IMG/VR virus record: IMGVR_UViG_3300033068_001916 | Source: a virus | Taxonomy: Duplodnaviria; Heunggongvirae; Uroviricota; Caudoviricetes | DNA: 64,000 nt | Reading direction: 5' to 3' (one strand) | In this document: positions 1 through 64,000 of the stretch, one piece after another | Layout of the letters: each line of letters begins with the position of its first letter | How positions within the stretch are numbered: position 1 is the stretch's first letter | The notes under the pieces: model-generated | Database searches by the model: none | What the model was told of the DNA's origin: nothing | Seen by the model: the letters and a program-made list of their open reading frames with translations, nothing else | Translations under genes and position numbers: made by a program

Positions 1-630
1 ACCAAGAATGGTTATTCGGAAGCTGCAGTTCACAAGATCCTCAAAGATCTAAAGATAGATGAACCTGTTCTAAACATATACAGATACGGTAGTCGAATCT
101 ACGGAACTGCTGATCAGAATTCGGATCACGATTACATCATAGTTACCAAGGGAGCAATGTTAAAGAGCGGTGCTTTTAAACAGAATGCCATCTCTAGCGA
201 AAATCGTAACATCCAAGGGATTCTTTATTCCAGAAGTGGATTTATAGATGCCATAAACAACTATGATATCAGTGCACTTGAATGTCTTTCGCTGAATCCG
301 GAAGATGTTGTTAAAAGCACTTGGCCTTTCAAGGTACAAAAGTGGGACAATAAGGTAATGACGAAAAAGATCATCTCCAAAGTTTCTGCTTCGTGGCACA
401 CTGCTGATATGCAGGCGAGAGACGGATTCAAGGATCGTGCAAAGAAGGGTATATTTCACGCACTGAGAATATTAAATTTTGCTTTGCAGTTGAAAGAAGC
501 TCAAAAGATAGAAGATTTTGGATGTGTTAATTATATCTGGGAGGATTTTAGATTGATCCCTGACGAAGAGTTCGACACAAGAGATTATATTGGTGAGAGA
601 GATGAATTGATGGAGCAATTAAGATCATGA
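1..630 (+). CDS. Pol-beta superfamily nucleotidyltransferase-domain protein (5' partial, continues upstream of window)
   Basis: Frame is open from base 1 through the listed ORF 157..630. Motif RYGSRIYGTADQNSDHDYIIV matches the minimal nucleotidyltransferase signature G[SG]-x9-13-DxD. Confidence 0.5.
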   Translation, partial: TKNGYSEAAVHKILKDLKIDEPVLNIYRYGSRIYGTADQNSDHDYIIVTKGAMLKSGAFKQNAISSENRNIQGILYSRSGFIDAINNYDISALECLSLNPEDVVKSTWPFKVQKWDNKVMTKKIISKVSASWHTADMQARDGFKDRAKKGIFHALRILNFALQLKEAQKIEDFGCVNYIWEDFRLIPDEEFDTRDYIGERDELMEQLRS

Positions 631-827
631 AATTAAAGGTAGGAGATAAAGTAAGGAAAAATCCAGAAACATGGATCGGAAGTGATTTTGATAGCTGGGG
701 AGCTGGCGTTGGAGTAGGTGAAGTTGTAGAACCACCATTCGAATTAGATGAAGGTGACGTTGATGTTAGATGGCCAGCAGGAAGATGCTTTCAAAGGGCC
801 AATGAACTTATAAAAGTTGAGGAATGA
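627..827 (+). CDS. hypothetical protein
   Basis: ORF with ATGA overlap to the upstream gene, in an operon-like + strand series. Confidence 0.4.
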   Translation: MKLKVGDKVRKNPETWIGSDFDSWGAGVGVGEVVEPPFELDEGDVDVRWPAGRCFQRANELIKVEE

Positions 828-1051
828 TAACAATAGACGAAAAGAAACTTAACCATTACTATCAGGAATACCTAAACCGTATCGCGGAGGATCCATCGGC
901 AAGCAAGAATTTAAAATATCTGGCTCCTGAAAATTGGTACAATACCGATCTAATATCGTGTGTATTTGCATCTATATTGGAAAGTAATTTTTCCGATATA
1001 GCAACTCTTAAAGAAGTTAAATTTGAAAATTTAAAAAATGAAAATAGCTGA
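824..1051 (+). CDS. hypothetical protein
   Basis: ORF with ATGA overlap, same orientation. Confidence 0.4.
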   Translation: MITIDEKKLNHYYQEYLNRIAEDPSASKNLKYLAPENWYNTDLISCVFASILESNFSDIATLKEVKFENLKNENS

Positions 1052-1883
1052 TTTTATATCAAAATCCATACAGGAATATCCATCACTATACAAGGATGCC
1101 GATTACGAAAAATCCAAAATGAAAGTTTTGGATCACATATTCTTTACAATAGGGAATGGAATGGAACTTGCAGAAACTGAGGTTCCTGGTGAAGGTGGAT
1201 ATGTGGTATCCCCCAAATATAAAAGAGATAAAATCAACGATGAGTGGTACAGGGTAAAAGATAAACCATACGGAAAGGAAAGATATAAAAAAATCCCCGA
1301 TACCTATTTTGATGATATTGTCTATTATGTTTATGCGGGTATACCAGCATTTGATGTGGTTGTTGTAGATAAGGATGGGTACGGTAAGAGTTCATACATC
1401 AGATATGATAAAAGAGTCAATAAGGAACACTCAGAACCTAGATTATATAAGGCTGAATCGAACCATCCATTTTCTCCATATCCATTTAGTAAAGAACACT
1501 CATTGGCATGCGAGGTGTTTTACAAAGGAGTATTCATTCAACCCGATTGGATGGAAGAGCTTATTAAGTTATGTGAAAGAACACAGATTTATTTCGCTAA
1601 CGAGGAGGAGTATTCAAACAACGTATACTATCCATCAGAAAGTAGAATAAAATCCGATCTTAGAGCATTTCAAAAAAGATATGAAGAATCGTCAGGGAAG
1701 GGAATTAAGGATCTTCGAAAAATATGGGGTTATCAAATAAATGAAACCGTTCCTGATTTTGAGGAGATTAGGAAGAGAAAGACCGAATCATGGGAGAAGT
1801 TTAGAAAATCACAAATTCAATTTCTAACCAAATTTATTAAGAAATTTAAAAAATCTGAAAATGAAAATAAAAGCAATTTATAA
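1038..1883 (+). CDS. hypothetical protein
   Basis: 281-aa ORF, overlaps neighbours in phage style. Confidence 0.55.
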   Translation: MKIADFISKSIQEYPSLYKDADYEKSKMKVLDHIFFTIGNGMELAETEVPGEGGYVVSPKYKRDKINDEWYRVKDKPYGKERYKKIPDTYFDDIVYYVYAGIPAFDVVVVDKDGYGKSSYIRYDKRVNKEHSEPRLYKAESNHPFSPYPFSKEHSLACEVFYKGVFIQPDWMEELIKLCERTQIYFANEEEYSNNVYYPSESRIKSDLRAFQKRYEESSGKGIKDLRKIWGYQINETVPDFEEIRKRKTESWEKFRKSQIQFLTKFIKKFKKSENENKSNL

Positions 1884-2112
1884 AAGAAATCTGAAGATGC
1901 CTGAAGGTAAGGTGGCTTCGCAGGTTGCACATGCTGTTAAGAATCTCGGTATTACACCTATAGATTCCATCATAGTTGTTCTTTGTGTTTCTGATAAGAA
2001 ATTCGAAGAGCTTGTTGCGGAGCATCCGAATTGTTATGTTCAAACTGATATGGGTTTAACTTGTGTTGAAAGTGGTACAAGAACTGCTGCAGCATGGATA
2101 GAAGAGGAATAA
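1861..2112 (+). CDS. peptidyl-tRNA hydrolase PTH2-like (short)
   Basis: KMPEGKVASQVAHAV and TDMGLTCVESGTRTAAAW resemble the PTH2 motifs GKGKIAAQCSHA and D.G.T..pG..TvlaiGP. Confidence 0.5.
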   Translation: MKIKAIYKRNLKMPEGKVASQVAHAVKNLGITPIDSIIVVLCVSDKKFEELVAEHPNCYVQTDMGLTCVESGTRTAAAWIEEE

Positions 2113-2558
2113 TGGTAAATAAGGTCAATATAAACAACAGAAAAGCAAAGTTTGATTACGAGTTCATCAGAACTTTAGTAGCAGGTATGCAATTACTTGG
2201 ATCTGAGGTAAAGGCTATCCGTGACGGCAGAGTCTCTTTTGTTGACTCGTACTGTTACTTCAATGGTAAGGAACTTTTTCTAAAGAACCTAAATATAACT
2301 CCAATATCCTCGACATATTCACATGAGCCAAATAGAGAGAGAAGATTGCTACTTAATAAGAGCGAGCTTAGAAAGCTACAGAATGAAATGGATAGAGGAA
2401 TGACAATAGTTCCATTCCGTATTTTTACCAATGAGAAAGGTTTAATCAAATTGGATATTGCTCTTGCCAGAGGTAAAAGAAGCTATGATAAGAAGGAAAA
2501 AATAAAAGAGGCAGACATAAAAAGAGATACAAAAAGGACAATTGCTGGTGATATATAG
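2094..2558 (+). CDS. smpB: SsrA-binding protein SmpB
   Basis: 154 aa. The N-terminal half aligns to E. coli SmpB along its length: KAKFDYEFI with GSEVKAIRDG and DSY; NITPI; EPNRERRLLLNKSELRKL versus DPTRTRKLLLNQRELDSL. Confidence 0.85.
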   Translation: MDRRGIMVNKVNINNRKAKFDYEFIRTLVAGMQLLGSEVKAIRDGRVSFVDSYCYFNGKELFLKNLNITPISSTYSHEPNRERRLLLNKSELRKLQNEMDRGMTIVPFRIFTNEKGLIKLDIALARGKRSYDKKEKIKEADIKRDTKRTIAGDI

Positions 2559-3612
2559 GTATAAAAATATACCCTATATGAGACACGATAAAAGATATTT
2601 GATTAACTACCTAATAGAGAATTATAGCAAAAAAAGTAAATCTGAGATAACCGATGAACTTGGAATTTCTTGGTCATACATTCAAAAAATAGCGTCATTA
2701 AACGGTATAAAAAGAGGATTTTGTGAAAATAAAAACGGTGGTAAATACTCGATATTAACAAAATATGACGACGTAAAAAGTTGTTATTGGTTGGGATTTA
2801 TGTTAGCTGACGGTAATATAAGCAAAAAAAATAATATGATGCTAAATTTGGGAATAAAGGATAAAGATCATATACTCAAAATAGAAAATCATATTGGAAA
2901 AACTAGTGTATATTGCCAAAATGACAATATAGTAAGAGTTGTTTTAAATGACTCTGTGACATTTAAAAAAATAGCATCTGATTTTGACTGGAAACCAAAT
3001 AAAACAAAGAATCCACCAGTCTTATGTGAATCAATGCCTCATGATTCCATATTTTCAATGGCCGTCGGATTTATTGATGGTGATGGGTGCATTGATGAAA
3101 GATATGGTCTTAGTGTTAAATGTGATGGGTCATGGCAGGATATACTTAATTATTTTTATTTGATATTAACTGGTGATCATAAAAAATATGAAATTAACAA
3201 CAATGGATATTCGGTATTTCGTATAAATAGTATGATAAAGTTAAAAGAAATAAAGAAAAAAATTATGGCTCTTGATATTCCAGCGATGGATAGAAAGTGG
3301 AATAAAATAGATATTAATAGAATATACAAATCGGAGAAAGAATCCATCATCTCCGAGATGCTAAATAACGGGGATCCTATGGAATTAATATTGGAAAAAA
3401 CTGGATTCAGTAAAACCTTATATTATTCAGTAGCAAATAAGAATGGTGTAAATATAAGAAAAAATAAAATATCCGATGAACAATATCTATCAATAATAAC
3501 AATGTATAATAGCGGTACAAAGCCATCAGAAATATCAAGATCCCTTATATTAAGTGCATCGACAATACATAGACAAATTAAAAAATACAAGGACACTAAA
3601 AGAAGCATATAA
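2542..3612 (+). mobile_element. free-standing LAGLIDADG homing endonuclease gene (two LAGLIDADG motifs with N- and C-terminal HTH domains)
   Basis: Motifs WLGFMLADGNI and AVGFIDGDGCI. HTH-like segments are ITDELGISWSYIQKIA and PSEISRSLILSASTIHRQI. The ORF overlaps the smpB 3' end by 17 nt. Confidence 0.8.
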
Positions 3613-4061
3613 TGGAAAGAATTGAAATGAGGGATAAGTCACACAGATCCCCTAAAAAGATCCAAACGAAACCTACTAGTGAGCAGAAGGAGGAAAGATC
3701 TGATTATGATGAAACCCCAAATAAAAATTCAGCCGCAGAGTCTCTGGATGATGGATATTTAGTGGTCATGGTTAGCTATTTAGAAAATAACGCTCAGATG
3801 GGAATCAGTCACGTGGAAGCAACAATAAGAAGAATAGACGAAGACGAATTCAGAGAGGAGATAGCCAAATGCAGAGGAAGCAAACCTGCAACTTTCTTAG
3901 TCATTAATAAATACTCTCCAATAAACAGAGAAAGTAGATCCACTGGAAATATCAGTATCGGTCATCTCCCAGGATCGTCAGAATGGTCTTTGGGTGTTCC
4001 TGGCTCTTCCGGAACCTCGGGAGCTGATGGAGTCCAATTTAAAGACCCTTTCGCATGGTAA
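3612..4061 (+). CDS. hypothetical protein; the C-terminus ends in a short GSSGTSGADG collagen-like tract
   Basis: 149-aa ORF. The C-terminal GSSGTSGADG resembles the start of the repeats in the 60-kb collagen-like gene. Confidence 0.5.
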   Translation: MERIEMRDKSHRSPKKIQTKPTSEQKEERSDYDETPNKNSAAESLDDGYLVVMVSYLENNAQMGISHVEATIRRIDEDEFREEIAKCRGSKPATFLVINKYSPINRESRSTGNISIGHLPGSSEWSLGVPGSSGTSGADGVQFKDPFAW

Positions 4062-4330
4062 GAGCTATGGTGATTATGATTTTAGTCCCAATATTATGTA
4101 TATTACTTATTGAAGCGCTCCATACGAAGCCAAATCGATATGTTGGTACAGTAATAAAGGTAAGCAGTTGGGATGGAGCAGCAAGCTTAAAAACAAAGAA
4201 TAAACATGGAGATGATACCATCATAACGGTTCATCCCAGAAGACTTGAAAGATTCACGGAAGGTCAGATAATCACAGTATGGACCGGAGGAGATCTAGTT
4301 GGAGGAATAGGATCAACAGAACCACAATAA
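4055..4330 (+). CDS. small membrane protein
   Basis: Hydrophobic N-terminus MVRAMVIMILVPILCILLI. Confidence 0.45.
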   Translation: MVRAMVIMILVPILCILLIEALHTKPNRYVGTVIKVSSWDGAASLKTKNKHGDDTIITVHPRRLERFTEGQIITVWTGGDLVGGIGSTEPQ

Positions 4331-4338
4331 TATAATAA

Positions 4339-4506
4339 AATGACAGTAAGAGATTTAATTAAAATATTAGAAAAAATCGATGGCGATAAGATGGTCATCA
4401 TGACCGATCCTGATGGGATAGGGTGGACCAACGTAGGTGATATTGTCGAGGAACAATGTCAGGTGAAAATAATGGAGGATGGTGATGGACTATTCCATGA
4501 TAGCTA
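4339..4506 (+). CDS. hypothetical small protein
   Basis: Unlisted 55-codon ORF that fills an intergenic gap. Confidence 0.3.
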
Positions 4507-4724
4507 ATATGAAGTACTATTTTATAACATATCAGGCAACAAATAACGAGGGTTCCGTATCAAAATGGAATCAGGTTATTGACATCTCACCAATGGAGTT
4601 TATAAAGAAGGTTGAATCTGCAGAGGATGGTGCAACACCATACAGAAAATACAGATCATTCGTTGTTATAAACACATGCGAAATATCTGTGGAAGATTAT
4701 AATAAATTCGAAGACAAATTTTAA
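4479..4724 (+). CDS. hypothetical protein
   Basis: ORF. Confidence 0.45.
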   Translation: MVMDYSMIANMKYYFITYQATNNEGSVSKWNQVIDISPMEFIKKVESAEDGATPYRKYRSFVVINTCEISVEDYNKFEDKF

Positions 4725-4734
4725 AAATTGGAAT

Positions 4735-5211
4735 ATGAGCTGGGTAGAAGACATAAAGAAAATAGCTATAGAAACATTTGTGATGGACAAGGAGTCAATT
4801 CACGGTATACATCACTGGGAAGAGGTTTATGAAAATGGCATGATGCTTGCAAATCAACCAGGTGTTGATTCTTTAGTGGTTAAACTCTTTGCATATCTTC
4901 ATGATTGTAAAAGAGAGGATGACCATCAGGATCCGGAACATGGGGACAGAGCAGCTGATTTTGTCGTTTGGCTCAGAAATTCTGGTAAACTATTCTTTCT
5001 AACTGAAACACAATATAAGCAGCTTTGGATGGCTTGTCTTCAACATCATAAGGGTGTTGTTGAAACGGAGGACATCACAATAGGGGCATGTTTCGACGCA
5101 GATAGAATAGAACTTATAAGATGTGGGATAACCCCAAGGGAGGATCTGATGAGCACACCTATGGGGATTAGGATTGCTAAAAAAATGAATGAATTAAAAA
5201 CAGGACATTAA
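4735..5211 (+). CDS. HD-domain phosphohydrolase
   Basis: HGIHHWEEV ... LHDCKRED ... HGDRAADF gives the H..HD...D pattern of HD hydrolases. Confidence 0.5.
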   Translation: MSWVEDIKKIAIETFVMDKESIHGIHHWEEVYENGMMLANQPGVDSLVVKLFAYLHDCKREDDHQDPEHGDRAADFVVWLRNSGKLFFLTETQYKQLWMACLQHHKGVVETEDITIGACFDADRIELIRCGITPREDLMSTPMGIRIAKKMNELKTGH

Positions 5212-5447
5212 TGGCAAAATTATATGATGGTGTGGAAATCGCAGCTAAGAAAGGCAGAAAAACAACAGGCAGCAGAAATGCGGGAAACCGTCTTTTTGAT
5301 TCTTTGGATATGGCTATCGTCAAACATGATGAGGTCATTCACAATGCTCAAATCAAGAGGGGTGAAATAGAGAAGGGCAAGCAACATATGATATACCAAT
5401 GTGGGTGTGGTAGTAGTGGTTGTTGTATTCATATTGAGGTTAAATAA
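5211..5447 (+). CDS. hypothetical protein
   Basis: ORF with ATGA overlap. Confidence 0.4.
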   Translation: MAKLYDGVEIAAKKGRKTTGSRNAGNRLFDSLDMAIVKHDEVIHNAQIKRGEIEKGKQHMIYQCGCGSSGCCIHIEVK

Positions 5448-5460
5448 AACATAAATATAT

Positions 5461-5491
5461 TTTTTTATCAAGTGAGAATTTTGTATATTTG
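5461..5491 (+). promoter_or_regulatory. conserved phage promoter (upstream T-run, then -7 box TATATTTG)
   Basis: TATATTTG at 5484-5491, 20 nt before ATG 5511. Confidence 0.5.
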
Positions 5492-5510
5492 CATATTAAA
5501 TTAATATATC

Positions 5511-5828
5511 ATGGCAAAGTATTTAGGTGAAGTTGAAGTTAGCATGGATGATCCAAATAATCCATATTCAAAATTCACAACCAAGGACTGGATGTTTGAA
5601 TTTATAGAAAGATACGGATCAATAGACGGTTCACATCACAAGGATTGGGTAATGAACCAATGCACCAAAATCTATCACGGAACACCAGTTATAGTGAAAT
5701 TGGCATCATGGGATAATGGTGAAAGTGAATATAGAATAACGCTTGCTGAGGACTCAGATGATTATAAAAAATACGTCGAGATGACCGAGGAAGCTGGGTA
5801 CTCTATAGAGGAAGGGATTGCACCATAA
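5511..5828 (+). CDS. hypothetical protein
   Basis: ORF downstream of the conserved promoter. Confidence 0.55.
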   Translation: MAKYLGEVEVSMDDPNNPYSKFTTKDWMFEFIERYGSIDGSHHKDWVMNQCTKIYHGTPVIVKLASWDNGESEYRITLAEDSDDYKKYVEMTEEAGYSIEEGIAP

Positions 5829-5865
5829 TATTTCGTCACCACTAATTAAAATTAATAAATTAATT

Positions 5866-5896
5866 TTTTTTATATCGGAATAATTTTATACATTTG
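5866..5896 (+). promoter_or_regulatory. conserved phage promoter
   Basis: tttttttatatcggaa ... TACATTTG at 5889-5896. Confidence 0.5.
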
Positions 5897-5916
5897 CGAT
5901 ATAAAAATAAAAGACC

Positions 5917-6501
5917 ATGGATTTGACAAACTACGTAGACTGGTGCATAGCACAACACGATAACACCAACCACATGTATGACAAATATTTGCCATATTCA
6001 TTTCATCTAAGAATGGTTGATAGAGCAGCACAGCAATTTGAACATCTCCTGGATGACACAAAAGACATGCAAACCGGAAAATCTAGGGAGATTCTAGACG
6101 GAAGCAGATTGGGATTCGTTTCTCTTAGAATGGCTTGCAGAAAGGCTGGATGGGGTCACGATACAATAGAGGATACAAGAACATCCTATAATGATGCAGT
6201 TAATCATCTAGGAAAGGATGCAGCTGATATCGTTTATGCTGTTACTAACGAGAAAGGTAAAAATCGTGCAGAAAGAGCCAATGACAAATACTATGCTGGG
6301 ATAGTAGCAACGCCTGGAGCAGTTTTTGTTAAACTTTGTGACAGAATAGCTAATGTTCAATATGGTAAAATGACAGGTAGCGGTATGTATGATAAGTACA
6401 AAAAGGAGAACCCAAATTTCATTACTAAACTTGGTGGTGATGATAAGAACCACGAGTTAGCTCCAATGTTCGAATATTTAATCGATCTATTTAAAGATTA
6501 A
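5917..6501 (+). CDS. SpoT/RelA-type HD-domain (p)ppGpp hydrolase-like (Mesh1-like small alarmone hydrolase)
   Basis: GWGHDTIEDTRTSYNDAVNHLGKDAADIVYAVTNEKGKNRAER matches the RelA/SpoT HD block LLHDvvEDT...FG..va.lV.gVTK. Confidence 0.6.
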   Translation: MDLTNYVDWCIAQHDNTNHMYDKYLPYSFHLRMVDRAAQQFEHLLDDTKDMQTGKSREILDGSRLGFVSLRMACRKAGWGHDTIEDTRTSYNDAVNHLGKDAADIVYAVTNEKGKNRAERANDKYYAGIVATPGAVFVKLCDRIANVQYGKMTGSGMYDKYKKENPNFITKLGGDDKNHELAPMFEYLIDLFKD

Positions 6502-6503
6502 TC

Positions 6504-7397
6504 ATGATAAACAATTCAAATAAATTAGAGATCTTCGAGAATTTTATAGCTTTACCTAAAAAAGTAAAAGATTCACCTAGCGCTATCAATATTTCACCAG
6601 TAACAGTTGGCGGAGCTAGCTTTCTTAATGCGATGGCTAGAGATGCTGATAATCACGATAACTTCCTTAGAGATTCTATAGAGGTCCGTGCTGTTGACTA
6701 TCTACATTACATCCATATGCACGAGCACACATTTAAAAGTTGGCTCAAGCTGAAAGCTGCAGAAATTCTATTTCCAAACAAGAAGGTTAAAAAAATAAGA
6801 TATCAATCAGTAGATGAATTCTTTAATGATGTTAAGAATTCAATCAAAACGCTGGAGGTAAATCCAGGTTCTGTTGAGTTTTATACTAATGCAATAGAAA
6901 CTGCAAAGGAAAATGGACAGATAGCATTTTTAGAAATACTACGAGATAAGAAGGACGGGGTTCTTGCCGAAGCTAAGCTTCTAGAGGTTGGTGAGATTAA
7001 ATATGTTACCGAGGAAGATGTTGTTAAGTTTTATAAAAAAGCAAATCTTGGAAACAAGATGCTAAAGCTCACCTGGATGAAAAACTACGCTAGAATGATA
7101 CCTGAAGAGGTCATAGCGGAAAAGAAAAAGTATGATGCATCAGAATTATTTGATAATTATGTTATTTTACATTTCGATAAGCATGACAACTCAACCAAGA
7201 TGACAAAAGCGGAGGTAGAGAAAGCTAAGGATCCAATACTATTTGGAGTTCTCAAGGGGACTAGAAATTTATACTTTATAGGTGACTGGATTGATGAATA
7301 TTGCGATCTAACACTGGACAAATTTCTGTCTACACTCGAGATGGAGGAGGCAAGAAAGCTATCCGAAGATTCCATGAAAGAGGGATTAAAAATGTAA
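6504..7397 (+). CDS. hypothetical protein
   Basis: 297-aa ORF. Confidence 0.55.
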   Translation: MINNSNKLEIFENFIALPKKVKDSPSAINISPVTVGGASFLNAMARDADNHDNFLRDSIEVRAVDYLHYIHMHEHTFKSWLKLKAAEILFPNKKVKKIRYQSVDEFFNDVKNSIKTLEVNPGSVEFYTNAIETAKENGQIAFLEILRDKKDGVLAEAKLLEVGEIKYVTEEDVVKFYKKANLGNKMLKLTWMKNYARMIPEEVIAEKKKYDASELFDNYVILHFDKHDNSTKMTKAEVEKAKDPILFGVLKGTRNLYFIGDWIDEYCDLTLDKFLSTLEMEEARKLSEDSMKEGLKM

Positions 7398-7416
7398 TTT
7401 TTTTCATCATTTATTT

Positions 7417-7445
7417 TTTTATTCCGAAAGGATTTCATATATTTG
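7417..7445 (+). promoter_or_regulatory. conserved phage promoter
   Basis: tttttttattccgaaag ... TATATTTG at 7438-7445. Confidence 0.55.
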
Positions 7446-7464
7446 CAATGTAATTAATAAGAGA

Positions 7465-7716
7465 ATGACAAGGGAAGAAAAAATACAAAAACGTAAATCT
7501 AGAGCTAACAATCGCAGATCTAAAAGAAACGCAAAGTATTTTAATAAGATCAGGATTGCTAGAGATATAGGATTTGGTGTTCCCTTGCATGCAGTTGATA
7601 AAGATGGTATGGTTACTGGATCTTGGCCGGATCCAGATTCGCCAACAGGATATACACAAAAATGCTCTTATGATGCATGGGGTACATGTCAAAGCCCATG
7701 CAACGGAGATTGTTAA
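7465..7716 (+). CDS. hypothetical basic Cys-rich protein
   Basis: ORF downstream of the conserved promoter. Confidence 0.5.
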   Translation: MTREEKIQKRKSRANNRRSKRNAKYFNKIRIARDIGFGVPLHAVDKDGMVTGSWPDPDSPTGYTQKCSYDAWGTCQSPCNGDC

Positions 7717-7720
7717 AAAT

Positions 7721-7779
7721 TGGGAGGTAGCTCAGTTGGTTAGAGCTCATTTTCGAAGGTTCGAGTCCTTCCCTCCCAA
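7721..7779 (+). ncRNA. 59-nt tRNA-like minihelix that lacks an anticodon arm
   Basis: TGGGAGG-TA-GCTC-AGTTGGTTA-GAGC-tcattttc-GAAGG-TTCGAGT-CCTTC-CCTCCCA-A. The 7-bp acceptor, canonical D arm and T arm are perfect, but only 8 nt lie between the D and T arms. Confidence 0.6.
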
Positions 7780-7980
7780 CTAAGCCAGTTTTTATGATGC
7801 ATCTCTATCGACAGAGAACCTTGTTTTAGATTTAATAAATAAGGTTAATGTGGTCGGGTAGTTTAAAAGTTTCCTAACCTTAAGGAAAAGTAAGGATGGT
7901 TTTGCAGAAGACAGTTTCCTCGCCTAGTGGAAAAGTCAGTATAAGAAGGGATACCGGTCGGCTTTAACCGGTTCCCAACA

Positions 7981-8104
7981 GGGGGAATAGGCCAGCGGTG
8001 TGGCGCGTCTCTAGCTTACATCATAGATATAATCTATGACGTCTTTCCACTAAGACGAAGTTTAGATGATTCAAGTGGCACGGGTTCGATTCCCGTTTCC
8101 CCCA
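7981..8104 (+). ncRNA. tRNA-like element with a ~90-nt structured insert
   Basis: Acceptor GGGGGAA/TTCCCCC, T arm ACGGG-TTCGATT-CCCGT, D-arm-like GGCC..GGCG. The insert contains the hairpins ATAGAT-ATAA-ATCTAT and CGTCTT-TCCACTA-AAGACG. Confidence 0.5.
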
Positions 8105-8351
8105 CTAACCGCGTCACTGTAAGATGCAGTGATAACTGGACACGAAATAAGGTGGTTCCGCGGATCACCAATAAAATCGTTCGAGGCAGAGTCCAAGTCC
8201 AGGGTTAGGATAAAGCTATTCGCTATTGAGCATACCATCCGATGGGTCAGCGAATTAACCATTGGAGACGCGTGGGGTATACTGACGTTGGTCTAACATA
8301 AATCCCCAACTGTAGATACGTACTAAGGGCTGTAAGGAAATTCTACAAAAA

Positions 8352-8504
8352 GGTTTGGTGGCAGAGTGGCTTAATGCGTCGGTCTCGTCCAATATGATCG
8401 GTTAAGAGTGAACTCCTTAATCTTTTGCTCATGGACCAAAACGGATGGCCCGTTTCGAGAAGCAAATATCGAAGGGCCCGCAGGTTCGAATCCTGCCCAA
8501 ACCA
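8352..8504 (+). ncRNA. tRNA-like element (153 nt) with a long insert
   Basis: Acceptor GGTTTGG/CCAAACC, T arm GCAGG-TTCGAAT-CCTGC, discriminator A. Confidence 0.5.
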
Positions 8505-8591
8505 CAAAACAAGTAAAACGCAAACGCACGGGCCCTAGATGCATAAGGTGAAGCGCACCCCGTATACTGGATGACCTCTGTTTTTTTTAAC

Positions 8592-8712
8592 GGCCAAATG
8601 GCGAAATTGGAAGACGCAGTGGCAAGTGAGTAATAGAGTAAGCGTAAAATAGCACTGCTCCCCATTTCGGGTCACAACCGCTAGATTACAGGTTCGATCC
8701 CTGTTTTGATCG
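8592..8712 (+). ncRNA. tRNA-like element (121 nt) with a class-II D arm and an insert
   Basis: GGCCAAA-TG-GCG-AAATTGGAAGA-CGC ... ACAGG-TTCGATC-CCTGT-TTTGATC. One acceptor mismatch. Confidence 0.45.
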
Positions 8713-8917
8713 CAAAATGAAATATGTTCTTTGTGGTGAATGAACAGAATTTTATAGAATAGACGCATTGGTGATAGTTAGGTAAGGAGAGAACTGCAGT
8801 GGGCTGCTGCACTACACCTCAAGAAAAATCGAAAGATAAAACAACCAATTTAGATAGGAGAACTAAGCTATTCTATAAAATTTAAAAAAACAATTTTAAA
8901 ATAATTGTTATTGTTAT

Positions 8918-8965
8918 TTTTTTAATCCGAATTATTACCATATATTTGTGTAATAATTCGGATTT
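8918..8965 (+). promoter_or_regulatory. conserved promoter embedded in a 15-bp perfect inverted repeat
   Basis: aatccgaattattac-CATATATTTGTG-gtaataattcggatt, then a T-run; -7 box at 8941-8948. Confidence 0.5.
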
Positions 8966-8985
8966 TTTCATTTAAACAAAAACAT

Positions 8986-9201
8986 ATGGATTCAGAAAAA
9001 TTAAAGGAGGCTAAAGATTTTAGAAGAAATTCAGGTATATTTTCAATTCTATGCTGGATATTAAGCATATTACTAATGTACAAGGGTGACACAGAAACTG
9101 TTGATATCTGCTCTATCCTATTTGTAGGTGCAATATTTTTTACTTATATTTATTTTAGTATGGGAAAATTAATAAATGAATACGAAAATCTTGAAAAGTA
9201 A
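8986..9201 (+). CDS. small membrane protein
   Basis: ORF after the promoter with the palindrome; has a TM segment. Confidence 0.45.
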   Translation: MDSEKLKEAKDFRRNSGIFSILCWILSILLMYKGDTETVDICSILFVGAIFFTYIYFSMGKLINEYENLEK

Positions 9202-9740
9202 TGGATAATCAAAACCAAACAATAGAGGAAAGATTCCTAGATTCTCTAAGAAAGGGAAGCGATAAAGAACCCAAACTTTTTATCTATTGGAATCTTTTCA
9301 GTATTCTGCATCTTGGAGATCCTTATTTTCTGGGTCATATAGTTGACGAATATAAACAATTTCCGGAAGACAGCTGGTGGTTTATTAATTTCCATAAAGC
9401 AATAAGACAATGTGACTATTTTAGTGACTCCTTATGCTTTTCAGAATCGACCATAACTATGGAGGAATCTAAGAGGATGAACACCATTCTTGGTTTAAGA
9501 AGAAGAATCAGAAGGGAGATGAAACTCGAGGATTCTGAGATTGACGATCCAGAATATCTGGAACTTGGTGAGGAATTATCCAAACTTAGAAGAAAATATC
9601 AGGTTCATAGAAGAACATCAATTTCCGGACATCTTGACTCTATACTCTACCAATGTATCAGTAATGGTAACGATGAGCTTTTTAACTTCATGAGAAAATT
9701 TCTTTCTGAAAATATACAATTAGAACCAAAGGAATTATAG
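9201..9740 (+). CDS. hypothetical protein
   Basis: 179-aa ORF that ends with a TAG stop. Confidence 0.55.
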   Translation: MDNQNQTIEERFLDSLRKGSDKEPKLFIYWNLFSILHLGDPYFLGHIVDEYKQFPEDSWWFINFHKAIRQCDYFSDSLCFSESTITMEESKRMNTILGLRRRIRREMKLEDSEIDDPEYLELGEELSKLRRKYQVHRRTSISGHLDSILYQCISNGNDELFNFMRKFLSENIQLEPKEL

Positions 9741-9741
9741 A

Positions 9742-10485
9742 ATGAGCCGTATACTTTGTCCATGCTGTTTATCACCTCTTACTGTCACACACAGAGACAG
9801 ATACCAGGATATGTCTGAGCATGTATCAAATCCAAATGGAATACCATCACTGAAGGATGGATATCAATGCCTTAATTTTGATTGGTGCTTCGCATCGATT
9901 TACAAATGCACATGGCTGGAGGACGGAGATTTTTTTTGTGGCACCCCTCCAGAAGGCATGAATTATGGAGACGTCCGTGATACGTTGGAAAGACACTGGA
10001 AATTTCCAACTAAAACTCTGGCAGTTAATTCCTGGAATTTTTTCTATAAACTTGGACAAATTGAAACCAAGAAAAGAATTAAAACTTTCAATATCGGGAA
10101 ATATACATTTAGATTCACCCCGAGGGATAAGGGATATAACTACCCACCCAATGAGCAATATATGCCAAGAAAGTTTTCCTATAAGATGGAGATATTAAAA
10201 GAGACATCAGACGGATGTCATACTCTTATTATTAGTGACTATAGCATGATTAAACATTCCCTTTCGGATTTCAAATCCAACTATAGTGATGCTTTTAATG
10301 AAAAAAGAAGGTACTCTGATTGGCCAATTGACAAATGCATGGAGTACATCAGATGTTCCACTATCTATGGATATAAGGACAGAAGGAGATATAGATTGAT
10401 CTCGATGGTTCTTATAAATATATTATTTCCAGTAAAAGTTAACAGAATTAAAAATCTTGCAAAGGCAAAGAAAAGATTTTTTTAA
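9742..10485 (+). CDS. hypothetical Cys-rich protein
   Basis: 247-aa ORF. Confidence 0.55.
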   Translation: MSRILCPCCLSPLTVTHRDRYQDMSEHVSNPNGIPSLKDGYQCLNFDWCFASIYKCTWLEDGDFFCGTPPEGMNYGDVRDTLERHWKFPTKTLAVNSWNFFYKLGQIETKKRIKTFNIGKYTFRFTPRDKGYNYPPNEQYMPRKFSYKMEILKETSDGCHTLIISDYSMIKHSLSDFKSNYSDAFNEKRRYSDWPIDKCMEYIRCSTIYGYKDRRRYRLISMVLINILFPVKVNRIKNLAKAKKRFF

Positions 10486-10508
10486 TCCGAAATCTTTTCA
10501 TATATTTG
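10478..10508 (+). promoter_or_regulatory. conserved phage promoter
   Basis: tttttaatccgaaa ... TATATTTG at 10501-10508. Confidence 0.55.
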
Positions 10509-10523
10509 TATAAAATTTTATAT

Positions 10524-11060
10524 ATGGAAACATTAACTTATGTATTAGGTGCTGTATTGGGAATAGTTCTATTATTCCTTCTAAGGGATTTCATAAAAAC
10601 CAGAAATAGAAAATCCGAATGCAAAGATTGGAAATCAGGGGATATGTTAATATTGGACCAATATAATGCTGATTCTGCTTATAGAGCACTAAAGAATAGT
10701 GGAAAGACATACGCTAAACTTTGTGGCTGGTCCATGGACTCCATTTATGTTGACGTACATGACGGCAGCATTTATAAAATAGATTGGTGCGAGGTTAAAT
10801 TAAACAAATCCGCGATGTGGAGGAAAAACTATGAAGAGGCCAAGAAAGTAATGGGGGTTAATCCAAGTTTTAGCCCTGAAATATCTCAGCAAGAGGATGT
10901 GGTTAAATCTTCAAGCAGATCACCTGGTGGTAAAATAGATGGAAAGGAAATAGATCTTCTCACCGAAACGGAATGTCAAGTTTATTTAAAACGTGCAATA
11001 GAGGAGGAAGATTACAAAGCAGCGGAATTAATAAGAAAAAGAATGGAGCATTTCAGATAA
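10524..11060 (+). CDS. membrane-anchored hypothetical protein
   Basis: The listed start 10506 is a TTG inside the -7 promoter box, so ATG 10524 (METLTY) is preferred. The N-terminus has a TM segment. Confidence 0.5.
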   Translation: METLTYVLGAVLGIVLLFLLRDFIKTRNRKSECKDWKSGDMLILDQYNADSAYRALKNSGKTYAKLCGWSMDSIYVDVHDGSIYKIDWCEVKLNKSAMWRKNYEEAKKVMGVNPSFSPEISQQEDVVKSSSRSPGGKIDGKEIDLLTETECQVYLKRAIEEEDYKAAELIRKRMEHFR

Positions 11061-11092
11061 TCCTATCGATTTCTTTTAAAATTATACTTAAA

Positions 11093-11485
11093 ATGAATAA
11101 ATTATTTGTTGGCCTAGAATTGGCTATTGCTTTAAAAGGATTAAGATTCGACGAGGAATGCTTATGTTTCTATAAGGATGATAAATTGTCGGTTACTGAT
11201 CAACATTGGGGATCCAGTATTAGTGGAATATCCAAAGGTTTGGGATATAGAATTGACGATCTGATACTTGCACCAACATATCAGCAGGTAACGGATTGGC
11301 TTAGAGATGAGCACGGAATTATCATTGTTGTCATGCCATTTCTAATGGAAGACAATAGTATAACTTACGAGTATACAAACTATACTAATAAGGATCAGGA
11401 CGAAATAGATCACGGCGATGGGCCATATGAAGATTACTATGATGCCCTGGAAGCATCGATAAAATCTGCTCTATTATGCATCTAA
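11093..11485 (+). CDS. paralog family A protein (APT.Q..WLRDEH motif)
   Basis: The start is trimmed to the ATG after the stop of the preceding gene. Motif APTYQQVTDWLRDEHGIII. Confidence 0.5.
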   Translation: MNKLFVGLELAIALKGLRFDEECLCFYKDDKLSVTDQHWGSSISGISKGLGYRIDDLILAPTYQQVTDWLRDEHGIIIVVMPFLMEDNSITYEYTNYTNKDQDEIDHGDGPYEDYYDALEASIKSALLCI

Positions 11486-11901
11486 TGGAGGAACATTGTG
11501 TACCTGTTGACATAGCAGTTCAACTTAAAAATAGGGGATTCAACGATCCGTGTTTTATGATATACAATGAGAATGGTATATTGGAGGAATGTATAAATGT
11601 TAATACACACAAACTTCACCCAATGGACTATAACAACTTTGATGGATTACCTGAATGTATATCCGCTCCGTTATATCCACAGGTTATTAATTGGCTTGAA
11701 AAAAGATGCAGCATTCTAATAGAAACATTCAGAGGCGACGATGGGTATCTGGATCTGCAGGTTAGAAGATGGGAAGATTATGGATCAGAAGTAGATCCAC
11801 ACGGAGACTATGGATATATGCAAAAATATAACTCATACTCAACAAGGGATATGAGAGAATGCCTAACTGAGGGAATAAGGGAGGCACTAAAACTTTTATA
11901 A
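11476..11901 (+). CDS. paralog family A protein
   Basis: APLYPQVINWLEKRCSILI; N-terminal HCVPVDIAVQLKNRGFNDPCF is shared with family members. Confidence 0.5.
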   Translation: MHLMEEHCVPVDIAVQLKNRGFNDPCFMIYNENGILEECINVNTHKLHPMDYNNFDGLPECISAPLYPQVINWLEKRCSILIETFRGDDGYLDLQVRRWEDYGSEVDPHGDYGYMQKYNSYSTRDMRECLTEGIREALKLL

Positions 11902-12251
11902 TGAGAAGACTTTTTAAATTTTATAGGGATGAGACAGGTTGGTTCGTGGATTTGCCTGAGTGGGAAGGAACCAAAGCGGATCTTCAGATGGTATCAGGGG
12001 CGGACACTTTCTTAGATATACTATCTCAAGGTGACACGACGGTTTATGTTACCCTGTCAGATGAGGATTTTGAAGGTGCAAATTTCATGGAGTTTCTTTA
12101 TCTGGGTAGACTTGAAAATTGGGAGCTTGGTGAAGGTGCATGGTATAGAATGGAAAAATATATGGATATTCGATATGATATTGATATGTGGCTTTGTGAC
12201 GTTACGAAATTTGTATTTGGTGGATTTCCAGCAACAATCTATTTTAAATAA
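11901..12251 (+). CDS. hypothetical protein
   Basis: ORF with ATGA overlap. Confidence 0.5.
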   Translation: MRRLFKFYRDETGWFVDLPEWEGTKADLQMVSGADTFLDILSQGDTTVYVTLSDEDFEGANFMEFLYLGRLENWELGEGAWYRMEKYMDIRYDIDMWLCDVTKFVFGGFPATIYFK

Positions 12252-12670
12252 TGAAGGGGAGAGCAATATCATTCTTGGCTTATAATAAATTTACATTCGG
12301 AGATCAGATAGTTTCACAATTTGTTCTTTTTGAGTGTAAATGGCTATTCTCCATTATCTTCTTCTATTTCCATAAAAGTAACGGGTCTCAGGATAGGTTT
12401 CACACACATGCTTTCAATGCTATTTCGTTGAAACTATTTGGCCAATATGATGAGTACATCCTGATCGATGAGGAGAGCGGGGAATATACTGTTAGAAAGA
12501 GGAAAAATATCATTCAATATTTTCCTAGGGATTCATACCACAAAATAGGAAATGGTACTGGATGCATGACCATATTATTCTCCGGACCATGGGAAAAAAC
12601 ATGGAAGGAGTATATTAACGGAACCGTAGTATATTATAATTGGAATAGACGTGTCAGTAAAGAAATATAA
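12251..12670 (+). CDS. hypothetical protein
   Basis: ORF. Confidence 0.45.
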   Translation: MKGRAISFLAYNKFTFGDQIVSQFVLFECKWLFSIIFFYFHKSNGSQDRFHTHAFNAISLKLFGQYDEYILIDEESGEYTVRKRKNIIQYFPRDSYHKIGNGTGCMTILFSGPWEKTWKEYINGTVVYYNWNRRVSKEI

Positions 12671-13097
12671 GAGACCAAGAAGGTACATATGGGGGAGAAG
12701 GAAAAAAGATAGGGTTAAGAGTTATTGGTACTTCAATCAGAGCGATTTAAACGAGCTTTTTAAAAATACCAATATTTCCACTGTCATCTCAACTTACGTT
12801 CCGCTAAGGATGCTAAAATCGGGCCATTATGTGGGTAGATGTCCATTATGCAGAACACTAACTCATAATGATTCACATTTACACGTAAATGACCAAAAAA
12901 GAAGATTCAAATGCTTCGAATGCGGTTTCGGAGGAACTTCCCCGGTTGGGTTTCTAATGGCATATCATGACATAAGTTTTGATAGCGCTGTATCACACAT
13001 AAATAAAAAATACCACGGGAATAAATTACAATTAAGAACAGAAGGCATTGTGGTTAGCAAAAGGAGTGCAAATATAGGTGAAGATCTTCCATTTTAG
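12651..13097 (+). CDS. DnaG-primase-type CHC2 zinc-finger domain protein
   Basis: GRCPLCRTLTHNDSHLHVNDQKRRFKCFECGFGGTSPVGFLMAYHDISFDSAV matches the CPFH.E.TPSF...y.CFGCg.gGd.i.F primase zinc-ribbon. Confidence 0.5.
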   Translation: MSVKKYKRPRRYIWGRRKKDRVKSYWYFNQSDLNELFKNTNISTVISTYVPLRMLKSGHYVGRCPLCRTLTHNDSHLHVNDQKRRFKCFECGFGGTSPVGFLMAYHDISFDSAVSHINKKYHGNKLQLRTEGIVVSKRSANIGEDLPF

Positions 13098-13172
13098 GAA
13101 GAATTAGTAACAATATAAACGTGTTCTACACCTTTTAAACTAACTGGAGCACGTTTTAAAAAAAAAGAAATT

Positions 13173-13550
13173 ATGACAGAATCCGATATGTTGAAGAACT
13201 TCTTCGACTTTAGTGGTCTATACCACGACATAAGAAAAAACACACTTAAAGATTATCCAACACTTGATGAGTATATGGAATTCATCGAGGACATAGAAGG
13301 TGACTTAGGGGAAGCGAAATCCCTCTACTATTTCATAACCAACGAGCATCACGATAAGTTATTCTTGGATTTTGAAGTTGGTGAGGACAATGAGATAGTT
13401 GTTAATGACGACATTATCACAATCTATTTCTGGGAGGATACAGGGTATTCTAACGAAGGTGGAACACACGATGGAGGTTATGAATATTGGTTTAAAATAA
13501 ACCTAGATTATGAGGCCTTCATAGGATTGGAGGTTGTAAATCAAAATTAA
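13173..13550 (+). CDS. hypothetical acidic protein
   Basis: ORF. Confidence 0.5.
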   Translation: MTESDMLKNFFDFSGLYHDIRKNTLKDYPTLDEYMEFIEDIEGDLGEAKSLYYFITNEHHDKLFLDFEVGEDNEIVVNDDIITIYFWEDTGYSNEGGTHDGGYEYWFKINLDYEAFIGLEVVNQN

Positions 13551-13553
13551 ATT

Positions 13554-14045
13554 ATGAAGGTAATATTTCTTGATATCGATGGGGTACTGAATGTTTATTC
13601 ACATGACCATGACGAATTTGGAAGCCAATTCCATAGTCACTTCGTTGACAATCTTAAAAGGATCATAGACGAAACCGAAGCCAAAATTGTTATATCATCA
13701 ACTTGGAGATATGCAGGATTGGAAAGGATGAAGAAGATGTGGGAGAAAAGAGGTCTTCCGGGGGATGTTATAGACGTAACTCCCGATTGCACATACCTCT
13801 TCAATGAGGGGTTATTGGAATTAACCACTAGAATTGAGAGAGGATATGAAATTGAATACTGGCTGGATGAAAATCCAGGGGTTCAGAAATATGTTATTCT
13901 TGATGACAATGACGATTTCTTACCCTACCAGAGAGGTAATTTTGTAAGAACGTCAAATAATATCAATCATCCAGATTGTGTTGATATAGGATATGGATTA
14001 ACGAACGAGTGTACTAATAAAGCAATAAGAATATTAAATGGATAA
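13554..14045 (+). CDS. HAD-superfamily phosphatase (possible polynucleotide 3'-phosphatase)
   Basis: N-terminal VIFLDIDGVLN carries the DxDG(T/V) HAD motif I. Confidence 0.5.
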   Translation: MKVIFLDIDGVLNVYSHDHDEFGSQFHSHFVDNLKRIIDETEAKIVISSTWRYAGLERMKKMWEKRGLPGDVIDVTPDCTYLFNEGLLELTTRIERGYEIEYWLDENPGVQKYVILDDNDDFLPYQRGNFVRTSNNINHPDCVDIGYGLTNECTNKAIRILNG

Positions 14046-14334
14046 GGAAGAAAAAAATGAATACTGGAACTGCGTAATTGGTCCAGTTAAGGGAAGTGAA
14101 TTACCTCACGGAGCAGACTTTCCATTAAGATGGGCTGTTAGAGAAAAATTTGAGGAGATGGTTGGAAGAGATGCTGAGATTTGTTCATCCGGATGGGGAA
14201 TGGATCAAGAAACAAAAGATGTGTGTTCCAGTGTTAGTCTGCTTTCGATAACAGATCCAAGTGGTGAAAAGATGAGAGCGATAAAGGAGATATTAAATCC
14301 AAAGCCTGAATACCTACATTTTCCAAAATTATAG
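14038..14334 (+). CDS. hypothetical protein
   Basis: ORF. Confidence 0.45.
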   Translation: MDKEEKNEYWNCVIGPVKGSELPHGADFPLRWAVREKFEEMVGRDAEICSSGWGMDQETKDVCSSVSLLSITDPSGEKMRAIKEILNPKPEYLHFPKL

Positions 14335-14352
14335 GAATAAATCAAAAATAAT

Positions 14353-14383
14353 TTTTTTTATTCGAAACTTTTTCATATATTTG
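14353..14383 (+). promoter_or_regulatory. conserved phage promoter
   Basis: ttttttttattcgaaac ... TATATTTG at 14376-14383. Confidence 0.55.
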
Positions 14384-14419
14384 CCATGTTAATTTAAAAA
14401 CAATTAAAAACATAATAAG

Positions 14420-14878
14420 ATGACAAAAAGAGATCAAGTTTTAGGAAACTTCAAGGCGGTAGAAAAAGAAATCGAGAGATTAGAATCTAAACCCGCAGTA
14501 ATCTATGCAACAGCATCAAAATACATTCCATCTGTTGGATATGTAGCAGAATTGGGAAGCATCAAAGAGATTGTTAAGGCTCAAAAAACAATCAATGAAC
14601 AAAAAATTGGACTTGACGAGGCAGCAAAGGATTTAGGTCTTTCTGATGGAGATTTCCAAGAAGAGGAAGCAACTTTCATGGGCTATCCAATCCAGGTCTG
14701 GACGAATGACATCAAAAATCGTTTAGAAGAAATTAAATCTGAGCAGAGACTTGCTAAACTTAAAGCAGCAAGAAAAACTCTTAAGAAAAACCTTTCAAAA
14801 GACGACAAATTCGAATTGGAGATGGGGGGAATCAACGATGTACTTTCAACTTTAGACATCGAAGAGGGATCTAACTAA
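14420..14878 (+). CDS. hypothetical coiled-coil protein
   Basis: ORF after the conserved promoter and before a terminator. Confidence 0.55.
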   Translation: MTKRDQVLGNFKAVEKEIERLESKPAVIYATASKYIPSVGYVAELGSIKEIVKAQKTINEQKIGLDEAAKDLGLSDGDFQEEEATFMGYPIQVWTNDIKNRLEEIKSEQRLAKLKAARKTLKKNLSKDDKFELEMGGINDVLSTLDIEEGSN

Positions 14879-14899
14879 TCATAGAATAATTTACCTGAA

Positions 14900-14928
14900 A
14901 GCTGCATCTTTGGTGCAGCTTTTTTTTA
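14900..14928 (+). terminator. intrinsic terminator
   Basis: Hairpin agctgca-tctttgg-tgcagct followed by T8. Confidence 0.6.
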
Positions 14929-14944
14929 ACTCTAATTAATTTCT

Positions 14945-15589
14945 ATGAAGACAAGGTTAGACAATGAGTTTGACTTTCCTTCAATCACAAATCTTCTTTC
15001 ATTAAGGGATGAGGCCAAGAGAAGGAGGGAACTCAAAGATGAACTAGAAAAAATATCGCATAGCATAGACAGCTATGTTGATAAATTTATTAAGTGTAGC
15101 ATGTTTAGACTTGATAAATTATCAGATCTTGACTCTGTACTTTCACCGAGCGATGTCCATAAATTTTCATTACTTGATATCAGTTTCAGTAAGTATAAGA
15201 AAATGAAGCTGGCATCTGACATCATTCCAATAATACTAAAGGGTAAGGGGGTCGAATATTGTATGGCTTGGTTTTGTAAAACTGAGAGAAAAATAGATCT
15301 CTTCAAGGATAAGATTTTTGATGATGTTGAACCATGTTCAATATTCGTTGATTTTCAAAACAAGAAAATGTTTTTCATACCATCGAACGTAAGTCCTGAA
15401 ATAGGTATAGACTATAAGCGAAATGAACTGAGAATATCCTATAGAATACATAAAATTTTTAACCCACACAATGAGTTCACATGGAACCATCCGCTCAACG
15501 ATATTTATCCATGGACCCATAATTATCACATGAAATGTACGGTCGATATGGTAACACTAAAATCAGAAAGCACGGAAACAGGATGGTAA
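14945..15589 (+). CDS. hypothetical protein
   Basis: ORF. Confidence 0.5.
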   Translation: MKTRLDNEFDFPSITNLLSLRDEAKRRRELKDELEKISHSIDSYVDKFIKCSMFRLDKLSDLDSVLSPSDVHKFSLLDISFSKYKKMKLASDIIPIILKGKGVEYCMAWFCKTERKIDLFKDKIFDDVEPCSIFVDFQNKKMFFIPSNVSPEIGIDYKRNELRISYRIHKIFNPHNEFTWNHPLNDIYPWTHNYHMKCTVDMVTLKSESTETGW

Positions 15590-16125
15590 AAGATAAACAG
15601 ATAAAAGTAAACCTAATTAAGGCTCCTGCAGATTTCAACGATTTGCTGGATTTGCAGGATCTAAAGACGCAGATGTCCGTATTGGAACATTTGCAGGGTA
15701 ATCTGAGAAAGTATCAGATGGACTTTATTAAATCATTCATCAAGACTTCAGAGGAGGTGATAAAATGCATACCGCCAGAGAGTATTGGTGAATATGAAAT
15801 ACACAACTGCTATGATTATGATTTCGCCTATCCTGATCAAATTAAAAAGTTCAGGGAATCCAGAAAAAATTGGGTGGTCAATCACAGAGACAAAAGTATG
15901 ATTGAAATATATGATCTGGATGGACTTAAATTCAAGATGAAGGATAATATCCTCATAGCAAGTGATAAGAGGACTATTGAAATAAATAAGCAAGTATACT
16001 ACAGAGCGACTTATTTCGACGAACTCAAAAGAGATATTAAAATGTCATTCAGATTTGATACAAACGAATTAATAGATTGTAGGGATTATAGCTACATAAA
16101 CGAGGGTCAGGTAAAAAAATGGTAA
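15535..16125 (+). CDS. paralog family B protein
   Basis: VNLIKAPADFNDLLDLQDLKTQMSVLEHLQGNLRKYQMDFIKSF parallels the next gene. Confidence 0.5.
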   Translation: MYGRYGNTKIRKHGNRMVKDKQIKVNLIKAPADFNDLLDLQDLKTQMSVLEHLQGNLRKYQMDFIKSFIKTSEEVIKCIPPESIGEYEIHNCYDYDFAYPDQIKKFRESRKNWVVNHRDKSMIEIYDLDGLKFKMKDNILIASDKRTIEINKQVYYRATYFDELKRDIKMSFRFDTNELIDCRDYSYINEGQVKKW

Positions 16126-16766
16126 AGGAAGAAACAGTAAAGGTAAAGCTTCTAAAGTCCCCTGCCGACTTTACAGAGCTTCTAAATATGCAGACATTGC
16201 AAATGCAACTGGATGTATTTGAGCTAATTAAGAAAAATCTTGAAAGTTACCAGGAGAAATTTTTTGAATCGTTTACCAAATCTGGTAAGGAGGTTCTTGA
16301 ATATCTTCCCGTGGATGAACACGAAAAGTGGTTCGAGCAATTCAGAGATGATGATTGCAAAAGCCTTGAACAATACCTTAGGGAGAATGAAAGGTCATGG
16401 GAGTGGGGTGAAAGGGATCTTCAATACAAGCTTCAGGGGAATAAGATAACTAAGGCTAAATATGATAAACTTCTAAGCAACCTGAAATTTACCTGGGATA
16501 GGAGGTACATAGTTGACACAAAAAAGAAAAAACTCATCCAGTTGGATTATGGTGAAAGCAGAGGACATCAACACTACTCTCTAGAAATCAAATATAAAAG
16601 GAACGGAAAAGATAAGTTAACGGTTCAATTTGCATATGAGTGGACACCTTGGCACAACAACAGAGGACCAAGCCAAACAAGGAACACTTACTACCATTTC
16701 AATCTTGTTGATAACACCTATATAGGAATGTCAGAGGATAATGGTAACCAGGGAAGAGGATGGTAA
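16119..16766 (+). CDS. paralog family B protein
   Basis: VKLLKSPADFTELLNMQTLQMQLDVFELIKKNLESYQEKFFESF. Confidence 0.5.
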   Translation: MVKEETVKVKLLKSPADFTELLNMQTLQMQLDVFELIKKNLESYQEKFFESFTKSGKEVLEYLPVDEHEKWFEQFRDDDCKSLEQYLRENERSWEWGERDLQYKLQGNKITKAKYDKLLSNLKFTWDRRYIVDTKKKKLIQLDYGESRGHQHYSLEIKYKRNGKDKLTVQFAYEWTPWHNNRGPSQTRNTYYHFNLVDNTYIGMSEDNGNQGRGW

Positions 16767-16785
16767 AAATAATTCCAAATAAATT

Positions 16786-16815
16786 TTTATATCTCGAATT
16801 AAATCCATATATTTG
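16786..16815 (+). promoter_or_regulatory. conserved phage promoter
   Basis: tttttatatctcgaatt ... TATATTTG at 16808-16815. Confidence 0.55.
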
Positions 16816-16838
16816 CAATGTAATTTAATAAACGAGCC

Positions 16839-17270
16839 ATGTCAAATAAGATGCTAGAGGAAATGAGAGCTTTTATGAAAACTCCAGAGGGAAAAGCCTC
16901 TATGGAAAGAATGAAAGCAAAGATCCAAAGGGAGGGGGAAAGAAAGCGTAGAGCATTCGAGTATATCAATAACCTGACACGTGAGGAATTTGAATTAAAA
17001 TTAGCAAAAGAAATAGCTAGACATGATAGGGCCTACGAGGATAGATGCTATGCTAAAGGCCATATGCCACACCCAAGAAATCTAATGTATTTTGTATTTA
17101 ATGCCGCCGAGATTGGAGGTAGACCTTACAACAAGCAGCTGGATGAATTCGATGCAAATTTCGGTGGCGGGACTATTAAGTACAGAGGCCACTATTTCAA
17201 TTGGATATTCGGGCAAGGCACGGTATTGAGAATATTCAATCCAAAAAAAGAATGTATTTTTTCACTATAA
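16839..17270 (+). CDS. hypothetical protein
   Basis: ORF after the conserved promoter. Confidence 0.5.
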   Translation: MSNKMLEEMRAFMKTPEGKASMERMKAKIQREGERKRRAFEYINNLTREEFELKLAKEIARHDRAYEDRCYAKGHMPHPRNLMYFVFNAAEIGGRPYNKQLDEFDANFGGGTIKYRGHYFNWIFGQGTVLRIFNPKKECIFSL

Positions 17271-17281
17271 AACAAAATAAA

Positions 17282-17479
17282 ATGGCAGTAACTAAACAAA
17301 AATTTTTAATTACATCAAGCGGTAAAAATAAGGCACAAGAAGAGATTGATGCTGTATTAAATGACGGATGGCAAATCATCTCAGTAACAGCGAGGGAAGT
17401 ATCAACTGGAAAGAATGCAGTAACTGAGCATGGTGCATTTGGGATTTTATTCGAAAAATTCTTCCCGGACGAAAACTAA
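17282..17479 (+). CDS. small hypothetical protein
   Basis: Internal ATG (MAVTKQ) of the listed ORF 17201..17479 avoids overlap with the previous gene. Confidence 0.4.
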   Translation: MAVTKQKFLITSSGKNKAQEEIDAVLNDGWQIISVTAREVSTGKNAVTEHGAFGILFEKFFPDEN

Positions 17480-17639
17480 TGATTATGCGGAACGTTAAAC
17501 GTAAATTAAAAATTATTATATCTGGTAGAGCATCTCTATTCAAAAGGATGTCGAAGATAAGAAGATTTGAACTTCTAAGAAAAGGAAAGAGCGTCTTCGA
17601 TCCTTGTTACACAATAAAAGAACTTGAATATCTATACCC

Positions 17640-18476
17640 ATGAAAAACTTTAGTCTTGGCGATCGTATGAAGGAATTCTACGAAGACCGTTTTAGATACT
17701 ATGTTCCACGCAGAACATACACATTAATCAGAATTGATGGAAAAGCTTTCCACACTTACACAAGGGGTTTGGAATCTCCGTTCGACGCAGGGTTAATCGT
17801 GGATATGAATGAAACCGCAGCTTACCTTTGTAAAAATATACAGGGAGCAAAATTTGGATACGTTCAATCCGACGAGATCAGTATATTGATCACGGATTTC
17901 GAGGAAAGAGACACACAGATGTGGTTCGATGGGAATTTACAAAAGATGGCTTCCGTTGCAGCTTCTATGGCGACCTCTAAATTCAACGAATTGAGAGTTG
18001 ACAGATACATCAGGGAAAAGTTTAATAGTGGGATTGAAACCATAACACCTTTGTGGATAGAAAATCTGAAAAGAGTTAAAAAAGCAGAGTTTGATGCGAG
18101 GGTATTTCAGATTCCACAGAAGAGCGAGGTTGAGAACTATTTTATATTCAGACAACAAGACGGAACTAGAAATTCGGTTCAATCAGTTGCTCAGAGTTTA
18201 TATTCACAGAGTGAATTAAACGGAAAGAAAGAAAAGGATATGCAGGAGATGATATTCCAGAAGGGAATTAATTGGAATGACTATCACTTCAGAGAGAAAA
18301 GAGGTGGAATTATCGCTAAAGTACCAACAATGGTTGAAGGTAGAGATGGTCAGGTTGAAAGACTTAAGTGGCAAATGATACCAACACCTATATTCACTCA
18401 GGAGAGGGAATTTATGGATCAGATGATTCCAGACTTCGTGATTAAAACGAAACACCAAGATGAAGTTGAAATATAA
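17640..18476 (+). CDS. thg1: tRNA-His guanylyltransferase Thg1-like protein (3'-5' polymerase that repairs tRNA 5' ends)
   Basis: RIDGKAFHTYTRGLESPFDAGLIVDMNETA ... FGYVQSDEISILITDF ... ASVAASMATSKF matches Thg1/TLP conserved blocks. Confidence 0.75.
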   Translation: MKNFSLGDRMKEFYEDRFRYYVPRRTYTLIRIDGKAFHTYTRGLESPFDAGLIVDMNETAAYLCKNIQGAKFGYVQSDEISILITDFEERDTQMWFDGNLQKMASVAASMATSKFNELRVDRYIREKFNSGIETITPLWIENLKRVKKAEFDARVFQIPQKSEVENYFIFRQQDGTRNSVQSVAQSLYSQSELNGKKEKDMQEMIFQKGINWNDYHFREKRGGIIAKVPTMVEGRDGQVERLKWQMIPTPIFTQEREFMDQMIPDFVIKTKHQDEVEI

Positions 18477-18705
18477 CACAATCAGTGAAATTGTTTCCTC
18501 CCCGGAATGGAAGGAATTCATGGATCAGGAGAACAAGGAATCAGAGGAGAGATTATCCAAGATGACTCTTAAGGAAAGAATGTCGGAGGCTATGGATAAT
18601 ATGGTTGGCCCACAGGAGGGTGTATACACCATGATTACTGGTAAATCCCAAAGCGGGTCATCAATGATACAAAAATTTTTAGACCAATACCAAAAAGATG
18701 AGTAG
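18460..18705 (+). CDS. hypothetical protein
   Basis: ORF. Confidence 0.4.
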   Translation: MKLKYNTISEIVSSPEWKEFMDQENKESEERLSKMTLKERMSEAMDNMVGPQEGVYTMITGKSQSGSSMIQKFLDQYQKDE

Positions 18706-19048
18706 CAAAAAATCTGACGAAATTCTATTCACTACAAGCGATGGTGTAAATATAAAATTTGGCGACACTTATTATTTCGTAACCAAAAAATGGCTGGGTA
18801 CAGACGAGCTCAAGGTTTTTAGTAGAACCATTGATGATAATTACGATATAAATAAGAAATCACCAGTAACATATGGTATTAAGGAGAATGCAGAAAAAGA
18901 TGCAATGCCAATACTGGAATATGTAAATATTCTGGAGTCTGGTTCATTTGATGGCTGGTCTGATGAAGCAATTGCTGGGTATCTAACAGCATGTAAATCA
19001 ATAAAGGAAAAAATAATCTCAATAAATGAAATATTAGAAGATGTATAA
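18698..19048 (+). CDS. hypothetical protein
   Basis: ORF. Confidence 0.45.
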   Translation: MSSKKSDEILFTTSDGVNIKFGDTYYFVTKKWLGTDELKVFSRTIDDNYDINKKSPVTYGIKENAEKDAMPILEYVNILESGSFDGWSDEAIAGYLTACKSIKEKIISINEILEDV

Positions 19049-19298
19049 ACCTAAATATATCATAGCAGACGGAAGTGCAATAATTTTCTCTGCTGCAATA
19101 ACACATTCAACTATGGCTAGAGGAATGGGAAGAATAGACGGGGCAGGATTTGTTGACTTCAGAATCGAAGTTGATAGCTATGGTGAAACGATCATAAAAG
19201 CTTTTGCTTATGGTGAAAGCACATCATTGGATATAAAGTCCAGGCCAGAAGAGGATTCCGCAATCCTAACTAGACAGATAACAAACGTTTTTGGATAA
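19041..19298 (+). CDS. hypothetical protein
   Basis: ORF. Confidence 0.4.
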   Translation: MYKPKYIIADGSAIIFSAAITHSTMARGMGRIDGAGFVDFRIEVDSYGETIIKAFAYGESTSLDIKSRPEEDSAILTRQITNVFG

Positions 19299-19734
19299 CA
19301 TCATGAAAATCGCAATAGCACAGGCTGACGTACCCAATTTAATAGGAAATGTCTACACAGAGGAGGCTATAAGTAAGATGTATGAAAAAGCCAAGGATGC
19401 AATAGAGAATGGATTTTTTGGAGGAGAGCTAATACGTGATGGTTTTGATCGTGCATATGGGGAGGCCACAGATTTATCAAGAGCTACACACCAAATAACA
19501 AATGTTGATATAATCGACAATTTCCTTGTTGCAGACGTTTCGTTTATTGGAACAAAAGATGGTGAGCTTGCTAAGAATCTAGTACTAACCGCAGCTGGTG
19601 TATTAAGACCAACCGTTCTAGGTAGGCTTGATAGCATAACCAGAGAGATAGATATAGATAATGTAATTAGTTTTGATGTGATACAATATCATGAAGATTT
19701 TAGATTATATGTAACTTGGAAACAGATAAAATAA
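19291..19734 (+). CDS. hypothetical protein
   Basis: ORF. Confidence 0.5.
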   Translation: MDNIMKIAIAQADVPNLIGNVYTEEAISKMYEKAKDAIENGFFGGELIRDGFDRAYGEATDLSRATHQITNVDIIDNFLVADVSFIGTKDGELAKNLVLTAAGVLRPTVLGRLDSITREIDIDNVISFDVIQYHEDFRLYVTWKQIK

Positions 19735-19735
19735 G

Positions 19736-19936
19736 ATGCCTCAAAAATACAACATAGGTGCAAAATTTGACAACAGAGCGGATAAAGGTAGACTCCATAA
19801 GATAACTTTTGAAATTATTGGGTATGAAGAAACATTATCTGATGATGGAGATGACCACTATGAAATATTTGATGGTATTTACTTAAGAACCTGGATAAAA
19901 CAATCTAACCTAGATAAAATGTACGAAATAAAATGA
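19736..19936 (+). CDS. hypothetical protein
   Basis: ORF. Confidence 0.4.
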   Translation: MPQKYNIGAKFDNRADKGRLHKITFEIIGYEETLSDDGDDHYEIFDGIYLRTWIKQSNLDKMYEIK

Positions 19937-20307
19937 CAGATAAAATATTTATATTCATACTACTAATACATTTCCTTGCTGATTTCGGATTACAAACGGA
20001 CGATCAAGCAAAAGGAAAAAGCACGGACCATAAATGGTTAACATATCATGTTGCTGTATATTCATTAATATGGTTAATGGCCTCATGGTTTTATTTTGGT
20101 GACTTTAGACAAGCACTATTTTTTGCTATTGTTACATTCATTTGTCACTGGATTACTGACTTCATCACAAGCAGGGTTGGTAAACCCTTCTGGGAGAAAA
20201 ATGATTATCATAACGGATTTGTTGTTGTCGGATTTGACCAGATACTGCATTATATTCAGCTATGGTACACTTTTAAAATTATATTGGAGGCAAATGGGAC
20301 AATATAA
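19933..20307 (+). CDS. membrane protein
   Basis: Several hydrophobic segments. Confidence 0.5.
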   Translation: MTDKIFIFILLIHFLADFGLQTDDQAKGKSTDHKWLTYHVAVYSLIWLMASWFYFGDFRQALFFAIVTFICHWITDFITSRVGKPFWEKNDYHNGFVVVGFDQILHYIQLWYTFKIILEANGTI

Positions 20308-20530
20308 TGAGAACCACAAGAAAAAAAAGATAAAGAAGGAACTAAAGAAATGCATAGATTCGATTGATTATTTTCGAGAAAATTATATTGACGTGATAGA
20401 TCCACTATTATACGGGAAGGCATTTCCAAAAATTGAGGGCTTTGAGGGCAAGGTGATAATAACATCAACACCGCTAGGTAACAACCAATTTAAGGAACTT
20501 TGGGAAAAAAGCAAAAAAGATCCGGAATAA
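20294..20530 (+). CDS. hypothetical basic protein
   Basis: Start trimmed to the internal ATG of the listed 20096..20530; followed by a terminator hairpin. Confidence 0.4.
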   Translation: MGQYNENHKKKKIKKELKKCIDSIDYFRENYIDVIDPLLYGKAFPKIEGFEGKVIITSTPLGNNQFKELWEKSKKDPE

Positions 20531-20556
20531 TTTTTTTATTTCGGATCTTTTTTTTA
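20518..20556 (+). terminator. intrinsic terminator
   Basis: Stem agatccggaataa/ttatttcggatct followed by a T-run. Confidence 0.5.
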
Positions 20557-20562
20557 TATTTG
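20533..20562 (+). promoter_or_regulatory. conserved phage promoter
   Basis: tttttttatttcggatc ... TATATTTG at 20555-20562. Confidence 0.5.
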
Positions 20563-20578
20563 CATATAATTTAATGAT

Positions 20579-21325
20579 ATGAACGAAGAATTATTCAATA
20601 AAGGACTTCCTAAGTGGCCAGCATTAGTTGTTGTTGGTAAACCAGTTACTGAACAACAGGCGATGGCTATAAATGTAATGACGGATCGATTTAGCTTCTG
20701 CTCAAACGATAGAGAATTCGAAAAAGAGATCCATAAATTGATCTACGGTATAGATGCATCATGGAGTGATCTTACAGACGCAATCAAAGAAAAATACAAG
20801 CTCGAATTTAATGATGCATGGGATTTTAAAGAAAAGGAAGCTATAAAATATGGTGTTTTGGAGCTTAATTATTTAAGCAATTCCAGAATACTTTCTTCGT
20901 GGGTAGGAGGTCCGCACGGATGGTGCAACTGGGACGGTACTATCGGATCAAGCAACTATAACATAGGAAAATACCCAAGCGTACAGGACGTCTATGATGA
21001 CTGTGTTAAATTAGCAGAGGCATTTCCGTTCCTTGAGATGAAGGTTCAACTTATGAATCAAGAGGCTAGTGAGGATACTGAAAAAATGGAGGCTGTTGTT
21101 GAATATTCAATAAAGGATGGAGTGGTTGATATGTACGAACCGTCGGAAATTCTAGAAACCCCATATTTTGGTAGCGATAGCATGTTCGAAAGATTTAACA
21201 ATCCACATGCGGAAAGAGGCTGCACAATAGAGAAGTTATCAGAGGCACTTAAAGTTAGTGAGCTGTACAGCTCAATTAACGAGAGATTAACTAAAGACCA
21301 GTTTTGGAATAATATAAACTCATAA
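20579..21325 (+). CDS. hypothetical protein
   Basis: 248-aa ORF after the conserved promoter. Confidence 0.55.
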   Translation: MNEELFNKGLPKWPALVVVGKPVTEQQAMAINVMTDRFSFCSNDREFEKEIHKLIYGIDASWSDLTDAIKEKYKLEFNDAWDFKEKEAIKYGVLELNYLSNSRILSSWVGGPHGWCNWDGTIGSSNYNIGKYPSVQDVYDDCVKLAEAFPFLEMKVQLMNQEASEDTEKMEAVVEYSIKDGVVDMYEPSEILETPYFGSDSMFERFNNPHAERGCTIEKLSEALKVSELYSSINERLTKDQFWNNINS

Positions 21326-21336
21326 AAACAAAAATA

Positions 21337-22242
21337 ATGATAATAAATCTTTCTGAACCGTGCAGCTACGGTATAAAATTTAAAGTCTCTAAATTTCCTG
21401 ACGGACAACAATCCATCACCATATTAGAGGGCGAAGTTCTCAAACATGAAATGTTTGAGAAAATGGAGCCAGTGGTAATAAAGTCAAGGATAACATCCTT
21501 CCTAGATCTTGAGCTAGTTATTTGTGCAAACAAAGCTCTTAGAGAGCTTGGAGTTAAAAAAACTTCCCTAGAGATATCATATCTATTGGGGGCAAGATCT
21601 GATAGAAAATTTGAAACAGGTAGCGTTAATTACATTAAAGAAGTACTTGCTCCTATTATCAATTCACAGAAATTCACCAGGGTAACAATACTTGATCCTC
21701 ATTCCGATGTGACAGAAGCTTGTATCAAGAAGTTCAAAAAATCAACACAAATCACTAGTGGACTGATAACATTTGTTCTTAGAGATTATTTCAATAACGG
21801 AACCATCGATTATTCAGGAATGCGTTTAATTTCTCCTGATGCAGGGGCTCTCAAAAAAGTTTATGATGTTGCCGAGTCTATCGGATACAGAGAAGAAATA
21901 GTTATAGCTTCCAAACACAGGGACGTTAAGACTGGAAAAATAACACATACTGATGTTCCAGTAAACGTGGATGATCTAGATATAGATTTCTTTATTCTAG
22001 ATGATATAATAGATGGAGGACGCACATTCATCGAGATTGCTAAAGCTCTAAGGGAAAAAGGAGCGACTGGTAAGATTTTCCTTGTCGCAACGCACGGAAT
22101 TTTTTCAGCTGGTTTAAAGCCATTAAATGAGAACTTCGATGGGATCTACACAACGAATAGCTATGTTGATATCAGCGATCCAGAATTCTCACTGAGAAAC
22201 GATAACGAGCTTCATAAACTTAAACAATTAAAAGTAATATAA
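21337..22242 (+). CDS. prs: ribose-phosphate pyrophosphokinase (PRPP synthetase)-like; may instead be an ADPR-PP synthetase of the NARP1 type
   Basis: PRPP-binding loop FFILDDIIDGGRTFIEIAKALREKGA versus vLVDDmIDTGGTl; N-terminal KFPDGQQSITILEGEV versus rFsDGEi.v.i.esvRG. Length is 301 aa. Confidence 0.65.
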   Translation: MIINLSEPCSYGIKFKVSKFPDGQQSITILEGEVLKHEMFEKMEPVVIKSRITSFLDLELVICANKALRELGVKKTSLEISYLLGARSDRKFETGSVNYIKEVLAPIINSQKFTRVTILDPHSDVTEACIKKFKKSTQITSGLITFVLRDYFNNGTIDYSGMRLISPDAGALKKVYDVAESIGYREEIVIASKHRDVKTGKITHTDVPVNVDDLDIDFFILDDIIDGGRTFIEIAKALREKGATGKIFLVATHGIFSAGLKPLNENFDGIYTTNSYVDISDPEFSLRNDNELHKLKQLKVI

Positions 22243-22244
22243 TC

Positions 22245-22457
22245 ATGATAGAAAAAGCAGCAGAGTCATTATTCGCTGGTATAGCGTTATTGGTTGTTTT
22301 AATTTGCTCATTGTGTTTGTGCATAGGTATTTTTTTAGGAAAAACCATATGGGACACCGGAGGGTTTATCGAATCTAAAACTGTAATACAGCCGATGATC
22401 AAATTAACAACAGACGGAAAAAAAATTGACACATTGTACGTTTATAAAATCAAATAA
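22245..22457 (+). CDS. small membrane protein
   Basis: TM-rich ORF. Confidence 0.4.
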   Translation: MIEKAAESLFAGIALLVVLICSLCLCIGIFLGKTIWDTGGFIESKTVIQPMIKLTTDGKKIDTLYVYKIK

Positions 22458-22731
22458 AATGAGAGGTATGTTAGAAATTATAATTATAGGATTGGTATTA
22501 ATAGCAGGATTCCTATTTATCGGAGATACTGAGATTTCATTCTCCCCCTTTAGCATCAAGATGAATGCCCCACTAAATGCAATAGGATGGTTTTTATTAT
22601 CAATCGGGGTTGCCTGTATATCTGCTAATTCGAGACAAAAAGGACACAAGGAGGGAACAAAAGAAACACTAGATAATATAGTTGTTCATATCAGCAAGAA
22701 TGGGACAACCAAATCAGAAGATCTTAAATAA
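22426..22731 (+). CDS. small membrane protein
   Basis: TM-rich ORF. Confidence 0.4.
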   Translation: MTHCTFIKSNKMRGMLEIIIIGLVLIAGFLFIGDTEISFSPFSIKMNAPLNAIGWFLLSIGVACISANSRQKGHKEGTKETLDNIVVHISKNGTTKSEDLK

Positions 22732-23330
22732 TGAGCAAAGGATCTAAAGAATGTATGTATTGCGATGGTGAATGTAACAAGTACTGTTTGCACGAGGATG
22801 CAAGGAACGAACCAATACATCCCACATACGTAGAAATTAAGGGAGATCTAATTAAACTTGCAATGAAAGGTAATTTTGATGTTATATGTCACGGAGTAAA
22901 TTGCTACGCCACAATGGGAGCGGGAATAGCACCTCAGATGGCTAAAGCATTTGGATGTGACAAATTCCCATTAGAAGGTCAACAACACAGAGGTGATTAC
23001 AATAAACTCGGACAGATTGATTGGAAAGTCAATACCTACACAGGAGGAACTAGCGAATTTGATTTTTTTGAATTTGATTTAGCTGTTGTTAACATATATT
23101 CACAATATGGATTTGGATTAAATCACGAAGGTGGAACAGCTAAACCTATCGATTATGATGCCCTCAGATTGGGACTCAGAAAAATAAACCACCAATTCAA
23201 AGGTAGACACGTAGGACTTCCACAGATTGGCTGTGGTTTGGCCGGCGGGGATTTTAATGTTGTTAGAAGAATAATCCAGGAGGAGTTGAAAGATTGTAAA
23301 GTAACTGTTGTAATATACGATAAAGAATAA
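22731..23330 (+). CDS. Macro-domain protein (ADP-ribose binding or hydrolase)
   Basis: GDLIKLAMKGNFDVICHGVNCYATMGAGIAPQMAKAFG matches the Macro motif D.ivNaaN..l..GgGva.ai..aaG. Confidence 0.6.
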   Translation: MSKGSKECMYCDGECNKYCLHEDARNEPIHPTYVEIKGDLIKLAMKGNFDVICHGVNCYATMGAGIAPQMAKAFGCDKFPLEGQQHRGDYNKLGQIDWKVNTYTGGTSEFDFFEFDLAVVNIYSQYGFGLNHEGGTAKPIDYDALRLGLRKINHQFKGRHVGLPQIGCGLAGGDFNVVRRIIQEELKDCKVTVVIYDKE

Positions 23331-23740
23331 TGAGGATAGTTTTCAAAAACAAGTATTCAGGAGACAAAGTAATCCGAGTGAATGAGAAATATCATTTTCT
23401 AGACGGAGACAAGGTTTCACCCGAAACGATCAGGAACGGTGTCATCGACAATGGTGAGGATTGGGAATTACTAGAACCAAGACGAGATCTTTATATAAAA
23501 TTAAAGAACGAAAGGGGAAAGGATTATTTTAGAAGTTTCGCTAGAGGAATCGAATACCATTCAGGGGACAGCATTACAATTGAAAGGAACATGTCATTCG
23601 GTGACGGGAGGAGGGATTTTTACATAAAGGACTTCTACATATCAGACAAACCAAATGAATCTGGTCTCTATGAGTTCATATATGCAAATACCACGTGCGG
23701 AAGAGACATACATCTTAGTAGCGTTATAATAAAACCATAA
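23330..23740 (+). CDS. hypothetical protein
   Basis: ORF. Confidence 0.45.
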   Translation: MRIVFKNKYSGDKVIRVNEKYHFLDGDKVSPETIRNGVIDNGEDWELLEPRRDLYIKLKNERGKDYFRSFARGIEYHSGDSITIERNMSFGDGRRDFYIKDFYISDKPNESGLYEFIYANTTCGRDIHLSSVIIKP

Positions 23741-23757
23741 TAAATAAAATATAATAT

Positions 23758-23961
23758 ATGTCAGTATTATTGAGCGAGGAAGAAGCGGAACAATTATTCG
23801 GAGAAATTGACAACGAGGGACTTAGTTACTGGGTTCAGCACTACGGTTACAAAGGTGAAGAAGACCTGAAATTAAAAGAACTTTGTGAGAAAGCCAAAGA
23901 AGCAATGAATGCTTTGGAGTCTCACATAGAAAAAATATTTGAAGAATACGAAATAGTATAA
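23758..23961 (+). CDS. hypothetical protein
   Basis: ORF. Confidence 0.4.
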   Translation: MSVLLSEEEAEQLFGEIDNEGLSYWVQHYGYKGEEDLKLKELCEKAKEAMNALESHIEKIFEEYEIV

Positions 23962-23963
23962 AA

Positions 23964-25040
23964 ATGGAAAAAAATAAACAGTTTTTAAAAGATTACTTAA
24001 ATGCATTTTCACCAGTTGGAAATGAAATCGAAGGCCAAAAGGTATGGGTTGACTATGTTAAGCCAATCGTTAATGAAATGAAAGTTGACGCATATGGAAC
24101 AGCATATGGTTTAATTAAAGGTTCGAATAGTGATAAAAAAGTGGTTCTGGAAGCACACTGTGACGAGATCTCATGGATTGTTACTGAAATTGAATCGAAC
24201 GGTATGGTGAGGGTTAAAACCAACGGAGGATCAGACAATATGATTGCACCATCGATGACAGTTATGGTTCATACACACGCAGGTAAAAAAGTACCTGGAG
24301 TTTTTGGATGGCCTGCTATTCACGTAAGAGAAAAAAGAGTTGAGATGGGTCCGGAAGTTCATGAACTTTGGATTGATCTTGGAGTTGATAGCTCAAAGAA
24401 AGTTTCAAAACTTGGAATTGAGGTAGGAAATTGTGTTACATTCGATCAAAAATTCTTTGAAATGGGCAAATACTACGTCGGTAGATCACTGGATAATAAG
24501 ATTGGTGGTTATATCATTGCAGAGGTTGCTAGGGAACTTAGAGAAGAAGGGACAATTCTCCCATTCGATCTTTATGTTGTTAATGCAATCCAGGAGGAAG
24601 TTGGTTTATTTGGTGCTAGATTAATTGCACAAACAATCAAGCCGGACATCGCATTGGTTCACGACGTTACGCACAACACAAACTCTCCTAAGATGAACAA
24701 GGCAAAATCTGGTGACATCAAGGGTGGTTCGGGTCCAGTTATCGAGTACTCGTCTCAGAATCACAAGGATCTAATTAATATAGTTAGAGATGTGGCTAAG
24801 GAGAAAGAGATACCATTGCAACTATCTGTTGGTTCTTATGGAAATGATACAGTGTCTTTCTTCTTAGAAAACGTACCTACTGTGATCGTAGCTAGTCCGT
24901 TAAAGTATATGCATACTACAATAGAGATGGTACATAAAGATGACGTATCGGCTGCAATACGGGTTTTTAAAGAGACGTTAAAAAAGTTGACCACTGGTAC
25001 CATAGTTACCATCAACGATCAAACACACAAATACGTATAA
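23964..25040 (+). CDS. M42-family metallo-aminopeptidase-like protein
   Basis: AHCDEISWIV ... SLDNKIGG resemble M42 (FrvX/YsdC) blocks; length is 358 aa. Confidence 0.45.
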   Translation: MEKNKQFLKDYLNAFSPVGNEIEGQKVWVDYVKPIVNEMKVDAYGTAYGLIKGSNSDKKVVLEAHCDEISWIVTEIESNGMVRVKTNGGSDNMIAPSMTVMVHTHAGKKVPGVFGWPAIHVREKRVEMGPEVHELWIDLGVDSSKKVSKLGIEVGNCVTFDQKFFEMGKYYVGRSLDNKIGGYIIAEVARELREEGTILPFDLYVVNAIQEEVGLFGARLIAQTIKPDIALVHDVTHNTNSPKMNKAKSGDIKGGSGPVIEYSSQNHKDLINIVRDVAKEKEIPLQLSVGSYGNDTVSFFLENVPTVIVASPLKYMHTTIEMVHKDDVSAAIRVFKETLKKLTTGTIVTINDQTHKYV

Positions 25041-25041
25041 T

Positions 25042-25290
25042 ATGGCAATATCACCAGAGTACCTGAATAAGGCCTTTATTAAGCAGGTCGATGCATTTGA
25101 AGTTAAATTGGATGAGGCACTAACCAAAAAATCTATAGCAAAGGGGGATACAATTAACCTGGATGCTCCCAGTGGCATGAGTGGAAAACATTTCGATTTA
25201 CTGAAAACCAGATACATCTCAGCCGGATGGTCCGATGTTAGATTGAATTCAGATCAGAGAGAAGGTACATGGATAACTTTTTATTATTAA
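25042..25290 (+). CDS. hypothetical protein
   Basis: ORF. Confidence 0.4.
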   Translation: MAISPEYLNKAFIKQVDAFEVKLDEALTKKSIAKGDTINLDAPSGMSGKHFDLLKTRYISAGWSDVRLNSDQREGTWITFYY

Positions 25291-25304
25291 TTTAATACTG
25301 GGTT

Positions 25305-25475
25305 ATGCCGAGAATAGAAATTAAGGATTCAAAATTAAGCTCAATTATGAAAAAATGCGAGTCCTTAAAATTGGATCCGAAAAAAGTCAAAATAGAAACC
25401 GCAATATTCGAGGATCTTTCTAATCCAGATGAATATTACACTAAACTATATTTGAGATACGATGATAAACAATAA
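25305..25475 (+). CDS. small hypothetical protein
   Basis: Unlisted 56-codon ORF in a gap; overlaps the next start. Confidence 0.3.
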   Translation: MPRIEIKDSKLSSIMKKCESLKLDPKKVKIETAIFEDLSNPDEYYTKLYLRYDDKQ

Positions 25476-26166
25476 GGAAGCAATAAAGGAGATAATAGAT
25501 TCTGGTGGGACAATAAGATTCCCATACAAGACAAATTTGAAGGATTGGTACTCAGAGATATCAATATTCAGATTTGATGATCGCTATCACGTCACACCAG
25601 GAACGAATTTCTATTCCTGGGATGGTGCAATAAGCTATTATTTCGGAATGATATTGGCACCGAAAAATGCTGCCTATGTTATAGAAAGACTCAAGAGAAG
25701 AGGAATCGTCTGTGATCTGGAGGATCCAGACGAAAGCTACCTAACTGAGTTTAAGAAAGAAAAGAAGAAGGTCTCCGAGGATTTCAAAAAATTGGACATC
25801 ATACACCAGAAGGTTGGGACAAGAGATGAAATGGAGGATGCTTTGAAAAAAATAATAGAAGGCGTCCAGGAGAATCAATTTCCATCATCGCTGTACAGCG
25901 ATCTTAGAACATTCTTAGATGTGTATTCTCTAAACCTTCCTCATGTTAGCGTCTCTTTCTGTTATTCCATTAATACTCAGGATAGCATTTTTAGGCATGG
26001 CGAGGAATTAAAATGTCTGACACCAGATACACTTAGGAAAGCAAAAGATTTGAGTATATTTCAAAATCCGGATGATGTAAAATATCTACACACTGAATTA
26101 TCCATCTCATATCAACCAAAGGAGGGTGGAGGTAAAATTTATAAAAGATACGAACTTAAAATATAA
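25462..26166 (+). CDS. hypothetical protein
   Basis: 234-aa ORF. Confidence 0.5.
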   Translation: MINNKEAIKEIIDSGGTIRFPYKTNLKDWYSEISIFRFDDRYHVTPGTNFYSWDGAISYYFGMILAPKNAAYVIERLKRRGIVCDLEDPDESYLTEFKKEKKKVSEDFKKLDIIHQKVGTRDEMEDALKKIIEGVQENQFPSSLYSDLRTFLDVYSLNLPHVSVSFCYSINTQDSIFRHGEELKCLTPDTLRKAKDLSIFQNPDDVKYLHTELSISYQPKEGGGKIYKRYELKI

Positions 26167-26172
26167 AAAAAA

Positions 26173-26652
26173 ATGAAAATAACAGATAAATACGTATTTT
26201 TCTGGAATGGAATTTACTCCCAATGGCACAAAGCAAATATGGTCATTGATAAAATAGAATATAATTCATGTGAGCAATACATGATGCACCAAAAAGCATT
26301 GTTATTTGATGACGAGGAAACTGCAGAATTAATCATGCAGGAGAAAAACCCAAGGGAACAAAAGAAATTTGGAAGAATGGTTAAGGGATTTGATAAATCC
26401 GTTTGGGAAAAGAATTGTCTAGCTATTGTATATGAAGGAAACCTATCCAAATTTTCACAGAATGATGGTTTAAAGAAAGAGATGTTATCAACTGGTAATA
26501 GGTTTTTTGTAGAAGCTTCACCATTTGATACAGTATGGGGAATAGGTATGGATGAGAATGCACAAGGAGTTGAGGATCCATCATATTGGCTAGGGCTTAA
26601 TTTATTAGGACAAGCATTAACACTCGTTAAAAATGAGCTTCGAGGATCTTAA
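26173..26652 (+). CDS. NADAR (YbiA/DUF1768) domain protein
   Basis: FFWNG.YSQWH ... EQYMMHQKALLFDD ... KFSQN..LKKEMLSTG...FVEASPFDTVWGIGMDE ... LGLNLLGQAL aligns along the E. coli YbiA/NADAR fold. Confidence 0.7.
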   Translation: MKITDKYVFFWNGIYSQWHKANMVIDKIEYNSCEQYMMHQKALLFDDEETAELIMQEKNPREQKKFGRMVKGFDKSVWEKNCLAIVYEGNLSKFSQNDGLKKEMLSTGNRFFVEASPFDTVWGIGMDENAQGVEDPSYWLGLNLLGQALTLVKNELRGS

Positions 26653-26962
26653 GAAACAGGCACTCCTGTTTGTTTACTGGTGTAACAAACTAAGAGAAGG
26701 TGGTTTTATAGAAGGAGGACCAGTCATAACAGAAAAAGGATTTGATTCGGCGATGGATCTCGTCGAATCAGGTGTTAAACTAGATGAAAAAATTGCTATA
26801 AAATGTGCAGATGAACTAAATGTTGACATTAGAGTTGTTGATCTTGTTATGGAAATGCAGAAGGTTGGTTATACAGAATTTATAGAATTAGCTAAAAAGC
26901 TTGAGGGAATGTCGGATAGCGACATGATTAAGGATATAATGGATAACATTAATAAAGAATAG
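26633..26962 (+). CDS. hypothetical protein
   Basis: ORF. Confidence 0.45.
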   Translation: MSFEDLKKQALLFVYWCNKLREGGFIEGGPVITEKGFDSAMDLVESGVKLDEKIAIKCADELNVDIRVVDLVMEMQKVGYTEFIELAKKLEGMSDSDMIKDIMDNINKE

Positions 26963-26964
26963 TT

Positions 26965-27744
26965 ATGGGATTGGACATTTATTTAAAAAGGTATGATGAT
27001 TTTAAAGCAACGAGGGAAGCTGAGAAGGAATATTCAGAGCTAACAGATAAGATCTGGGAGATCGGCGTCAAATATGACGATCTAACAGAGGAGCAAAAGG
27101 AATCATTTAGAGCACAGGATGCAGAAAATGCAAAAAGACTGGGGCTTGATAAATGTGGATGTGACGAGACCAATGTTGAATCGATTGAGATGCCACATCC
27201 GGATTATCCAGATCACTATTTTAAAATTGGATACTTTAGAAGCTCCTATAACGATAACGGAATTGAGAGAATCCTGAAAAATCTGGGTGTACCAACTTTA
27301 CATGACATATTCTCTGCTACTGGCGAAGATTATTACGTTCAGCCAAACTGGGAAACAGCATTGGTTAATGTTAATTCAGCAATAGAAAAACTTAAGGGAG
27401 AACCACCATACAGAATCAATGCTGTTGGCGCTAATATATTCTCGGAACCTGAGGTAAACTCCGCAGAGGATGCAATGAGGATTCTGAGAAGAAGATTGAG
27501 TGAGAGTGGAAAGGATTACAATTACTCCTGTTCCGAAGGGGAATTCATGTTTTCCGAACCAGCTAAGGTAATTGCATTCATTCCTGGATTTAACCACGTA
27601 TTTAGAAAAACCCCATGTGTTTATGTGGTAACAGAAAGTGACAATTCGTGGTACATCCAGGCGTTGGAGATAGTTAAATCTACTATTGAATATGTGTTAA
27701 CCAAGGATAAAAGAGAACAATATTATTTACACTGGAGCGGATAA
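26965..27744 (+). CDS. hypothetical protein
   Basis: 259-aa ORF. Confidence 0.5.
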   Translation: MGLDIYLKRYDDFKATREAEKEYSELTDKIWEIGVKYDDLTEEQKESFRAQDAENAKRLGLDKCGCDETNVESIEMPHPDYPDHYFKIGYFRSSYNDNGIERILKNLGVPTLHDIFSATGEDYYVQPNWETALVNVNSAIEKLKGEPPYRINAVGANIFSEPEVNSAEDAMRILRRRLSESGKDYNYSCSEGEFMFSEPAKVIAFIPGFNHVFRKTPCVYVVTESDNSWYIQALEIVKSTIEYVLTKDKREQYYLHWSG

Positions 27745-27746
27745 TC

Positions 27747-28322
27747 ATGAGACTAGAAGATACTAAAATAAATCCGGAAATGGAATCATTCATGGCATTC
27801 GAATTTCCGATAATTAGAAACGTGAGCGGAAAGACAATAGCTGATTCCTTAGAATCTATTACTCCAAAAGCTCCTGGAAAAATTAAGAAACAATATGAAA
27901 ACCATTGGGGAGAAACTGTTACTCAGTATGAAGGAAGCATTTTTAGCAATATTAAAAGCAATGGGTCTCACCTTATCTTTGGCGACAGAGGGCACGCCTA
28001 TGGCTCTGGTTATTACGTGGTTAACGAAAGGGATGAAATGGTTTATTCCGGCAGTGAAGAATATACTGAGCTTGTTGAGAAATGCTCTAAATACTGGGAA
28101 GCAATGGAGATTCTCCGCAGAAAATACAGGCTCCCAGAATACTCAGTTGAAAGAGGAAGGGGAGATCGTCTCTTTGTCAACGATAAAATCATCAAGGGAA
28201 TCATTATCCACCCAGGGTCATTCCGAGAAGGTATTAGGTCATTCTTAGATTTTGCTTTTGGGTTGATAGATGCTGAAATTGAATCAGGAAGAATAAAACC
28301 GGGGGAATTTGGAATAGAATGA
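27747..28322 (+). CDS. hypothetical protein
   Basis: ORF. Confidence 0.5.
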   Translation: MRLEDTKINPEMESFMAFEFPIIRNVSGKTIADSLESITPKAPGKIKKQYENHWGETVTQYEGSIFSNIKSNGSHLIFGDRGHAYGSGYYVVNERDEMVYSGSEEYTELVEKCSKYWEAMEILRRKYRLPEYSVERGRGDRLFVNDKIIKGIIIHPGSFREGIRSFLDFAFGLIDAEIESGRIKPGEFGIE

Positions 28323-28663
28323 GAAAGCCAGATGAAATAAGAAAGGAGATAGCTGAACTTGAGGCAGAGTTATCTGAATCGATAATGGAGAGCGAATGGA
28401 AGCTTCTATGTAAATCCGATGTGGAAGGTGATAGCATAGGATCTTTCAATTTAAAAAAAGCAAGAACAATATTAAAGTATCTATACAATGGATATCGTCT
28501 TCAGTTAAGACACGAAGCTCTTGGTGTATATGAGGTTTATATGAATCCACAGAGAAATAGAATTCTATTAAACGCAGAGAGTGAATCAGTTAACGAAGAA
28601 TCCATCATGGGATTCATAGTGTGGCATTCAGGAGATTGGTATGTTTTTAATTCAGAATTATGA
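28319..28663 (+). CDS. hypothetical protein
   Basis: ORF. Confidence 0.45.
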   Translation: MRKPDEIRKEIAELEAELSESIMESEWKLLCKSDVEGDSIGSFNLKKARTILKYLYNGYRLQLRHEALGVYEVYMNPQRNRILLNAESESVNEESIMGFIVWHSGDWYVFNSEL

Positions 28664-28989
28664 CCAGAGGATATGCAAAAAAATTAGCAGAAAGGGTAAC
28701 AAACCAAGAGCTAAGAGATATGTTTTATAATGCACAAAGACACCTCATTCAATGGGGAGGATGGGATAAGGCAAGCAAAAATAACAAATCAATATCTGTA
28801 GCTTGTGCATTTAATATACTCTCATGCGGAGTTGACAATGAAGATTTTCTATCTAAAAAATTGAATGATATTGTTAAGTTCAATATGATTAGAGAATTTG
28901 GCGAGCATTTACCGGATTACATACCGGAACAAAAAGAGGTAAAAAAGGATATAAAGATTATACATCACGAACCTAAATTTTTAAAATAA
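28660..28989 (+). CDS. hypothetical protein
   Basis: ORF. Confidence 0.45.
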   Translation: MTRGYAKKLAERVTNQELRDMFYNAQRHLIQWGGWDKASKNNKSISVACAFNILSCGVDNEDFLSKKLNDIVKFNMIREFGEHLPDYIPEQKEVKKDIKIIHHEPKFLK

Positions 28990-29225
28990 TGACATCAAAG
29001 GATTTCTGTTATTGGATTCAGGGCTTTTTCGAGCTATCTGAATCTGAACAATTAACACCTAGACAGGTGGAGATAATTAAGAACCATTTAAAATTGGTTT
29101 TCTATCACGAGATAGATCCTTCATATTCAGACGATCCCGAAATACAGGATGAAATGCAGGCAATTCATGACGGAAAACCTGAGAGGAAAAGAAATAACCC
29201 AGGAAACATATTAGTAAAATGCTAA
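28989..29225 (+). CDS. hypothetical protein
   Basis: ORF. Confidence 0.4.
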   Translation: MTSKDFCYWIQGFFELSESEQLTPRQVEIIKNHLKLVFYHEIDPSYSDDPEIQDEMQAIHDGKPERKRNNPGNILVKC

Positions 29226-29236
29226 AATAGATCGAT

Positions 29237-29440
29237 ATGATTAAAGTAATTTGGACACCAGAAAAGAAAGAAGCTGCAATTGATAAATTGACTAAATATT
29301 TCGAAAAACATGGGATTGGGGAAATGATTATGCAGAGCGACGATGGACTTATAGAAGCACCAGAGGTTCTTTCTGACATAGCTGATGATATCCTAATTGA
29401 TAACGAGGGTATAATTTTTGAAGACGATGACGATGAATAA
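29237..29440 (+). CDS. hypothetical acidic protein
   Basis: ORF. Confidence 0.4.
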   Translation: MIKVIWTPEKKEAAIDKLTKYFEKHGIGEMIMQSDDGLIEAPEVLSDIADDILIDNEGIIFEDDDDE

Positions 29441-29693
29441 GCTTCAAACATTTGTAGTTTGGTTGGATGGGTTTCTCTCAGCTACAGGAGACAATTTAAC
29501 AATAGATCAAACAAGAACAGTTAAAAAGAAATTAAATGATCTTTTTGAACATGAAGCAGAACCACCAAAAAAGGCAAATCCTACATTAGCTGATCTCGGA
29601 AAAGAACACAATTTCGAAGTTAACCCAGGATTTCCAGGTGAAACTAATGGATTCCCAGGAAGGGACGAAGAAGGTGTTCTCTATAGATGCTAA
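29418..29693 (+). CDS. hypothetical protein
   Basis: ORF. Confidence 0.4.
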   Translation: MKTMTMNKLQTFVVWLDGFLSATGDNLTIDQTRTVKKKLNDLFEHEAEPPKKANPTLADLGKEHNFEVNPGFPGETNGFPGRDEEGVLYRC

Positions 29694-29992
29694 GGGGTCT
29701 TATTAAAAAGGATTGCGATAAATGGTATGTTGTTTCATGTTGTGGAAAATGTAATGGAATAGATGAGGTATGCCATAAATCGCTACATCAGATACACGAA
29801 TTAGACGAAAAAGATATCGAACTCATATATGAATATTCCGGAAGGAACGATTCGGATTTATGGGTGATGTATACACTCGAACCATTCAATACAGGACATC
29901 CTGCATATACAAATTATGCAAGAATTTCGATTGAGGATAAACCCCCGGTCTTTATGACACTTAGTGAATTAGATAATTTAATAGATTTTTAA
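29687..29992 (+). CDS. hypothetical Cys-rich protein
   Basis: ORF. Confidence 0.4.
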   Translation: MLRGLIKKDCDKWYVVSCCGKCNGIDEVCHKSLHQIHELDEKDIELIYEYSGRNDSDLWVMYTLEPFNTGHPAYTNYARISIEDKPPVFMTLSELDNLIDF

Positions 29993-30325
29993 ATGAGTAA
30001 AATAATTTATCTGGCATCGCCATATAGCAATCCGGACGATGACAAGAGACACAGAAACTTTGAGAAGGTATCAAAAATAGCTGCAGATTTATGTGCGGAA
30101 GGTCACGTAGCCTTCTCACCCATAACATACGGTCACACGCTACTCAATTACAAATTGATGCCAACCGACTGGCCATTCTGGAAAAACTTCTGTTTATCAT
30201 TTTTAGATAAATGTGATGAGCTACATATCTGCAAGATTGAAGGTTGGAATCAATCAAGAGGAGTTGCAGAAGAGATAGAATATGCTATCCAGAAGGGGAT
30301 ACAAATAAAATATATTGATTGTTAA
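29993..30325 (+). CDS. nucleoside 2-deoxyribosyltransferase-like (DUF1937/Rcl-like) protein
   Basis: N-terminal IIYLASPYS resembles the YLAGP motif of the NDT/Rcl fold; an acidic residue follows in EEIEYAI. Confidence 0.45.
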   Translation: MSKIIYLASPYSNPDDDKRHRNFEKVSKIAADLCAEGHVAFSPITYGHTLLNYKLMPTDWPFWKNFCLSFLDKCDELHICKIEGWNQSRGVAEEIEYAIQKGIQIKYIDC

Positions 30326-30332
30326 TTAAAAA

Positions 30333-30364
30333 TTTCCGAATAAAATTTTTTTATTCGGAAATTT
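30333..30364 (+). terminator. intrinsic terminator whose 3' stem arm is the promoter upstream element
   Basis: Perfect 13-bp inverted repeat tttccgaataaaa/ttttattcggaaa with a T-rich loop. Confidence 0.5.
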
Positions 30365-30376
30365 TGTTTATATTTG
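30346..30376 (+). promoter_or_regulatory. conserved phage promoter
   Basis: tttttttattcggaaa ... TATATTTG at 30369-30376. Confidence 0.55.
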
Positions 30377-30394
30377 CCTCATAATTAAAAGGAA

Positions 30395-30958
30395 ATGAAA
30401 AAAGCAATACTTTTTATTGGCCTACCTGGATCAGGGAAAACAACTATAGTAAATAGGGATTATTCCGAGGAATATACCGTAGTTTCTGCTGACAATATTA
30501 AACAGGGACATCCCGACTACGATCCTAATGATCCTGAACCACTTCATCAATGGAGCGTAAAGGAAGCAGAGAATCAAATGAATATTCTATCCGACCTTGG
30601 ATATTCCATCTGCATGGATTCTGGAGGTGTTAATAACTCATACTCTCTTAGAATAATCTCTATGCTAAAAACCAAAGGTTATCATATAACATTAGTTTAT
30701 GTTGAAACACCTCTGGAAATATGCTTAGAAAGAAACAAAAAAAGGGAAAGAAAAGTTCCAGAGCAAGCTATAATAGAGAAATCTAAAATGCTAGAGTCAT
30801 GTCTGGAAAAACAAAAATCAGTAGCTGATGATTATTTACATATACAATATAGAGAGAGTAAAAAATATTCATTCCCTTCTTTATCTATAGCAGGTAAATA
30901 CATCAGATCGATAATTCATCCAAGAAACAGGGAATTAATTTATAATCAGCAAATATAA
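30395..30958 (+). CDS. polynucleotide 5'-kinase (T4 Pnk kinase-domain-like P-loop kinase)
   Basis: AILFIGLPGSGKTTIVNRDY versus T4 Pnk IILTIGCPGSGKSTWAREF; ERNKKRERKVPEQAI versus KRNSKRGTKAVPIDV. Confidence 0.55.
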   Translation: MKKAILFIGLPGSGKTTIVNRDYSEEYTVVSADNIKQGHPDYDPNDPEPLHQWSVKEAENQMNILSDLGYSICMDSGGVNNSYSLRIISMLKTKGYHITLVYVETPLEICLERNKKRERKVPEQAIIEKSKMLESCLEKQKSVADDYLHIQYRESKKYSFPSLSIAGKYIRSIIHPRNRELIYNQQI

Positions 30959-30960
30959 AC

Positions 30961-31353
30961 ATGTCAACAACAATTTCTTTAATTTATTCACTATTATTAG
31001 CAATAGGAGGTTTCATTTTCATTTTTGGACTTTCCACATTTCTAACACTCAGAAAAAACTATTCATCATATAAATTAACATATGATGCTCTATTAAATGG
31101 CGATTATGTCTACAACGAATACCTTAGCAAGGGAAGCGATATCATCTATTTTAGAAAACCAGGTGATGATAAATTCAATGATGATGAAATAATATTCTTC
31201 GAAAATGGAAATGGATCAATAAAGCTACTTGGTAAAAATAAATACATTCATGATGCATCTTTCACGTATCTGGATCCATATACTCTTTATTGGAAAAAGA
31301 AGATTAGAAAAATAATGAATCAAAAACAAAACAATAATATAAAATCACTTTAA
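30961..31353 (+). CDS. membrane-anchored hypothetical protein
   Basis: N-terminal TM segment; paralogous to the next gene (YIHDASFTYLDPYTLYWKKK versus YIHSGILSMDPYTFYYRRK). Confidence 0.5.
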   Translation: MSTTISLIYSLLLAIGGFIFIFGLSTFLTLRKNYSSYKLTYDALLNGDYVYNEYLSKGSDIIYFRKPGDDKFNDDEIIFFENGNGSIKLLGKNKYIHDASFTYLDPYTLYWKKKIRKIMNQKQNNNIKSL

Positions 31354-31354
31354 T

Positions 31355-31822
31355 ATGGCATTAGTAACAGCAATAATAATCAGCACAGCATTTACATTTC
31401 TATTAATGGTCCTAATAGGATCATTATTGAATTGTAGAAAGTTCCCTAAATACAAAGAAAATTACGATCTTCTTACCAGCGGTGAATATAAATTCAACTG
31501 GAAATCATCTGGATTCTATTACTTCTCAAGAAAAGATCTTGTTGGTAAATTTTCAAGCATCTCAAAATTCTCAAACTTATCTTTTGTTTTTATGTACAAT
31601 GATGGTGACGAGAACGGGGATATAGGTTCAATAAGATTACCGGGTGATGATATGAATTATATCCACAGTGGAATACTTTCCATGGATCCCTACACCTTTT
31701 ACTACAGAAGAAAATTCATAAAATGGTTCAAAGATAATAAATCAACATTCATTGATAGAACCCCGAATTTTGAAATGACCGACGAAGAATTAGAAGAAAT
31801 CGAACAAAACTTAAACAATTAA
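31355..31822 (+). CDS. membrane-anchored hypothetical protein (paralog of 30961..31353)
   Basis: Shared N-terminal TM segment and C-terminal motif. Confidence 0.5.
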   Translation: MALVTAIIISTAFTFLLMVLIGSLLNCRKFPKYKENYDLLTSGEYKFNWKSSGFYYFSRKDLVGKFSSISKFSNLSFVFMYNDGDENGDIGSIRLPGDDMNYIHSGILSMDPYTFYYRRKFIKWFKDNKSTFIDRTPNFEMTDEELEEIEQNLNN

Positions 31823-31827
31823 TAAAA

Positions 31828-33498
31828 ATGGAAAAATTAAACAAGACTTTTAAAATCAATCCCCTTTACGAATCGGATGGTTATAAGGTTGGACACAAAG
31901 CAATGTTAGCTGAAAATACATCGGTTGAATATTGGACTTGGATCCCTAGAAGCATAAAATATATGCACCCATCGATTGATGGCATTATGTCAGCCGGTGA
32001 ACAATTGGTATGGAGATACATTCACAGTAGTTTCCAGGAGTTATTCTTTGACCAACCAGTTGAAATGGCAGAAAAATTTGGTAGAGATATGTCCAAGTAT
32101 TTAATGATGGATTATGATGCTAATCACTTCTCTGAATTACATAAACTTGGTTATCTTCCGGTTAGAATCAAGGCTATACCAGAAGGGACATTCACAAAAC
32201 CAAACATTCCACACATGACAGGGATCAACACTGTTGATGGCTATGCTTGGCTTGGGCTTTATTTGGAAACGTTGGTATCTAAATTGGCTTGGCAATTACC
32301 TACAGCTGCTACTATTGCTCACAGATTCAAACAGAATGCTGTTGAGTGGGTTACCAAAACAGATCCAGAAAATCTTTGGTTAGCTGATTTTATGTGTCAC
32401 GATTTCCACAGCAGAGGTGGAAATCCATTCACATCAATCGCAGTTGGACTAGGACACGCAATGAGTAACTCAGGTAGTGACACATTAAACGTTATCCCAG
32501 CATCGAGATACTACTATGATTTCGACGAAAACGAAGTTCCAGTTTATAGCGTTAATGCTTCTGAACATAGTGTGACATGTACAGGTATTTTCTTCTACGA
32601 GAAAAAATTAAGAGGCGGTTTATTAAACCATGAAATTCTAAAATACTACCAATCTGACGCTACATCTGAAGGATCGGTTGACGCTCCAGATTACTTGGCA
32701 ATTGCGGAATTGCTTAATCTTCGTGATTGGCTTAAAAAATTCCCTAAAGGTATTCTTTCAGTGGTTTCGGACACAATGGATTTATGGAAAGTTATCACAC
32801 ATATTCTACCAAGGCTTAAAGAAGAAATTCTTGCTAGAGATGGTAAATTGGTAATTCGTCCTGATTCAGGAGATCCAGTAGATATTATCTGTGGTAAATA
32901 TCCAACATTTGGAGATGGATTTACATGCGAGGATAAAGGTGTTATTGAATTACTTTGGGATCTTTTCGGAGGCGAAGAAACTTCAACAGGGTACAAAAGA
33001 TTAGATTCACACATCGGAGCAATCTATGGGGATTCGATCAATCTAGAAAGACAAATTGCTATTTATACAAGATTAGCAGATAAAGGTTTTGCATCTACCA
33101 ATATCGTGGTTGGAGTTGGATCTTACACATATGTTATGTTAACAAGAGACTCTGCTGGATACGCAGCTAAAGGAGCTTGGTTCTCAACTAAAGAATTTGC
33201 AGGTGTTGATCCAGACGGTCAAACTGATTATACTATCACTGAGTACAATATCTATAAAGATCCCGTAACCGATAATGGTACTAAAAAATCATTAAAAGGT
33301 TTCTGCCAGGTATTCAATAACAGACCAGATGCTTTACCTTATGAGATTAAGTATGACGGGAAAGATCAATTGGAGGTAAATACCGAATGTACTAAAGAAC
33401 AGGAAGATGGTGGATTATTACAGCTAATCTATGAGGATGGCAAATTCCACAATCAGGCGAGTCTAACTGAGATTAGAGAACGTTTGAAAGTTCAATAA
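31828..33498 (+). CDS. nadV: nicotinamide phosphoribosyltransferase (NAMPT/NadV family; could be a NARP1 Namat-type enzyme)
   Basis: DGYKVGH versus DSYKVTH; HDFHSRGGNPFTS..SGSDTL versus HDFGYRG....KGTDTV; LVIRPDSGDP is the classic PRTase block. Length is 556 aa. Confidence 0.8.
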   Translation: MEKLNKTFKINPLYESDGYKVGHKAMLAENTSVEYWTWIPRSIKYMHPSIDGIMSAGEQLVWRYIHSSFQELFFDQPVEMAEKFGRDMSKYLMMDYDANHFSELHKLGYLPVRIKAIPEGTFTKPNIPHMTGINTVDGYAWLGLYLETLVSKLAWQLPTAATIAHRFKQNAVEWVTKTDPENLWLADFMCHDFHSRGGNPFTSIAVGLGHAMSNSGSDTLNVIPASRYYYDFDENEVPVYSVNASEHSVTCTGIFFYEKKLRGGLLNHEILKYYQSDATSEGSVDAPDYLAIAELLNLRDWLKKFPKGILSVVSDTMDLWKVITHILPRLKEEILARDGKLVIRPDSGDPVDIICGKYPTFGDGFTCEDKGVIELLWDLFGGEETSTGYKRLDSHIGAIYGDSINLERQIAIYTRLADKGFASTNIVVGVGSYTYVMLTRDSAGYAAKGAWFSTKEFAGVDPDGQTDYTITEYNIYKDPVTDNGTKKSLKGFCQVFNNRPDALPYEIKYDGKDQLEVNTECTKEQEDGGLLQLIYEDGKFHNQASLTEIRERLKVQ

Positions 33499-33521
33499 TA
33501 CATCGAAATATAAATTAAAAA

Positions 33522-33551
33522 AATCCTGAATATATCATTCAGGATTTTTTT
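33522..33551 (+). terminator. intrinsic terminator
   Basis: Hairpin aatcctgaa-tatatcat-tcaggatt followed by T8. Confidence 0.65.
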
Positions 33552-33576
33552 TATTCGAAAGAATTTTATATATTTG
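33547..33576 (+). promoter_or_regulatory. conserved phage promoter
   Basis: ttttttttattcgaaag ... TATATTTG at 33569-33576. Confidence 0.55.
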
Positions 33577-33594
33577 TGGAATAAAGAAATGTAA

Positions 33595-34002
33595 ATGTAC
33601 GAAGAGATAATAAAGCTACAGACAGCTAAATTAGCCGCTGAGAAGGGATTCAATATAAGACAGTACCAATACTTCGATACCAATGGAGAATTAGTAGAAC
33701 TCTATTCATGCTATTGTGATGATAGGGATGTTAATATATGTAGCTGTGGTGCAGAGGACATATATGATGCAGGGGAAAATGCAATACAAGCACCAACACA
33801 GTCACTACTTCAGAAATGGCTCAGAGAACAGAGAACACCAATAATAGTTACAGCAACCACTGATTTCGTAGCATGGGAGGTTCAAATACAACATCCTGAT
33901 AAGGGTCTATTTACAATAACTAAGAATTCTGAAGATAGATGGTTCAATTCATATGAGGAGGCTATGGAGGAAGGTTTAATTGAAGCACTAAAATTGATAT
34001 AA
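33595..34002 (+). CDS. paralog family A protein
   Basis: LQTAKLAAEKGFNI ... APTQSLLQKWLREQRTPIIV. Confidence 0.5.
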   Translation: MYEEIIKLQTAKLAAEKGFNIRQYQYFDTNGELVELYSCYCDDRDVNICSCGAEDIYDAGENAIQAPTQSLLQKWLREQRTPIIVTATTDFVAWEVQIQHPDKGLFTITKNSEDRWFNSYEEAMEEGLIEALKLI

Positions 34003-34409
34003 TGAGAGATGATGTAATATTATTAGATACCGCTAAATTAGCAAGGGATAAAGGATTTAAGATACCATGTGACGCAAGGTATTATTGGGATTATAAATGG
34101 CAACTTTCCCTAATGGGAGCAGTAAAATGCACGAACAGTGGTGATTTGAAGGACGGGGAAAATGTTAGCTATTGCGCACCAACGCAATCACTAATTCAAA
34201 AATGGCTAAGGGATGAACATAAAATATATGTTACGGTTTCTTCAATAGAGTACGGCGAATCCATCATTTTTGACTATTCGATAAAACAAAAAGCACAGAT
34301 CTTCGGGTTTTCTGATATTCAATCAAAAATACAGGAATTTAAAACATACGAAGAAGCATTAGAGGCTGGAATAATAAAGGCACTTAATTTAATAAAATCA
34401 AAAAAATAA
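34002..34409 (+). CDS. paralog family A protein
   Basis: LDTAKLARDKGFKI ... APTQSLIQKWLRDEHKIYV. Confidence 0.5.
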   Translation: MRDDVILLDTAKLARDKGFKIPCDARYYWDYKWQLSLMGAVKCTNSGDLKDGENVSYCAPTQSLIQKWLRDEHKIYVTVSSIEYGESIIFDYSIKQKAQIFGFSDIQSKIQEFKTYEEALEAGIIKALNLIKSKK

Positions 34410-35407
34410 TGGGAAGTTTTTACACACTGTGTTCGATCACAAATCAGACTATTGTCGATGGTCAAGAGCTAATGGTTCAATTCATGATTCCAAGAAAAAC
34501 GCCGGAGGATAGCGGTGGATTATTAGTAAAAATGTTCATAGAGAGCACCAAGAAAAATGGCGTCGATGAAGCAGTAAAATCTTGGGAACAGAGCACAAAA
34601 AACTGGGGTAATAGAATGGAACATAAGGGAATGGAGGTTAGCAACGACGGAGCTACCTCTGACTATATTCCATTCGGTCCAGCAATCAGAGGTAAGTACA
34701 ACGATTGTGGAGACGTGGTTCCTTGCGACGATGGGGAAACTCAAAAGAGAGTTAAATTAATGGAAGGTATATTCTGTGGAATTCCATTTTCAAGTTTAAT
34801 GGACTTGTCAACTGATGACAGATGGTACACATATGGAATGAATGATGATGATAAAATGTGGAAGCTTAAAGGAGTTGATGATAAGTTACCTAGTTTTATA
34901 TTGGATTTGTGTAAGACTTTGACAGTTACGTATATTCATGCTCCAGTATACGATGCCCTAGTAGATCCTGAGTTTTCTCCTGAGGGAAGAAAAGACAGCT
35001 ATGAAAAGAAATGGCAGGAGGAGTATATCGAAAATATAAGAAAAGGAGTAGCTTCGATAATCAAAGTTGGTGAGGGTGACAGAGAGGATGAGGAATTCTC
35101 AGAAAAATTAATTCTTACGTATAGAAGATCGAAAATTTATTTTCTAGAACGAATGAGCGAGAAATTTTCATTGACCTTATTTGCTTCGTGCTTAAGAGAG
35201 GGGACTGACTTTGAATGGCTAATAGAGACATCCAGATTCTTATCGTCGATGAGCGGGATGTGTTTTAAATTACAAAGATCACAGTACGGATCTCAACACT
35301 TCAATTGGGAAGGATGGAAAAAAATAATCGGATCTTTGGAACCATCGATAGCTGAGATGAAATCTCATTACGGCTATGATGAAGACGAGGACGAAGATGA
35401 TATATAG
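34409..35407 (+). CDS. hypothetical protein
   Basis: 332-aa ORF. Confidence 0.5.
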   Translation: MGSFYTLCSITNQTIVDGQELMVQFMIPRKTPEDSGGLLVKMFIESTKKNGVDEAVKSWEQSTKNWGNRMEHKGMEVSNDGATSDYIPFGPAIRGKYNDCGDVVPCDDGETQKRVKLMEGIFCGIPFSSLMDLSTDDRWYTYGMNDDDKMWKLKGVDDKLPSFILDLCKTLTVTYIHAPVYDALVDPEFSPEGRKDSYEKKWQEEYIENIRKGVASIIKVGEGDREDEEFSEKLILTYRRSKIYFLERMSEKFSLTLFASCLREGTDFEWLIETSRFLSSMSGMCFKLQRSQYGSQHFNWEGWKKIIGSLEPSIAEMKSHYGYDEDEDEDDI

Positions 35408-35424
35408 TTAAATTAAATAAACTG

Positions 35425-36171
35425 ATGAGTATATACAACGAAATTTATGGGCTATGTGAAGCCAAAAATTTAGGACCTATTTTCGTTAACGGAAAGGATC
35501 TTACACCAAGGCTGGAGTTCATAGTTAACCTTTTGGATAAGGAGGGAATAGAATATGAAATTGACAGATTCCCTGTTAATGATACAACCGACGGGTTCAA
35601 CGTCAATCTAATTGGTAATTCAAATCAATTTGTTGTAGCACATCATGATATAGTTAATCCAAAATCTGACAATGCAAACGATAATAGTTGTTCAGTTATC
35701 AATGCAATAGCCCTTAAGAAATTGGTTCCAAGTATAAATGTATCAATACTCGACGGAGAGGAATATGGAGGATTTGGATCACAGCATCTAAGTGAAAGAA
35801 TAAATGCAGGTGACTTTGGTGATATTAAATGGGTTCTTAATTTTGAACTAACTGGTAGAGGCGGGGAAGATTTCTTTCTTGGAGACTACCCAGGGCCATT
35901 AACCGATCATATACAATCGATGTTCGATTGTCCAATAGTTAGAACGCCATTCAATGATTCTGTTATTTTTAGAAAAAATGGAATCGACTCAGTTGTTATA
36001 AATCCATTACCACCGACTGAAGAAAAAACCCCAGTCGTTTGCTCTGATGGAACATTCTTGGATTTCAAAATACTTTTTCTGTGTCACAGCATGGAAGATT
36101 CAGTGGACAAAATATCTACCGATGATATGAAGGCATTCGTTGAGAATGTAGCAGCAAAAATAATAGCATAA
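35425..36171 (+). CDS. hypothetical protein (possible metallohydrolase)
   Basis: ORF with a VVAHHDIV segment. Confidence 0.45.
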   Translation: MSIYNEIYGLCEAKNLGPIFVNGKDLTPRLEFIVNLLDKEGIEYEIDRFPVNDTTDGFNVNLIGNSNQFVVAHHDIVNPKSDNANDNSCSVINAIALKKLVPSINVSILDGEEYGGFGSQHLSERINAGDFGDIKWVLNFELTGRGGEDFFLGDYPGPLTDHIQSMFDCPIVRTPFNDSVIFRKNGIDSVVINPLPPTEEKTPVVCSDGTFLDFKILFLCHSMEDSVDKISTDDMKAFVENVAAKIIA

Positions 36172-36172
36172 A

Positions 36173-36313
36173 ATGAAAACTTTCGAGAATATAAAAACTT
36201 TCAAATCATTCATAAGCAATATAGATGAGGATGAGGAATTCCCTAAAAAAATAAGGATTAAAAGGCCTAGGGAAAAGAAAATAATAACGATTCCAAACTG
36301 GGGAACATACTAA
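36173..36313 (+). CDS. small hypothetical protein
   Basis: Unlisted 46-codon ORF before a terminator. Confidence 0.25.
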   Translation: MKTFENIKTFKSFISNIDEDEEFPKKIRIKRPREKKIITIPNWGTY

Positions 36314-36337
36314 TAAAAAAATCCGGATTTATCCGGA
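36306..36337 (+). terminator. intrinsic terminator
   Basis: Hairpin atccggatt-tatccggat followed by T9. Confidence 0.65.
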
Positions 36338-36344
36338 TTTTTTT

Positions 36345-36375
36345 TGTGATTTATTTTTTTATTTCGAAATGATTC
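36345..36375 (+). promoter_or_regulatory. conserved phage promoter
   Basis: tttttttatttcgaaat ... TATATTTG at 36368-36375. Confidence 0.55.
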
Positions 36376-36418
36376 CATATATTTGCATTCAATAATATTA
36401 ACAATTAATAATTAAAAA

Positions 36419-38338
36419 ATGAAGGAACAAATTGCACATTTATTAGTTTATGCTTGGTGGATCATTCCAATTTTAGCAATACTATTTTACAAATTTACTC
36501 TCCGAATGTTTTTCGGGATGGTGATTATACCAGAGGATAAAATTGGTCTAGTTACCAAAAAATTCGTACTTTTCGGGTCAAACAAAACACTTCCGGACGG
36601 TAAGATCATTGCTCTTAATGGGGAACCTGGATTTCAAGCAGACACATTAGCACCAGGTTTATATTGGGGTTACTGGGCTTGGCAATACACGATTGACCAG
36701 TCACCTCTAGTAGTTATCGGAAAGGGAAAAATTGGTTTAATTACAGCTAAGGACGGTGCTCAATTACCAACAGGTTCCATTCTTGCCAGACACGTCGATA
36801 GCGATAACTATCAATCAGCCAGAGATTTCTTAGCAAATGGTGGACAACGAGGTAAGCAAGTAGGGTATCTTAATAACGGTGTATATCGTATAAATAGGCA
36901 TTTATTTGAAATCTATGATGCTGATATCACTTATATTGAAGATGGAATGGTTGGTGTAGTAACAGCATTAGATGGTACGCCACTTACTTTAGGCTCAATT
37001 GCAGGATCTGTTGTTGATGGACACAATAACTTCCAAGACTTTGATAAATTCTTAGAGAATGGCGGGCAAAGGGGTCTTCAGGTTCAGGTTATCCAAGCAG
37101 GTTCATATTCAATCAATCCATGGGCTATAGAGATAGAAAAACAAGAAATGACACAGATCCCAATTGGACACGTAGGTGTTGTTATTTCTTATGTTGGTGA
37201 CGAAGGTGAGGATACAACAGGAGAAACATTTAAGCACGGTAACATCGTTAAAAAAGGACAAAAAGGAGTTTGTATAACACCATTGGATCCGGGTAAATAT
37301 GCGATTAATCCATACACACAAAAAATCGAGATAGTCCCAACTACAAATTTAGTTCTTAACTGGGCGAATGCAAGATCGGAGTCACATAATTTAGATAAGA
37401 ATTTAAGTACCATTACTGTTAGATCTAAGGATGGATTCCCATTCAATCTTGACGTATCTCAGATCATACACATTCCTTCGACAGAGGCACCTAAGGTTAT
37501 TGCCAGATTTGGATCAATGTCAAATCTAGTATCACAGGTATTGGAGCCAACCATCGGCAACTATTTCCGTAACTCTGCTCAGGATTCTGATGTTATTGCG
37601 TTCTTATCAACAAGACAGCAACGTCAAAATGCAGCTAAAGAAAACATCGCTAAAGTTCTTGACGAGTACAACGTACATGCAGTAGATACATTAATTGGTG
37701 ACATCGTTCCACCAGAATCATTAATGAAAACTCTAACCGATCGTAAGATTGCTCAGGAGGAAGAGGTAACGTTCGAGACCCAGAAAAAAGCACAGGATCA
37801 GCGTAAAACACTAGAATCAGCTAAAGCTTTAGCTAATATGCAAGGTGAAATGGTAAGTGCACAACAATCGGTTGAGATCTCACAAAGAAAAGCGGAAGCT
37901 GAGGTTAAGAGATCTGAAGGGGAAGCAAAAGCAATCGAGATTAAAGCTGGAGCAGATGCGAAAGCTAAAGAGTTGATGGCAAAAGCTGATGCAACACAGA
38001 TCAAATTAACCGGGGAAGCTGAAGCGTCTAAGATTGAAGCAATTGGTAAGGCAACAGCAGAAGCTTACGAGAAACAAGTTAAAGCGATGGGTGCTGATAA
38101 CTTTGGACAATTAAAAGTTGTTGAGTCTATCGGTGTTAATAAGATCAAAATCATTCCTGATGTTCTTATCAGCGGAGATAATGGATCTGGTGGACCTATC
38201 TCAGGATTGCTTGGAATGGAGTTATTAAATCAGGTTAATGCTAAGAAAGCAGAAGCAGCAGCTAATGCAATCAGCGAAGGACCAGATTTTACGAACACCC
38301 AAGAAAAATCGGAAGGACCTAGAAAAGGTAATAAGTAA
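36419..38338 (+). CDS. flotillin/SPFH (band-7, YqiK-like) membrane protein
   Basis: N-terminal TM segment. C-terminal Ala/Glu/Lys-rich repeats (AEAEVKRSEGEAKAIEIKAGADAKAKELMAKADA...) are typical of the flotillin tail. Length is 639 aa. Confidence 0.6.
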   Translation: MKEQIAHLLVYAWWIIPILAILFYKFTLRMFFGMVIIPEDKIGLVTKKFVLFGSNKTLPDGKIIALNGEPGFQADTLAPGLYWGYWAWQYTIDQSPLVVIGKGKIGLITAKDGAQLPTGSILARHVDSDNYQSARDFLANGGQRGKQVGYLNNGVYRINRHLFEIYDADITYIEDGMVGVVTALDGTPLTLGSIAGSVVDGHNNFQDFDKFLENGGQRGLQVQVIQAGSYSINPWAIEIEKQEMTQIPIGHVGVVISYVGDEGEDTTGETFKHGNIVKKGQKGVCITPLDPGKYAINPYTQKIEIVPTTNLVLNWANARSESHNLDKNLSTITVRSKDGFPFNLDVSQIIHIPSTEAPKVIARFGSMSNLVSQVLEPTIGNYFRNSAQDSDVIAFLSTRQQRQNAAKENIAKVLDEYNVHAVDTLIGDIVPPESLMKTLTDRKIAQEEEVTFETQKKAQDQRKTLESAKALANMQGEMVSAQQSVEISQRKAEAEVKRSEGEAKAIEIKAGADAKAKELMAKADATQIKLTGEAEASKIEAIGKATAEAYEKQVKAMGADNFGQLKVVESIGVNKIKIIPDVLISGDNGSGGPISGLLGMELLNQVNAKKAEAAANAISEGPDFTNTQEKSEGPRKGNK

Positions 38339-38355
38339 TTCATTAGAATTTATTC

Positions 38356-38385
38356 AAAACCCGTGATTTATCACGGGTTTTTTTG
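38356..38385 (+). terminator. intrinsic terminator
   Basis: Hairpin aaacccgtga-ttta-tcacgggttt followed by T-run. Confidence 0.65.
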
Positions 38386-38429
38386 TGAAACAAAATAGCT
38401 TTGATGTGTATAAATTCTAAAGAATTAAC

Positions 38430-38963
38430 ATGATAACACTCATAAAACCTGATAACGAAACGTTATCACCATCGGATGATACTATATCCATCTTTCTGGG
38501 AGGAACCATAGAAATGGGGAATTCAGATGATTGGCAAACCGAAATCTATAATAGACTAAAAGATATAGACGAGACCATTGGGTTTTTCGATAATATAAAT
38601 CTTTTTAATCCAAGAAGAGACTCGTGGGATTCATCATGGGTACAGGAGCAATCCAATCCACAATTCAATGGACAGGTTAACTGGGAACTTGATAATATTG
38701 AGGATTCCAATATAATCTTTTTTAATATTCTACCAGAATCAAAAAGTCCAATAACACTTATGGAGATAGGATTATGCAAGGATAAAGGTGCTTCTGTTAT
38801 AGTCTGCTGTCCTGATGGTTTCTATAGAAAGGGTAATGTTGATGTAGTTTGCTCAAGATATGGTATGCAGCAATATAAAGATATTGATTCAGCATTTGGT
38901 GCTTTACTTACTGAGATAAATAGAGCAGGTAGAAGCAAAAATGTAATAACAAAAAATAAATAA
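38430..38963 (+). CDS. nucleoside 2-deoxyribosyltransferase-like protein
   Basis: ISIFLGGTIEMG...W matches the NDT-like FLGG block. Confidence 0.4.
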   Translation: MITLIKPDNETLSPSDDTISIFLGGTIEMGNSDDWQTEIYNRLKDIDETIGFFDNINLFNPRRDSWDSSWVQEQSNPQFNGQVNWELDNIEDSNIIFFNILPESKSPITLMEIGLCKDKGASVIVCCPDGFYRKGNVDVVCSRYGMQQYKDIDSAFGALLTEINRAGRSKNVITKNK

Positions 38964-38965
38964 AA

Positions 38966-39865
38966 ATGAGCGAAATTAAAAAACACATAGCTGTATCACA
39001 AGTAGAATCAGGCCATGGGACTTTAAGCTATCTAACATCAGAACAACTTGAAACAAAAACTGGTGAAACTGCTGAAATAGGCATAGCTTTAAGAAATAGA
39101 CACGTCGATCTTGAAACATATCAGGCAAAATCTGAGATTAGTCAGGAACAGATCAGTGATCTTAATTTATTCCATGGTATAAATGCTATTGAAATGGTCG
39201 AATCTGCATTATTGAACGAATCGAGAATTTCACAAGAAAAACAAATCTATAAGAAACTTAAATTGCTTGGTTACGAATCAAACAGAAAGTTATGGACAAA
39301 ATTTCAGCTTTTCGCTAATAAATGGACTGGATACATACCGATGGTCAATGTATCGGAAGCAGGATCACTCATCAGAAGAATTACATTATTATCTAATATC
39401 ATAGCTACGACATCTAGAATGGGACCAGCGAAATTTATTATAATCAGTCCTGGCCTATTACATCACTTCGTAAATGAGAATGGATTCACACCAGAAGATC
39501 ACGATTCATTAATGGATATAAATGCTGGTAGCATCTATAAATGTGGAACATACAGGGATAATTTGGAGATACTTATAAATCCTACACTTAAATGGACAGA
39601 TAAAAGAGTTGTTATCGGGAGAGATACACTTAGTCCGAACGAAGGTGTATATCTTCTTGAACATATTGAGGGTCCACAATATACAAGAATAGATAGAGTT
39701 AATTACGGATCACTAGTTCCTATGACTGAAACCATATTAAGAACAAGATATGGGTTAGTTCACACACCTAATGCATCAAAAAATTATATAACAATAACAT
39801 GTACAGAGAAAAAACATAATATTATTACACATATTATGGAAAAGTACTTTAAAAGAAAAAAATAA
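38966..39865 (+). CDS. hypothetical protein
   Basis: 299-aa ORF. Confidence 0.5.
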   Translation: MSEIKKHIAVSQVESGHGTLSYLTSEQLETKTGETAEIGIALRNRHVDLETYQAKSEISQEQISDLNLFHGINAIEMVESALLNESRISQEKQIYKKLKLLGYESNRKLWTKFQLFANKWTGYIPMVNVSEAGSLIRRITLLSNIIATTSRMGPAKFIIISPGLLHHFVNENGFTPEDHDSLMDINAGSIYKCGTYRDNLEILINPTLKWTDKRVVIGRDTLSPNEGVYLLEHIEGPQYTRIDRVNYGSLVPMTETILRTRYGLVHTPNASKNYITITCTEKKHNIITHIMEKYFKRKK

Positions 39866-40341
39866 TGGTAAGCTTATATTCATCAATCCTTTGGGATAAG
39901 ATTGGTCACAATCCTAACGAATTTAAAATACATGACAAGGAATTTCCTGAAATATTAGAGGAATTCAAAAAATACATAGAGGATAAAGGTTCTGAACAAT
40001 TCATTAATGATGTTAGAGAACTTGACGGTATAGTTGGTGACATCACCGAATTTAGTTACTACGATGGACCAATATATCAACATAAGACACACACCCACGA
40101 AAGCAATATAAAGGATCCCGAGGATTGGGAGGAAGGAAAAAGAAACGGTTATAAGGAGATGAAACTCGTTTTCCACGAATCCGAGGTTCTACCTTCTGTT
40201 TTAAGAATGATGATGGAATTTCTTGCACCCGACGAGGTATCTTTCCTTGCCGATGTACATAGGGTTTATTATAAAAATAAAAAAGCTGTAGCAGTCGAGG
40301 ATTGTCAAATGAAGCCATCTGCTGATGTGAATGATGAATAA
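39865..40341 (+). CDS. hypothetical protein
   Basis: ORF. Confidence 0.5.
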   Translation: MVSLYSSILWDKIGHNPNEFKIHDKEFPEILEEFKKYIEDKGSEQFINDVRELDGIVGDITEFSYYDGPIYQHKTHTHESNIKDPEDWEEGKRNGYKEMKLVFHESEVLPSVLRMMMEFLAPDEVSFLADVHRVYYKNKKAVAVEDCQMKPSADVNDE

Positions 40342-40897
40342 TCAATATATTCTACATTCAGGTGGAGCGATTGGAGCAGACACCACTTGGGAAATCATAG
40401 GTAGACGTTTTGGGCTAACTGAATTTAACCATTATTTTATAGAGGGTTATAAAACACCAAGGGGTAATGCATCAATAAGGATGACGGAAGATCTCAAAAA
40501 AGTAATAGATTCAGATTTAATAAAAGCAAATAAGAATCTAAAAAGAAGTTATCCGACTAGAAATTCATACGTTAATAGCTTACTTCGAAGAAATTGGTTT
40601 CAGGTTGCAAATTCAAATTCAGTTTTTGCAATATCAAGAATAGAAAACAATATGGTAAGTGGTGGAACAGGTTGGGCAGTTCAAATGGCAATAGACAAAG
40701 GAATCAACGTTTTTGTTTTCTGTCAATTTGCAAGAAAATGGTTCTTATATTCATCTGGATTTTGGATTGAAACAGAAACACCAACGCTAACCAATAATTT
40801 TGCAGGTATAGGTACCAGGGAGATCGATCAAAACGGAATACTAGCGATAGAAGACGTCTATAATAAAACATTCAATAAAAAAAAAGCTGAAGAGTAA
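40331..40897 (+). CDS. SLOG-superfamily (DprA/Smf-like Rossmann) protein
   Basis: LHSGGAIGADTTWEIIG versus DprA SGlArGiDaaAHrgAL; later SGGTGWAVQMAIDKGINVFVF. Confidence 0.45.
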   Translation: MMNNQYILHSGGAIGADTTWEIIGRRFGLTEFNHYFIEGYKTPRGNASIRMTEDLKKVIDSDLIKANKNLKRSYPTRNSYVNSLLRRNWFQVANSNSVFAISRIENNMVSGGTGWAVQMAIDKGINVFVFCQFARKWFLYSSGFWIETETPTLTNNFAGIGTREIDQNGILAIEDVYNKTFNKKKAEE

Positions 40898-40915
40898 TCT
40901 TCAGCTTTTTTTTTA
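40878..40915. terminator. bidirectional intrinsic terminator
   Basis: A9-agctgaaga-gtaa-tcttcagct-T9 lies between convergent genes. Confidence 0.65.
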
Positions 40916-41185
40916 TTCTGCTCTGTCTTTTTCTATGGATTCGTATCCGGGTTGGCCAAGCATTTCTTTTAACATATTCTGGCATTCATCTACATATCTT
41001 TCATATGTATGACTCTCATCCATATCGTTGTGATATTCATTAGCCTCGTCTATTAAATGCTTTTTACAAAGTTTTTTCATTTTGTGTATAGCCTTCTCGC
41101 TCATGCATGATTCTTTCTGATTATCAGCATCCCAATTTTCGCCGACAAAATCATTAAAATTCTCGTAAGTCTTAATATTTTCCAT
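40913..41185 (-). CDS. hypothetical protein
   Basis: Minus-strand ORF after a bidirectional terminator. Confidence 0.45.
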   Translation of the reverse strand: MENIKTYENFNDFVGENWDADNQKESCMSEKAIHKMKKLCKKHLIDEANEYHNDMDESHTYERYVDECQNMLKEMLGQPGYESIEKDRAE

Positions 41186-41451
41186 TATTCAGTTTTATTT
41201 GTATCTGTTGGAGTTTCATCCTTTCCCTTATACTTTAAAGATAGTATTTTCTCAATTACAGTTAGACCTAATCCACCACCAGCTATAAGACAAAGGGAAT
41301 CGTACATAAACTCCGGTGTTATTCCATCTTTAGATCTGAAAGTTGCTATATAGGCTAATATCACGATATTAACAAGCACAAACATAGAAGCTACTCTTTT
41401 CGAGGAGACCTCATTGTTATTCGAAAACATATCTTTTATGAAATTCCACAT
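41185..41451 (-). CDS. small membrane protein
   Basis: Minus-strand ORF with a TM segment. Confidence 0.45.
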   Translation of the reverse strand: MWNFIKDMFSNNNEVSSKRVASMFVLVNIVILAYIATFRSKDGITPEFMYDSLCLIAGGGLGLTVIEKILSLKYKGKDETPTDTNKTE

Positions 41452-41487
41452 GGTTTTATTTTTTTATATTATATATCTTTATTTCGT

Positions 41488-41916
41488 TTGAATATATACA
41501 TCATGGGAAACATACTAAACTTCGAATCATTCATCAATGAGAATAATCCAGCAAATAATATGGACTGGGTAGAGGGCGGAATATTACTTGTTAGAGGGGT
41601 TAAGATCAAGGATATAACAAGAATGTACGCATTCAAAATCAAAAAGATAACTCAAGCTGGAGGAGGAAGAATGGCTCATCTTGATTTTCAACCATATAGA
41701 ATAGCAAAGCAGGACGGAAATTTTAAGGCATCTTCGATAGTTGCTGATCAAGCATACATAAAGAAAAATATAGGTCTTAGCGGTCTTAGAATAATGTTAA
41801 ATGCAAAGAATGGTAAAACGCCATTATGGAGAGAATCAGTTCTTGAAAGAAACTTTAAAAAATTTCTGGATGAGAATGCAGCTGTTCTTAATTCATGGAA
41901 AGATATAACTTACTAA
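41488..41916 (+). CDS. hypothetical protein
   Basis: ORF. Confidence 0.45.
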   Translation: MNIYIMGNILNFESFINENNPANNMDWVEGGILLVRGVKIKDITRMYAFKIKKITQAGGGRMAHLDFQPYRIAKQDGNFKASSIVADQAYIKKNIGLSGLRIMLNAKNGKTPLWRESVLERNFKKFLDENAAVLNSWKDITY

Positions 41917-42146
41917 TTATGAAACACATAGAAATATACGAGAACTATGAGCCAAAAACGCTTATAGGTAATACCACACTGGAGCAATTTAAGAATCTCA
42001 GAAGAGGCGACAAAATAAAATACCTAGGAACACCTTACATAGTGGAGGAGCCAGGGGATTTTTTAATATCTGCTAGAAGCGAGGAAGATGGTGAAATCAT
42101 AGAGATAAACTACAATATGTTCAAATCAAAGGGATTTATAAGTTAA
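41895..42146 (+). CDS. hypothetical protein
   Basis: ORF. Confidence 0.4.
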   Translation: MERYNLLIMKHIEIYENYEPKTLIGNTTLEQFKNLRRGDKIKYLGTPYIVEEPGDFLISARSEEDGEIIEINYNMFKSKGFIS

Positions 42147-42742
42147 TAAAGTAGATCCTTTAATACCCAATCAGTTCTTTCGTCGATAGGAATACCAGAT
42201 AAATCAACATATGGTATTCTTTCAAGCTCAAGATAATTTTTAATAATTGAATCAAGTCTAATTATTTCATTTCTATTATGGAACCTTATACCATCATTTT
42301 CGTCATCCTCCAAGAAGGGTGGAACGTAATAAATTTTATGCCATTGTCCGAGAGACTTAAGTATCTCCTTCTGTATATGGTTGATTGTTGCAATATCTTT
42401 AAGAGATAACTGGTTACCAAAAAGAGATCTGAAGTAGAAATAATTCAGAATTGTACTGGAATCACATATTATCCATTCCTTAGAATCAACATACATTCTT
42501 TCCCTACCAAGCTGTTCATAGAATATTATCAATTGATCAGTCGGAGTATTTGGTATACCCCATTCAGCTATATAATCAGTAGCAGCCTCACCAACAAATA
42601 TCGAATTTCTCTTGTCTATTTTAAGTCTATAATGAACTGATGTTGCTAGAGTACTCTTCCCTGAGGAGGGTGCACCAATCACACATACAAGTTTGGATTT
42701 TTTAGGTTCTTTCATGTATATTATTTGATTATTATAGGACAA
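42143..42742 (-). CDS. P-loop ATPase resembling the NadR-type ribosylnicotinamide kinase domain
   Basis: CVIGAPSSGKSTLATSV ... EAATDYIAEWG versus the NadR RNK block vaiLGgeSSGKStL...E.aReyv. Confidence 0.45.
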   Translation of the reverse strand: MSYNNQIIYMKEPKKSKLVCVIGAPSSGKSTLATSVHYRLKIDKRNSIFVGEAATDYIAEWGIPNTPTDQLIIFYEQLGRERMYVDSKEWIICDSSTILNYFYFRSLFGNQLSLKDIATINHIQKEILKSLGQWHKIYYVPPFLEDDENDGIRFHNRNEIIRLDSIIKNYLELERIPYVDLSGIPIDERTDWVLKDLLY

Positions 42743-42770
42743 TTTTATGAAATAATTCCATAAATATTTT

Positions 42771-42798
42771 TTTATATTGAATCTTTTTTATATATTTG
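42771..42798 (+). promoter_or_regulatory. conserved phage promoter in a divergent intergenic region
   Basis: tttttttatattgaatc ... TATATTTG at 42791-42798. Confidence 0.5.
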
Positions 42799-42842
42799 CC
42801 CTATAATTAAATAACAACAATTAAAAAATTAAAATTAAAAAA

Positions 42843-43400
42843 ATGGACACTAGTAAAATTATCAAATTTGGTATTATCGGTTTAGTACTTATTGTAATCT
42901 TTGGATTATTCACGAGCGTGATTTCGACAAGCAACCAGGAGGTTGATTTAAGAAATCGATTCAAGCAAAAAATGGACGAGCGTACAGCTTTCTATGACAA
43001 GATGTGGAAAACTATTTCTCAAAAATCTCAAATCGCAGTTAAGAATGACAGTTCATTCGTTCGTAATGTTAACATCATTATGTCAGGTAGAAAGGATGCT
43101 CAAGGATTAGTTATGAAATGGGTTCAGGAATCAAATCCTAATGCAAACTTCGATCAGGTATCAGCTTTATATGCAGATCTTAGCCGAACAATAGAGGGAC
43201 AGAGAGACGGATTCTTTATGCAGGAAAAAATGATTATGGATATTGTATTAGCTCATGATAATATAATGACCAAATTTCCATCAGGATTTATTCTTTCAAG
43301 CTTTATGGGTAGAACTAGATTGGTATATAAGCCAATCACATCAGATAAAACTGACGAGGTCATAAAAACTGGGAAGGACAACGATACAAAAGTATTTTAA
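42843..43400 (+). CDS. LemA-like membrane-anchored protein
   Basis: N-terminal TM segment; paralog of 50118..50939 (MWKTISQKSQIAVKNDSSF versus MWKSYTLKHNVLIENKETF). Confidence 0.5.
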   Translation: MDTSKIIKFGIIGLVLIVIFGLFTSVISTSNQEVDLRNRFKQKMDERTAFYDKMWKTISQKSQIAVKNDSSFVRNVNIIMSGRKDAQGLVMKWVQESNPNANFDQVSALYADLSRTIEGQRDGFFMQEKMIMDIVLAHDNIMTKFPSGFILSSFMGRTRLVYKPITSDKTDEVIKTGKDNDTKVF

Positions 43401-43414
43401 TAAAAACAAAACAA

Positions 43415-43440
43415 AGGCAGGATTCGTCCTGCCTTTCTTC
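43415..43440 (+). terminator. probable intrinsic terminator
   Basis: Hairpin aggcagga-ttcg-tcctgcct followed by a short T-rich tract. Confidence 0.4.
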
Positions 43441-43455
43441 TAAAAAGTAAAAGTT

Positions 43456-44670
43456 ATGTCTATCTGGTTATGTCTTCTAATACCTATTATAGGCGCCATA
43501 GTGCTCCTTAAATTTTTCTCAAAGAAATTGACTTGGTGGGAAGTTTTAATCCCGCTACTAGCTTGTTTATCATTTATAGCGATCTTTAAGGCCATAGTCG
43601 AGAAGGTACAAGTAACAGATACCGAATATCATGGGGCTTTAATAGTATCAGCAAGATATTACGAGCCATACACAACCTGGGTTCACAAGACATGTAGCTA
43701 TACCGTTTCCTGTGGTAAAAATTGCACCAGAACTGTTTATTATGATTGTTCATATTGTGACGATAACGGCCCAGAATGGGAAATTAAGAATTCTTTAGGT
43801 CAAACGTGGAATATTTCTCAGGATGAGTATAATAGATTAATGAAAAAATGGTCAGCTAAACCTGAATTCATTGAGCTAAATAGAAATATAAATTATCACG
43901 GAGGATGTGGTCAAGACGGCGATGCATACGAAATAAAATGGAATTCTCTACCATTGACTGCTGAATCAACAACAACGGAGAACAGTTACGAAAATAGAGT
44001 TCAAGCAGCACACACAGCATTCGATTACCCTGTCATAACAGAGAATGACAAGAAACAATATAAGCTATTCGATTACCCAGAAGTTAAAGGATATGATCAG
44101 AAGATGGTTCTAGGTTTGGATAGTATCAAATGGGTAAATAAGAGGGATAAGTGGTACATGAATCAATGGTCCACATTTCTAAATGGAAAACTCGGGGTAA
44201 AGAAACACGCAAGAATATATTTCCTATACTTCAAAGATATGCCATCAGTTGCTGCAGACATGCAGGAGGCTTATTGGGATGGAGGTAATGATAACGAAAT
44301 TGTAGTATGCGTTGGTTTATCAAGTAAATCCAGACAGATACAATGGGTTAAGCCATTCACATGGAGTCCAATTAGAAGAATAATTCCAGATATTAGAGAG
44401 GACATAATGAGGAACAAGGCATTTGATGCTTCAAAGTTAGCAAATTCAGTTTGGTATAATGTTGATAGTGAATTCAAGAGAAAAGACTTTAGTGAATTCT
44501 CCTACATATCAGTGGATCCACCAACCTGGGCTAAATGGGTTACGTTCTTCGTAACGCTTGCTTTAACTATATGGATTTGTTATTGGGCGGTTGTTAATGA
44601 TATCGATGGTAGCGACGATCCTCTGAATGATATGTTCAGTGGGAATGGAAGAAATAACTACAGATATTAA
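43456..44670 (+). CDS. Cys-rich membrane protein
   Basis: 404 aa with TM segments at both termini. Confidence 0.55.
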   Translation: MSIWLCLLIPIIGAIVLLKFFSKKLTWWEVLIPLLACLSFIAIFKAIVEKVQVTDTEYHGALIVSARYYEPYTTWVHKTCSYTVSCGKNCTRTVYYDCSYCDDNGPEWEIKNSLGQTWNISQDEYNRLMKKWSAKPEFIELNRNINYHGGCGQDGDAYEIKWNSLPLTAESTTTENSYENRVQAAHTAFDYPVITENDKKQYKLFDYPEVKGYDQKMVLGLDSIKWVNKRDKWYMNQWSTFLNGKLGVKKHARIYFLYFKDMPSVAADMQEAYWDGGNDNEIVVCVGLSSKSRQIQWVKPFTWSPIRRIIPDIREDIMRNKAFDASKLANSVWYNVDSEFKRKDFSEFSYISVDPPTWAKWVTFFVTLALTIWICYWAVVNDIDGSDDPLNDMFSGNGRNNYRY

Positions 44671-44990
44671 TGCAGAAAAAAATATATCTAAATAGATACT
44701 CAGATAAGATAATATTTGAGAGATTGGAACCTCTTAAATTTAGAATGACTGGGTTTATATCGGGGTATAGTAGGAGAATAATAGATCTGGACGGTAAAAC
44801 AATTACATTCGATCCTCCTGGAGGCCCAACAATATCAAGAGGAATTGACATGGGCGAATTTGATAAAAAATGGAGTGATCTGAAAATAGAAGATATAGAA
44901 TCAGAAAAATCAGAAATACAATCCATAATAATTACATGCTTCTATGACATATCCAAAATGAAATGGAAGACAATAAAAAATCCAGCTTAA
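44670..44990 (+). CDS. hypothetical protein
   Basis: ORF before a bidirectional terminator. Confidence 0.45.
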   Translation: MQKKIYLNRYSDKIIFERLEPLKFRMTGFISGYSRRIIDLDGKTITFDPPGGPTISRGIDMGEFDKKWSDLKIEDIESEKSEIQSIIITCFYDISKMKWKTIKNPA

Positions 44991-45005
44991 TGCTGGATTT
45001 TTTTA
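44975..45005. terminator. bidirectional intrinsic terminator
   Basis: A6-tccagc-ttaat-gctgga-T8 lies between convergent genes. Confidence 0.6.
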
Positions 45006-45737
45006 TTATACTAACCATTTAGAAACTATATTCATACCAAGTTCATATTTCTTTTTCCTTTCCTCGAAATCTTTTTTATCAACTCCTATTTTTTTTAGAA
45101 ATTTAGATTTATCGGAATCGTTAAGCCCATCATATATTCGGTATGTTAATTCTTTATCGGTATCAAATATTTTATACAAGTATTTAAGAATAGTACCAGA
45201 ATCGGAAAATTCTGATTTATCAATATTAGAATATTTATCTATACCTTTTTTCTTAAATTGTTTTAGTGTCCAATCATATATGTATAAAAATTGATGGCTC
45301 CACGTTAATAAATCTCCATTATTAGGAAATCTTTTCATTACCCTCTGTGAGGAATCTGTCCAGTGAGCCGGTGATGTTTTTCTTACATATCCATTAGAAT
45401 AAACCATTACATTGTCGGTTGGATCAGTAAGATCCAGAGTATCATTATATAATCTCATATTCATATGTCTTTTCATTACATCAGTACTCGAATCATAATA
45501 GCCAACTGCTTTGAGTAATTGAAATGATGGGAGTTCCTTGACGTCATCCAGAGTATAATTATAATTGGATCCAGATTCAAATATTTTAAAGGTCATTAAG
45601 TTTTTCATCGAATATATATCTAAAAAAATAAAATGGTTGGAGCTATAGTTATAAAAGGATTGGATATACACCATGCAAAAATCAAATGGGGAGAAGAGTT
45701 TGTTGATGATGTACTTATGAAATGCAGCAGTAAGCAC
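45006..45737 (-). CDS. hypothetical protein
   Basis: 243-aa minus-strand ORF. Confidence 0.5.
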   Translation of the reverse strand: MLTAAFHKYIINKLFSPFDFCMVYIQSFYNYSSNHFIFLDIYSMKNLMTFKIFESGSNYNYTLDDVKELPSFQLLKAVGYYDSSTDVMKRHMNMRLYNDTLDLTDPTDNVMVYSNGYVRKTSPAHWTDSSQRVMKRFPNNGDLLTWSHQFLYIYDWTLKQFKKKGIDKYSNIDKSEFSDSGTILKYLYKIFDTDKELTYRIYDGLNDSDKSKFLKKIGVDKKDFEERKKKYELGMNIVSKWLV

Positions 45738-45815
45738 CCATCGGTTTTATACGAATCATCTGACGATCCAAAAATAAGAGAATGTTTAGAAATGCTATTT
45801 AAGGAAGCATTATAA

Positions 45816-45856
45816 AAGTCAATCCTCCAAGGATTGACTTTTTCTTTTTAATCTAG
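45816..45856 (+). terminator. intrinsic terminator
   Basis: Hairpin aagtcaatcct-ccaa-ggattgactt followed by tttttcttttt. Confidence 0.5.
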
Positions 45857-46094
45857 GTAAGCTAACCTTTTTGTCTGAAATCCAAAAATAGATTCCAAAG
45901 AAGAAAGCCGAGAGGCAATAAAATATGCCATCTGTTACTAGATACGATCCTGTCCAATCCATTACTAACGCAAAAAGCACGTCGAACCCTAATGGGTTGA
46001 AGAATGTCGCTAGGATCAGAACAGCCGTCTGAATGTTTTTTCTCTGCATTTTTCTTGGGGTTATCGGTGTCCATAGTGGAATTTTTTTGCACAA
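45819..46094 (-). CDS. possible small membrane protein
   Basis: Hydrophobic ORF, but a + strand terminator hairpin overlaps its 3' end. Confidence 0.3.
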   Translation of the reverse strand: MCKKIPLWTPITPRKMQRKNIQTAVLILATFFNPLGFDVLFALVMDWTGSYLVTDGIFYCLSAFFFGIYFWISDKKVSLPRLKRKSQSLED

Positions 46095-46213
46095 TTTCAG
46101 TCCTTAGTGGAAAAAAATCGCGAGATTCGAGTTATCTGCTCTATATATTGGAAAAAAATGGGAAACTTTCGGATTTTTTAGGTATAATTAATAACATTCA
46201 AAAACATAACGAA

Positions 46214-46489
46214 ATGCTTAAATTACCAAAATCACACAAGAGAACATTCGATCAGATTGAATACTCAAGAGCTATCAATTTGCTAGATAGATCATACCAT
46301 ACTCTTTCTCAGGATAAAATAGATGAAATCGGTATATTGTCACCCTACATAGCTTTGAGTGAACCATATTACGGAATGACTTTCGACGAAGCAAGATATT
46401 CACAATCGATTAAAAATTTAAGAAATTCATATTATTCATTATCACAGGATAAAATAGATAGGGTTAAGGCTTTGGCCAAAGATTTATAA
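46214..46489 (+). CDS. hypothetical protein
   Basis: Start trimmed to the internal ATG (MLKLPK) because the listed start overlaps the opposite-strand ORF. Confidence 0.4.
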   Translation: MLKLPKSHKRTFDQIEYSRAINLLDRSYHTLSQDKIDEIGILSPYIALSEPYYGMTFDEARYSQSIKNLRNSYYSLSQDKIDRVKALAKDL

Positions 46490-46866
46490 TGGAAGAAATC
46501 ACACTCATAGATCCCAGAGGATACGATCTAAAAGAAACGATTGTTATTAGCTATAGACTTTATTATGCTAAACATCATTCTTGTCAGATTTGTGGGAATA
46601 ATGAATGTGTACAATATTGGGTTGAAGGTAACGGGGTAGCTAAGTGTGATATACCTGTTCTCGATGATGTTATGATATACGGTAAGCTATTCGGAAGATG
46701 TATTGATTGTCGAATAGAAAATCCAAGTAGTACTTCCTTCTATCGTCCAAGAATAGATCTATTTACACTGAATGAATATGTGGGTTCAAAAATGGACAGA
46801 TATGATCCTAATAGAGATCACATTGTCTCTGACTCCACATTAATAGAATGGGATAAAATAAGGTAA
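46489..46866 (+). CDS. Cys-rich hypothetical protein
   Basis: ORF. Confidence 0.5.
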   Translation: MEEITLIDPRGYDLKETIVISYRLYYAKHHSCQICGNNECVQYWVEGNGVAKCDIPVLDDVMIYGKLFGRCIDCRIENPSSTSFYRPRIDLFTLNEYVGSKMDRYDPNRDHIVSDSTLIEWDKIR

Positions 46867-46873
46867 ATTTTAT

Positions 46874-46904
46874 TTTTTTATTTCGATTCTTTTTCATACA
46901 TTTG
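46874..46904 (+). promoter_or_regulatory. conserved phage promoter
   Basis: tttttttatttcgattc ... TACATTTG at 46897-46904. Confidence 0.5.
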
Positions 46905-46908
46905 CAAT

Positions 46909-47475
46909 ATGAAAGGAAAGAACCTAAACATATTTGTTAGATTTGGTGGTCTTGATCTCAAGAAACAGAATGGCTACACACAGGAGCAAAAAACGTTCCA
47001 TTCACCCCCTGCTTCCAGAGGATTTTATGCTATGCCCAAAGTAGCACAAGAATTTTTTCTGATTAGTTCAATAGAAAAAACCCAACCCAGTGCATTCTCT
47101 AAACCAGTTGAATATGCTGAAGATAGACCCGAGGAGGAATCAGAAAAACTATGGGATAATTATCACAAGAGAAGAAAGAAAGCTATCAGAGCAAACAGAA
47201 AAGAATTCACTAAAACATCTGGGCACATCTGGCATCACCTTGACGAACACGTTAAACCTAATGAGGTTATCGGTAGACACGGATCATGGGTTAAAACAGA
47301 TATAGAATCATGGAAGAGAGCATTTTCCAGGATTTCACTAAAATATAGATACGGCGTTAACGATGGTAGCGGATGGGAACCAGAAATAACATCAATCAAT
47401 GAGACATTACGTTCCGGTCTTTTCGGTTTTTATTCAAGGGACGAATTTGAAGTATTTTTTGACGAAAAAGTTTAA
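46909..47475 (+). CDS. hypothetical protein
   Basis: The ATG lies 4 nt after the promoter -7 box, so the mRNA is probably leaderless. Confidence 0.5.
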   Translation: MKGKNLNIFVRFGGLDLKKQNGYTQEQKTFHSPPASRGFYAMPKVAQEFFLISSIEKTQPSAFSKPVEYAEDRPEEESEKLWDNYHKRRKKAIRANRKEFTKTSGHIWHHLDEHVKPNEVIGRHGSWVKTDIESWKRAFSRISLKYRYGVNDGSGWEPEITSINETLRSGLFGFYSRDEFEVFFDEKV

Positions 47476-47477
47476 TT

Positions 47478-48128
47478 ATGATAGAGGAAAAAGATTTAGT
47501 TGACTTTAAGAAAGCTACAGAACAGCAAAAAAGAAAGGTTGCTGATATAATGATAGCAAACTATACCCAAATGGTTGAAGAGTTTGTGGAGAAAGCAGAC
47601 TATGCTACAACCACTGGATATTGGAAAGATTTCACACCGCAGACTTTCAATCAGATGAGTGCATCAGAATTCATCGCAAAGTACGGTCATATAATAGGAG
47701 AACCAATAGAAATAAGAGAAAGAAAAAATATGGAATTAAAGGGATTCATAATGCCGGGTGACAAAGTAAGTGTTACTTGTTGTGAGAATATAGAAGATAT
47801 AGAAATCGGAGGGGTTTCCCTTTACGAAAAGCTAACTGAGCTCTTCAATCAAAGTGAGGAGGATTATTGGAATGACTCATCCAAACAAAGTCCAAGGTAT
47901 CATGTTCGTTACGTTATACTCGAGCAAGCACCATCGGAGGAAAAATCGTTCGATCAGCAAAGCGCAGAGGTTGTTGCCTCTATGCTTTACGCAGATCTGA
48001 TTTCTGGATGCTATTCAGAATGGACATGCGGATATGGGGGGTTTGATTATGTTGCAGATGAGAATGGACACTCGATATTTAAGGAGCTAAAAAGCCATGT
48101 TGGTAAATATGTTCATTTTGTGATATAA
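47478..48128 (+). CDS. hypothetical protein
   Basis: ORF. Confidence 0.5.
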   Translation: MIEEKDLVDFKKATEQQKRKVADIMIANYTQMVEEFVEKADYATTTGYWKDFTPQTFNQMSASEFIAKYGHIIGEPIEIRERKNMELKGFIMPGDKVSVTCCENIEDIEIGGVSLYEKLTELFNQSEEDYWNDSSKQSPRYHVRYVILEQAPSEEKSFDQQSAEVVASMLYADLISGCYSEWTCGYGGFDYVADENGHSIFKELKSHVGKYVHFVI

Positions 48129-56000: not shown

Positions 56001-56705
56001 ATGGAAATTAAAAGAAATCCTAAAGCACCTTCCAATAGAAGAGGTTGGTCAACCGCTGATGATTCAACGTTAATCAAAATGGCAAGAGGTGGAGCCTCTG
56101 GAGCTGAGATTGCAAAAATCTTAGGACGAACTGTTATGGCAGTAACAACAAGAAAACATATATTGCATGTTGATGTCCGTTTGAAATCATCTAAAGGTAG
56201 CGGTGTAGATGCTCCTAAATCTATTTCTAAAAACAACAAGAAAAAAAGAAAGGAGTTACCAATTAGAGTGATCTCCAGAACCCCAATTCAACATCCAGTA
56301 AAGGTTAAGACTCCAAGAACATCATGGACTAGCGAGGAGGATAAGGAATTGCTATCATTATACGCACAAGGGAATTCTGCTAAATTTATCGGAATGCTTT
56401 TAGGTAGAACCGCAGCAGCAGTTACAATCAGAAAATCAACACTTAAGAAATTGGAGACTACAGTTCAAAAAATTGAAGAGCCTAAGGTTGATGAAAAGAA
56501 AGCTGCTATGCTATTAAGAATGGAAAAAATGAGAGAAGCTAAAGGTAAATCTAAGAATAAACCAAAATCGGAGGATCAACCTAACAAAGAGGTGGAAACT
56601 AGAAATACAGAAGCAGACTTTCATGCGGGAGAAACAGACTTTGATACACTTTCAAGAATTGCTAAAAGAACTGGTGCTACCATCACAATTACATTTAACA
56701 AATAG
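56001..56705 (+). CDS. DNA-binding protein with two GcrA/Myb-like HTH repeats
   Basis: The listed TTG start 55974 lies in the -7 box, so ATG 56001 is used. WSTADDSTLIKMARGGASGAEIAKILGRTVMAVTTRKH and WTSEEDKELLSLYAQGNSAKFIGMLLGRTAAAVTIRK resemble the GcrA N-terminal W..E....L..LW..G.SasqIA..LG.sRNAViGK fold. Confidence 0.5.
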   Translation: MEIKRNPKAPSNRRGWSTADDSTLIKMARGGASGAEIAKILGRTVMAVTTRKHILHVDVRLKSSKGSGVDAPKSISKNNKKKRKELPIRVISRTPIQHPVKVKTPRTSWTSEEDKELLSLYAQGNSAKFIGMLLGRTAAAVTIRKSTLKKLETTVQKIEEPKVDEKKAAMLLRMEKMREAKGKSKNKPKSEDQPNKEVETRNTEADFHAGETDFDTLSRIAKRTGATITITFNK

Positions 56706-56722
56706 TTAAAACAGATATAAAT

Positions 56723-56755
56723 AAAAAGCCTGAGTTTGACACTCAGGCTTTTTTT
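56723..56755. terminator. bidirectional intrinsic terminator
   Basis: aaaaagcctgag-tttgac-actcaggcttttttt lies between convergent genes. Confidence 0.65.
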
Positions 56756-57455
56756 ATGATTCCATATATCTAACAAATGAACTGAATTTGAGATAATAGT
56801 AAGCAACAAATTCTAATAATGATTTATCTTTCAGTTCTGCCAAATATTTATCAATCTCAATATCAGTATAGTTTAGATAAACACTAACCCATAAATCAGG
56901 GAATTCATCAAAACTTTCAAGATCAAATTCATTTTCGTCTGGAATTAATAGTGATATTTTCTTAGCTATTTTTTCTGGAGTATTCATTTTTATCCAATCC
57001 ATCACAGCTTTTTGTTGCTTCTGTAAACCAAATTTAAGCTCAGCCTTTTGTGCTTCTGCTTCTAATTCGTCACTCATATAGATTGCAAACATAAAATATT
57101 CCCAATCCTCATCATCAGAAAGCACGGAAAACTCTCTTGTCGCATCCTGTGTAAATATCTCCAGCTCTCCTCTTTCAATAAATTGTAATGCATGAATAAG
57201 CTCATGTGCCATTGTTGAATCATCAACATTACCTGGACCAACTTCTATAACTATATTATTGGGCCTAGATTCATGGGAATCGAAACTTGCTTCAACACCA
57301 GGAGCATTTACCTGTCTTAGTTCAAGACTCGGATTTAAACTCTCAACCTTATTCCTATTTCTTTGCCATATATCAGAATCACCAACAAGTTTATTACATT
57401 GTGCAATAAAATCACCAGAATCACCGAAACTTTCAAACATTTTAATGTGCATCAT
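56754..57455 (-). CDS. putative zinc metallopeptidase (HExxH)
   Basis: STMAHELIHALQF. Confidence 0.4.
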   Translation of the reverse strand: MMHIKMFESFGDSGDFIAQCNKLVGDSDIWQRNRNKVESLNPSLELRQVNAPGVEASFDSHESRPNNIVIEVGPGNVDDSTMAHELIHALQFIERGELEIFTQDATREFSVLSDDEDWEYFMFAIYMSDELEAEAQKAELKFGLQKQQKAVMDWIKMNTPEKIAKKISLLIPDENEFDLESFDEFPDLWVSVYLNYTDIEIDKYLAELKDKSLLEFVAYYYLKFSSFVRYMES

Positions 57456-57978
57456 TCTTTACTTTCTTTTTAAGTTTTTCTATCTTATTTACTAGAGCAT
57501 TTACCCTTTTATCATTTATGCCGGATTCCTGAGTAGCAGGCAATCTTTCAATCCGATCCGGAATAGCGACAGGTGAATATGCAACCTCACCTCCACCAGG
57601 TCCATCCTGATTTCCTGTAGGTATATCATTTCTTATTATGGCATGAGATCTCGAGGGCTTTGATTTGTTTATATCACATTTAAGTTCATCAAGCATAGAT
57701 ATAAATTCAGATTCTCTCTGATCGATCTCGTTTGTGAATTTTCTTTGGTTTGTTATTATCTTCATATCAAGTGTATCTACAATCTTCTCCAAATAAGCAA
57801 TTCTTATATCCTGTCTTTTAGTTTCTGCTATACATTCAGTATTGCTTACAGTCAAAGCATCTATTAATTTTGGTCCGAGTGTGATAAGAACAAGAGTCAT
57901 CAGAAGCATTAAAAGAGCCAATATTCTCTGCGCTAATGTAAATTTATCAAGTATTTCTGGTATTCCCTTGAATTCCAT
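57442..57978 (-). CDS. membrane-anchored coiled-coil protein
   Basis: Minus-strand ORF with a TM segment. Confidence 0.45.
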   Translation of the reverse strand: MEFKGIPEILDKFTLAQRILALLMLLMTLVLITLGPKLIDALTVSNTECIAETKRQDIRIAYLEKIVDTLDMKIITNQRKFTNEIDQRESEFISMLDELKCDINKSKPSRSHAIIRNDIPTGNQDGPGGGEVAYSPVAIPDRIERLPATQESGINDKRVNALVNKIEKLKKKVKNDAH

Positions 57979-58083
57979 CTTTTATTTTTTTGAATATATA
58001 TATCTGATATAAAAATTAGCAAATGTCTGAGCATAGAGTCTATTTTACATGGGGAGGTAACACATTAATCTTCGGAGACCAGG

Positions 58084-59730
58084 ATGGGTAATATAGTAAA
58101 ATTTAATCCTTCACTTAGATCCGAGAATTCTATACAATCAGGTAATTTTAATATTGGTGTGAATAATACTCCAACAAATTTATCTGAATTTTATACAGGT
58201 ATTTGTCCAATAATTGGGGGGTATACAATTTACATTAATAAATCTTCTAATGGTCCATCAATCTACGCACCTAAAAATGATACTCAATTAATTGGGATAA
58301 CTAATAATTTGGGAGGTAATGTAACAACCGCTGAGGGTGCTTTGGTTTGGATAAACTCACAGAGTAATATGACCGTATTGAATAATAACTATCCTTCAAT
58401 TGTTACTAGTGGTCTTGTTCAAAATTGGGACTCGGGATTTGTATCATCATATCCAAAAACCGGTACAACTTGGAAAAATTTAAGCGTTGGAGGAATTAAC
58501 TCATCTTTAGTTAATGGTGTAGGATATAATAGTGAAAATTTTGGTAGTTTAGTTTTTGATGGGGTAGATGATGTAATAACCTCAAGCGCTGGTAACAATT
58601 ATCCATACCCTTATCATACTTTTGAAATTTGGGTAAAAAGTAGTGGATTAGCTCCGGGGATGACTCAAGGTGGTTTATTAGGTCTTGACTATGGTAGAGT
58701 GGTGACAATCACATCAACCGGAAATATTCAATATTCATTGTACACAGGTGTTGGTGCTAATCAAGGATTACTTTTTGCAGTTTCAACTACAGGTGTTAAT
58801 GTATTTGATAATAATTGGCACCACATAGTATGTTCAAGAGGTGAAAGTGTTTATGAAATGTATGTGGATGGTGTGTTGAATAAAACAGGGGGTAACGGTG
58901 GTCAATCAACGTGGAACGGTTTAAATACTTGGAGTAGTATGACTTCGGTTATAGGTAATAACCCAAACAATAGTAATCTTAAATTATTAGGGAATATTTC
59001 CTCAGTAAGAATTTATAATAGACAACTTACATTACAAGAAGTTTTACAAAATTATCGTGCCGGTCTCCAAAGATATATACCCACTAATGGGTTAGTTCTT
59101 TCATTAGATGCTCAAAACACCAATCTTTATGCTACCTCACCAACAACAGCGTATGATGTTAGTGGAAATGATATAAATGGTGTTTTAACTAATGGTGTTC
59201 AATATATTAGTGATGGTAATGGTTCTTGGAGTTTTGATGGTGTGGATGATAGGATAGTAACAACTTTAAATACTTTATCATCAAGTACAACTTGGACAGT
59301 ATGGGTTAAAAGAACTCAATCCATAAATGTTTATAATATGATTATGGGTATGTACTTACCTTACTTCGCATTTAGAAGTAATGGTAGTATTCATTTTTCT
59401 AATAGAATAAACGGGGTTCAACAAAATTTATATGCAACATCAAATTTAGTTGATAATGTTTGGTATAATATTACATTCGTTTCGTCATTTTCTGAGGGTA
59501 ATACAACAATGTTAATTTATTTAAACGGTGTGTTACAAACACAAACAACTTATACGGGTCAACAACCAACAACAACTGATAATAGTTTTAGATTAGGTAC
59601 TTGGTGGTCGGGTGGAAGTGAACAGTTTAGAGGGAATATTGGTGAGGTTAGTATATACAACAGAGCGTTAAGTACGTCAGAAATAACAACAATATTCAAC
59701 GCAACAAAATCAAGATATGGAATACAATAA
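58084..59730 (+). CDS. structural protein with two LamG/concanavalin-like lectin domains (putative tail fibre or receptor-binding protein)
   Basis: GNISSVRIYNRQLTLQEVLQNY and GNIGEVSIYNRALSTSEITTIFN are the hallmark LamG C-terminal strands. Confidence 0.55.
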   Translation: MGNIVKFNPSLRSENSIQSGNFNIGVNNTPTNLSEFYTGICPIIGGYTIYINKSSNGPSIYAPKNDTQLIGITNNLGGNVTTAEGALVWINSQSNMTVLNNNYPSIVTSGLVQNWDSGFVSSYPKTGTTWKNLSVGGINSSLVNGVGYNSENFGSLVFDGVDDVITSSAGNNYPYPYHTFEIWVKSSGLAPGMTQGGLLGLDYGRVVTITSTGNIQYSLYTGVGANQGLLFAVSTTGVNVFDNNWHHIVCSRGESVYEMYVDGVLNKTGGNGGQSTWNGLNTWSSMTSVIGNNPNNSNLKLLGNISSVRIYNRQLTLQEVLQNYRAGLQRYIPTNGLVLSLDAQNTNLYATSPTTAYDVSGNDINGVLTNGVQYISDGNGSWSFDGVDDRIVTTLNTLSSSTTWTVWVKRTQSINVYNMIMGMYLPYFAFRSNGSIHFSNRINGVQQNLYATSNLVDNVWYNITFVSSFSEGNTTMLIYLNGVLQTQTTYTGQQPTTTDNSFRLGTWWSGGSEQFRGNIGEVSIYNRALSTSEITTIFNATKSRYGIQ

Positions 59731-59974
59731 TAGAGAATTTATGATTTTTAATGTTAGTGAATTACCTAACATTGATTTTAATGAAGTTTTAGAAACTTCG
59801 ATTGATACCGTTAGAAAGTCGATAGATGAAACAAAAACATTTGTTAAATGGAATGGAGTGATGCCAATATGTGTATCAAACTTAACAACCAAAGAAGGTC
59901 CATATACTTATGATGAAATACTACAAATTCTATCAACTACTGAATGGAATGAACCAATTTCACTGATCCCTTAA
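59717..59974 (+). CDS. hypothetical protein
   Basis: ORF. Confidence 0.4.
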   Translation: MEYNNREFMIFNVSELPNIDFNEVLETSIDTVRKSIDETKTFVKWNGVMPICVSNLTTKEGPYTYDEILQILSTTEWNEPISLIP

Positions 59975-60083
59975 TAGTTCATAATTACATAATCATTAAG
60001 ATTAATCAGGACACAAACAATATTACATAGTCCAATATTCAATCAAAAAAATAAGGGATATATAGAACAAATAAAGTTACAAA

Positions 60084-63000
60084 TTGGCTCAATATCCACA
60101 ATCACCCCGAATAGGTCAAGCATTTTTATCCAACGATAACGGAATCCAACAATTATGGATTTGGAGTGGATATCAGTGGCTATTAGCAAACATATCAGGT
60201 GGTGGAGGAACCAGTGGTACTAGCGGTACATCAGGAAGTGGAGGTAGTGGAACTGGTACATCTGGTACTAGTGGAACTTCAGGAGCTGATGGTACATCCG
60301 GTACATCTGGAGGCATAGGGGAATCAGGTACTTCAGGTACTAGCGGATCAATAGGACCAGCGGGTACTAGTGGAACTTCAGGCAGCTCTGGTACTAGCGG
60401 AAGCTCGGGTACTTCTGGATCATCAGGTACTAGTGGAACTTCAGGTAGCTCCGGAACCTCAGGTTCATCAGGAACTAGCGGGACTAGAGGAACTTCAGGT
60501 TCATCAGGAACTAGCGGATCGTCAGGTAGCTCGGGAACTTCAGGTTCATCAGGAACTAGTGGAACTTCAGGTTCATCAGGAACTTCAGGTTCATCAGGAA
60601 CTTCAGGTTCATCAGGAACTTCAGGTTCATCAGGAACTAGTGGAACTAGTGGAACTAGTGGAAGCTCAGGTACTTCTGGATCATCAGGAACTAGTGGTAC
60701 CAGTGGAAGCTCAGGTACTTCGGGATCATCAGGAACTAGTGGTACCAGTGGAAGCTCAGGTACTTCAGGATCATCAGGAACTAGTGGTACCAGTGGAAGC
60801 TCAGGTACTTCAGGATCATCAGGAACTAGTGGTACTAGAGGAACCAGTGGAAGCTCAGGTACTTCAGGTTCTTCAGGAACTAGTGGAAGCTCAGGTACTT
60901 CAGGATCATCAGGAACTAGTGGAAGCTCAGGTACTTCTGGATCATCAGGTACTAGTGGAAGCTCAGGTACTAGCGGTACCTCGGGGACTAGTGGTTTAAG
61001 TGGGGTTGATGGAACATCGGGAAGCTCGGGTAGTTCTGGAACTAGTGGAAGCTCAGGTACTTCAGGTTCATCAGGTACTAGTGGAAGTTCGGGTTCTTCA
61101 GGTACTAGTGGAAGCTCAGGTACTTCAGGTACTAGTGGATCATCAGGTACTAGTGGAAGCTCAGGTTCTTCAGGTACTTCTGGATCATCAGGTACTAGTG
61201 GAAGCTCAGGAACTTCAGGTTCTTCAGGAACTAGTGGAAACTCAGGTTCTTCAGGAACTAGCGGAAGCTCAGGTTCTTCAGGTACTAGTGGATCATCAGG
61301 TTCATCAGGTTCTTCAGGTTCTTCAGGAACTAGTGGAACTTCAGGTTCTTCAGGTTCTTCAGGTTCATCAGGAACTAGTGGAAGCTCAGGTTCTTCAGGT
61401 TCTTCAGGTACTAGTGGAAGCTCAGGTACTTCAGGAACTAGTGGAAGCTCAGGAACTAGTGGAAGCTCAGGTACTAGTGGTACTTCAGGTTCTTCAGGTA
61501 CTAGTGGATCATCAGGTTCATCAGGAACTAGTGGAAGCTCAGGTACTTCAGGAACTAGAGGTACTAGTGGTACTTCAGGTTCTTCAGGCACTAGTGGAAG
61601 CTCAGGTACTAGTGGATCATCAGGAACTTCAGGTACTTCAGGTACTTCAGGTACTTCGGGTACTAGTGGATCCTCAGGTACTAGTGGATCCTCAGGTACT
61701 AGTGGATCCTCAGGTACTAGTGGAAGTTCGGGTTCTTCAGGAACTAGCGGATCATCAGGTTCTTCAGGAACTAGTGGTACTTCAGGTTCTTCAGGAACTA
61801 GTGGAAGTTCAGGTACTTCAGGTTCATCAGGTTCTTCAGGAACTAGTGGAAGCTCAGGTACTTCAGGAACTTCAGGTACTAGTGGTACTTCAGGTTCTTC
61901 AGGAACTAGTGGAAGCTCAGGTACTAGTGGATCATCAGGTACTTCAGGTTCTTCGGGTACCAGTGGAAGCTCAGGTACTTCGGGATCATCAGGAACTAGC
62001 GGATCATCAGGAACTTCAGGTTCTTCAGGAACTAGTGGAAGCTCAGGTACTAGTGGATCCTCAGGAACTAGTGGATCATCAGGAACTTCAGGTTCTTCAG
62101 GAACTAGTGGAAGCTCAGGTACTAGTGGATCATCAGGTACTTCAGGTTCTTCAGGAACTAGTGGATCCTCAGGTACTAGTGGATCCTCAGGTACTTCAGG
62201 TACTAGTGGATCATCAGGAACTTCAGGTACTAGTGGAATAAACGGGGTTAATGGCGCATCTGGAACTTCAGGTTCATCTGGTACTTCAGGAAATAGTGGA
62301 AGCTCAGGTTCTTCAGGAACTAGTGGAAGCTCAGGTACTTCAGGTTCTTCAGGAACTAGTGGTACTTCAGGTTCTTCAGGAACTAGAGGTACTAGTGGAA
62401 GCTCAGGTACTTCAGGTTCTTCAGGAACTAGTGGAAGCTCAGGTACTTCAGGTACTAGTGGAAGCTCAGGTACTTCAGGTTCTTCAGGAACTAGTGGAAG
62501 CTCAGGTACTTCAGGTACTAGAGGTACTAGTGGAAGCTCAGGTACTTCAGGATCATCAGGAACCAGTGGAAGCTCAGGTACTTCTGGATCATCAGGAACT
62601 AGTGGTACTAGTGGAAGCTCAGGTACTTCAGGTACTTCAGGAACTAGTGGAAGCTCAGGTACTTCAGGTAGTAGTGGGGAAAGTGGTATATCAGCAGGTC
62701 AAATATACTATTTCAACGAAAGTCAAAATTCTGATGTTTCAGGATATAAAGTACTATCATTATTACCATCAGGAGCAGCACAGCAAACACTAACAACAGC
62801 TCTATCAGGTGGTCAACAAAATGTGATGGTCGCTGATTATATAACACCTGAATTAGGTTTTGCTGTAATTCCTGCAGGCGTACAGAGATTCCATATACAT
62901 TATTTAAAACAAGCATCAAATGATAACATTGATGCTTATGTGGAAATACAATTGGCCAATTCGGCGGGGACACCAATAGGACCAACATTATCGACAAATG

Positions 63001-64000
63001 TTGGGTTAATCGGATGGGTTAGTTCTGTTGTGCCTGTCGAGATTAATCTTGACGTTATTTTAACAACGACAACAATCGATCCAACAAACAGGATGATTGC
63101 TAGATTATATCTAAGTAATAATGATGCAACGGCGCATTCGGTTGTTTATTATACGGAGGGAAATTCTTACTACTCATTCGTTCTTACATCCGTTGGTGCA
63201 ATTGCTGGAACATCAGGATCATCAGGAACTAGTGGAAGCTCAGGTACTTCTGGATCATCAGGTACTAGTGGAAGCTCAGGTACTTCAGGAACTAGTGGAA
63301 GCTCAGGAACTTCAGGAACTAGGGGAACTAGTGGAAGCTCAGGTACTTCGGGATCATCAGGAACTAGCGGTACTAGCGGAAGCTCAGGTACTTCGGGTAC
63401 TAGTGGTACTTCCGGATCAAGTGGTACTAGTGGAAGCTCAGGTACTAGCGGAACAAGGGGTACTTCGGGATCATCAGGAACTAGTGGTACTAGTGGGAGC
63501 TCAGGTACTTCCGGATCTTCGGGAACTAGTGGAAGCTCAGGTACTTCAGGTACATCGGGAACTAGTGGAAGCTCAGGTACTTCCGGATCATCAGGGACTA
63601 GTGGAAGCTCAGGTACTTCCGGATCATCAGGGACTAGTGGAAGCTCTGGAACTAGTGGATCTTCAGGAACAAGTGGTATAAGTGGATCTTCAGGAACTAG
63701 TGGTATAAGTGGATCTTCAGGAACTAGTGGATCTTCAGGAACAAGTGGTATAAGTGGATCTTCAGGAACTAGTGGAAGCTCTGGAACTAGTGGAACTAGA
63801 GGAACAAGTGGAAGCTCTGGAACTAGTGGATCTTCAGGAACAAGTGGATCTTCAGGAACAAGTGGTATAAGTGGAAGCTCTGGAACTAGTGGATCTTCAG
63901 GAACAAGTGGATCTTCAGGAACAAGTGGTACTAGGGGAACTAGTGGATCTTCAGGAACAAGTGGTATAAGTGGAAGCTCTGGAACTAGTGGATCTTCAGG
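60084..64000 (+). CDS. giant collagen-like (Gly-X-Y) repeat protein, proline-free (GTS/GSS triplets), with an internal ~175-aa non-collagenous domain; putative fibre protein; 3' partial
   Basis: Frame 0 is open from the stop at 60072 to the window end. There is no in-frame ATG; the candidate TTG start at 60084 is followed by AQYPQSPRIGQAFLSNDNGIQQLWIWSGYQWLLANISGGGG. Gly occupies every third codon from 60198 to 62690, a globular insert spans 62691-63212, and Gly-X-Y repeats resume to 64000. All six frames are open over the repeat blocks (60198-62690 and 63213-64000), and all listed ORFs in 60173-63681 are frame artefacts. Confidence 0.6.
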   Translation, partial: MAQYPQSPRIGQAFLSNDNGIQQLWIWSGYQWLLANISGGGGTSGTSGTSGSGGSGTGTSGTSGTSGADGTSGTSGGIGESGTSGTSGSIGPAGTSGTSGSSGTSGSSGTSGSSGTSGTSGSSGTSGSSGTSGTRGTSGSSGTSGSSGSSGTSGSSGTSGTSGSSGTSGSSGTSGSSGTSGSSGTSGTSGTSGSSGTSGSSGTSGTSGSSGTSGSSGTSGTSGSSGTSGSSGTSGTSGSSGTSGSSGTSGTRGTSGSSGTSGSSGTSGSSGTSGSSGTSGSSGTSGSSGTSGSSGTSGTSGTSGLSGVDGTSGSSGSSGTSGSSGTSGSSGTSGSSGSSGTSGSSGTSGTSGSSGTSGSSGSSGTSGSSGTSGSSGTSGSSGTSGNSGSSGTSGSSGSSGTSGSSGSSGSSGSSGTSGTSGSSGSSGSSGTSGSSGSSGSSGTSGSSGTSGTSGSSGTSGSSGTSGTSGSSGTSGSSGSSGTSGSSGTSGTRGTSGTSGSSGTSGSSGTSGSSGTSGTSGTSGTSGTSGSSGTSGSSGTSGSSGTSGSSGSSGTSGSSGSSGTSGTSGSSGTSGSSGTSGSSGSSGTSGSSGTSGTSGTSGTSGSSGTSGSSGTSGSSGTSGSSGTSGSSGTSGSSGTSGSSGTSGSSGTSGSSGTSGSSGTSGSSGTSGSSGTSGSSGTSGSSGTSGSSGTSGSSGTSGSSGTSGTSGSSGTSGTSGINGVNGASGTSGSSGTSGNSGSSGSSGTSGSSGTSGSSGTSGTSGSSGTRGTSGSSGTSGSSGTSGSSGTSGTSGSSGTSGSSGTSGSSGTSGTRGTSGSSGTSGSSGTSGSSGTSGSSGTSGTSGSSGTSGTSGTSGSSGTSGSSGESGISAGQIYYFNESQNSDVSGYKVLSLLPSGAAQQTLTTALSGGQQNVMVADYITPELGFAVIPAGVQRFHIHYLKQASNDNIDAYVEIQLANSAGTPIGPTLSTNVGLIGWVSSVVPVEINLDVILTTTTIDPTNRMIARLYLSNNDATAHSVVYYTEGNSYYSFVLTSVGAIAGTSGSSGTSGSSGTSGSSGTSGSSGTSGTSGSSGTSGTRGTSGSSGTSGSSGTSGTSGSSGTSGTSGTSGSSGTSGSSGTSGTRGTSGSSGTSGTSGSSGTSGSSGTSGSSGTSGTSGTSGSSGTSGSSGTSGSSGTSGSSGTSGSSGTSGSSGTSGISGSSGTSGISGSSGTSGSSGTSGISGSSGTSGSSGTSGTRGTSGSSGTSGSSGTSGSSGTSGISGSSGTSGSSGTSGSSGTSGTRGTSGSSGTSGISGSSGTSGSS
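60198..64000 (+). repeat. tandem 9-bp-unit repeats (ggaactagt / ggaagctca / ggtacttca variants), interrupted at 62691-63212
   Basis: Direct inspection: strictly periodic GGN-WCN-WSN units. Confidence 0.85.

Follow-up and report, generated by a model that had tools for sequence, protein, structure and literature searches.

The window analyzed here is a 64,000-nt stretch of a phage genome of roughly 430 kb whose relatives are the Bacteroidota-type megaphages. Positions 1 to 6261 of the window are 100% identical to another contig, which extends upstream of position 1; with 9 kb of this upstream sequence, about 73 kb of the genome was covered. Pfam scans included 99 of the 108 plus-strand open reading frames (ORFs) of at least 45 amino acids (aa) in the window (left out were five ORFs of 45 to 59 aa and four repeat-region ORFs beyond position 60000), and all window features described below are on the plus strand. 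Scattered through this stretch is a set of genes for RNA mending, tRNA-end restoration, and ribosome rescue that is already known from giant phages, and Iyer et al. (2021), who described the same complement in jumbo phages, read it as countering defenses that cleave tRNAs.

All ORFs named in the earlier note were recovered at the coordinates given there, and each falls in the superfamily assigned to it. The HAD phosphatase at 13554-14045 belongs to the "Swiss-army-knife" (SAK) RNA-repair family (PF18143 HAD_SAK_2, E = 1.1e-27, 97.6 bits against a cutoff of 27.5; phrog_1818, 1.3e-30), members of which are normally standalone (Iyer et al. 2021). Its motif I reads D7-I-D9-G-V (DIDGV), an LDDNDD motif is also there, and the protein is 75 to 91% identical to its clade relatives. 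The gene at 17640-18476, previously read as a Thg1-like 3'-5' polymerase, encodes a bacterial-type Thg1-like protein (TLP) (PF04446, 1.1e-25; phrog_4717, 7e-81) that matches the Bacillus thuringiensis TLP (BtTLP; PDB 4kgk) at 1.1e-56 over residues 5 to 263. The catalytic carboxylates are intact, with D33, D78, and E79 aligned to BtTLP D30, D75, and E76, and E15 and R31 align with BtTLP E12 and R28. By sequence the protein is of the templated 3'-5' RNA polymerase type, with a predicted role in tRNA 5'-end repair; homologues were found in 162 phage records.

Positions 1-630 encode the last 209 of the 302 aa of an ORF (L001 8685-9593) for a Pol-beta nucleotidyltransferase (NTase) related to RlaP. 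A G-S...D-x-D motif is present, the match to NTP_transf_2 is weak (20.4 bits; Pfam cutoff, 21), and phrog_388 is matched at 4e-11. PF10127 (RlaP) was matched by 16 of 30 family members (best, 8.6e-6), and the top folds for the AF2 model (pLDDT 92.7) were the two-domain NTases LinB, KNTase, ANT, and HalB. The suggestion of a CCA adder in the earlier note was rejected on the RlaP matches and the KNTase fold. A CCA-adding-type enzyme is instead encoded by a separate gene on the identical contig, 1.2 to 1.9 kb upstream of window position 1; it is a minimal class II form with head and neck and with GGxVRD, RRD, and DDPLR motifs. Pfam scans of the 99 ORFs agreed with the previous observation that the window holds no RNA ligase. 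The same contig does carry one, however, 5.9 to 7.1 kb upstream of position 1: an Rnl5-type enzyme (NgrRnl, 7e-66) with a KLDG motif and an N-terminal OB domain, so that the search elsewhere in the genome proposed in the note found its ligase. Enzymes of the Rnl5 type act on nicks in duplexes, and no role for them in repairing anticodon loops has been demonstrated. This preference counts against an RNA-repair explanation, as does the fact that no 2',3'-cyclic phosphodiesterase was confidently identified. A possible candidate for a 2',3'-phosphoesterase is the putative HD-domain phosphohydrolase at 4735-5211, which has H..HH..HD..D motifs and weak profile matches (Pfam HD, 0.0039, below the cutoff; PDB HD hydrolases, about 0.06). 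Another HD hydrolase-like protein, at 5917-6501, is of the SpoT/RelA type (phrog_990, 2.5e-21; TIGR00691 spoT_relA, 6.7e-6, below the cutoff).

Translation rescue is represented by a full-length SmpB, the tmRNA-binding ribosome-rescue factor, at 2094-2558, which has a basic C-terminal tail and confirms the initial assignment (PF01668, 6.7e-45; NCBIfam PRK05422, 1.2e-47, above the cutoff). Its homologues occur in 68 phage records, Lak and 735-kb megaphages among them. ARAGORN and Rfam detected no tmRNA in the window, consistent with the first reading; SmpB and tmRNA have both been listed in huge phages (Al-Shayeb 2020). The ORF at 1861-2112 encodes a minimal PTH2-type peptidyl-tRNA hydrolase of 83 aa (PF01981, 26.2 bits when scanned alone; cutoff, 23). 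A total of 315 homologues were found, nearly all of those listed being 80 to 88 aa long, and the K17, D63, and T67 motifs are invariant. Foldseek with the AF2 model (pLDDT 93.3) returned only archaeal and human Pth2 structures (TMq 0.7 to 0.8). The two PTH2-like hydrolases claimed previously both exist, but the second, at 54023-54367, lies outside the range of 1-30958 given for it and is degenerate. It matches positions 2 to 71 of the 115 in PF01981 (1.9e-6, 28.5 bits), but no ATG, GTG, or TTG start was found and its GK motif reads GY, with Tyr for the catalytic-motif Lys; it is possibly a pseudogene.

The 12 tRNA-like genes in the window form two arrays, and a canonical contiguous anticodon arm and an encoded CCA are absent from all 12. 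Array 1 (7721-8712) has four elements (7721-7779, 7981-8104, 8352-8504, and 8592-8712; Rfam tRNA, 27.6 to 47.2 bits) in which the anticodon arm is deleted or 40 to 81 nt stand in its place. Array 2 (51470-53546) has eight (51470-51627, 51870-51963, 52063-52176, 52341-52448, 52610-52699, 52821-52948, 53040-53170, and 53402-53546; 25 to 33 bits) with middles of 29 to 110 nt. Since the anticodon arm and CCA are missing throughout, self-maturation is a live alternative: the enzymes might mainly mature the phage's own odd tRNA-like transcripts rather than mend host-inflicted damage. Inserts would be excised, the ends healed and sealed by the kinase described below, the HAD, and the ligase, CCA added, and the 5' end perhaps polished by the Thg1-like enzyme. 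ARAGORN called no tRNAs in its default mode but 9 to 10 in intron mode (-i), all on the plus strand and inside the two arrays; calls were made in 10 of 11 native elements, compared to 43% of shuffled-middle controls. Leu or Ser anticodons made up 7 of 10 native calls versus 22% in shuffles (P = 0.0018), which fits the class II (tRNA-Leu-like) D arm of the elements. Between relatives, the element middles show conservation equal to or higher than that of the acceptor stems, and in Lak megaphages "enigmatic" tRNA introns occur together with Thg1, PTH, a CCA-adding enzyme, and an RNA ligase. We nevertheless regard self-maturation as unlikely. Predicted insert positions (32 to 40) and lengths are inconsistent, and orthologous elements are called differently; splicing could not turn element 7721-7779, with no anticodon arm at all, into a tRNA; Rfam and Pfam scans revealed neither a splicing endonuclease nor a ribozyme; Rnl5 requires a duplex nick; and many jumbo phages with ordinary tRNAs have the same enzymes (Iyer et al. 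2021).

A standalone P-loop kinase of the Pnk/zeta/PSTK clade is encoded at 30395-30958 (Pfam AAA_33, 1.2e-15; Zeta_toxin, 7e-11). The single sequence does not clearly separate Pnk from zeta toxin, but a family profile ranked the PDB matches as CthPnk (2.9e-9), T4 Pnk (1.6e-7), Pnkp1 (4e-6), and zeta toxin (6e-6), which makes polynucleotide kinases its nearest solved relatives by profile. In the D-x-x-R acceptor motif, the Arg that is essential in T4 and Clostridium Pnk is replaced by Lys or Gln, and a D-x-x-K...HP-x-[YF]-D motif is shared with small-molecule zeta kinases. The candidate substrates are a polynucleotide 5'-OH or an NAD/ADP-ribose (ADPR)-related metabolite. The Pnk-like 5'-kinase of the earlier note is present and by profile nearest to polynucleotide kinases, but it lacks the acceptor Arg and, as shown below, sits among NAD genes. 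The accompanying idea that HAD and kinase are split halves of one Pnk does not hold literally. Relatives of roughly 300 aa do fuse an N-terminal kinase to a C-terminal HAD, the classic end-healing layout, and more distant relatives carry an HD domain in place of the HAD; the fused HAD, however, is NT5C-like and shares only motif I with the SAK-family HAD of the window, which therefore does not hold a literal split Pnk.

The most conserved neighbors of the kinase are usually genes of NAD+ reconstitution (PRS-like and NAMPT-like), not of RNA repair. In the window, a NAMPT/NAPRTase-like gene (31828-33498; PF04095, 6.4e-22; NCBIfam PRK09198, 2.3e-106) starts 870 nt downstream of the kinase, and the same stretch has a PRPP-synthetase-like (PRS-like) gene (21337-22242; Pribosyl_synth; TIGR01251, 1.3e-27, below the cutoff), an adjoining Macro-domain gene (22731-23330; NCBIfam DarG macro model, 2.3e-8; weak Pfam Macro match), and a gene for a NADAR domain protein of ADP-ribose processing (26173-26652; PF08719, 8.8e-48). 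The PRS-like and NAMPT-like proteins are candidates for the Adps-like and Namat-like enzymes of the NAD+ reconstitution pathway NARP1, and the Macro protein may be compared to Adpp of NARP1-AP, a Macro phosphatase that dephosphorylates ADPR-1''-phosphate. A NAMPT-like gene lies <10 kb from the kinase in 21 of 33 loci, compared to 1 of 33 for Rnl5, and seven loci (L177/L178, L183, L187, L188, L190, L191, and L192) have the contiguous order PRS-like, kinase/HAD, NAMPT-like. Osterman et al. found an accessory phosphatase at this position, between Adps and Namat. Leptolyngbya phage Lbo-JY46, an unrelated cyanophage, shows the kinase-NAMPT-like linkage as well. A single deletion in one relative (L107) begins inside the kinase, which it truncates, and extends as far as the homologue of ORF 34409-35407; judged by the gene order of the window, it would have taken the NAMPT-like gene too. 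This truncation, the linkage, and the missing Arg all count against an RNA-repair explanation. There is a substantial chance, if somewhat short of even, that the kinase is an accessory enzyme of NARP1-like NAD+ reconstitution rather than a tRNA 5'-kinase. It would then turn an alternative product of NAD+ breakdown into an intermediate that can be used, possibly with ADPR-1''-phosphate being phosphorylated to ADPR-PP or dephosphorylated as by Adpp, and the RNA-repair set would be left with no dedicated 5'-kinase. Against this stand the profile ranking and the end-healing architecture of the relatives, whether with HAD or HD. In addition, eight near-identical loci have kinase/HAD with no NAD genes nearby, an RNA ligase adjoins a distant kinase homologue in Bacillus phage PBC2, and a more distant 310-kb contig (L203) has a compact version of the set in which SAK-HAD, TLP, and Rnl5 come directly after a standalone kinase, all within 5.4 kb, with NAMPT, Macro, NADAR, and PRS just upstream. 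The NAD linkage may also reflect co-located counterdefense genes rather than one pathway.

We slightly favor, at a little better than even, a reading of the window and its 9-kb upstream sequence as a loosely clustered "damage-reversal" island of two interleaved modules with the kinase at their interface. The first module, for RNA end repair and translation rescue, would comprise the nick-sealing Rnl5-type ligase, the CCA-type enzyme, the RlaP-related 3'-end NTase, the SAK-family HAD, the Thg1-like polymerase, the minimal PTH2, and SmpB; the second, for NAD+ and ADP-ribose recovery, the PRS-like (Adps-like), Macro, NADAR, and NAMPT-like (Namat-like) proteins. In the proposed sequence, a tRNA would first be cut by a ribotoxin of the host (an anticodon nuclease, for example), the kinase, if a Pnk, would phosphorylate the 5'-OH, and the SAK HAD would remove the 3'-phosphate. 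The RlaP-like or CCA-type enzyme could then restore missing 3' nucleotides and the Thg1-like enzyme missing 5' acceptor-stem nucleotides before Rnl5 closes the nick, while PTH2 and SmpB would clear ribosomes stuck on broken tRNA or mRNA. What we infer here is which substrates the enzymes act on, in what order they do so, and that the genes cooperate. Much of the distributed tRNA-repair toolkit proposed previously survives, since healing, sealing, and end-restoring enzymes and rescue factors are all encoded, but not the split Pnk or the CCA role of the NTase. Its proposed use against anticodon nucleases is paralleled in jumbo phages (Iyer et al. 2021) but weakened by a kinase linked mostly to NAD+ genes.

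The genes of the set have assigned families, intact catalytic motifs, and conserved, collinear relatives. The order ligase, array 1, HAD, TLP, kinase, array 2 is kept in four related IMG/VR contigs (3300034116_002156, 430 kb; 3300032236_001850, 434.5 kb; 3300037346_000580; and 3300006056_000031) at 58 to 93% amino-acid identity. These genes are nonetheless spread across about 40 kb (compared to 16 kb in L203) among roughly 95 of perhaps 600 genes, which makes "toolkit" partly the annotator's framing. It is conceivable, though improbable, that there is no functional unit at all and that independent auxiliary genes merely share one early/accessory region, the toolkit being an annotation artifact. 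Gaps of 2 to 13 kb filled by dozens of genes that are unrelated or unknown, and gene orders that differ among lineages (the window versus L203 and L182), would fit this, as would the dispensability of an intact kinase in L107; the contexts of those HAD_SAK_2 and TLP homologues that were checked in cultured phages were uninformative. The island reading is better matched by a set that stays co-located despite the shuffled order and that recurs in unrelated megaphage lineages, with homologues of TLP, kinase, SmpB, and HAD also present in Lak and 735-kb megaphages. It is also consistent with the PNK, HAD, and RlaP phyletic patterns that Iyer et al. (2021) found to be congruent with those of (ATP-grasp) RNA ligases across 224 jumbo phages.

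The proposal in the earlier note that this phage carries a tRNA-repair toolkit distributed over separate genes held in two respects: all of the open reading frames (ORFs) that it named are real, each in the family named for it, and a ligase lies just upstream. It lost ground on two components, a kinase whose assignment to Pnk is weakened and a nucleotidyltransferase that is not a CCA adder. The window is gene dense, coded on the + strand, and has a G+C content of about 35%. Its genes most likely represent the set for RNA repair and ribosome rescue that Iyer et al. (2021; Viruses 13:63, section 3.4.9) catalogued across 224 jumbo phages. That complement comprises tRNAs, ATP-dependent ligases, PNK, PKN-HAD or standalone Swiss-army-knife HAD proteins, RlaP, a CCA-adding enzyme, sporadic Thg1, and PTH2, and which those authors read as a counter to tRNA-cleaving defenses. 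Compared with that complement, the ligase of our phage is of the Rnl5 type (NgrRnl/DraRnl-like) and not Rnl1, Rnl2, or RtcB, the kinase is without the usual fused HAD, and the tRNA genes in the window are all non-canonical. The window also encodes SmpB, unmentioned in that survey; SmpB together with tmRNA has been noted in huge phages (Al-Shayeb et al. 2020). The gene inventory is confirmatory and provides a well-resolved example from an uncultured clade of phages of about 430 kb.

The Thg1-like and HAD components were recovered as the earlier note had described them. The Thg1-like protein (TLP; 17640-18476) matched PF04446 (E = 1.1e-25) and, with residues 5-263 of its 278 aligned, BtTLP, the Thg1-like protein of Bacillus thuringiensis (PDB 4kgk; E = 1.1e-56). 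Residues D33, D78, and E79 align with the BtTLP catalytic carboxylates D30, D75, and E76, and E15 and R31 align with the functional residues E12 and R28. It is a predicted 3'-5' polymerase with a full-length family match and the catalytic carboxylates kept. Unlike BtTLP, the window protein is encoded by a phage, runs 15 aa further at its C terminus, and has 20 aa inserted at residues 117-145. Repair of the 5' ends of truncated tRNAs has been demonstrated for the bacterial Thg1-like family (BtTLP; Rao et al. 2011, Hyde et al. 2013), and phage copies are common and already annotated (162 records). The HAD protein (13554-14045) matched PF18143, HAD_SAK_2 (E = 1.1e-27; 97.6 bits against a gathering threshold of 27.5; profile positions 1-130 of 139), a family titled "HAD domain in Swiss Army Knife RNA repair proteins." This match places it in a putative RNA-repair (SAK) family, and it has a DxD nucleophile motif I (D7-I-D9-G-V) and an acidic motif IV (L-D-D-N-D-D). 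The SAK HAD gene adjoins the kinase, TLP, and Rnl5 genes in L203, a 310-kb relative, and is less than 10 kb from the kinase at 8 of the 33 loci compared; in the window the two are 16 kb apart; the gene context of its homologue in Klebsiella phage Olmo was uninformative.

The earlier note had seen no ligase in the window and had held that one elsewhere in the genome would strengthen the repair idea. A Pfam scan (E ≤ 0.01) that took in 99 of 108 + strand ORFs with a length of 45 aa or more (all but five ORFs of 45 to 59 aa and four repeat-region ORFs beyond 60000) found no RNA ligase in the window, in agreement with that reading, and no RtcB, Tpt1/KptA, 2H phosphoesterase, tRNA-splicing endonuclease, or Hen1. 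A public contig (L001) that is 100% identical to window positions 1-6261 reaches 8,963 nt further upstream and there encodes a 378-aa RNA ligase (L001 1910-3046). This protein matched Naegleria gruberi RNA ligase (NgrRnl; PDB 5cot; E = 7e-66) in two segments, corresponding to the OB and NTase domains, with the N-terminal OB domain covered and the KLDG adenylylation motif in register (VTEKLDGSS with VTVKLDGSS). Both PF21189 and PF09414 also matched it. It belongs to the Rnl5 family (NgrRnl/DraRnl type), whose members seal 3'-OH/5'-PO4 nicks in duplexes. The presence of this ligase just upstream strengthens the repair idea.

The same contig bears on the Pol-beta nucleotidyltransferase at 1-630, which had been proposed as a possible CCA adder. 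Positions 7015-7761 of L001 encode the head and neck of a class II tRNA-nucleotidyltransferase (248 aa; PF01743, E = 1.3e-19), with GGxVRD, RRD, and DDPLR motifs that align with CCA-, CC-, and A-adding enzymes in the PDB (E values down to 4e-20). The tRNA-binding body and tail domains are absent from this protein, and alignments end at about residue 225 of 248. The predicted CCA function belongs to the upstream gene and not to the nucleotidyltransferase at 1-630. The latter, a 302-aa protein in full that is cut at the window start and has a family core of roughly 205 aa, gave no PolyA_pol match, and its predicted fold is a two-domain NTase of the KNTase/ANT/HalB type, so the CCA-adder proposal was not borne out. 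Weak RlaP (PF10127) matches were found in 16 of 30 close family members (best E = 8.6e-6), the window protein itself having none at E ≤ 1. RlaP enzymes add one or two nucleotides at the 3' ends of damaged RNA, and this activity, the family hits, and the predicted fold together make the protein better read as a putative RlaP-like end-filler. Its gene lies 5.6 kb downstream of the Rnl5 gene on the same strand.

The kinase (30395-30958) fits the T4-Pnk-like reading in part. It has a P-loop (G9-x4-GKT16), a catalytic Asp (D33) aligned with D38 of CthPnk, and R113, R117, and R119 aligned with the CthPnk lid residues R116, R120, and R123. The essential acceptor Arg three positions past this Asp (T4 R38, Cth R41) is absent, with Lys or Gln in its place (D33-N-I-K36-Q37), and the local motif resembles DxxKQQHPxFD of zeta toxin. 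As a single sequence the kinase is about as far from zeta toxin (5e-6, the best match) as from CthPnk (5e-5), whereas a profile of its fused family matched CthPnk best (2.9e-9), followed by T4 Pnk (1.6e-7), Pnkp1 (4e-6), PSTK (5e-6), and zeta toxin (6e-6). In Pfam it scored 58.5 bits to AAA_33 and 42.3 bits to Zeta_toxin. Among 93 relatives, at least 24 are about 300 aa long, and those examined carry a C-terminal NT5C-like HAD, the architecture of T4 Pnk; more distant relatives are fused to HD domains, and the window kinase stands alone. A literal split Pnk was considered by comparing the HAD of the fused relatives with that of the window, and also with the window and upstream DNA translated in six frames. 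Nothing beyond motif I was shared (BLASTP E = 0.01 over 15 residues), and the phage therefore does not carry two halves of one ancestral gene. In one relative (L107 3989-4531; IMG/VR 3300006056_000031), a deletion joins the first ~85 kinase residues to the C terminus of a homologue of ORF 34409-35407; judging by window gene order, the remainder of the kinase would have been lost as well, together with the NAMPT-like gene.

Gene neighborhoods point in two directions. Within a 10-kb distance in 33 loci that hold a member of the kinase family, a NAMPT-like gene was found near the kinase in 21, compared with Rnl5 in 1, TLP in 4, and the SAK HAD in 8. A contiguous run of PRS-like, kinase/HAD, and NAMPT-like genes occurred in 7 of the 33, and the kinase-NAMPT-like linkage was also present in one cyanophage. 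The window kinase is separated by 870 nt from the NAMPT-like gene downstream of it (31828-33498) and lies in the same stretch as the PRS-like (21337-22242), Macro (22731-23330), and NADAR (26173-26652) genes, which with the NAMPT-like gene make up a NAD+/ADP-ribose module. Linkage to repair genes is seen in L203, where a standalone kinase is followed directly by the SAK HAD, TLP, and Rnl5 genes, and in Bacillus phage PBC2, where a distant kinase homologue abuts an RNA ligase. Because these linkages stand against the linkage to NAD+ genes, we give roughly equal weight to a polynucleotide and to a NAD/ADPR-related substrate. The NAD+-gene neighborhood and the absent acceptor Arg weaken the Pnk assignment of the earlier note, and kinases of this kind call for caution against automatic annotation as polynucleotide kinases.

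The NAD+/ADP-ribose module resembles the NARP1 and NARP1-AP systems (Osterman et al. 2024; 2026 preprint) in its PRS-like and NAMPT-like genes and in the Macro gene beside the PRS-like gene. In NARP1, NAD+ reconstitution is carried out by the products of PRS-like and NAMPT-like genes (Osterman et al. 2024), and in some phages an accessory phosphatase gene lies between the core genes (Osterman et al.); relatives likewise have a third gene between the two. The product of this third gene is a kinase of the Pnk fold joined to an NT5C-like HAD, and neither NARP1 description speaks of a kinase. In the window, the core genes are 9.6 kb apart, and their PRS-like and NAMPT-like products are candidates for Adps and Namat, respectively, or for true Prs and Nampt. 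Kinases of the Pnk fold, in many cases with an NT5C-like HAD attached, recur in many phages between or beside PRS-like and NAMPT-like genes, and this recurrence suggests that phage NAD+ reconstitution has an accessory step not described so far. Besides the window module (21337-33498), the loci considered here were L177, L183, L187-L192, L203, L182, and L180; in many other phages the fused kinase sits between the PRS-like and NAMPT-like genes. Around the kinase and this module lie nucleoside 2-deoxyribosyltransferase-like genes (DUF1937/DUF4406, Nuc_deoxyri_tr2) and one possible SLOG-like gene (29993-30325, 38430-38963, and 40331-40897), the first two of which recur beside the kinase in L182. 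The RNA-repair and NAD+/ADP-ribose modules are interleaved in the window and co-located, with gene order shuffled, in other lineages (L203 and L182). Such a co-located island of RNA-repair and NAD+-recovery genes may be a useful marker for new counter-defense genes among its many unknown ORFs.

From the biochemistry of the families, we infer an order in which the kinase would act first and the phosphatase second, followed by end filling, 5' rebuilding, sealing, peptidyl-tRNA hydrolysis, and trans-translation. The kinase, phosphatase, and sealing steps recall T4 Pnk and Rnl1, where a 5'-kinase, a 3'-phosphatase, and a ligase in turn restore tRNA-Lys broken by PrrC in the anticodon loop, and relatives of the window kinase are laid out as in T4 Pnk, with the kinase at the N terminus and a DxDG HAD at the C terminus. 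Unlike in T4, kinase and phosphatase are here separate genes 16 kb apart, the HAD is of another family, the ligase is a duplex-nick sealer and not Rnl1, the Arg38 equivalent is not kept, and the kinase is linked to NAD+ genes. The heal-and-seal systems of Bacteroidota and Firmicutes, Pnkp-Hen1 and Pnkp1-Rnl-Hen1, offer a second comparison, since the kinase family profile matched the CthPnkp kinase domain best (2.9e-9) and matched Capnocytophaga Pnkp1 over both its kinase and phosphatase domains. In contrast to those systems, the Hen1 methyltransferase and metallophosphoesterase were not found here, and the components lie outside one operon or complex.

For ribosome rescue, the earlier note had named SmpB and two PTH2-like hydrolases. 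SmpB (2094-2558) scored 161.4 bits to NF003843, above the NCBI equivalog cutoff of 130, over profile positions 10-153 of 156, which include the C-terminal tail region. The absence of a visible tmRNA in the window was confirmed, and L001 and some 20 loci from the clade, which cover the smaller part of the roughly 430-kb genome, gave none either. The tRNA-like elements of the window are not supported as mini-tmRNAs for SmpB: a G3:U70 pair was seen by eye in none of them, and the tmRNA mode of ARAGORN made no call. Distant relatives (L090, L096-L099, L101, and L104; contigs of 140 to 190 kb) do encode a bona fide tmRNA, with tag GEVNNTSVSYAIAA, about 1.7 to 3.8 kb into each locus and 2 to 4 kb upstream of a homologue of window gene 50118-50939.

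The two hydrolases fared differently. The family of the 83-aa PTH2-like protein (1861-2112) numbers more than 300 members, almost all of them close to 82 aa in length (mostly 80 to 88), and its motifs GK17...Q21..H24 and D63-x-G-L-T67 are invariant (28 sequences). The window protein is short of the full domain (about 115 aa), with ~30 central residues missing, and a confident model matched only Pth2 structures, archaeal and human, in Foldseek (TMq 0.7 to 0.8). The second ORF (54023-54367), above the Pfam cutoff, is degenerate; it lacks a start codon of the ATG, GTG, or TTG type, Tyr replaces the motif Lys, and for these reasons it may be a pseudogene. Because it comes after an in-frame ATG-ACT-TAG, stop-codon recoding was considered. 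We found no other trace of TAG recoding; the window uses TAA 84, TAG 10, and TGA 6 times, and reading TAG or TGA as sense left coding coverage almost unchanged, so the standard code applies.

Several other ORFs lie near the rescue genes. Overlapping the end of smpB is a 356-aa ORF (2542-3612) in which GFMLADGNI and GFIDGDGCI, both LAGLIDADG-like, can be made out by eye. With a weak HTH at its C terminus besides, it is probably a free-standing homing endonuclease; a LAGLIDADG gene also adjoins the CCA-type gene in L182. Two HD-superfamily proteins (4735-5211 and 5917-6501) are encoded just upstream of the first tRNA-like array. The matches of the former were weak and to generic HD domains, which leaves it a candidate and not a defined 2',3'-phosphoesterase. 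The latter, SpoT/RelA-hydrolase-like, could be a (p)ppGpp hydrolase, and in Leptolyngbya phage Lbo-JY46 a similarly annotated gene is found near a kinase homologue.

The repair genes accompany 12 tRNA-like elements in two arrays (7721-8712, four elements; 51470-53546, eight). All share an acceptor stem of 7 bp, a D arm of the tRNA-Leu type, and a T arm, with a non-canonical region of 4 to 110 nt between the D and T arms, and the default mode of ARAGORN called no tRNA in the whole window. An encoded CCA is found in 0 of 12, and 10 of 12 have the trailer N-C-[A/U]-A-A. In every window tRNA-like gene, an insert of 16 to 77 nt lies in or beside the anticodon arm and is too short for a group I intron; the element at 7721-7779 is a 59-nt "armless" form with no anticodon arm. 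The ARAGORN intron mode called 10 of 11 native elements, compared with 43% when the middle was shuffled, and its calls disagreed between orthologous elements, for which reasons we did not take them at face value and used them statistically only. Seven of the 10 calls had Leu or Ser anticodons, against 22% in shuffles (P = 0.0018), a bias that fits the class II body of the elements, which is common to the canonical tRNA-Leu genes of one distant relative. Inserts placed outside an intact anticodon stem-loop are not a general rule, given that a contiguous canonical stem-loop was present in 1 of 12 elements, not above shuffles. Between relatives, the middles are kept at least as well as the acceptor stems.

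Conserved middles bear on a different use for the same enzymes, as do the Lak megaphages of Prevotella, in which tRNAs with "enigmatic introns" were reported alongside Thg1, a peptidyl-tRNA hydrolase, a CCA-adding enzyme, and an RNA ligase (Devoto et al. 2018/2019). Maturation by repair-type enzymes is possible: the Thg1-like polymerase, together with the CCA-type and heal-and-seal enzymes, might form a phage protein-dependent maturation pathway. Its substrates would be the interrupted class II (Leu/Ser-like) tRNA genes of the phage itself, and it would be a bacterial-virus counterpart of eukaryal and archaeal tRNA splicing. The Pfam scan of the window found no splicing endonuclease, and we consider such a pathway improbable. 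If it did operate, usable phage tRNAs would depend on phage enzymes, and the interrupted precursors might be poor substrates for host anticodon nucleases. Lak phages are huge phages of Bacteroidota, and they have homologues of the window TLP, kinase, and SmpB. They differ from our phage in using an alternative genetic code, where the window phage uses the standard one, and in that only some of their tRNAs are interrupted, whereas 12 of 12 window elements are non-canonical. The occurrence of repair-type enzymes beside all-interrupted, CCA-less arrays raises the question of whether megaphage "enigmatic introns" are processed by phage healing and sealing enzymes.

No close DNA match to the window was found among 50,697 phage records. 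Its Gp23-like capsid protein (38966-39865) matched only uncultured megaphages of 460 to 735 kb and Tenacibaculum phage PTm1, and collinear relatives with 58 to 93% amino acid identity were found in IMG/VR, two of them contigs of 430 and 434.5 kb. Toward the window end (60000-64000), G+C rises from ~33% to 45 to 47% and the listed ORFs translate to repetitive VLQELVEAQ-type sequence, which suggests a repeat-rich gene, possibly collagen-like, with the listed ORFs in the wrong frame; a Laminin_G_3/sialidase-like protein (58084-59730) precedes this region. Two adjacent pairs of genes without a family match (15535-16125 and 16119-16766; 33595-34002 and 34002-34409) have visibly similar N termini and look like tandem paralogues. 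Auxiliary genes unusual in a phage encode an M42 aminopeptidase (23964-25040), an M28 peptidase (35425-36171), and a 639-aa SPFH/Band 7 membrane protein (36419-38338).

Follow-up and report, generated by a model that had tools for sequence, protein, structure and literature searches.

A divergent SAH-type hydrolase gene of an uncultured jumbo phage, set among RNA-repair and NAD-rescue genes

The window (a 64,000-nt stretch of viral DNA, IMGVR_UViG_3300033068_001916) was densely packed with genes, almost exclusively of one strand, and had a G+C content of ~35%. At positions 5917 to 6501 it carried, on the plus strand, an ATG-initiated gene for a 194-aa single-domain protein belonging to the hydrolase domains of the RSH (RelA/SpoT) superfamily and being of the small alarmone hydrolase (SAH) type; this gene is referred to below as the SAH gene. 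Its translation contained the motifs LPYSFH (aa 25 to 30), GHDTIEDT (aa 80 to 87), AVTNEKG (aa 108 to 114), and KLCDRIANV (aa 138 to 146), and thereby the HD...ED...AVT block described in the sequence-only reading of this DNA. The HD fold spanned the 194 aa end to end, without synthetase, TGS, or ACT domains. An 88-bp AT-rich leader with no obvious Shine-Dalgarno sequence lay 5' of the gene, and a promoter/terminator scan around the gene gave matches no better than chance. Beginning 2 nt past the SAH stop codon was a 297-aa ORF (6504 to 7397, plus strand), which matched PHROG 10081 ('transposase') at 2.8e-21, had no Pfam match, and was found near the SAH gene in one of 51 lineage groups (see below), namely, the window's own lineage only. 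Upstream, a second HD gene (4735 to 5211) was separated from the SAH gene by two small ORFs (5211 to 5447 and 5511 to 5828), and therefore the earlier statement that the two HD genes lie next to each other is only loosely true.

Megablast of the window against cultured phages returned no near-identical DNA. Metagenomes are the only known source of the window. Two viral contigs in IMG/VR, 430,120 and 434,509 bp long, encoded proteins with 93 to 95% identity to the SAH, and the window was collinear gene by gene with one of them. Because of this synteny with ~430-kb viral contigs, the gene packing, and weak matches within the window to phage head and virion protein families, the window was treated as part of a ~430-kb uncultured jumbo phage. 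It additionally harbored a LAGLIDADG/HTH homing-endonuclease-like insertion.

The sequence comparison was applied to the SAH at the levels of single sequence, family profile, and fold. A set of 5.8 billion proteins contained 2,580 homologs at E<=1e-3 (best identity 96%), and an exhaustive HMMER scan collected 2,628 SAH-family clusters at 50% identity (1,079 with E<=1e-10); with homology so far beyond chance, the ORF is clearly to be regarded as a real gene. The assignment by HMM proposed in the sequence-only reading came close to failing. As a single sequence, the protein gave nothing at E<1 against Pfam HD_4 (PF13328) and HD, matched NCBIfam spoT_relA only locally (6.7e-6, far below the full-length cut-off), and matched PHROG 990, the label of which was merely 'metal-dependent phosphohydrolase'; single-sequence Pfam/NCBIfam assignment was thus uninformative, and family profiles were needed. 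A profile built from 74 diverse members (39 to 94% identity) matched RSH hydrolase domains exclusively in PDB (22 of 22 matches), with Drosophila Mesh1 (2.9e-14) and Pseudomonas aeruginosa SAH (PaSAH; 3e-14) as the best matches, nearly at full length. HD_4 was matched individually by 26 of these 74 members at E<=0.01 (best 1e-7), while the remaining 48 were missed.

The same placement was obtained by the other two approaches: (i) phmmer of the SAH against PDB gave 13 matches, all of which were RSH hydrolase domains, led by MESH1/HDDC3 of humans (3.4e-6) and PaSAH (6.2e-6) and including Drosophila Mesh1 and Rel/SpoT catalytic domains; and (ii) an AlphaFold2 model built from the family alignment (pLDDT 96.3, pTM 0.92) had, as its top 44 Foldseek matches in PDB, only SAHs (PaSAH and RelH), Mesh1, Aph1 (a (p)ppApp hydrolase), Rel, SpoT, and RelA, with TM values to solved SAHs and Mesh1 of about 0.59 to 0.74. 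Enzymes of the dNTPase (SAMHD1/Dgt/YfbR-type), HD-GYP, PgpH, and other HD clades were absent from the phmmer, profile, and Foldseek PDB matches, and CCA-adding enzymes were absent from the PDB profile matches at E<=0.01 and from the fold matches. A placement in a dNTPase or phosphodiesterase clade, named beforehand as a result that would speak against an alarmone hydrolase, was looked for in sequence, profile, and fold matches and not found, no non-RSH HD clade appearing at any level, and the SpoT/Mesh1-like family call held. The product is a divergent but intact member of the RSH hydrolase superfamily, of the SAH type. The HD_4 miss, together with TM values of only ~0.65 to 0.73, points to a divergent subfamily, possibly with an altered specificity.

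In all 74 members, H30, H81, D82, D142, N146, K139, R117, G114, Y21, and Y27 were invariant, and E85, D86, R120, R143, H14, N18, and P26 were conserved in at least 90%. In the alignment to Mesh1/PaSAH, H30, H81, D82, and D142 were the predicted metal ligands (the His/His-Asp/Asp set), and E85-D86 occupied the positions of the catalytic Glu and Asp in HDxxED; the RSH motifs PYxxH, HDxxED, and KL(A/C)DRxxN were all conserved in the SAH family. Given the conserved metal-binding and catalytic residues, the enzyme is very probably active. Two features of the alignment mark this SAH lineage as divergent: (i) an insertion of ~25 residues between H30 and H81 (about aa 45 to 70), specific to the window's sub-clade; and (ii) a conserved H14...N18-x-x-Y21 pattern at the place where Mesh1 has 'rrk' and PaSAH 'rnqt', the alignment being insecure in this stretch. 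In Rel and Mesh1, a basic (Arg-Lys) motif upstream of PYxxH stacks on the base and binds phosphate.

The second HD gene (4735 to 5211, plus strand) encoded a 158-aa protein, the family of which comprised 79 proteins. Its H...HD...H...D pattern was made up of H23/H27, H56-D57, H104, and D121/D123, which, like H69, were invariant in 43 homologs. Pfam HD matched the single sequence at 0.0039 (17.9 bits, under the 22-bit cut-off) and HDIG at 2e-4, while the family profile matched 2pq7 (2.3e-8), 3djb, Escherichia coli YedJ (6.7e-6), and Bacillus subtilis YpgQ in PDB. Its structural model (pLDDT 95.3) had 2pq7 as the best Foldseek match (TM 0.74), with the c-di-AMP phosphodiesterase PgpH far behind (TM 0.41 to 0.48). 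Motif, profile, and fold accordingly agreed on a generic HD phosphohydrolase of the YedJ/2pq7/YpgQ type, and its earlier description as a second, generic HD protein was right. YedJ, 2pq7, and YpgQ share the H...HD...H...D motif with it, but they are bacterial proteins of ~210 to 230 aa. With an hhalign E value of 0.31 between the two families, the 158-aa protein lies outside the RSH clade and has no relation to the SAH family other than the shared HD motif. A conserved two-HD module was considered and rejected: the second HD family was found near the SAH gene in one of 51 groups, the window's own lineage, and a pairing confined to one lineage carries no functional weight. The juxtaposition of the two genes is incidental.

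The SAH family was found on 203 IMG/VR contigs and was common in uncultured jumbo phages; close homologs carried the label '(p)ppGpp synthase/HD superfamily hydrolase' in JGI automatic annotation. A scan of 185,579 species genomes identified 276 cellular loci of the family, almost all in Bacteroidota, and cellular homologs with 37 to 47% identity came from Kordia, Maribacter, Polaribacter, Chitinophagaceae, Salinivirgaceae, and Prevotella, plus Nannocystis. The closest homologs in cultured phages were the 'phosphohydrolase' proteins (BBI90623.1 and BBI90929.1) of Tenacibaculum jumbo phages PTm1, PTm5, and pT24, with 28 to 38% identity; they were also the best viral fold matches (TM 0.73 to 0.83). 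The Bacteroidota cellular relatives and the Tenacibaculum phage homologs together suggest a Bacteroidota host, and the SAH gene itself may be host derived.

Gene neighborhoods were compared by clustering the neighbors in 87 SAH loci, which represented 51 lineage groups at 90% SAH identity. Recurrent neighbors related to RNA repair were a short (~245 aa) PolyA_pol-head nucleotidyltransferase of the CCA-adding type (15 groups), cREC_REC, a predicted 'cyclic-phosphate processing' domain (14 groups), HAD_SAK_2, a 'Swiss Army Knife' RNA-repair phosphatase (13 groups), an Rnl-type RNA ligase (11 groups), SmpB (6 groups), and Thg1 (5 groups). An SPFH/Band_7 protein (19 groups), a ribose-phosphate-pyrophosphokinase-like (Prs/Adps-like) gene (14 groups), and a NAMPT-like (Namat-like) gene (13 groups) were found as well. 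At least one of the CCA-adding-type, RNA ligase, cREC, HAD-SAK, and SmpB genes lay within 10 kb of the SAH gene in 33 of the 51 groups. The CCA-type gene was directly adjacent to the SAH gene in ~7 groups, in either order and often with a gap of 2 to 20 bp, and the Prs/Adps-like gene lay 4 to 12 bp downstream of it in three groups. Arrangements within the island were shuffled rather than fixed. These counts are not independent, because related phages inherit gene order. Moreover, a reciprocal test starting from the CCA-type gene found an SAH gene within 10 kb in only 6 of 50 groups (12%); the idea of a tight operon of SAH and CCA-type enzyme was weakened accordingly, adjacency being frequent from the SAH side only.

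The window itself contained five plus-strand genes of this island: (i) SmpB, a trans-translation factor (2094 to 2558; Pfam SmpB 1.1e-46, also supported by synteny with the related viral contig); (ii) a HAD_SAK_2-type phosphatase (13554 to 14045; neighbor-cluster HMM 1.3e-58, the cluster corresponding to PF18143 at 1.9e-22); (iii) a Thg1-type tRNA-His guanylyltransferase, a 3'-5' polymerase (17640 to 18476; Pfam Thg1 1.1e-25); (iv) an Adps-like, ribose-phosphate-pyrophosphokinase-like protein (21337 to 22242; cluster HMM 4e-112, the cluster matching phrog_619 at 4.1e-49); and (v) a NAMPT/Namat-like phosphoribosyltransferase (31828 to 33498; Pfam NAPRTase 6.4e-22, cluster HMM 9.7e-216). Synteny placed the CCA-type gene just upstream of the window start. 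The last two proteins are candidate components of NARP1, the published phage NAD+ reconstitution pathway composed of Adps plus Namat, which the pyrophosphokinase-like and NAMPT-like neighbors together resemble. A link to the published NARP1-associated phosphatase was also considered and dropped, that enzyme being a Macro-domain protein and not an HD protein.

Alarmone synthetases were sought in the same neighborhoods. No RelA_SpoT synthetase or toxSAS gene was present beside the SAH gene in the neighbors' precomputed Pfam annotations or among the ten most recurrent phage clusters, and inspection of the recurrent neighbor cluster sequences of Bacteroidota SAH homologs found nothing resembling one. 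A toxin-antitoxin setting (type IV antitoxin, ATfaRel-like) was not found, with no adjacent synthetase gene among the neighbors scanned, and without such a neighbor there is no cognate toxin to indicate the substrate of the SAH. The chromosomal Bacteroidota homologs had none of the neighbors of the phage island. It is a fair conclusion that the SAH gene belongs to an accessory island of variable makeup that is given over to RNA repair and counter-defence. Such surroundings speak for a part in the conflict between phage and host and leave a tRNA-end substrate plausible, but they do not by themselves single out the substrate.

From precedent and from this context, an activity, a substrate, and a role in infection can be proposed. 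On balance, the 5917-to-6501 product is probably a catalytically competent metal-dependent SAH that would relieve the arrest to which the stringent response or toxSAS/CapRel-type systems lead during infection, a reading that we hold with moderate confidence. H30, H81, D82, and D142 would form the metal centre, at which a water activated by the E85-D86 pair would attack, and the pyrophosphate (or phosphate) on the 3'-hydroxyl of a purine ribose would be removed, with the same chemistry as in all tested SAHs. The likely targets would be products of the RSH-synthetase type, namely free (p)ppGpp and (p)ppApp; a further one, as for MESH1 and ATfaRel, would probably be the pyrophosphorylated 3'-CCA end of tRNA. 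The phage would thereby benefit from canceling the arrest of growth and translation that follows from the stringent response or from defence of the toxSAS/CapRel type. Such a counter-defence role is plausible because of the precedent in other phage SAHs (those of SSU5 and PVP-SE1; see below). A point against the SAH reading is the loose linkage to tRNA genes seen from the CCA side.

The neighborhoods also accommodate a non-alarmone phosphoesterase of a phage RNA-repair and NAD/ADP-ribose network, an RSH-type hydrolase recruited in these jumbo phages for processing RNA ends or ADP-ribose derivatives instead of free alarmones; we regard both this network function and the recruitment that it implies as unlikely, though they are the alternatives to be taken most seriously. 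In an RNA variant, the enzyme might clean 3'-phosphate, 2',3'-cyclic-phosphate, or 3'-pyrophosphate ends for the CCA-type enzyme and RNA ligase; together with these two, cREC, and HAD-SAK, it would restore tRNA 3' ends, removing from them the pyrophosphate added by toxSAS or the phosphates left by nucleases. An HD domain is part of CCA-adding enzymes in bacteria, for instance of E. coli Cca, and the SAH might functionally replace it; the ~245-aa CCA-type proteins of the island, having the PolyA_pol head as their sole Pfam domain, lack one. In a NAD variant, it might dephosphorylate NADP(H) or phosphorylated ADP-ribose and would so supply dephosphorylated NAD-derived nucleotides to the NARP1-like genes, and Mesh1 is indeed a NADPH phosphatase, a MESH1 complex with PAPS having also been solved. 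The recurrent PolyA_pol-head, cREC_REC, HAD_SAK_2, RNA ligase, Prs/Adps-like, and NAMPT-like neighbors favor such a network, as do two fusions with intact HD motifs, one of SAH plus cREC_REC (P0223) and one of NUDIX plus SAH (P0240), and the suggestion by Kurata et al. that RSH hydrolases may act as Pnk-like RNA 3'-phosphatases. However, the fusions were rare (two of 20 long members scanned), and Nudix fusions are known also for ordinary RSH proteins; the linkage was not reciprocal, and gene order was partly inherited among related phages; the chromosomal homologs did without any of these neighbors; and the phosphatase associated with NARP1 is a Macro-domain protein. Kinship with the Cca HD domain was absent from profile and fold matches, leaving gene adjacency as the only link to CCA-type enzymes.

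Two further readings fared worse against the family assignment. Degradation of immune signals made of cyclic oligonucleotides (the second messengers of CBASS or type III CRISPR), which the sequence-only reading had offered for HD enzymes, could draw only on the general fact that the HD superfamily includes phosphodiesterases of cyclic nucleotides (HD-GYP and PgpH) and that genes of this kind occur in jumbo phages, but neither these nor any other phosphodiesterase was matched by the SAH in sequence, profile, or fold, and the 4735-to-5211 model was much closer to the YedJ type than to PgpH (see above); the idea was unsupported by the PDB matches for both proteins and is very improbable. A dNTP triphosphohydrolase or generic nucleotidase acting in nucleotide-pool remodelling would be in keeping with the presence of an HD motif and with the frequent remodelling of nucleotide pools by phages, but there was no SAMHD1/Dgt/YfbR-type match at any level and the RSH-specific HDxxED and DRxxN motifs were conserved, which makes this reading the least credible of those considered.

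Whichever substrate is preferred has consequences for the value of the finding. If the product does no more than hydrolyse (p)ppGpp/(p)ppApp, its recognition is routine annotation; if the RSH-type hydrolase has been recruited to RNA ends, it would represent an RNA-repair specialist within the RelA/SpoT superfamily. Substrate preference also bears on how large phages protect translation from toxSAS/CapRel-type immunity. Uncultured jumbo phages and Bacteroidota hold many members of the lineage, most of which escape HD_4, so surveys based on HD_4 probably under-count phage SAHs.

Phage SAHs are an established, thinly studied class of counter-defence enzymes, with two phage representatives tested, both from enterobacterial phages. 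According to Jimmy et al. 2020, numerous phages and prophages encode SAHs, and PaSpo of SSU5 and PbcSpo of PVP-SE1 (both Salmonella phages) neutralise all five toxSAS toxins tested; these authors proposed that phages bypass alarmone-based abortive infection by means of SAHs. Co-expression of SSU5 PaSpo is a routine means of keeping CapRel in check. In the work of Kurata et al., the pyrophosphate added by toxSAS to the tRNA 3'-CCA end was stripped off by MESH1 and ATfaRel, which restored aminoacylation. The counter-nucleotide enzymes that Iyer et al. 2021 listed for jumbo phages include an 'HD-alarmone PDease'; identity of the present family with it was rejected, its example BBI90576.1 (PTm1_ORF-184, 325 aa) being a different ORF with no significant match to the family (hhalign E 0.25). 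In the published classification, flavobacterial SAHs fall in pbcSpo2 or paSpo.

The window SAH was compared with these known systems. PaSAH (PDB 6yvc, 6z3n, and 6z3o), PaSAH-like genes being present in 136 cultured phage records, was the best structural match (TM 0.64 to 0.74), and the two proteins shared the single-domain organization (~175 to 205 aa), the all-alpha HD fold, and the LPYxxHL, HDxxED, and KLCDRIxN motifs, but they displayed only ~21 to 24% identity, and the ~25-residue insertion was found in the window protein; PaSAH is chromosomal in a proteobacterium, while the window family resides in jumbo phages and Bacteroidota. Mesh1/HDDC3 (PDB 3nr1, 3nqw, and 5vxa), which acts on (p)ppGpp and NADPH as a hydrolase and also removes pyrophosphate from tRNA, was the best sequence and profile match and had the same catalytic motifs, but it is eukaryotic, had ~19% identity, and carried 'rrk' in the insecurely aligned stretch where the window family has N18/Y21. 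SSU5 PaSpo and PVP-SE1 PbcSpo were, like the window SAH, stand-alone, phage encoded, and free of an adjacent toxin gene, but their phages are mid-sized enterobacterial ones, compared to ~430 kb here; tblastn with the window protein detected neither SSU5 nor PVP-SE1 at E<=1e-3, which makes the window SAH a different, more divergent lineage. The homologs in PTm1, PTm5, and pT24 come from phages with a Bacteroidota host, consistent with the cellular relatives of the window SAH, but they sat among DNA-metabolism and structural genes and not in an RNA-repair island. The neutralization of toxic alarmone synthetases by phage SAHs is thus already published; the window SAH is a new, divergent representative of these enzymes, and the element newly added here is its gene context among RNA-repair and NAD-rescue genes.

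Four tRNA-like genes were clustered at 7721-8712 (+), directly 3' of the small alarmone hydrolase (SAH) gene pair, and all four had abnormal structures: the gene at 7721-7779 (+; 47 bits) kept intact acceptor, D, and T arms with 4 nt in place of the anticodon arm, while those at 7981-8104, 8352-8504, and 8592-8712 (all +) carried insertions of 40, 81, and 55 nt, respectively, in the anticodon-loop region. These insertions were too short, at those lengths, for group I introns. The cluster was detected with the Rfam tRNA model, and ARAGORN called none of its four members; position 53040-53170 of the window was recorded alongside it. The equivalent stretch of L001, a related 430-kb viral contig, was an ORF-free gap (11491-12713). 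The tRNA-like genes may be interrupted tRNAs requiring splicing, and such splicing could be linked to the RNA ligase, cREC, HAD, CCA, and Thg1 genes.

L001, a 94%-identical relative, carried a ferritin-family gene (9329-9901) directly 5' of its SAH gene, and the window had at this place no ferritin-family gene, only an 88-bp AT-rich spacer (5829-5916). A 356-aa ORF (2542-3612), which overlapped the end of the SmpB gene and gave weak LAGLIDADG and C-terminal HTH matches, had no counterpart in L001, elsewhere collinear with the window, and it therefore looks like a homing-endonuclease insertion. At the other end of the window, region 60000-64000 had a G+C content of 0.45-0.47 versus about 0.35 elsewhere, and it contained overlapping long ORFs on both strands, namely 60173-61591 (-), 60370-60999 (+), and 61000-62241 (+). 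The sole PHROGs match in this region was that of ORF 60370-60999 to phrog_19387 (function unknown; 5e-8), and a Pfam scan of one ORF, 61000-62241, gave no match. This composition may reflect recent acquisition of the segment or the presence of a gene with a distinct base composition.

The highest-identity 'cellular' SAH matches (56-60%) came from contigs attributed to metagenome-assembled genomes (MAGs) of Methanobacterium, Saccharibacteria, and Saprospirales, and one protein of this group was named 'HD domain-containing protein [Methanobacterium sp.]'. The group comprised loci L172, L173 (PLXT01000115.1), and L171 and L216 (both from Saccharibacteria MAGs). L172, L173, and L216 bore genes of the phage island, among them NAMPT-like, Adps-like, HAD_SAK, RNA ligase, cREC, and PolyA_pol genes, which suggests that these three are jumbo-phage contigs mis-binned into MAGs; L171, at 1.9 kb, was too short for neighbour genes to show.

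Further from the SAH gene, the window encoded an M42-family aminopeptidase (23964-25040) and a 639-aa SPFH/Band_7 protein (36419-38338); among the neighbours of SAH-family genes, SPFH genes recurred most often, in 19 of the 51 lineage groups. Two genes were candidates for the NARP1 NAD+ reconstitution pathway: (i) a Prs/Adps-like gene (21337-22242) and (ii) a NAMPT/Namat-like gene (31828-33498), which lay about 9.6 kb apart in the window. In several related phages, the Adps-like and NAMPT/Namat-like genes were separated by 1-3 genes, with the SAH gene immediately 5' of the Adps-like gene.

The jumbo-phage 'HD-alarmone PDease' cited in the literature is BBI90576.1 of Tenacibaculum phage PTm1 (Iyer et al. 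2021), encoded at 31805-32782 of locus L090. When compared to the SAH family, BBI90576.1 gave a single, non-significant alignment, in which it had H-P at the HD-motif position; the recognisable SAH of PTm1 was the product of a different ORF, BBI90623.1.

Follow-up and report, generated by a model that had tools for sequence, protein, structure and literature searches.

The region downstream of a small gene at 7465–7716 raises the question of what RNAs that have the body of a tRNA and no canonical anticodon arm could do for a phage. The window analyzed here is a 64,000-nt (64-kb) stretch of viral DNA, part of a huge-phage genome of ~430 kb, and our answer starts from what was observed in it, namely the structures, their conservation and covariation, their membership of a wider class and their genomic context. 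A preliminary description of the sequence had placed four tRNA-like elements at 7721–7779, 7981–8104, 8352–8504 and 8592–8712; the Rfam tRNA model (RF00005) matched the plus strand at these places, with 47.2, 32.8, 42.9 and 27.6 bits, respectively. Normal tRNAs were not called by the standard finder, ARAGORN, which in default mode returned neither a tRNA nor a tmRNA for any part of the 64-kb window, and the lack of coding potential noted earlier downstream of 7465–7716 was confirmed, no long plus-strand ORF being present between 7717 and 8985. The acceptor was fully paired (7/7) in elements 1 to 3 and paired at 6/7 positions in element 4, a discriminator base was present, and the Rfam alignments and the sequence displayed a D arm and a T arm with G18G19 and a T54-T55-C56-R57-A58 loop. 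None of the four had the canonical anticodon arm with its 5-bp stem and 7-nt loop, which was deleted in element 1 and interrupted by 40 to 81 nt in elements 2 to 4. Across paralogues and orthologues, the acceptor and the T arm were the constant features and the D arm was kept in most; the central region was variable, consisting of 8 nt, a forked stem, a UUCG hairpin or ~100 nt. Judged from their sequences, the four elements would be tRNA-derived RNA genes incapable of decoding, element 1 having lost the anticodon arm and elements 2 to 4 carrying unrelated hairpins in its place.

Element 1 (7721–7779, plus strand) is predicted to yield a 59-nt tRNA-like RNA with an acceptor, a D arm and a T arm and with no anticodon arm. 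Its parts were those originally described: a 7-bp acceptor TGGGAGG/CCTCCCA, a D arm GCTC-AGTTGGTTA-GAGC, an 8-nt linker TCATTTTC and a T arm GAAGG-TTCGAGT-CCTTC. In the Rfam alignment, 18 consensus positions of the anticodon region were replaced by 4 nt; the anticodon arm is thus wholly absent, in agreement with the proposal that the element cannot decode. The minimum free energy (MFE) fold was the three-arm structure (z = -2.4). Decay, which had been raised as the alternative for this element, was contradicted by its conservation, with compensatory acceptor changes, in five related huge-phage contigs (L002, L003, L007, L348 and L349). The anticodon-arm-less design itself therefore stood, but its presentation as a one-off extreme did not, because a large class of such elements occurs in many phages and prophages, as described below.

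Element 2 (7981–8104, plus strand) has a tRNA body in which the anticodon arm gives way to a long stem with two hairpins. Its consensus structure from four orthologues comprised 40 pairs, none of them broken, with covariation in the D stem, the T stem and the insert, and its folding z score was -3.3; in L348 and L349, the slot and acceptor of element 2 belong to a 90-nt element whose hairpin has a UUCG cap. In element 3 (8352–8504, plus strand), a central domain of ~100 nt lies within a tRNA body whose D stem is of class-II type and 3 bp long. A compensatory change from GGCCC/GGGCC to GACCC/GGGTC in L348 and L349 supports a local hairpin in this domain, and a G-to-A change in L349 disrupts the 'anticodon stem' used by both ARAGORN and Rfam. 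Element 4 (8592–8712, plus strand) is weaker, having a Leu-type D arm, a central domain of ~70 nt, one acceptor mismatch (C3×A70) and a score of 27.6 bits that lies below the gathering score of 29. Different tRNA-like elements fill its slot in L001, L003, L007, L348 and L349. Its D arm, GGCGAAATTGGAAGACGC, matched GGCG[A/G]AATTGGTAGACGC in about eight elements at 51.4–53.6 kb, and because of this match the link between the two loci, drawn from a D arm in common, holds.

That second array (51470–53546, plus strand) consists of about nine tRNA-bodied elements, interleaved with structured spacers and small ORFs, which the elements flank. Elements were located at 51470–51627, 51870–51962, 52063–52175, 52341–52447, 52610–52699, 52821–52948, 53040–53170 and 53402–53546, and most carried the D arm GGCGGAATTGGTAGACGC. 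The discriminator base varied (A, G or T) within this family, with several A73, and the same locus in related genomes held only 1 to 4 elements. By eye, the spacer at 51630–51860 is similar to a spacer of the L007 first array. When both arrays were taken together, the acceptor and T stems were perfect in 12 of the 13 elements. Permissive Rfam scans of both arrays returned tRNA matches and no other RNA family, and comparison of the array DNA with deposited phages revealed no similarity. Most inserts folded no better than shuffled versions. A search within the window for antisense targets of inserts and spacers gave longest complementarities no better than those of shuffles, the best being 14–15 nt, reached in 1–2 of 100 shuffles among 13 tests.

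The first array is accompanied by a small gene and by conserved spacers. The gene (7465–7716, plus strand) encodes a Cys-rich ORF of 83 aa, which had no match in Pfam, PHROG or NCBIfam and stops 4 nt before the start of element 1. The two co-occur: both are present in L002, L003, L007, L348 and L349, and L001 is without 7466–7785. Spacer RNA 1 (7780–7980, plus strand) is conserved and structured, being ~88% identical to L001–L003 compared with 75–84% for the flanking coding DNA, and 3 of the 48 pairs in its consensus fold displayed double compensatory changes. Spacer RNA 2 (8105–8207, plus strand) appears to be a compact structured RNA whose two ends pair (UAACC/GGUUA) and whose 5′ end is the base after the element 2 discriminator (position 74). 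It was nearly invariant in six genomes, and its consensus fold of 34 pairs, with none broken and no two-sided changes, was identical to the single-sequence fold (z = -2.5). A conserved noncoding tail follows at 8713–8880 (plus strand), with 75–94% identity to L001–L003, L007, L348 and L349; its only ORF has 8 codons, and no significant Rfam match was obtained. The preliminary description is to be corrected here, as the spacers between the elements appear to be conserved structured RNAs that belong to the same unit as the elements. A promoter-like box, TAtaTTTG, lies at 7438–7445 (plus strand) upstream of the small gene; on the plus strand of 7000–9300, TAnnTTTG boxes were found only at 7438 and 8941, each within the longer common motif CATATATTTG. 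The promoter assignment is weak, because the motif was not enriched in the window (34 found versus 29.6 expected), and a scan of 7300–9300 for consensus promoters and terminators gave nothing significant. Nevertheless, gene 7465–7716, the four elements and the structured spacers probably form one transcript.

To describe the relatives of element 1, we defined a class, R1, consisting of a 7-bp acceptor, 2 nt, a D arm, a 6- to 13-nt linker, a T arm and the closing acceptor strand, 56–64 nt in total. The pattern of a D arm, a short linker and a T arm was found in at least 120 viral and at least 120 bacterial contigs, and the acceptor was a perfect 7 bp in 76 of the 119 viral matches listed, versus 0 of 119 in a slid control. 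Among the matches listed, covariation extended to all 7 pairs of the acceptor and 4 of the T stem, with a class score of 0.808 versus 0.161 in shuffles, none of 500 shuffles scoring as high. The R1 model scored element 1 at 68.2 bits and its counterparts in L003, L007 and L002 at 58.9, 58.4 and 55.5 bits, all four of which had been used to train the model; ordinary T4 tRNAs scored 23–42 bits, with the anticodon arm treated as an insertion. Class members came from phages of hosts spanning 28–69% GC. The ~58-nt class has no Rfam family of its own, and a full-text literature search, in which absence is not proof, returned no published description of natural anticodon-arm-less tRNA-like phage genes. 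BLAST searches for a named cultured carrier, from five IMG/VR loci or elements, retrieved flanking genes or ordinary tRNAs and nothing else; no anticodon-arm-less element was present in REQ3 or phiCD508.

The ends of the class members resembled those of tRNAs. Their N73-C74 trailer was the same as in bona fide tRNAs of the same contigs, and some members encode CCA. A pyrimidine occupied position -1 in 63 of 85 elements, versus a 45% background, and a G position +1 in 38 of 85, a bias in the same direction as in normal tRNAs but weaker. In sequence terms, this trailer and this bias may be taken as signs of tRNA-like end processing. Class members pointed the same way as the downstream gene in 61 of 72 cases and lay within 2–34 nt of its start in 22 cases; furthermore, an unusually stable 45-nt stretch (MFE ≤ -12 kcal/mol) preceded 45% of them, versus 15% in shuffles. 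This context is not decisive, because morons and ordinary tRNA genes are found in the same kinds of position as many class members. The ORF clusters around 97 class members were those of terminase subunits and other ordinary phage genes, with no conserved partner protein, and no integrase cluster was found among the 12 largest, which argues against a remnant of an attP site. Rather than decode, the ~58-nt type, which recurs in numerous unrelated phages and prophages, most likely provides tRNA-handling enzymes with a signal for cutting and for stability, or with a decoy.

For the window, our preferred reading, to which we give a probability of about one half, is that the elements are tRNA-shaped RNAs without a decoding role, which RNase P and 3′-end enzymes excise and which punctuate a polycistronic transcript. 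The retained acceptor, T arm and, usually, D arm would be the parts read by RNase P, the 3′-end nucleases and the CCA-adding enzyme, and host tRNA-maturation enzymes would cut both ends of each tRNA-shaped module. These cuts would give defined ends to the upstream mRNA and the spacer RNAs, a 'punctuation' like that by t-elements or by MALAT1/mascRNA, and would also set free small RNAs of tRNA shape, compact and stable in the manner of T5 RNA1 and RNA2, whose tRNA body may scaffold a variable central domain. The cleavages, the CCA addition, the stability and the function of the released RNAs are what we infer. For RNase P, the anticodon stem-loop is dispensable and the T-/D-loop region is important (PMC4975455), and by this analogy the retained features of the elements appear to agree with the needs of the processing enzymes. 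Punctuation alone would leave unexplained the well-kept D arm with its G18G19/T-loop elbow, as well as the nine diversified copies in the second array compared with 1–4 in related genomes; elbow and copies therefore suggest that the released RNAs act themselves.

One such action, which we propose tentatively, is that the released tRNA-shaped RNAs are trans-acting decoys or sponges that bind proteins recognizing the tRNA elbow and acceptor, such as anticodon nucleases, tRNA-cutting defense nucleases, acceptor-end-modifying toxins, aminoacyl-tRNA synthetases or modification enzymes. This role would be compatible with punctuation, as its downstream function, and because the anticodon loop is missing, such decoys could not be cut there and would not disturb decoding. 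In its favor, the elbow of D arm and T loop has been kept, even though cleavage would require no more than a minihelix, and copy number and inserts turn over fast, as an arms race predicts. The class is also widespread, over hosts of 28–69% GC, and no partner protein is conserved in its vicinity, features that would point to a universal host target. Furthermore, the window encodes a Thg1-like protein (TLP, 3′–5′ nucleotidyl transferase; 17640–18476, plus strand; Pfam PF04446, 1.1e-25), whose best solved relative is 4KGK (1.1e-56), deposited as 'Thg1-like uncharacterized protein', and which is a possible partner of the tRNA-like RNAs, in line with the naming of Thg1 in the preliminary description. 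A HAD domain of the 'Swiss Army Knife' (SAK) RNA-repair type (13554–14045, plus strand; PF18143, 1.1e-27), a PNK-like P-loop kinase (AAA_33/Zeta; 30395–30958, plus strand) with weak similarity to Pnkp and PSTK kinase modules, an HD hydrolase and NAD-salvage genes are encoded as well. With these genes the window looks like a counter-defense or RNA-repair region, and a decoy role is possible because the phage encodes both the Thg1-like enzyme and RNA-repair genes. However, these genes lie 10–25 kb away and are not adjacent, the association comes from one genome only, and we found neither a target nor a published defense system inhibited by such an RNA. The broader version of this idea, in which the ~58-nt 'mini-tRNAs' are a widespread phage and prophage family of uncleavable trans decoys or sponges and the insert-bearing arrays an expanded arsenal, is more doubtful still.

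It is improbable that the elements are decoding tRNA genes with small introns whose splicing would restore the anticodon arm. Such genes have precedent in the Lak megaphages, whose tRNAs were reported to carry 'enigmatic introns' (Devoto et al. 2019, PMC6784885). Like the window elements, the Lak genes are over-long, tRNA-like and from huge phages, and defy classification by bacterial tRNA finders (PMC6784885), but their anticodon and isotype can be assigned and intron-less alleles exist, whereas no consistent anticodon arm could be recovered in the window. ARAGORN in intron mode did give nine 'intron-containing tRNAs' in the window, and the Rfam alignment of element 3 has a 5-bp stem around an 81-nt insertion. 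However, 9 of 10 elements were still called by ARAGORN in 35–96% of trials after their center had been shuffled; because the calls persist with shuffled inserts, they carry no weight. The predicted splice sites were noncanonical (loop positions 31–39), and the anticodons were inconsistent between orthologues (CAC, AAC or none) and did not fit the Leu-type bodies. Element 1 is without any anticodon arm, the UUCG-capped hairpin replaces the arm in the element 2 orthologue, and the element 3 substitutions favor the local hairpin and break the proposed anticodon stem. Moreover, Rfam scans of both arrays found no ribozyme family, and neither EndA nor RtcB was among the ~60 ORFs searched in the window, itself one part of the ~430-kb genome.

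We regard as quite improbable that the elements are aminoacylated non-decoding carriers, for example Leu-type bodies charged by LeuRS, that would feed tRNA-dependent transferases or titrate the synthetase. The tRNA-Leu-type D arm of element 4 and the second-array family, the A73 of several elements and the CCA encoded by some class members would fit such a role. LeuRS does not read the anticodon, and in work by Larkin and colleagues in 2002 a minimalist E. coli tRNA-Leu without anticodon and variable arms was reportedly charged. Against this, the discriminator varies among A, G and T within the second-array family, no G3:U70 signal was found (G:U at 3:70 in 3 of 85 class elements), and no transferase gene was present among the nearby ORFs searched. 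Finally, although the acceptor mismatch and subthreshold score of element 4, the differing array content among close relatives and the unexceptional folding of most inserts could suggest decaying, functionless tRNA pseudogenes, this is highly improbable given that the near-universal perfection of the acceptor and T stems is kept in orthologues through compensatory changes, that the same architecture occurs with strong covariation in more than 100 unrelated phages and that the region is more conserved than the adjoining coding DNA.

T4 and T5 annotations have listed 'tRNA-like stable RNAs of unknown function' since early sequencing work. A design of this type is now seen in a huge phage, in two arrays under clear purifying selection, and a far commoner and simpler relative, the tRNA minus its anticodon arm, is revealed in at least 100 contigs from viruses and dozens from bacteria. 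The structure of this 58-nt RNA is defined and its natural variants are many, which makes the question of function testable. If the elements do punctuate transcripts, the principle of mitochondrial t-elements and mascRNA would reach phages; a decoy role would make them a new class of counter-defense RNA. For annotation, tRNA finders overlook such elements or, in intron mode, yield spurious intron-containing tRNAs.

Comparison with known systems places the elements among several non-decoding tRNA-like RNAs. The tRNA-like domain of tmRNA shares with them an acceptor and a T arm without an anticodon, is RNase P-processed and has a CCA end, but it differs in having no D stem, a G3:U70 alanine identity, pseudoknots and a tag reading frame. 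A tmRNA assignment was rejected: ARAGORN found none, position 3:70 was G-C or U-A, and a 12.8-bit match to the permuted tmRNA model was a trivial match to the T arm. The bacterial Y RNA YrlA likewise has a non-decoding tRNA-like module with D and T arms. YrlA is circularly permuted, with a closed acceptor, and ends in a Ro-binding stem. It too was rejected, as the elements had open acceptor ends and no Rfam Y RNA match and no Ro60 was present among the ORFs searched.

The closest precedents come from phages. T4 species 1 RNA (rnaC) is a stable RNA that adjoins tRNA genes and has a noncanonical middle, and its 3′ 93 nt have a perfect T arm, CCGGGTTCGAATCCCGG, and the acceptor ACGGAAC/GTTTCGT. 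Unlike the window elements, it has a weak D region (only 17.5 bits, against the tRNA-Sec model) and an extra 45-nt 5′ extension and is a single copy. RNA1, RNA2 and RNA3 of T5, annotated in NC_005859 as 'tRNA-like stable RNA with unknown functions', are 73–144 nt long and lie inside a phage tRNA/ncRNA cluster, among small ORFs and other stable RNAs, similar to the window arrays. T5 RNA1, whose D arm (GCCGGAATTGGTAGACGG) is of Leu type, also has a T arm and an acceptor, with a central insert of ~75–80 nt, and scored 24 bits against the tRNA model over a 131-nt match within the 144-nt RNA. In T5 RNA2, an acceptor of 8 bp is combined with D-like and T arms, and the center holds a T-loop-like hairpin, as does that of the window element at 52341–52447. 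When compared with RNA1 and RNA2, elements 2 to 4 and the second array displayed this T5-type architecture; homology was undetectable outside the generic tRNA parts. In T5, 24–25 normal tRNAs surround RNA1–3, whereas the 64-kb window has none, and the clean anticodon-arm deletion of element 1 is absent from the T5 RNAs. The preliminary description is thus to be amended, since on sequence comparison the insert-bearing design has precedent in T5 RNA1 and RNA2 and in T4 species 1 RNA.

In function, the likeness may lie elsewhere. The mascRNA and the MEN-beta tRNA-like RNA are ~58 nt long, and their excision by RNase P makes the mature 3′ end of the upstream RNA (MALAT1); the small RNA released is non-decoding and retains a reduced anticodon-like stem. 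These RNAs are eukaryotic and unrelated in sequence to the window elements. RNase P and RNase Z cut plant-mitochondrial t-elements, which acquire nontemplated C or A residues and set the 5′ and 3′ ends of mRNAs (PMC1920247). The t-elements resemble the window elements in their noncanonical tRNA-like folds, conserved T arm and position in polycistronic transcripts (PMC1920247), but differ in being organellar, more degenerate in their tRNA features and not arranged in arrays. As in these two systems, a tRNA-like fold abuts the end of an mRNA or another RNA at element 1, at spacer RNA 2 and at the second-array ORFs. By analogy, then, plant-mitochondrial t-elements and mascRNA appear to be the closest functional analogues of the elements described here.

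The Rfam tRNA model matched four tRNA-like elements on the + strand, exactly where the preliminary description, made without database searches, had placed them: element 1 at 7721-7779 (47.2 bits), element 2 at 7981-8104 (32.8 bits), element 3 at 8352-8504 (42.9 bits), and element 4 at 8592-8712 (27.6 bits, slightly under the model's gathering score of 29). The ORF list contains no substantial + strand ORF at 7717-8985, and ARAGORN in standard mode called no tRNA or tmRNA across the whole 64 kb. In the Rfam tRNA alignment, the anticodon arm spans 18 consensus positions, for which element 1 has 4 nt, and an interruption of 40-81 nt splits this arm in elements 2-4. As originally read, element 1 consists of a TGGGAGG/CCTCCCA acceptor (discriminator A), a GCTC-AGTTGGTTA-GAGC D arm, the linker TCATTTTC, and a GAAGG-TTCGAGT-CCTTC T arm; its minimum-energy fold comprises precisely the acceptor, D, and T helices. 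The tRNA-like array was thereby confirmed as real.

Element 1 proved to be conserved in related genomes. A 57-nt counterpart occurs in the IMG/VR phage contigs L002, L003, and L007 (scores among them of 40.9, 43.6, and 34.2 bits on the Rfam tRNA model), the metagenome contigs L348 and L349 carry an almost identical copy, and the acceptor variants among the orthologues are compensatory (GAGG/CCTC, TACG/CGTG, GATA/TATC, and GAGA/TCTC). The related phage contig L001 has neither element 1 nor the small gene 7465-7716, indicating that the two travel together. Element 2 was found in L001-L003, and its consensus structure (40 pairs, none broken, 3 covarying) keeps the acceptor, D, and T arms and has a long stem with two hairpins in place of the anticodon arm. 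L348 and L349 have ~95% identical flanks and an unchanged acceptor (GGGGGAG/CTCCCCC) at this slot, but a body of another kind: a 90-nt element in which the D arm is textbook and a UUCG-tetraloop-capped hairpin (TCTT-CAGTA-CTTAC-UUCG-GTAAG-GAACA-AAGA) replaces the anticodon arm. Element 3 is ~95% conserved in these two contigs; the comparison supports a local hairpin by one compensatory change (GGCCC/GGGCC to GACCC/GGGTC), and one substitution in L349 breaks the "anticodon stem" of Rfam and ARAGORN. From one lineage to the next, the tRNA-like element in the element 4 slot differs. Spacers 1 (7780-7980) and 2 (8105-8207) are conserved at least as well as the elements, at 88% versus 75-84% for neighbouring coding DNA, and consensus structures were obtained for both; spacer 2 starts at the base directly after the element 2 discriminator, and its two ends pair. 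A 2097-nt "marine metagenome" contig (L351) matches at 88% window 8075-8299, which spans the end of element 2, spacer 2, and beyond. Following element 4, the non-coding stretch 8713-8880 is 75-94% conserved in 6 of 6 related contigs; it contains nothing longer than an 8-codon ORF and no significant Rfam match, and may be a further RNA or leader.

The anticodon-arm-less reading was essentially right and is more general than had been thought, element 1 being a member of a widespread class. IMG/VR was searched with TAGCTYAG-N3-7-AGAGC-N7-17-GTTCRANTC, a pattern for the common D arm, short linker, and T arm that leaves the acceptor unconstrained, and at least 120 matches were obtained. Among the 119 listed, 7/7 acceptor pairs form in 76 and 6/7 in 23, compared with 0 and 1, respectively, when the 3′ strand was slid. 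The listed elements are 56-64 nt long, lie in DNA of 28-69% GC, and adjoin ordinary tRNA genes in about one-third of cases. In a 74-sequence alignment, 98.5% of cells pair, double changes occur at each of the seven pairs of the acceptor and at four pairs of the T stem, and mismatches cluster at pair 1:72 (14/74). The covariation score was 0.808 versus 0.161 in shuffles (0 of 500 as high) and 0.115-0.168 in slid controls. On the covariance model built from this alignment, element 1 and its orthologues, all training members, scored 68.2 and 55-59 bits, respectively, and real T4 tRNAs reached 23-42 bits only with the anticodon arm as an insertion.

Among the matches listed, 61 of 72 class elements share the orientation of the downstream gene, the next ORF begins 2-34 nt past the element in 22 cases, and the terminase large subunit lies ~0.8 kb downstream at 14 loci and the small subunit 34 nt downstream at five. 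The 45 nt upstream of these matches, often a terminator-like hairpin, have a minimum free energy of -12 kcal/mol or lower in 45% of cases versus 15% of shuffles. The elements and the normal tRNAs on their contigs share one 3′ trailer (N73, C74, then mostly W, A), and CCA is encoded by a few of the elements. A pyrimidine at -1 (63/85 of the matches listed) and G at +1 (38/85) are biases in the same direction as in real tRNAs, but weaker. When the bacterial genome collection was searched with the same pattern, at least 120 matches were again obtained, and perfect acceptors were found in 35-43 of those listed, depending on counting and with N-containing matches left out, in Firmicutes, Actinobacteria, Proteobacteria, and Bacteroidota; these elements presumably reside in prophages.

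Several further observations concern neighbouring kinds of element. Some bacterial matches (such as L243, L250, L293, L294, and L302) carry "NN" exactly at the anticodon-arm site and could be normal tRNAs that were masked or collapsed. In large Bacteroidota tRNA-gene arrays (L209, L223, L230, L301, L319, and ~35 other genome loci, from Chitinophagaceae, Flavobacterium, Ferruginibacter, and others), units of D arm, linker AACAGACAAnn, and T arm are chained. Because each 3′ acceptor strand pairs with the next unit's 5′ strand via a tetraloop (e.g., TCCCGTC-GAAA-GACGGGA), these "acceptor" stems are closed hairpins joining consecutive modules; Rfam found only ordinary tRNAs around them. The 388-kb viral contig L006 has three 80-nt elements (389-468, 633-712, and 998-1077) whose acceptors and T arms are perfect (GCCCCTG...CAGGGGT A); they adjoin three normal tRNA-Leu genes and receive no ARAGORN call.

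The second array, at 51.4-53.6 kb, comprises about nine further elements, with 9 copies in the window versus 1-4 in relatives. Most of them share with element 4 a tRNA-Leu-type D arm, GGCG[A/G]AATTGGTAGACGC, in agreement with the D-arm link first proposed between the two loci. The tRNA-bodied element 51470-51627 has a D loop that contains an inserted hairpin (GGCGGAA-[insert]-CAGACGC) as well as a replaced anticodon region, and its orthologues (L327 6360-6516, L328 6356-6512, and L329 6499-6658) are kept at 157-160 nt. In 51870-51962 and L007 6659-6750, a second T-arm-like hairpin (GGTCGGTTCGAGTCCGAT) lies where the D arm would sit, and a T-loop-like hairpin occurs in the central domain of 52341-52447; duplicated T-loop motifs are recurrent in this family. 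Since the ~230-nt spacer 51630-51860 resembles by eye a first-array spacer of L007 (6760-6990), spacer modules appear to move between both arrays along with the tRNA-like elements. Small ORFs (53204-53392 and 53564-53793) lie between second-array elements, with gaps of only ~10-35 nt.

The phage is a huge one, given that 82-83% identical copies of the flanking protein 6504-7397 lie on L001 and L002 (430 and 434 kb) as well as L003 and L007 (80 and 119 kb), that weak DNA similarity links 31828-38338 to an uncultured phage of 642 kb, and that 38966-39865 encodes a gp23-like capsid protein. By sequence similarity, its genes include a putative RNA-repair-like set: a Thg1-like protein (17640-18476; PF04446 at 1e-25, best solved relative 4KGK at 1e-56), a HAD of the SAK RNA-repair type (HAD_SAK_2 domain, 13554-14045), a P-loop kinase that weakly resembles Pnkp and PSTK (30395-30958), and an HD phosphohydrolase showing weak similarity to RelA/SpoT hydrolases (5917-6501). 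NAD/nucleotide salvage genes at 31828-33498, 21337-22242, and 38430-38963 encode NAPRTase/NAMPT-family, PRPP-synthetase-like, and nucleoside 2-deoxyribosyltransferase-like proteins; phage NAD-reconstitution genes have been reported to counter NAD-depleting defences.

The elements keep their acceptor and T arm and, as a rule, the D arm or elbow; everything at the anticodon-arm site is free to vary, and so in some cases is the D loop (51470-51627). The kept parts match the substrate needs of tRNA-maturation enzymes, as RNase P can dispense with the anticodon stem-loop and depends on the T-/D-loop region (PMC4975455). Moreover, plant-mitochondrial t-elements show that tRNA-like folds of this non-canonical sort guide cleavage by RNase P/Z in vivo and set the ends of mRNAs (PMC1920247). 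On these two grounds we favour, at roughly even odds (about 0.5), excision of the elements by host tRNA-processing enzymes. Such excision would punctuate the transcript into the small gene, the spacer RNAs, and the second-array ORFs, the latter becoming monocistronic mRNAs, and would release stable tRNA-shaped RNAs. That the elbow is well kept, that copies turn over fast and expand, as in the second array, and that the neighbourhood includes the Thg1-like, HAD, kinase, HD hydrolase, and NAD-salvage genes leaves room for these RNAs to act in trans as decoys, a role judged considerably less likely than excision. Antisense complementarity between the inserts and the window was sought and not found. 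Poorly supported is the reading as intron-containing tRNA genes, of which ARAGORN, with introns allowed, called nine in the window: shuffling the central region alone (200 shuffles per element) still gave intron tRNAs in 35-96% of shuffles for 9 of 10 elements, the calls imply non-canonical splice sites, the anticodons vary among orthologues or disappear and mismatch the Leu-type bodies, and no splice can rescue element 1 or the UUCG variant. The "enigmatic introns" of Lak megaphage tRNAs (Devoto et al., PMC6784885) may be a related phenomenon.

The literature searched yielded no precedent for a gene class defined by clean loss of the anticodon arm. The insert-bearing elements are less unprecedented than had been thought. 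In the T5 record, "tRNA-like stable RNA with unknown functions" is the annotation of both RNA1 (144 nt) and RNA2 (125 nt), and "putative tRNA-like RNA" that of RNA3; around them lie tRNA genes, small ORFs, and five further stable RNAs. In RNA1 (24 bits on the tRNA model), the D arm GCCGGAATTGGTAGACGG, T arm, and acceptor surround a long central insert; RNA2 combines an acceptor of 8 bp and a T arm with an internal T-loop-like hairpin like that of 52341-52447; and in T4 species 1 RNA, the 3′ 93 nt contain a T arm and an acceptor that are both perfect. Given these likenesses, the window's insert-bearing elements are new members of a long-known, unexplained kind of phage RNA.

Follow-up and report, generated by a model that had tools for sequence, protein, structure and literature searches.

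The 64-kb window (the whole stretch of uncultivated giant-phage DNA that was analysed) is likely to encode an NAD+ reconstitution pathway of the NARP1-AP type, whose genes would have been separated by insertions of unrelated genes. NARP1 is the pair of Adps and Namat found in phages Bas63, SpbetaL1 and FADO (Osterman et al., bioRxiv 10.1101/2024.02.11.579819); Adpp and NARP1-AP are described in bioRxiv 10.64898/2026.01.28.702374. Here the module genes are scattered over ~17 kb and include two candidate helper genes, for a NADAR and a deoxyribosyltransferase-like protein. An earlier note on this DNA had favoured NARP1, and its six ORFs proved real, with correct coordinates and strands. That reading, as NARP1-AP, is supported by the placement of the core enzymes as Adps-type and Namat-type with reciprocal profile scores and clamp motifs, by the lack of NMNAT, Nudix and PnuC in the window, by the adjacency of the orthologues in relatives, and by a Macro protein that shares 37% identity with Adpp, the validated enzyme of Vibrio phage Gary. 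The features are:

20513..20553, + strand: terminator-like hairpin (consensus scan), 18-bp stem with A-run and T-run, just 5' of the gene block starting at 20579
21337..22242, + strand: Adps-type enzyme (putative ADP-ribose pyrophosphokinase; Prs fold), 301 aa; HMMs, NJ tree, orthologues adjoining Namat
22731..23330, + strand: Adpp-like protein of 199 aa with a Macro domain, candidate ADPR-1''-phosphate phosphatase; identity, PHROG, profiles, synteny
26173..26652, + strand: NADAR-domain protein (YbiA-type), candidate ADP-ribosyl N-glycosidase, 159 aa; Pfam, TIGR02464
29993..30325: protein with DUF1937/DUF4406 matches, PHROG 355 'nucleoside 2-deoxyribosyltransferase', overlooked in the earlier note
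30329..30365, + strand: terminator-like hairpin with a 17-bp stem, lying in the 70 bp that separate 29993..30325 from 30395..30958
31828..33498, + strand: Namat-type enzyme (putative nicotinamide ADP-ribose transferase), 556 aa; NJ tree, structure matches, motifs
33517..33551: predicted terminator-like hairpin, palindromic, with A and T runs on the two sides of its 16-bp stem, 19 bp 3' of the Namat stop
38430..38963, + strand: PF15891 (Nuc_deoxyri_tr2) nucleoside 2-deoxyribosyltransferase-like protein, candidate fifth member, 177 aa; Pfam 5.6e-29

PHROG families cannot tell Adps from Prs, nor Namat from Nampt, and the core enzymes were placed with HMMs and trees. The Prs-like protein bears the DDIIDGGRT loop seen earlier, at residues 222-230, and retains K193 (SKHRD loop) and D120-P-H. 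It matches Pribosyl_synth (Pfam E 2.6e-7), with no Pfam match to the Pribosyltran_N domain that cellular Prs carry. Its match to the cellular Prs model TIGR01251 (E 1e-27) scores 96.5 bits, under the cut-off of 113, against 423 for E. coli Prs, and lies inside the 66-139 bits of five validated-type Adps (FADO, Gary/GRLPWR, FelixO1, Zakai and Staph1N). With an HMM made from those five only, it reaches 173 bits, compared with 96 for E. coli Prs. These scores, with an NJ tree whose cellular Prs outgroups were gammaproteobacterial only, support an Adps-type enzyme and not a Prs.

The product of 31828-33498 likewise contains the blocks reported for it, DGYKVGH (residue 17), HDFHSRG (191), SGSDTL (215) and VIRPDSGDP (342), and matches the NAPRTase family (Pfam E 6e-22). 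Its best solved-structure matches are 9w5w/9w5x (E 4e-94), presumably the crystal structures of SpbetaL1 Namat reported in PMC12774641, followed by Xcc Nampt (8e-34) and human (1e-22). The NJ tree splits it from the KVP40-like and T4-like Nampt with 100% bootstrap, and the Nampt equivalog NF006629 scores it at 356 bits, under the cut-off of 405, versus 514 for KVP40-like Nampt. Its tblastn identities are bimodal: most listed phage proteins with a Prs-like neighbour gene share ~31-51% with it, and those of the KVP40/T4 type mostly 25-28%. By the signature motifs defined in PMC12774641, also our source for the Namat clamp, it is Namat-type (GSYTY not GGGLL, IYGDSI not IQGDG, ASEHSV not AREHST), and the catalytic residues (F193, R196, D218, H247, R344, D346) are present. 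The clamp loop, P40-R-S-I-K44-Y45, resembles the PRSNKY of FADO. The evidence thus supports Namat-type, not Nampt. One point against this is the clamp helix (431-GSYTYVMLTRD-441), with Met at position 7, not the adenine-contacting aromatic, and Val at position 6, not Gln/Asn. Since Namat keeps PRPP activity in vitro (PMC12774641), a shifted substrate preference is possible for the window enzyme with its atypical clamp.

The absence of a recognisable NMNAT, remarked on previously, holds for 64 kb of a roughly 430-kb genome (relatives reach 430-434 kb). Among 113 ORFs spanning the window, none matched CTP_transf_like, Nudix or PnuC in Pfam, and the six-frame translation of the window contains no xPxHxGH motif. 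No NadR-like ORF was found by phmmer, and tblastn with E. coli NadR as query gave weak alignments only, the best (E 0.14) at the P-loop of an AAA_28 gene and none reaching the NMNAT domain of NadR.

The Macro protein falls below the Pfam threshold (17 bits vs 22) and is solid by PHROG 335 (4e-42), the family that also holds the Adpp of Gary/GRLPWR, to which it aligns at E 4e-22. Profile comparison with macro domains of solved structure gave BT1257 (2e-16), TARG1 (1e-10), Poa1p (2e-5) and DarG (4e-4). Because these nearest relatives include de-ADP-ribosylases (TARG1, DarG), the phosphatase role is uncertain. The domain call of the earlier note stands; its description as a generic ADP-ribose remover or binder needs sharpening, the protein being best read as the NARP1-associated phosphatase Adpp, a candidate assignment that makes the set NARP1-AP.

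The NADAR protein (Pfam E 6e-49) exceeds the cut-off of 73.7 of the NCBIfam model TIGR02464 with 142 bits, which makes it YbiA-type. Synteny was surveyed in 80 related loci of the same Adps subclade, where a NADAR gene lies near Adps in 17, with 11 of these having it placed between the two core genes. The domain is as first described; given its location within the compact NARP1 clusters of relatives, it may feed the pathway instead of forming a defence layer of its own. The commonest accessory gene of this Adps clade, missed by the earlier note, is the PF15891 gene, with a homologue at most 10 kb from Adps in 43 of the 80 loci. Where both it and Namat occur (41 loci), it lies at most 1.5 kb from Namat in 24, and in several loci it stands between Adps and Namat. 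The nearest solved structure to the window protein is the uncharacterised 4mcj (2e-27). We propose NADAR and PF15891 as candidate fourth and fifth members of the module. Two more genes had been assigned to the NAD theme, and for neither is membership supported, homologues of each occurring near Adps in just 1 of the 80 loci: (i) The minus-strand gene 42143-42742, thought to encode a NadR-type kinase, matches AAA_28 (Pfam E 2.5e-14) and resembles NadR in the P-loop only (pairwise E 0.003; TIGR01526 15.7 bits vs a cut-off of 341). (ii) The SLOG/DprA-like call for 40331-40897 does hold, by PHROG 768 (2e-16), with no Pfam match.

The wide spacing of the core pair is real: 9,586 bp lie between Adps and Namat (22242 to 31828), holding 24 ORFs of 50 aa or more, most without an NAD link. 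Of the 80 loci, 72 also have a Namat-type gene, invariably on the same strand, with gaps forming a continuum from 0 to 9.3 kb (median 1.1 kb), and the window stands at the far end. The 9.6-kb separation is kept in relatives of 119-434 kb, while the orthologues are direct or close neighbours in L003, L005, L009 and Lbo-JY46; L004 has the order Adps-Macro-Namat, the same as Gary. The window order Adps, Macro, NADAR, Namat, PF15891 is common to 8 of the 11 loci holding all five genes, among them L041, where they form one abutting same-strand cluster of 4.1 kb. The hairpin at 20513..20553 may mark the start of an Adps/Macro/NADAR transcription unit, and that at 30329..30365 its boundary with a Namat unit; on this basis the core genes probably occupy two transcription units, which, like the 9.6-kb distance itself, counts against the NARP1 reading.

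From the characterised families, the following chemistry can be proposed. Host NADases (Thoeris, DSR, SIR2-HerA and similar) would split NAD+ into ADP-ribose and nicotinamide, and RES-type enzymes would yield ADPR-1''-phosphate, which the Macro protein would dephosphorylate to ADPR. Adps would convert ADPR and ATP to ADPR-pyrophosphate, which Namat would join to nicotinamide, giving NAD+ directly without NMNAT; an anti-defence role would follow. In the least supported step, NADAR and PF15891 would most likely supply the core pair with ADPR or nicotinamide made from other NAD-derived products (for example ADP-ribose on guanine and some N-glycoside, respectively).

Classical salvage (NARP2-like) would have the Prs-like enzyme make PRPP and the NAMPT-like enzyme NMN, and NAD+ would be completed by host NadD/NadR or by an NMNAT of the phage itself that was not seen. 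The two proteins are indeed members of the Prs and NAMPT superfamilies, Namat still makes NMN from PRPP in vitro (PMC12774641; bioRxiv 10.1101/2024.02.11.579819), clamp position 7 is non-aromatic, and ~85% of the genome lies beyond the window. We nonetheless consider salvage improbable, given the sub-cut-off, Adps-like score of the first enzyme, the Namat-clade position of the second under a cut-off that KVP40-like Nampt passes, and a window without NMNAT; in the defining study 94% of Nampt-type phages carry Nmnat and none have both pathways (bioRxiv 10.1101/2024.02.11.579819). Still harder to credit is mere coincidence in a large genome, with functionally unrelated genes and a meaningless 10-kb pairing. 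The many intervening ORFs would suit it, as would the commonness of NADAR, Macro and SLOG genes in jumbo phages (PMC9503650), but it is already contradicted by the same-strand co-occurrence of both clades, the continuous gaps and the conserved five-gene order.

A more serious, though still unlikely, alternative is that Macro (DarG/TARG1-like) and NADAR (AdfN-like) are independent anti-toxin enzymes that free phage DNA or proteins of ADP-ribose, metabolically unconnected with Adps and Namat and co-located in a general early or anti-defence region. The Macro profile is nearer BT1257 and TARG1 than Poa1p and matches DarG, PHROG 335 proteins occur in 2,587 phage records and are often distant from NARP1 genes in cultured phages, and unrelated auxiliary genes abound in the region. 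In vitro, every NADAR type tested frees guanine of ADP-ribose, and NADARs of phages are known to counter DarTG1 (PMC11125620, PMC11257639). Set against this are the identity to validated Adpp, the position of Macro directly 3' of Adps in many relatives, and that of NADAR between the core genes, abutting Macro and Namat in L041 with start and stop codons adjoining or overlapping. The two roles are compatible, since de-ADP-ribosylation releases ADPR, the Adps substrate.

Among known systems, NARP2 of Vibrio phage KVP40 (Nampt plus Nmnat/Nudix) is alike in restoring NAD+ with a NAMPT-superfamily enzyme, as predicted here; unlike it, the window enzyme lies outside the Nampt clade (26% identity to KVP40-like) and no Nmnat/Nudix accompanies it in the window. 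AdfN and other phage NADARs countering DarTG1 (PMC11257639; PMC11125620) are also stand-alone domains, but ours is YbiA-type and embedded in the NARP1 cluster in this clade; NADAR near NadV or NadM is mentioned in general terms only (PMC9503650). With NARP1 of Bas63, SpbetaL1 and FADO the window shares both enzyme clades, the catalytic residues, the lack of NMNAT in the window, the clamp loop, an aromatic clamp-helix position 3 and adjacency in relatives. It differs in the 9.6-kb, 24-ORF separation (97% of Adps adjoin Namat in the defining study, bioRxiv 10.1101/2024.02.11.579819), probably with separate transcription units, in the clamp helix (Val 6, Met 7, Leu 8 vs the consensus GS[FY]TYQ[YF]NTRD), and in a Namat of 556 aa with insertions, against ~490 aa. 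RyDEP-NARP1 synergy in mycobacteriophage DyoEdafos, where the accessory enzyme converts an immune product to ADPR for the core pair (bioRxiv 10.64898/2026.05.28.727677), is a precedent for accessory enzymes in a NARP1 locus, but the candidates here are NADAR and PF15891, and Pfam scans found no RyR-domain protein in the window. The closest parallel is NARP1-AP of Gary (Adps-Adpp-Namat), which has a same-PHROG Macro protein downstream of Adps; in the window two small ORFs separate Adps from Macro, whose phosphatase role is predicted and which has a Cys-rich N-terminal extension of ~35 aa, unlike Gary Adpp. The NARP1 core is thus already known, and what is new is its extended, scattered module as a variant.

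The six ORFs that the earlier note had gathered into an NAD+/ADP-ribose gene set are all present in the window, with every motif quoted for them. Their domain assignments hold overall, except that the Macro protein falls under the Pfam threshold and needs PHROG and profile evidence, and the gene called NadR-type belongs to the AAA_28 family only. Related loci were used to judge the set more widely, as 80 IMG/VR loci carrying an Adps of the window's subclade (46-88% identity). Two members gain no support by this measure, with a homologue near Adps in only one of the 80 loci each: the AAA_28 protein, which resembles NadR at the P-loop only, and the SLOG/DprA-like protein, whose family assignment is sound. 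Neither matches a solved structure. The genes discussed are:

2094-2558, SmpB, the tmRNA partner protein
17640-18476, Thg1-like tRNA-His guanylyltransferase
21337-22242, Prs-like protein (Adps)
22731-23330, Macro protein
26173-26652, NADAR protein
31828-33498, NAMPT-like protein (Namat)
38430-38963, PF15891 (Nuc_deoxyri_tr2) protein
40331-40897, SLOG/DprA-like protein
42143-42742, minus strand, AAA_28 protein

For the core pair, the earlier note had preferred NARP1 (Adps plus Namat) to classical salvage, which would present a housekeeping Prs, a canonical NadV and an NMNAT. No NMNAT was found in the 64 kb window: Pfam detects neither a CTP_transf_like nor a Nudix family, none of the six frames contains an HxGH motif, and no match resembles NadR. 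The comparison of the Prs-like protein with Adps and Prs, proposed in the same note, does not place it with housekeeping Prs. Against TIGR01251, the curated cellular Prs model, it scores 96.5 bits, under the cut-off of 113, with E. coli Prs at 423; the Adps of FADO, Gary/GRLPWR, FelixO1, Zakai and Staph1N score 96.5, 99.9, 139, 66 and 70.5 bits. With an HMM built from these five Adps alone, the window protein reaches 173 bits and E. coli Prs 96. The catalytic loop lysine K193, within a conserved K-H-R loop (K168 in FADO), is kept, as are the D-P-H motif and the DD...GG.T loop; we take its position to be that of the published K162A mutation of SpbetaL1 Adps, itself outside the alignment. Among the reference sets, the FADO pair has been validated by deletion and the Gary operon biochemically (bioRxiv 10.1101/2024.02.11.579819; bioRxiv 10.64898/2026.01.28.702374); Gary and GRLPWR operon DNA is 100% identical. 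A neighbor-joining tree nests the window protein within Namat-linked Adps, which is weak by itself, as the cellular outgroups are gammaproteobacterial only: when E. coli Prs was used to look for outgroups, every protein recovered shared at least 86% identity with it (Gammaproteobacteria where named), leaving the tree weakly rooted, so the reciprocal profile scores carry more weight. Pairwise BLAST was ambiguous as a discriminator (E. coli Prs 65 bits vs FADO Adps 59), and phrog_619 fits E. coli Prs (193 bits) about as it does the window protein (204). By its profile scores the window protein is assigned to the Adps clade, distinct from cellular Prs, with the putative step ADPR + ATP -> ADPR-PP.

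The NAMPT-like protein likewise is not a canonical NadV in the comparison and phylogeny that the earlier note had called for. Its best solved structures are 9w5w/9w5x (E 4e-94), presumably the SpbetaL1 Namat crystal structures, followed by Xanthomonas (Xcc) Nampt (8e-34) and human NAMPT (about 1e-22). Identities to it in tblastn over 2,020 phage records are bimodal: about 31-51% for most of the listed phages in which the gene neighbours a Prs-like one, whereas KVP40/T4-type phages mostly give 25-28%. A neighbor-joining tree splits Namat from Nampt with 100% bootstrap and puts the window protein in the Namat group; with the Nampt equivalog model NF006629 (cut-off 405), a KVP40-like enzyme passes at 514 bits and the window protein fails at 356. 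The PHROG family phrog_448 covers both groups and cannot separate them. Residues F193, R196, D218, H247, R344 and D346 align with F189, R192, D215, the catalytic His, R306 and D308 of SpbetaL1. The clamp loop P40-R-S-I-K44-Y45 aligns with PRSNKY of FADO and Staph1N, where Nampt has the shorter SRGGKF; it thus has the NARP1 form of this loop (a stacking residue at Arg, or Lys/Tyr and then a stacking residue), the published rule being a stacking aromatic right after Lys (PMC12774641). The clamp helix reads GSYTYVMLTRD, vs GS[FY]TYQ[YF]NTRD in Namat and GGGLLQ..[TDN]RD in Nampt; Tyr at position 3 fits the NARP1 definition, and the non-aromatic Met at position 7 departs from it. Of 55 distinct Namat sequences taken from loci with Adps, 10 have this Met; it is therefore a recurrent natural variant, which we read as probably tolerated; the Val-Met-Leu clamp of this lineage might tune donor specificity. 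The protein is thus placed in the Namat clade by alignment and phylogeny, with ADPR-PP + nicotinamide -> NAD+ as its putative step. With neither a housekeeping Prs, a canonical NadV nor an NMNAT seen in the 64 kb, NARP1 remains the preferred reading over classical salvage.

The core genes do not have the adjacency that defines NARP1: 9,586 bp and 24 ORFs separate them, in agreement with the roughly 10 kb of the earlier note. In the wider sample a Namat-type gene accompanies Adps in 72 of 80 loci (34 of the 36 whose 10 kb flanks are complete), and the two never lie on opposite strands. The gap has a median of 1.1 kb, is at most 3 kb (adjacent pairs included) in 59 of the 72 Namat-bearing loci, and exceeds 5 kb in no more than five, including the two closest relatives of the window. 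Order varies, with Namat then Adps in locus L003 and Adps then Namat in L005; the pair is close together in L009 and in Leptolyngbya phage Lbo-JY46, while L004 has Adps-Macro-Namat, exactly as in the Gary NARP1-AP operon. Given this distribution, the 9.6 kb separation is real and conserved in the window's lineage, the tail of a continuum in which the association is unbroken. One PHROG profile, phrog_12872 (547 positions), aligns with Adps up to position ~220 and with Namat from there to ~536, a hint that Adps and Namat are fused in some natural proteins. A relative of 314 kb (JGI contig Ga0574186_000026) has a SIR2-family gene (L024 10936-11664) directly after Adps, where the window has small ORFs and Macro, setting a phage sirtuin beside an ADPR-consuming enzyme.

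The few intergenic gaps hold terminator-like hairpins, with stems of 13-18 bp and A/T-run flanks:

20513-20553, terminator-like hairpin
30329-30365, terminator-like hairpin
33517-33551, terminator-like hairpin
36315-36344, terminator-like hairpin

Two of the four have the core TCCGGA in common, and some have runs on both sides. They look like a terminator family splitting the region into units; the first three suggest a single transcription unit for Adps, Macro and NADAR, with Namat in the next. A sigma-70 promoter scan found fewer sites than in shuffles and was uninformative. The first gene of the putative Namat unit is an AAA_33/Zeta-toxin-like P-loop kinase (30395-30958), with a 41% identical homologue 1.7 kb upstream of Namat in Lbo-JY46 (L001 9726-10253); in mycobacteriophage Zakai a polynucleotide kinase directly follows Namat (L016 4051-4977). 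A kinase near Namat may be a recurring association.

The Macro protein and the Adpp of Gary/GRLPWR have 37% identity (E 4e-22) and belong to one PHROG, and the Macro protein has every invariant column of a seven-sequence alignment that includes Gary Adpp. Profile search recovers BT1257, TARG1, a Streptomyces macrodomain, Poa1p (2e-5) and DarG. Thus it is an Adpp/Poa1p-homologous Macro protein associated with NARP1, as the NARP1-AP definition has it. It is the third ORF after Adps, narrowly outside the published 'within two genes' if both small ORFs between are real genes; in many relatives it comes directly after Adps. Homologues occur in 36 of the 80 related loci, and in 2,587 phage records, often distant from NARP1 genes. 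A single-sequence AlphaFold model (pLDDT 39) was unusable. The fold class is right, but the substrate is not readable from sequence; with moderate confidence we give the protein the Adpp role, as a candidate ADPR-1''-phosphate phosphatase. Its N-terminus (22731-22835, about 35 codons) is a Cys-rich extension, C-x2-C-x3-C-x3-C, common to close relatives and L025 and absent from Gary Adpp, which may be a small zinc-binding module.

Two further genes recur with the core pair. The NADAR protein is of the YbiA type and fold (Pfam 6e-49; TIGR02464 142 bits, above 73.7); NADAR lies near Adps in 17 of 80 loci, in 11 of them between Adps and Namat. The PF15891 protein, nucleoside 2-deoxyribosyltransferase-like and with the uncharacterised 4mcj as its nearest solved structure, has homologues near Adps in 43 of the 80, more than Macro, making it the commonest accessory gene of the clade. 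Of the 41 loci with both this gene and Namat, 24 have the two no more than 1.5 kb apart; it is often right after Namat and several times wedged between Adps and Namat; examples besides the window gene are L041 13600-14070 and L076 4246-4755. It is rare in deposited phages (46 records, many jumbo phages among them), and in Lak-B6 it lies ~75 kb from the Namat gene. A second nucleoside 2-deoxyribosyltransferase-like protein (29993-30325; Pfam DUF1937/DUF4406, PHROG 355) sits between NADAR and Namat, with homologues near Adps in 11 of 80 loci. All five genes occur together in 11 loci, eight in the window's order. In one of these (L041, IMGVR_UViG_3300031758_000021, 9962-14070), the order Adps, Macro, NADAR, Namat, PF15891 is packed into 4.1 kb with each gene touching or overlapping the next, and the proteins are 47-69% identical to those of the window; the window set spans 17.6 kb.

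The window itself (G+C ~36%, densely packed plus-strand ORFs) has no close cultured relative, since megablast of a 12 kb region against deposited phages found no match; among deposited phages, Lbo-JY46 and Tenacibaculum phage PTm1 supply the closest proteins. Its source is an uncultivated giant phage, as IMG/VR contigs of 430 kb (IMGVR_UViG_3300034116_002156), 434 kb and 119 kb encode core enzymes 83-90% identical to its own, in the same order. Among 113 ORFs, Pfam detects auxiliary genes of the kind usual in large phages: SmpB, Thg1, a HAD domain for RNA repair, peptidases of families M42 and M28, and SPFH, gp23-like capsid-fold and Laminin_G_3 proteins. HAD_SAK_2 RNA-repair and CHC2 zinc-finger domains lie at ~12.6-14 kb, and in relatives L025 and L026 Thg1 lies between Adps and Namat. 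Rfam tRNA models match 7721-7779 (59 nt), 7981-8104 (124 nt) and 53040-53170 (131 nt), in two ORF-poor stretches; ARAGORN found no tRNA or tmRNA in the whole window. Possible readings are tRNA genes that carry introns or have degenerated, or structured RNAs of another kind. At 60000-64000, G+C rises to 45-47% and long ORFs on both strands have highly repetitive translations (P/E/V/L-rich on the minus strand, Q/V/L/E-rich in ORFs of both), which suggests that the Laminin_G_3 protein (58084-59730) is followed by a structural gene rich in repeats, possibly of collagen-like type.

Bacterial immunity to phages very commonly ends in depletion of NAD+, against which NARP1 is the principal phage countermeasure known. 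The window and its relatives point to two more accessory candidates with clear operon evidence, NADAR and the PF15891 protein. In vitro, guanine is freed of ADP-ribose by all NADAR types tested, and DarTG1 is overcome by phage NADARs (PMC11125620; PMC11257639); NADAR near phage NadV genes has been mentioned in general terms (PMC9503650), and in the searchable literature library we found no paper linking PF15891 or NADAR with NARP1. One tentative reading, to which we give rather less than even weight, places NARP1 at the centre of a module of five genes (Adps, Adpp, NADAR, Namat, PF15891). NADAR and PF15891 would then be feeder enzymes that supply Adps and Namat with ADPR or nicotinamide made from further products of NAD-based immunity; candidate substrates would be bases carrying ADP-ribose, ADPR derivatives that are cyclic or base-exchanged, and NMN or NR. 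If such roles are not confirmed, this is an ordinary, though scattered, NARP1-AP locus. L041 is a compact natural operon that could be cloned directly. In giant phages, with the module stretched to 17.6 kb, the pathway will escape annotation rules that demand Adps-Namat adjacency.

Among known systems, NARP2 pairs a Nampt-clade enzyme with an Nmnat, unlike the Namat-clade enzyme here, which has no Nmnat within 64 kb. NARP3 is a PnuC-like transporter with a bifunctional NadR-like enzyme (PMC13464706); the window has no PnuC family match, and its AAA_28 protein (199 aa) lacks an NMNAT domain, so we rejected as unsupported both a NARP3 part and a NadR-type ribosylnicotinamide kinase as its role. 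AdfN is defined by the T4 gp30.3 cluster (His in the last strand) with anti-DarTG1 activity, whereas the window NADAR belongs by NCBIfam to the YbiA family. Homology and gene context instead point to a NARP1-AP-type pathway, so its core biology is already known; what is new is the extreme dispersal, the lineage-specific clamp variant, and NADAR and PF15891 as recurrent NARP1 operon partners in this clade. Accessory enzymes that widen NARP1 were first reported in 2026, Adpp for ADPR-1''-P (bioRxiv 10.64898/2026.01.28.702374) and RyDEP for cyclic ADPR signals (bioRxiv 10.64898/2026.05.28.727677), and feeder roles for NADAR and PF15891 would parallel these.
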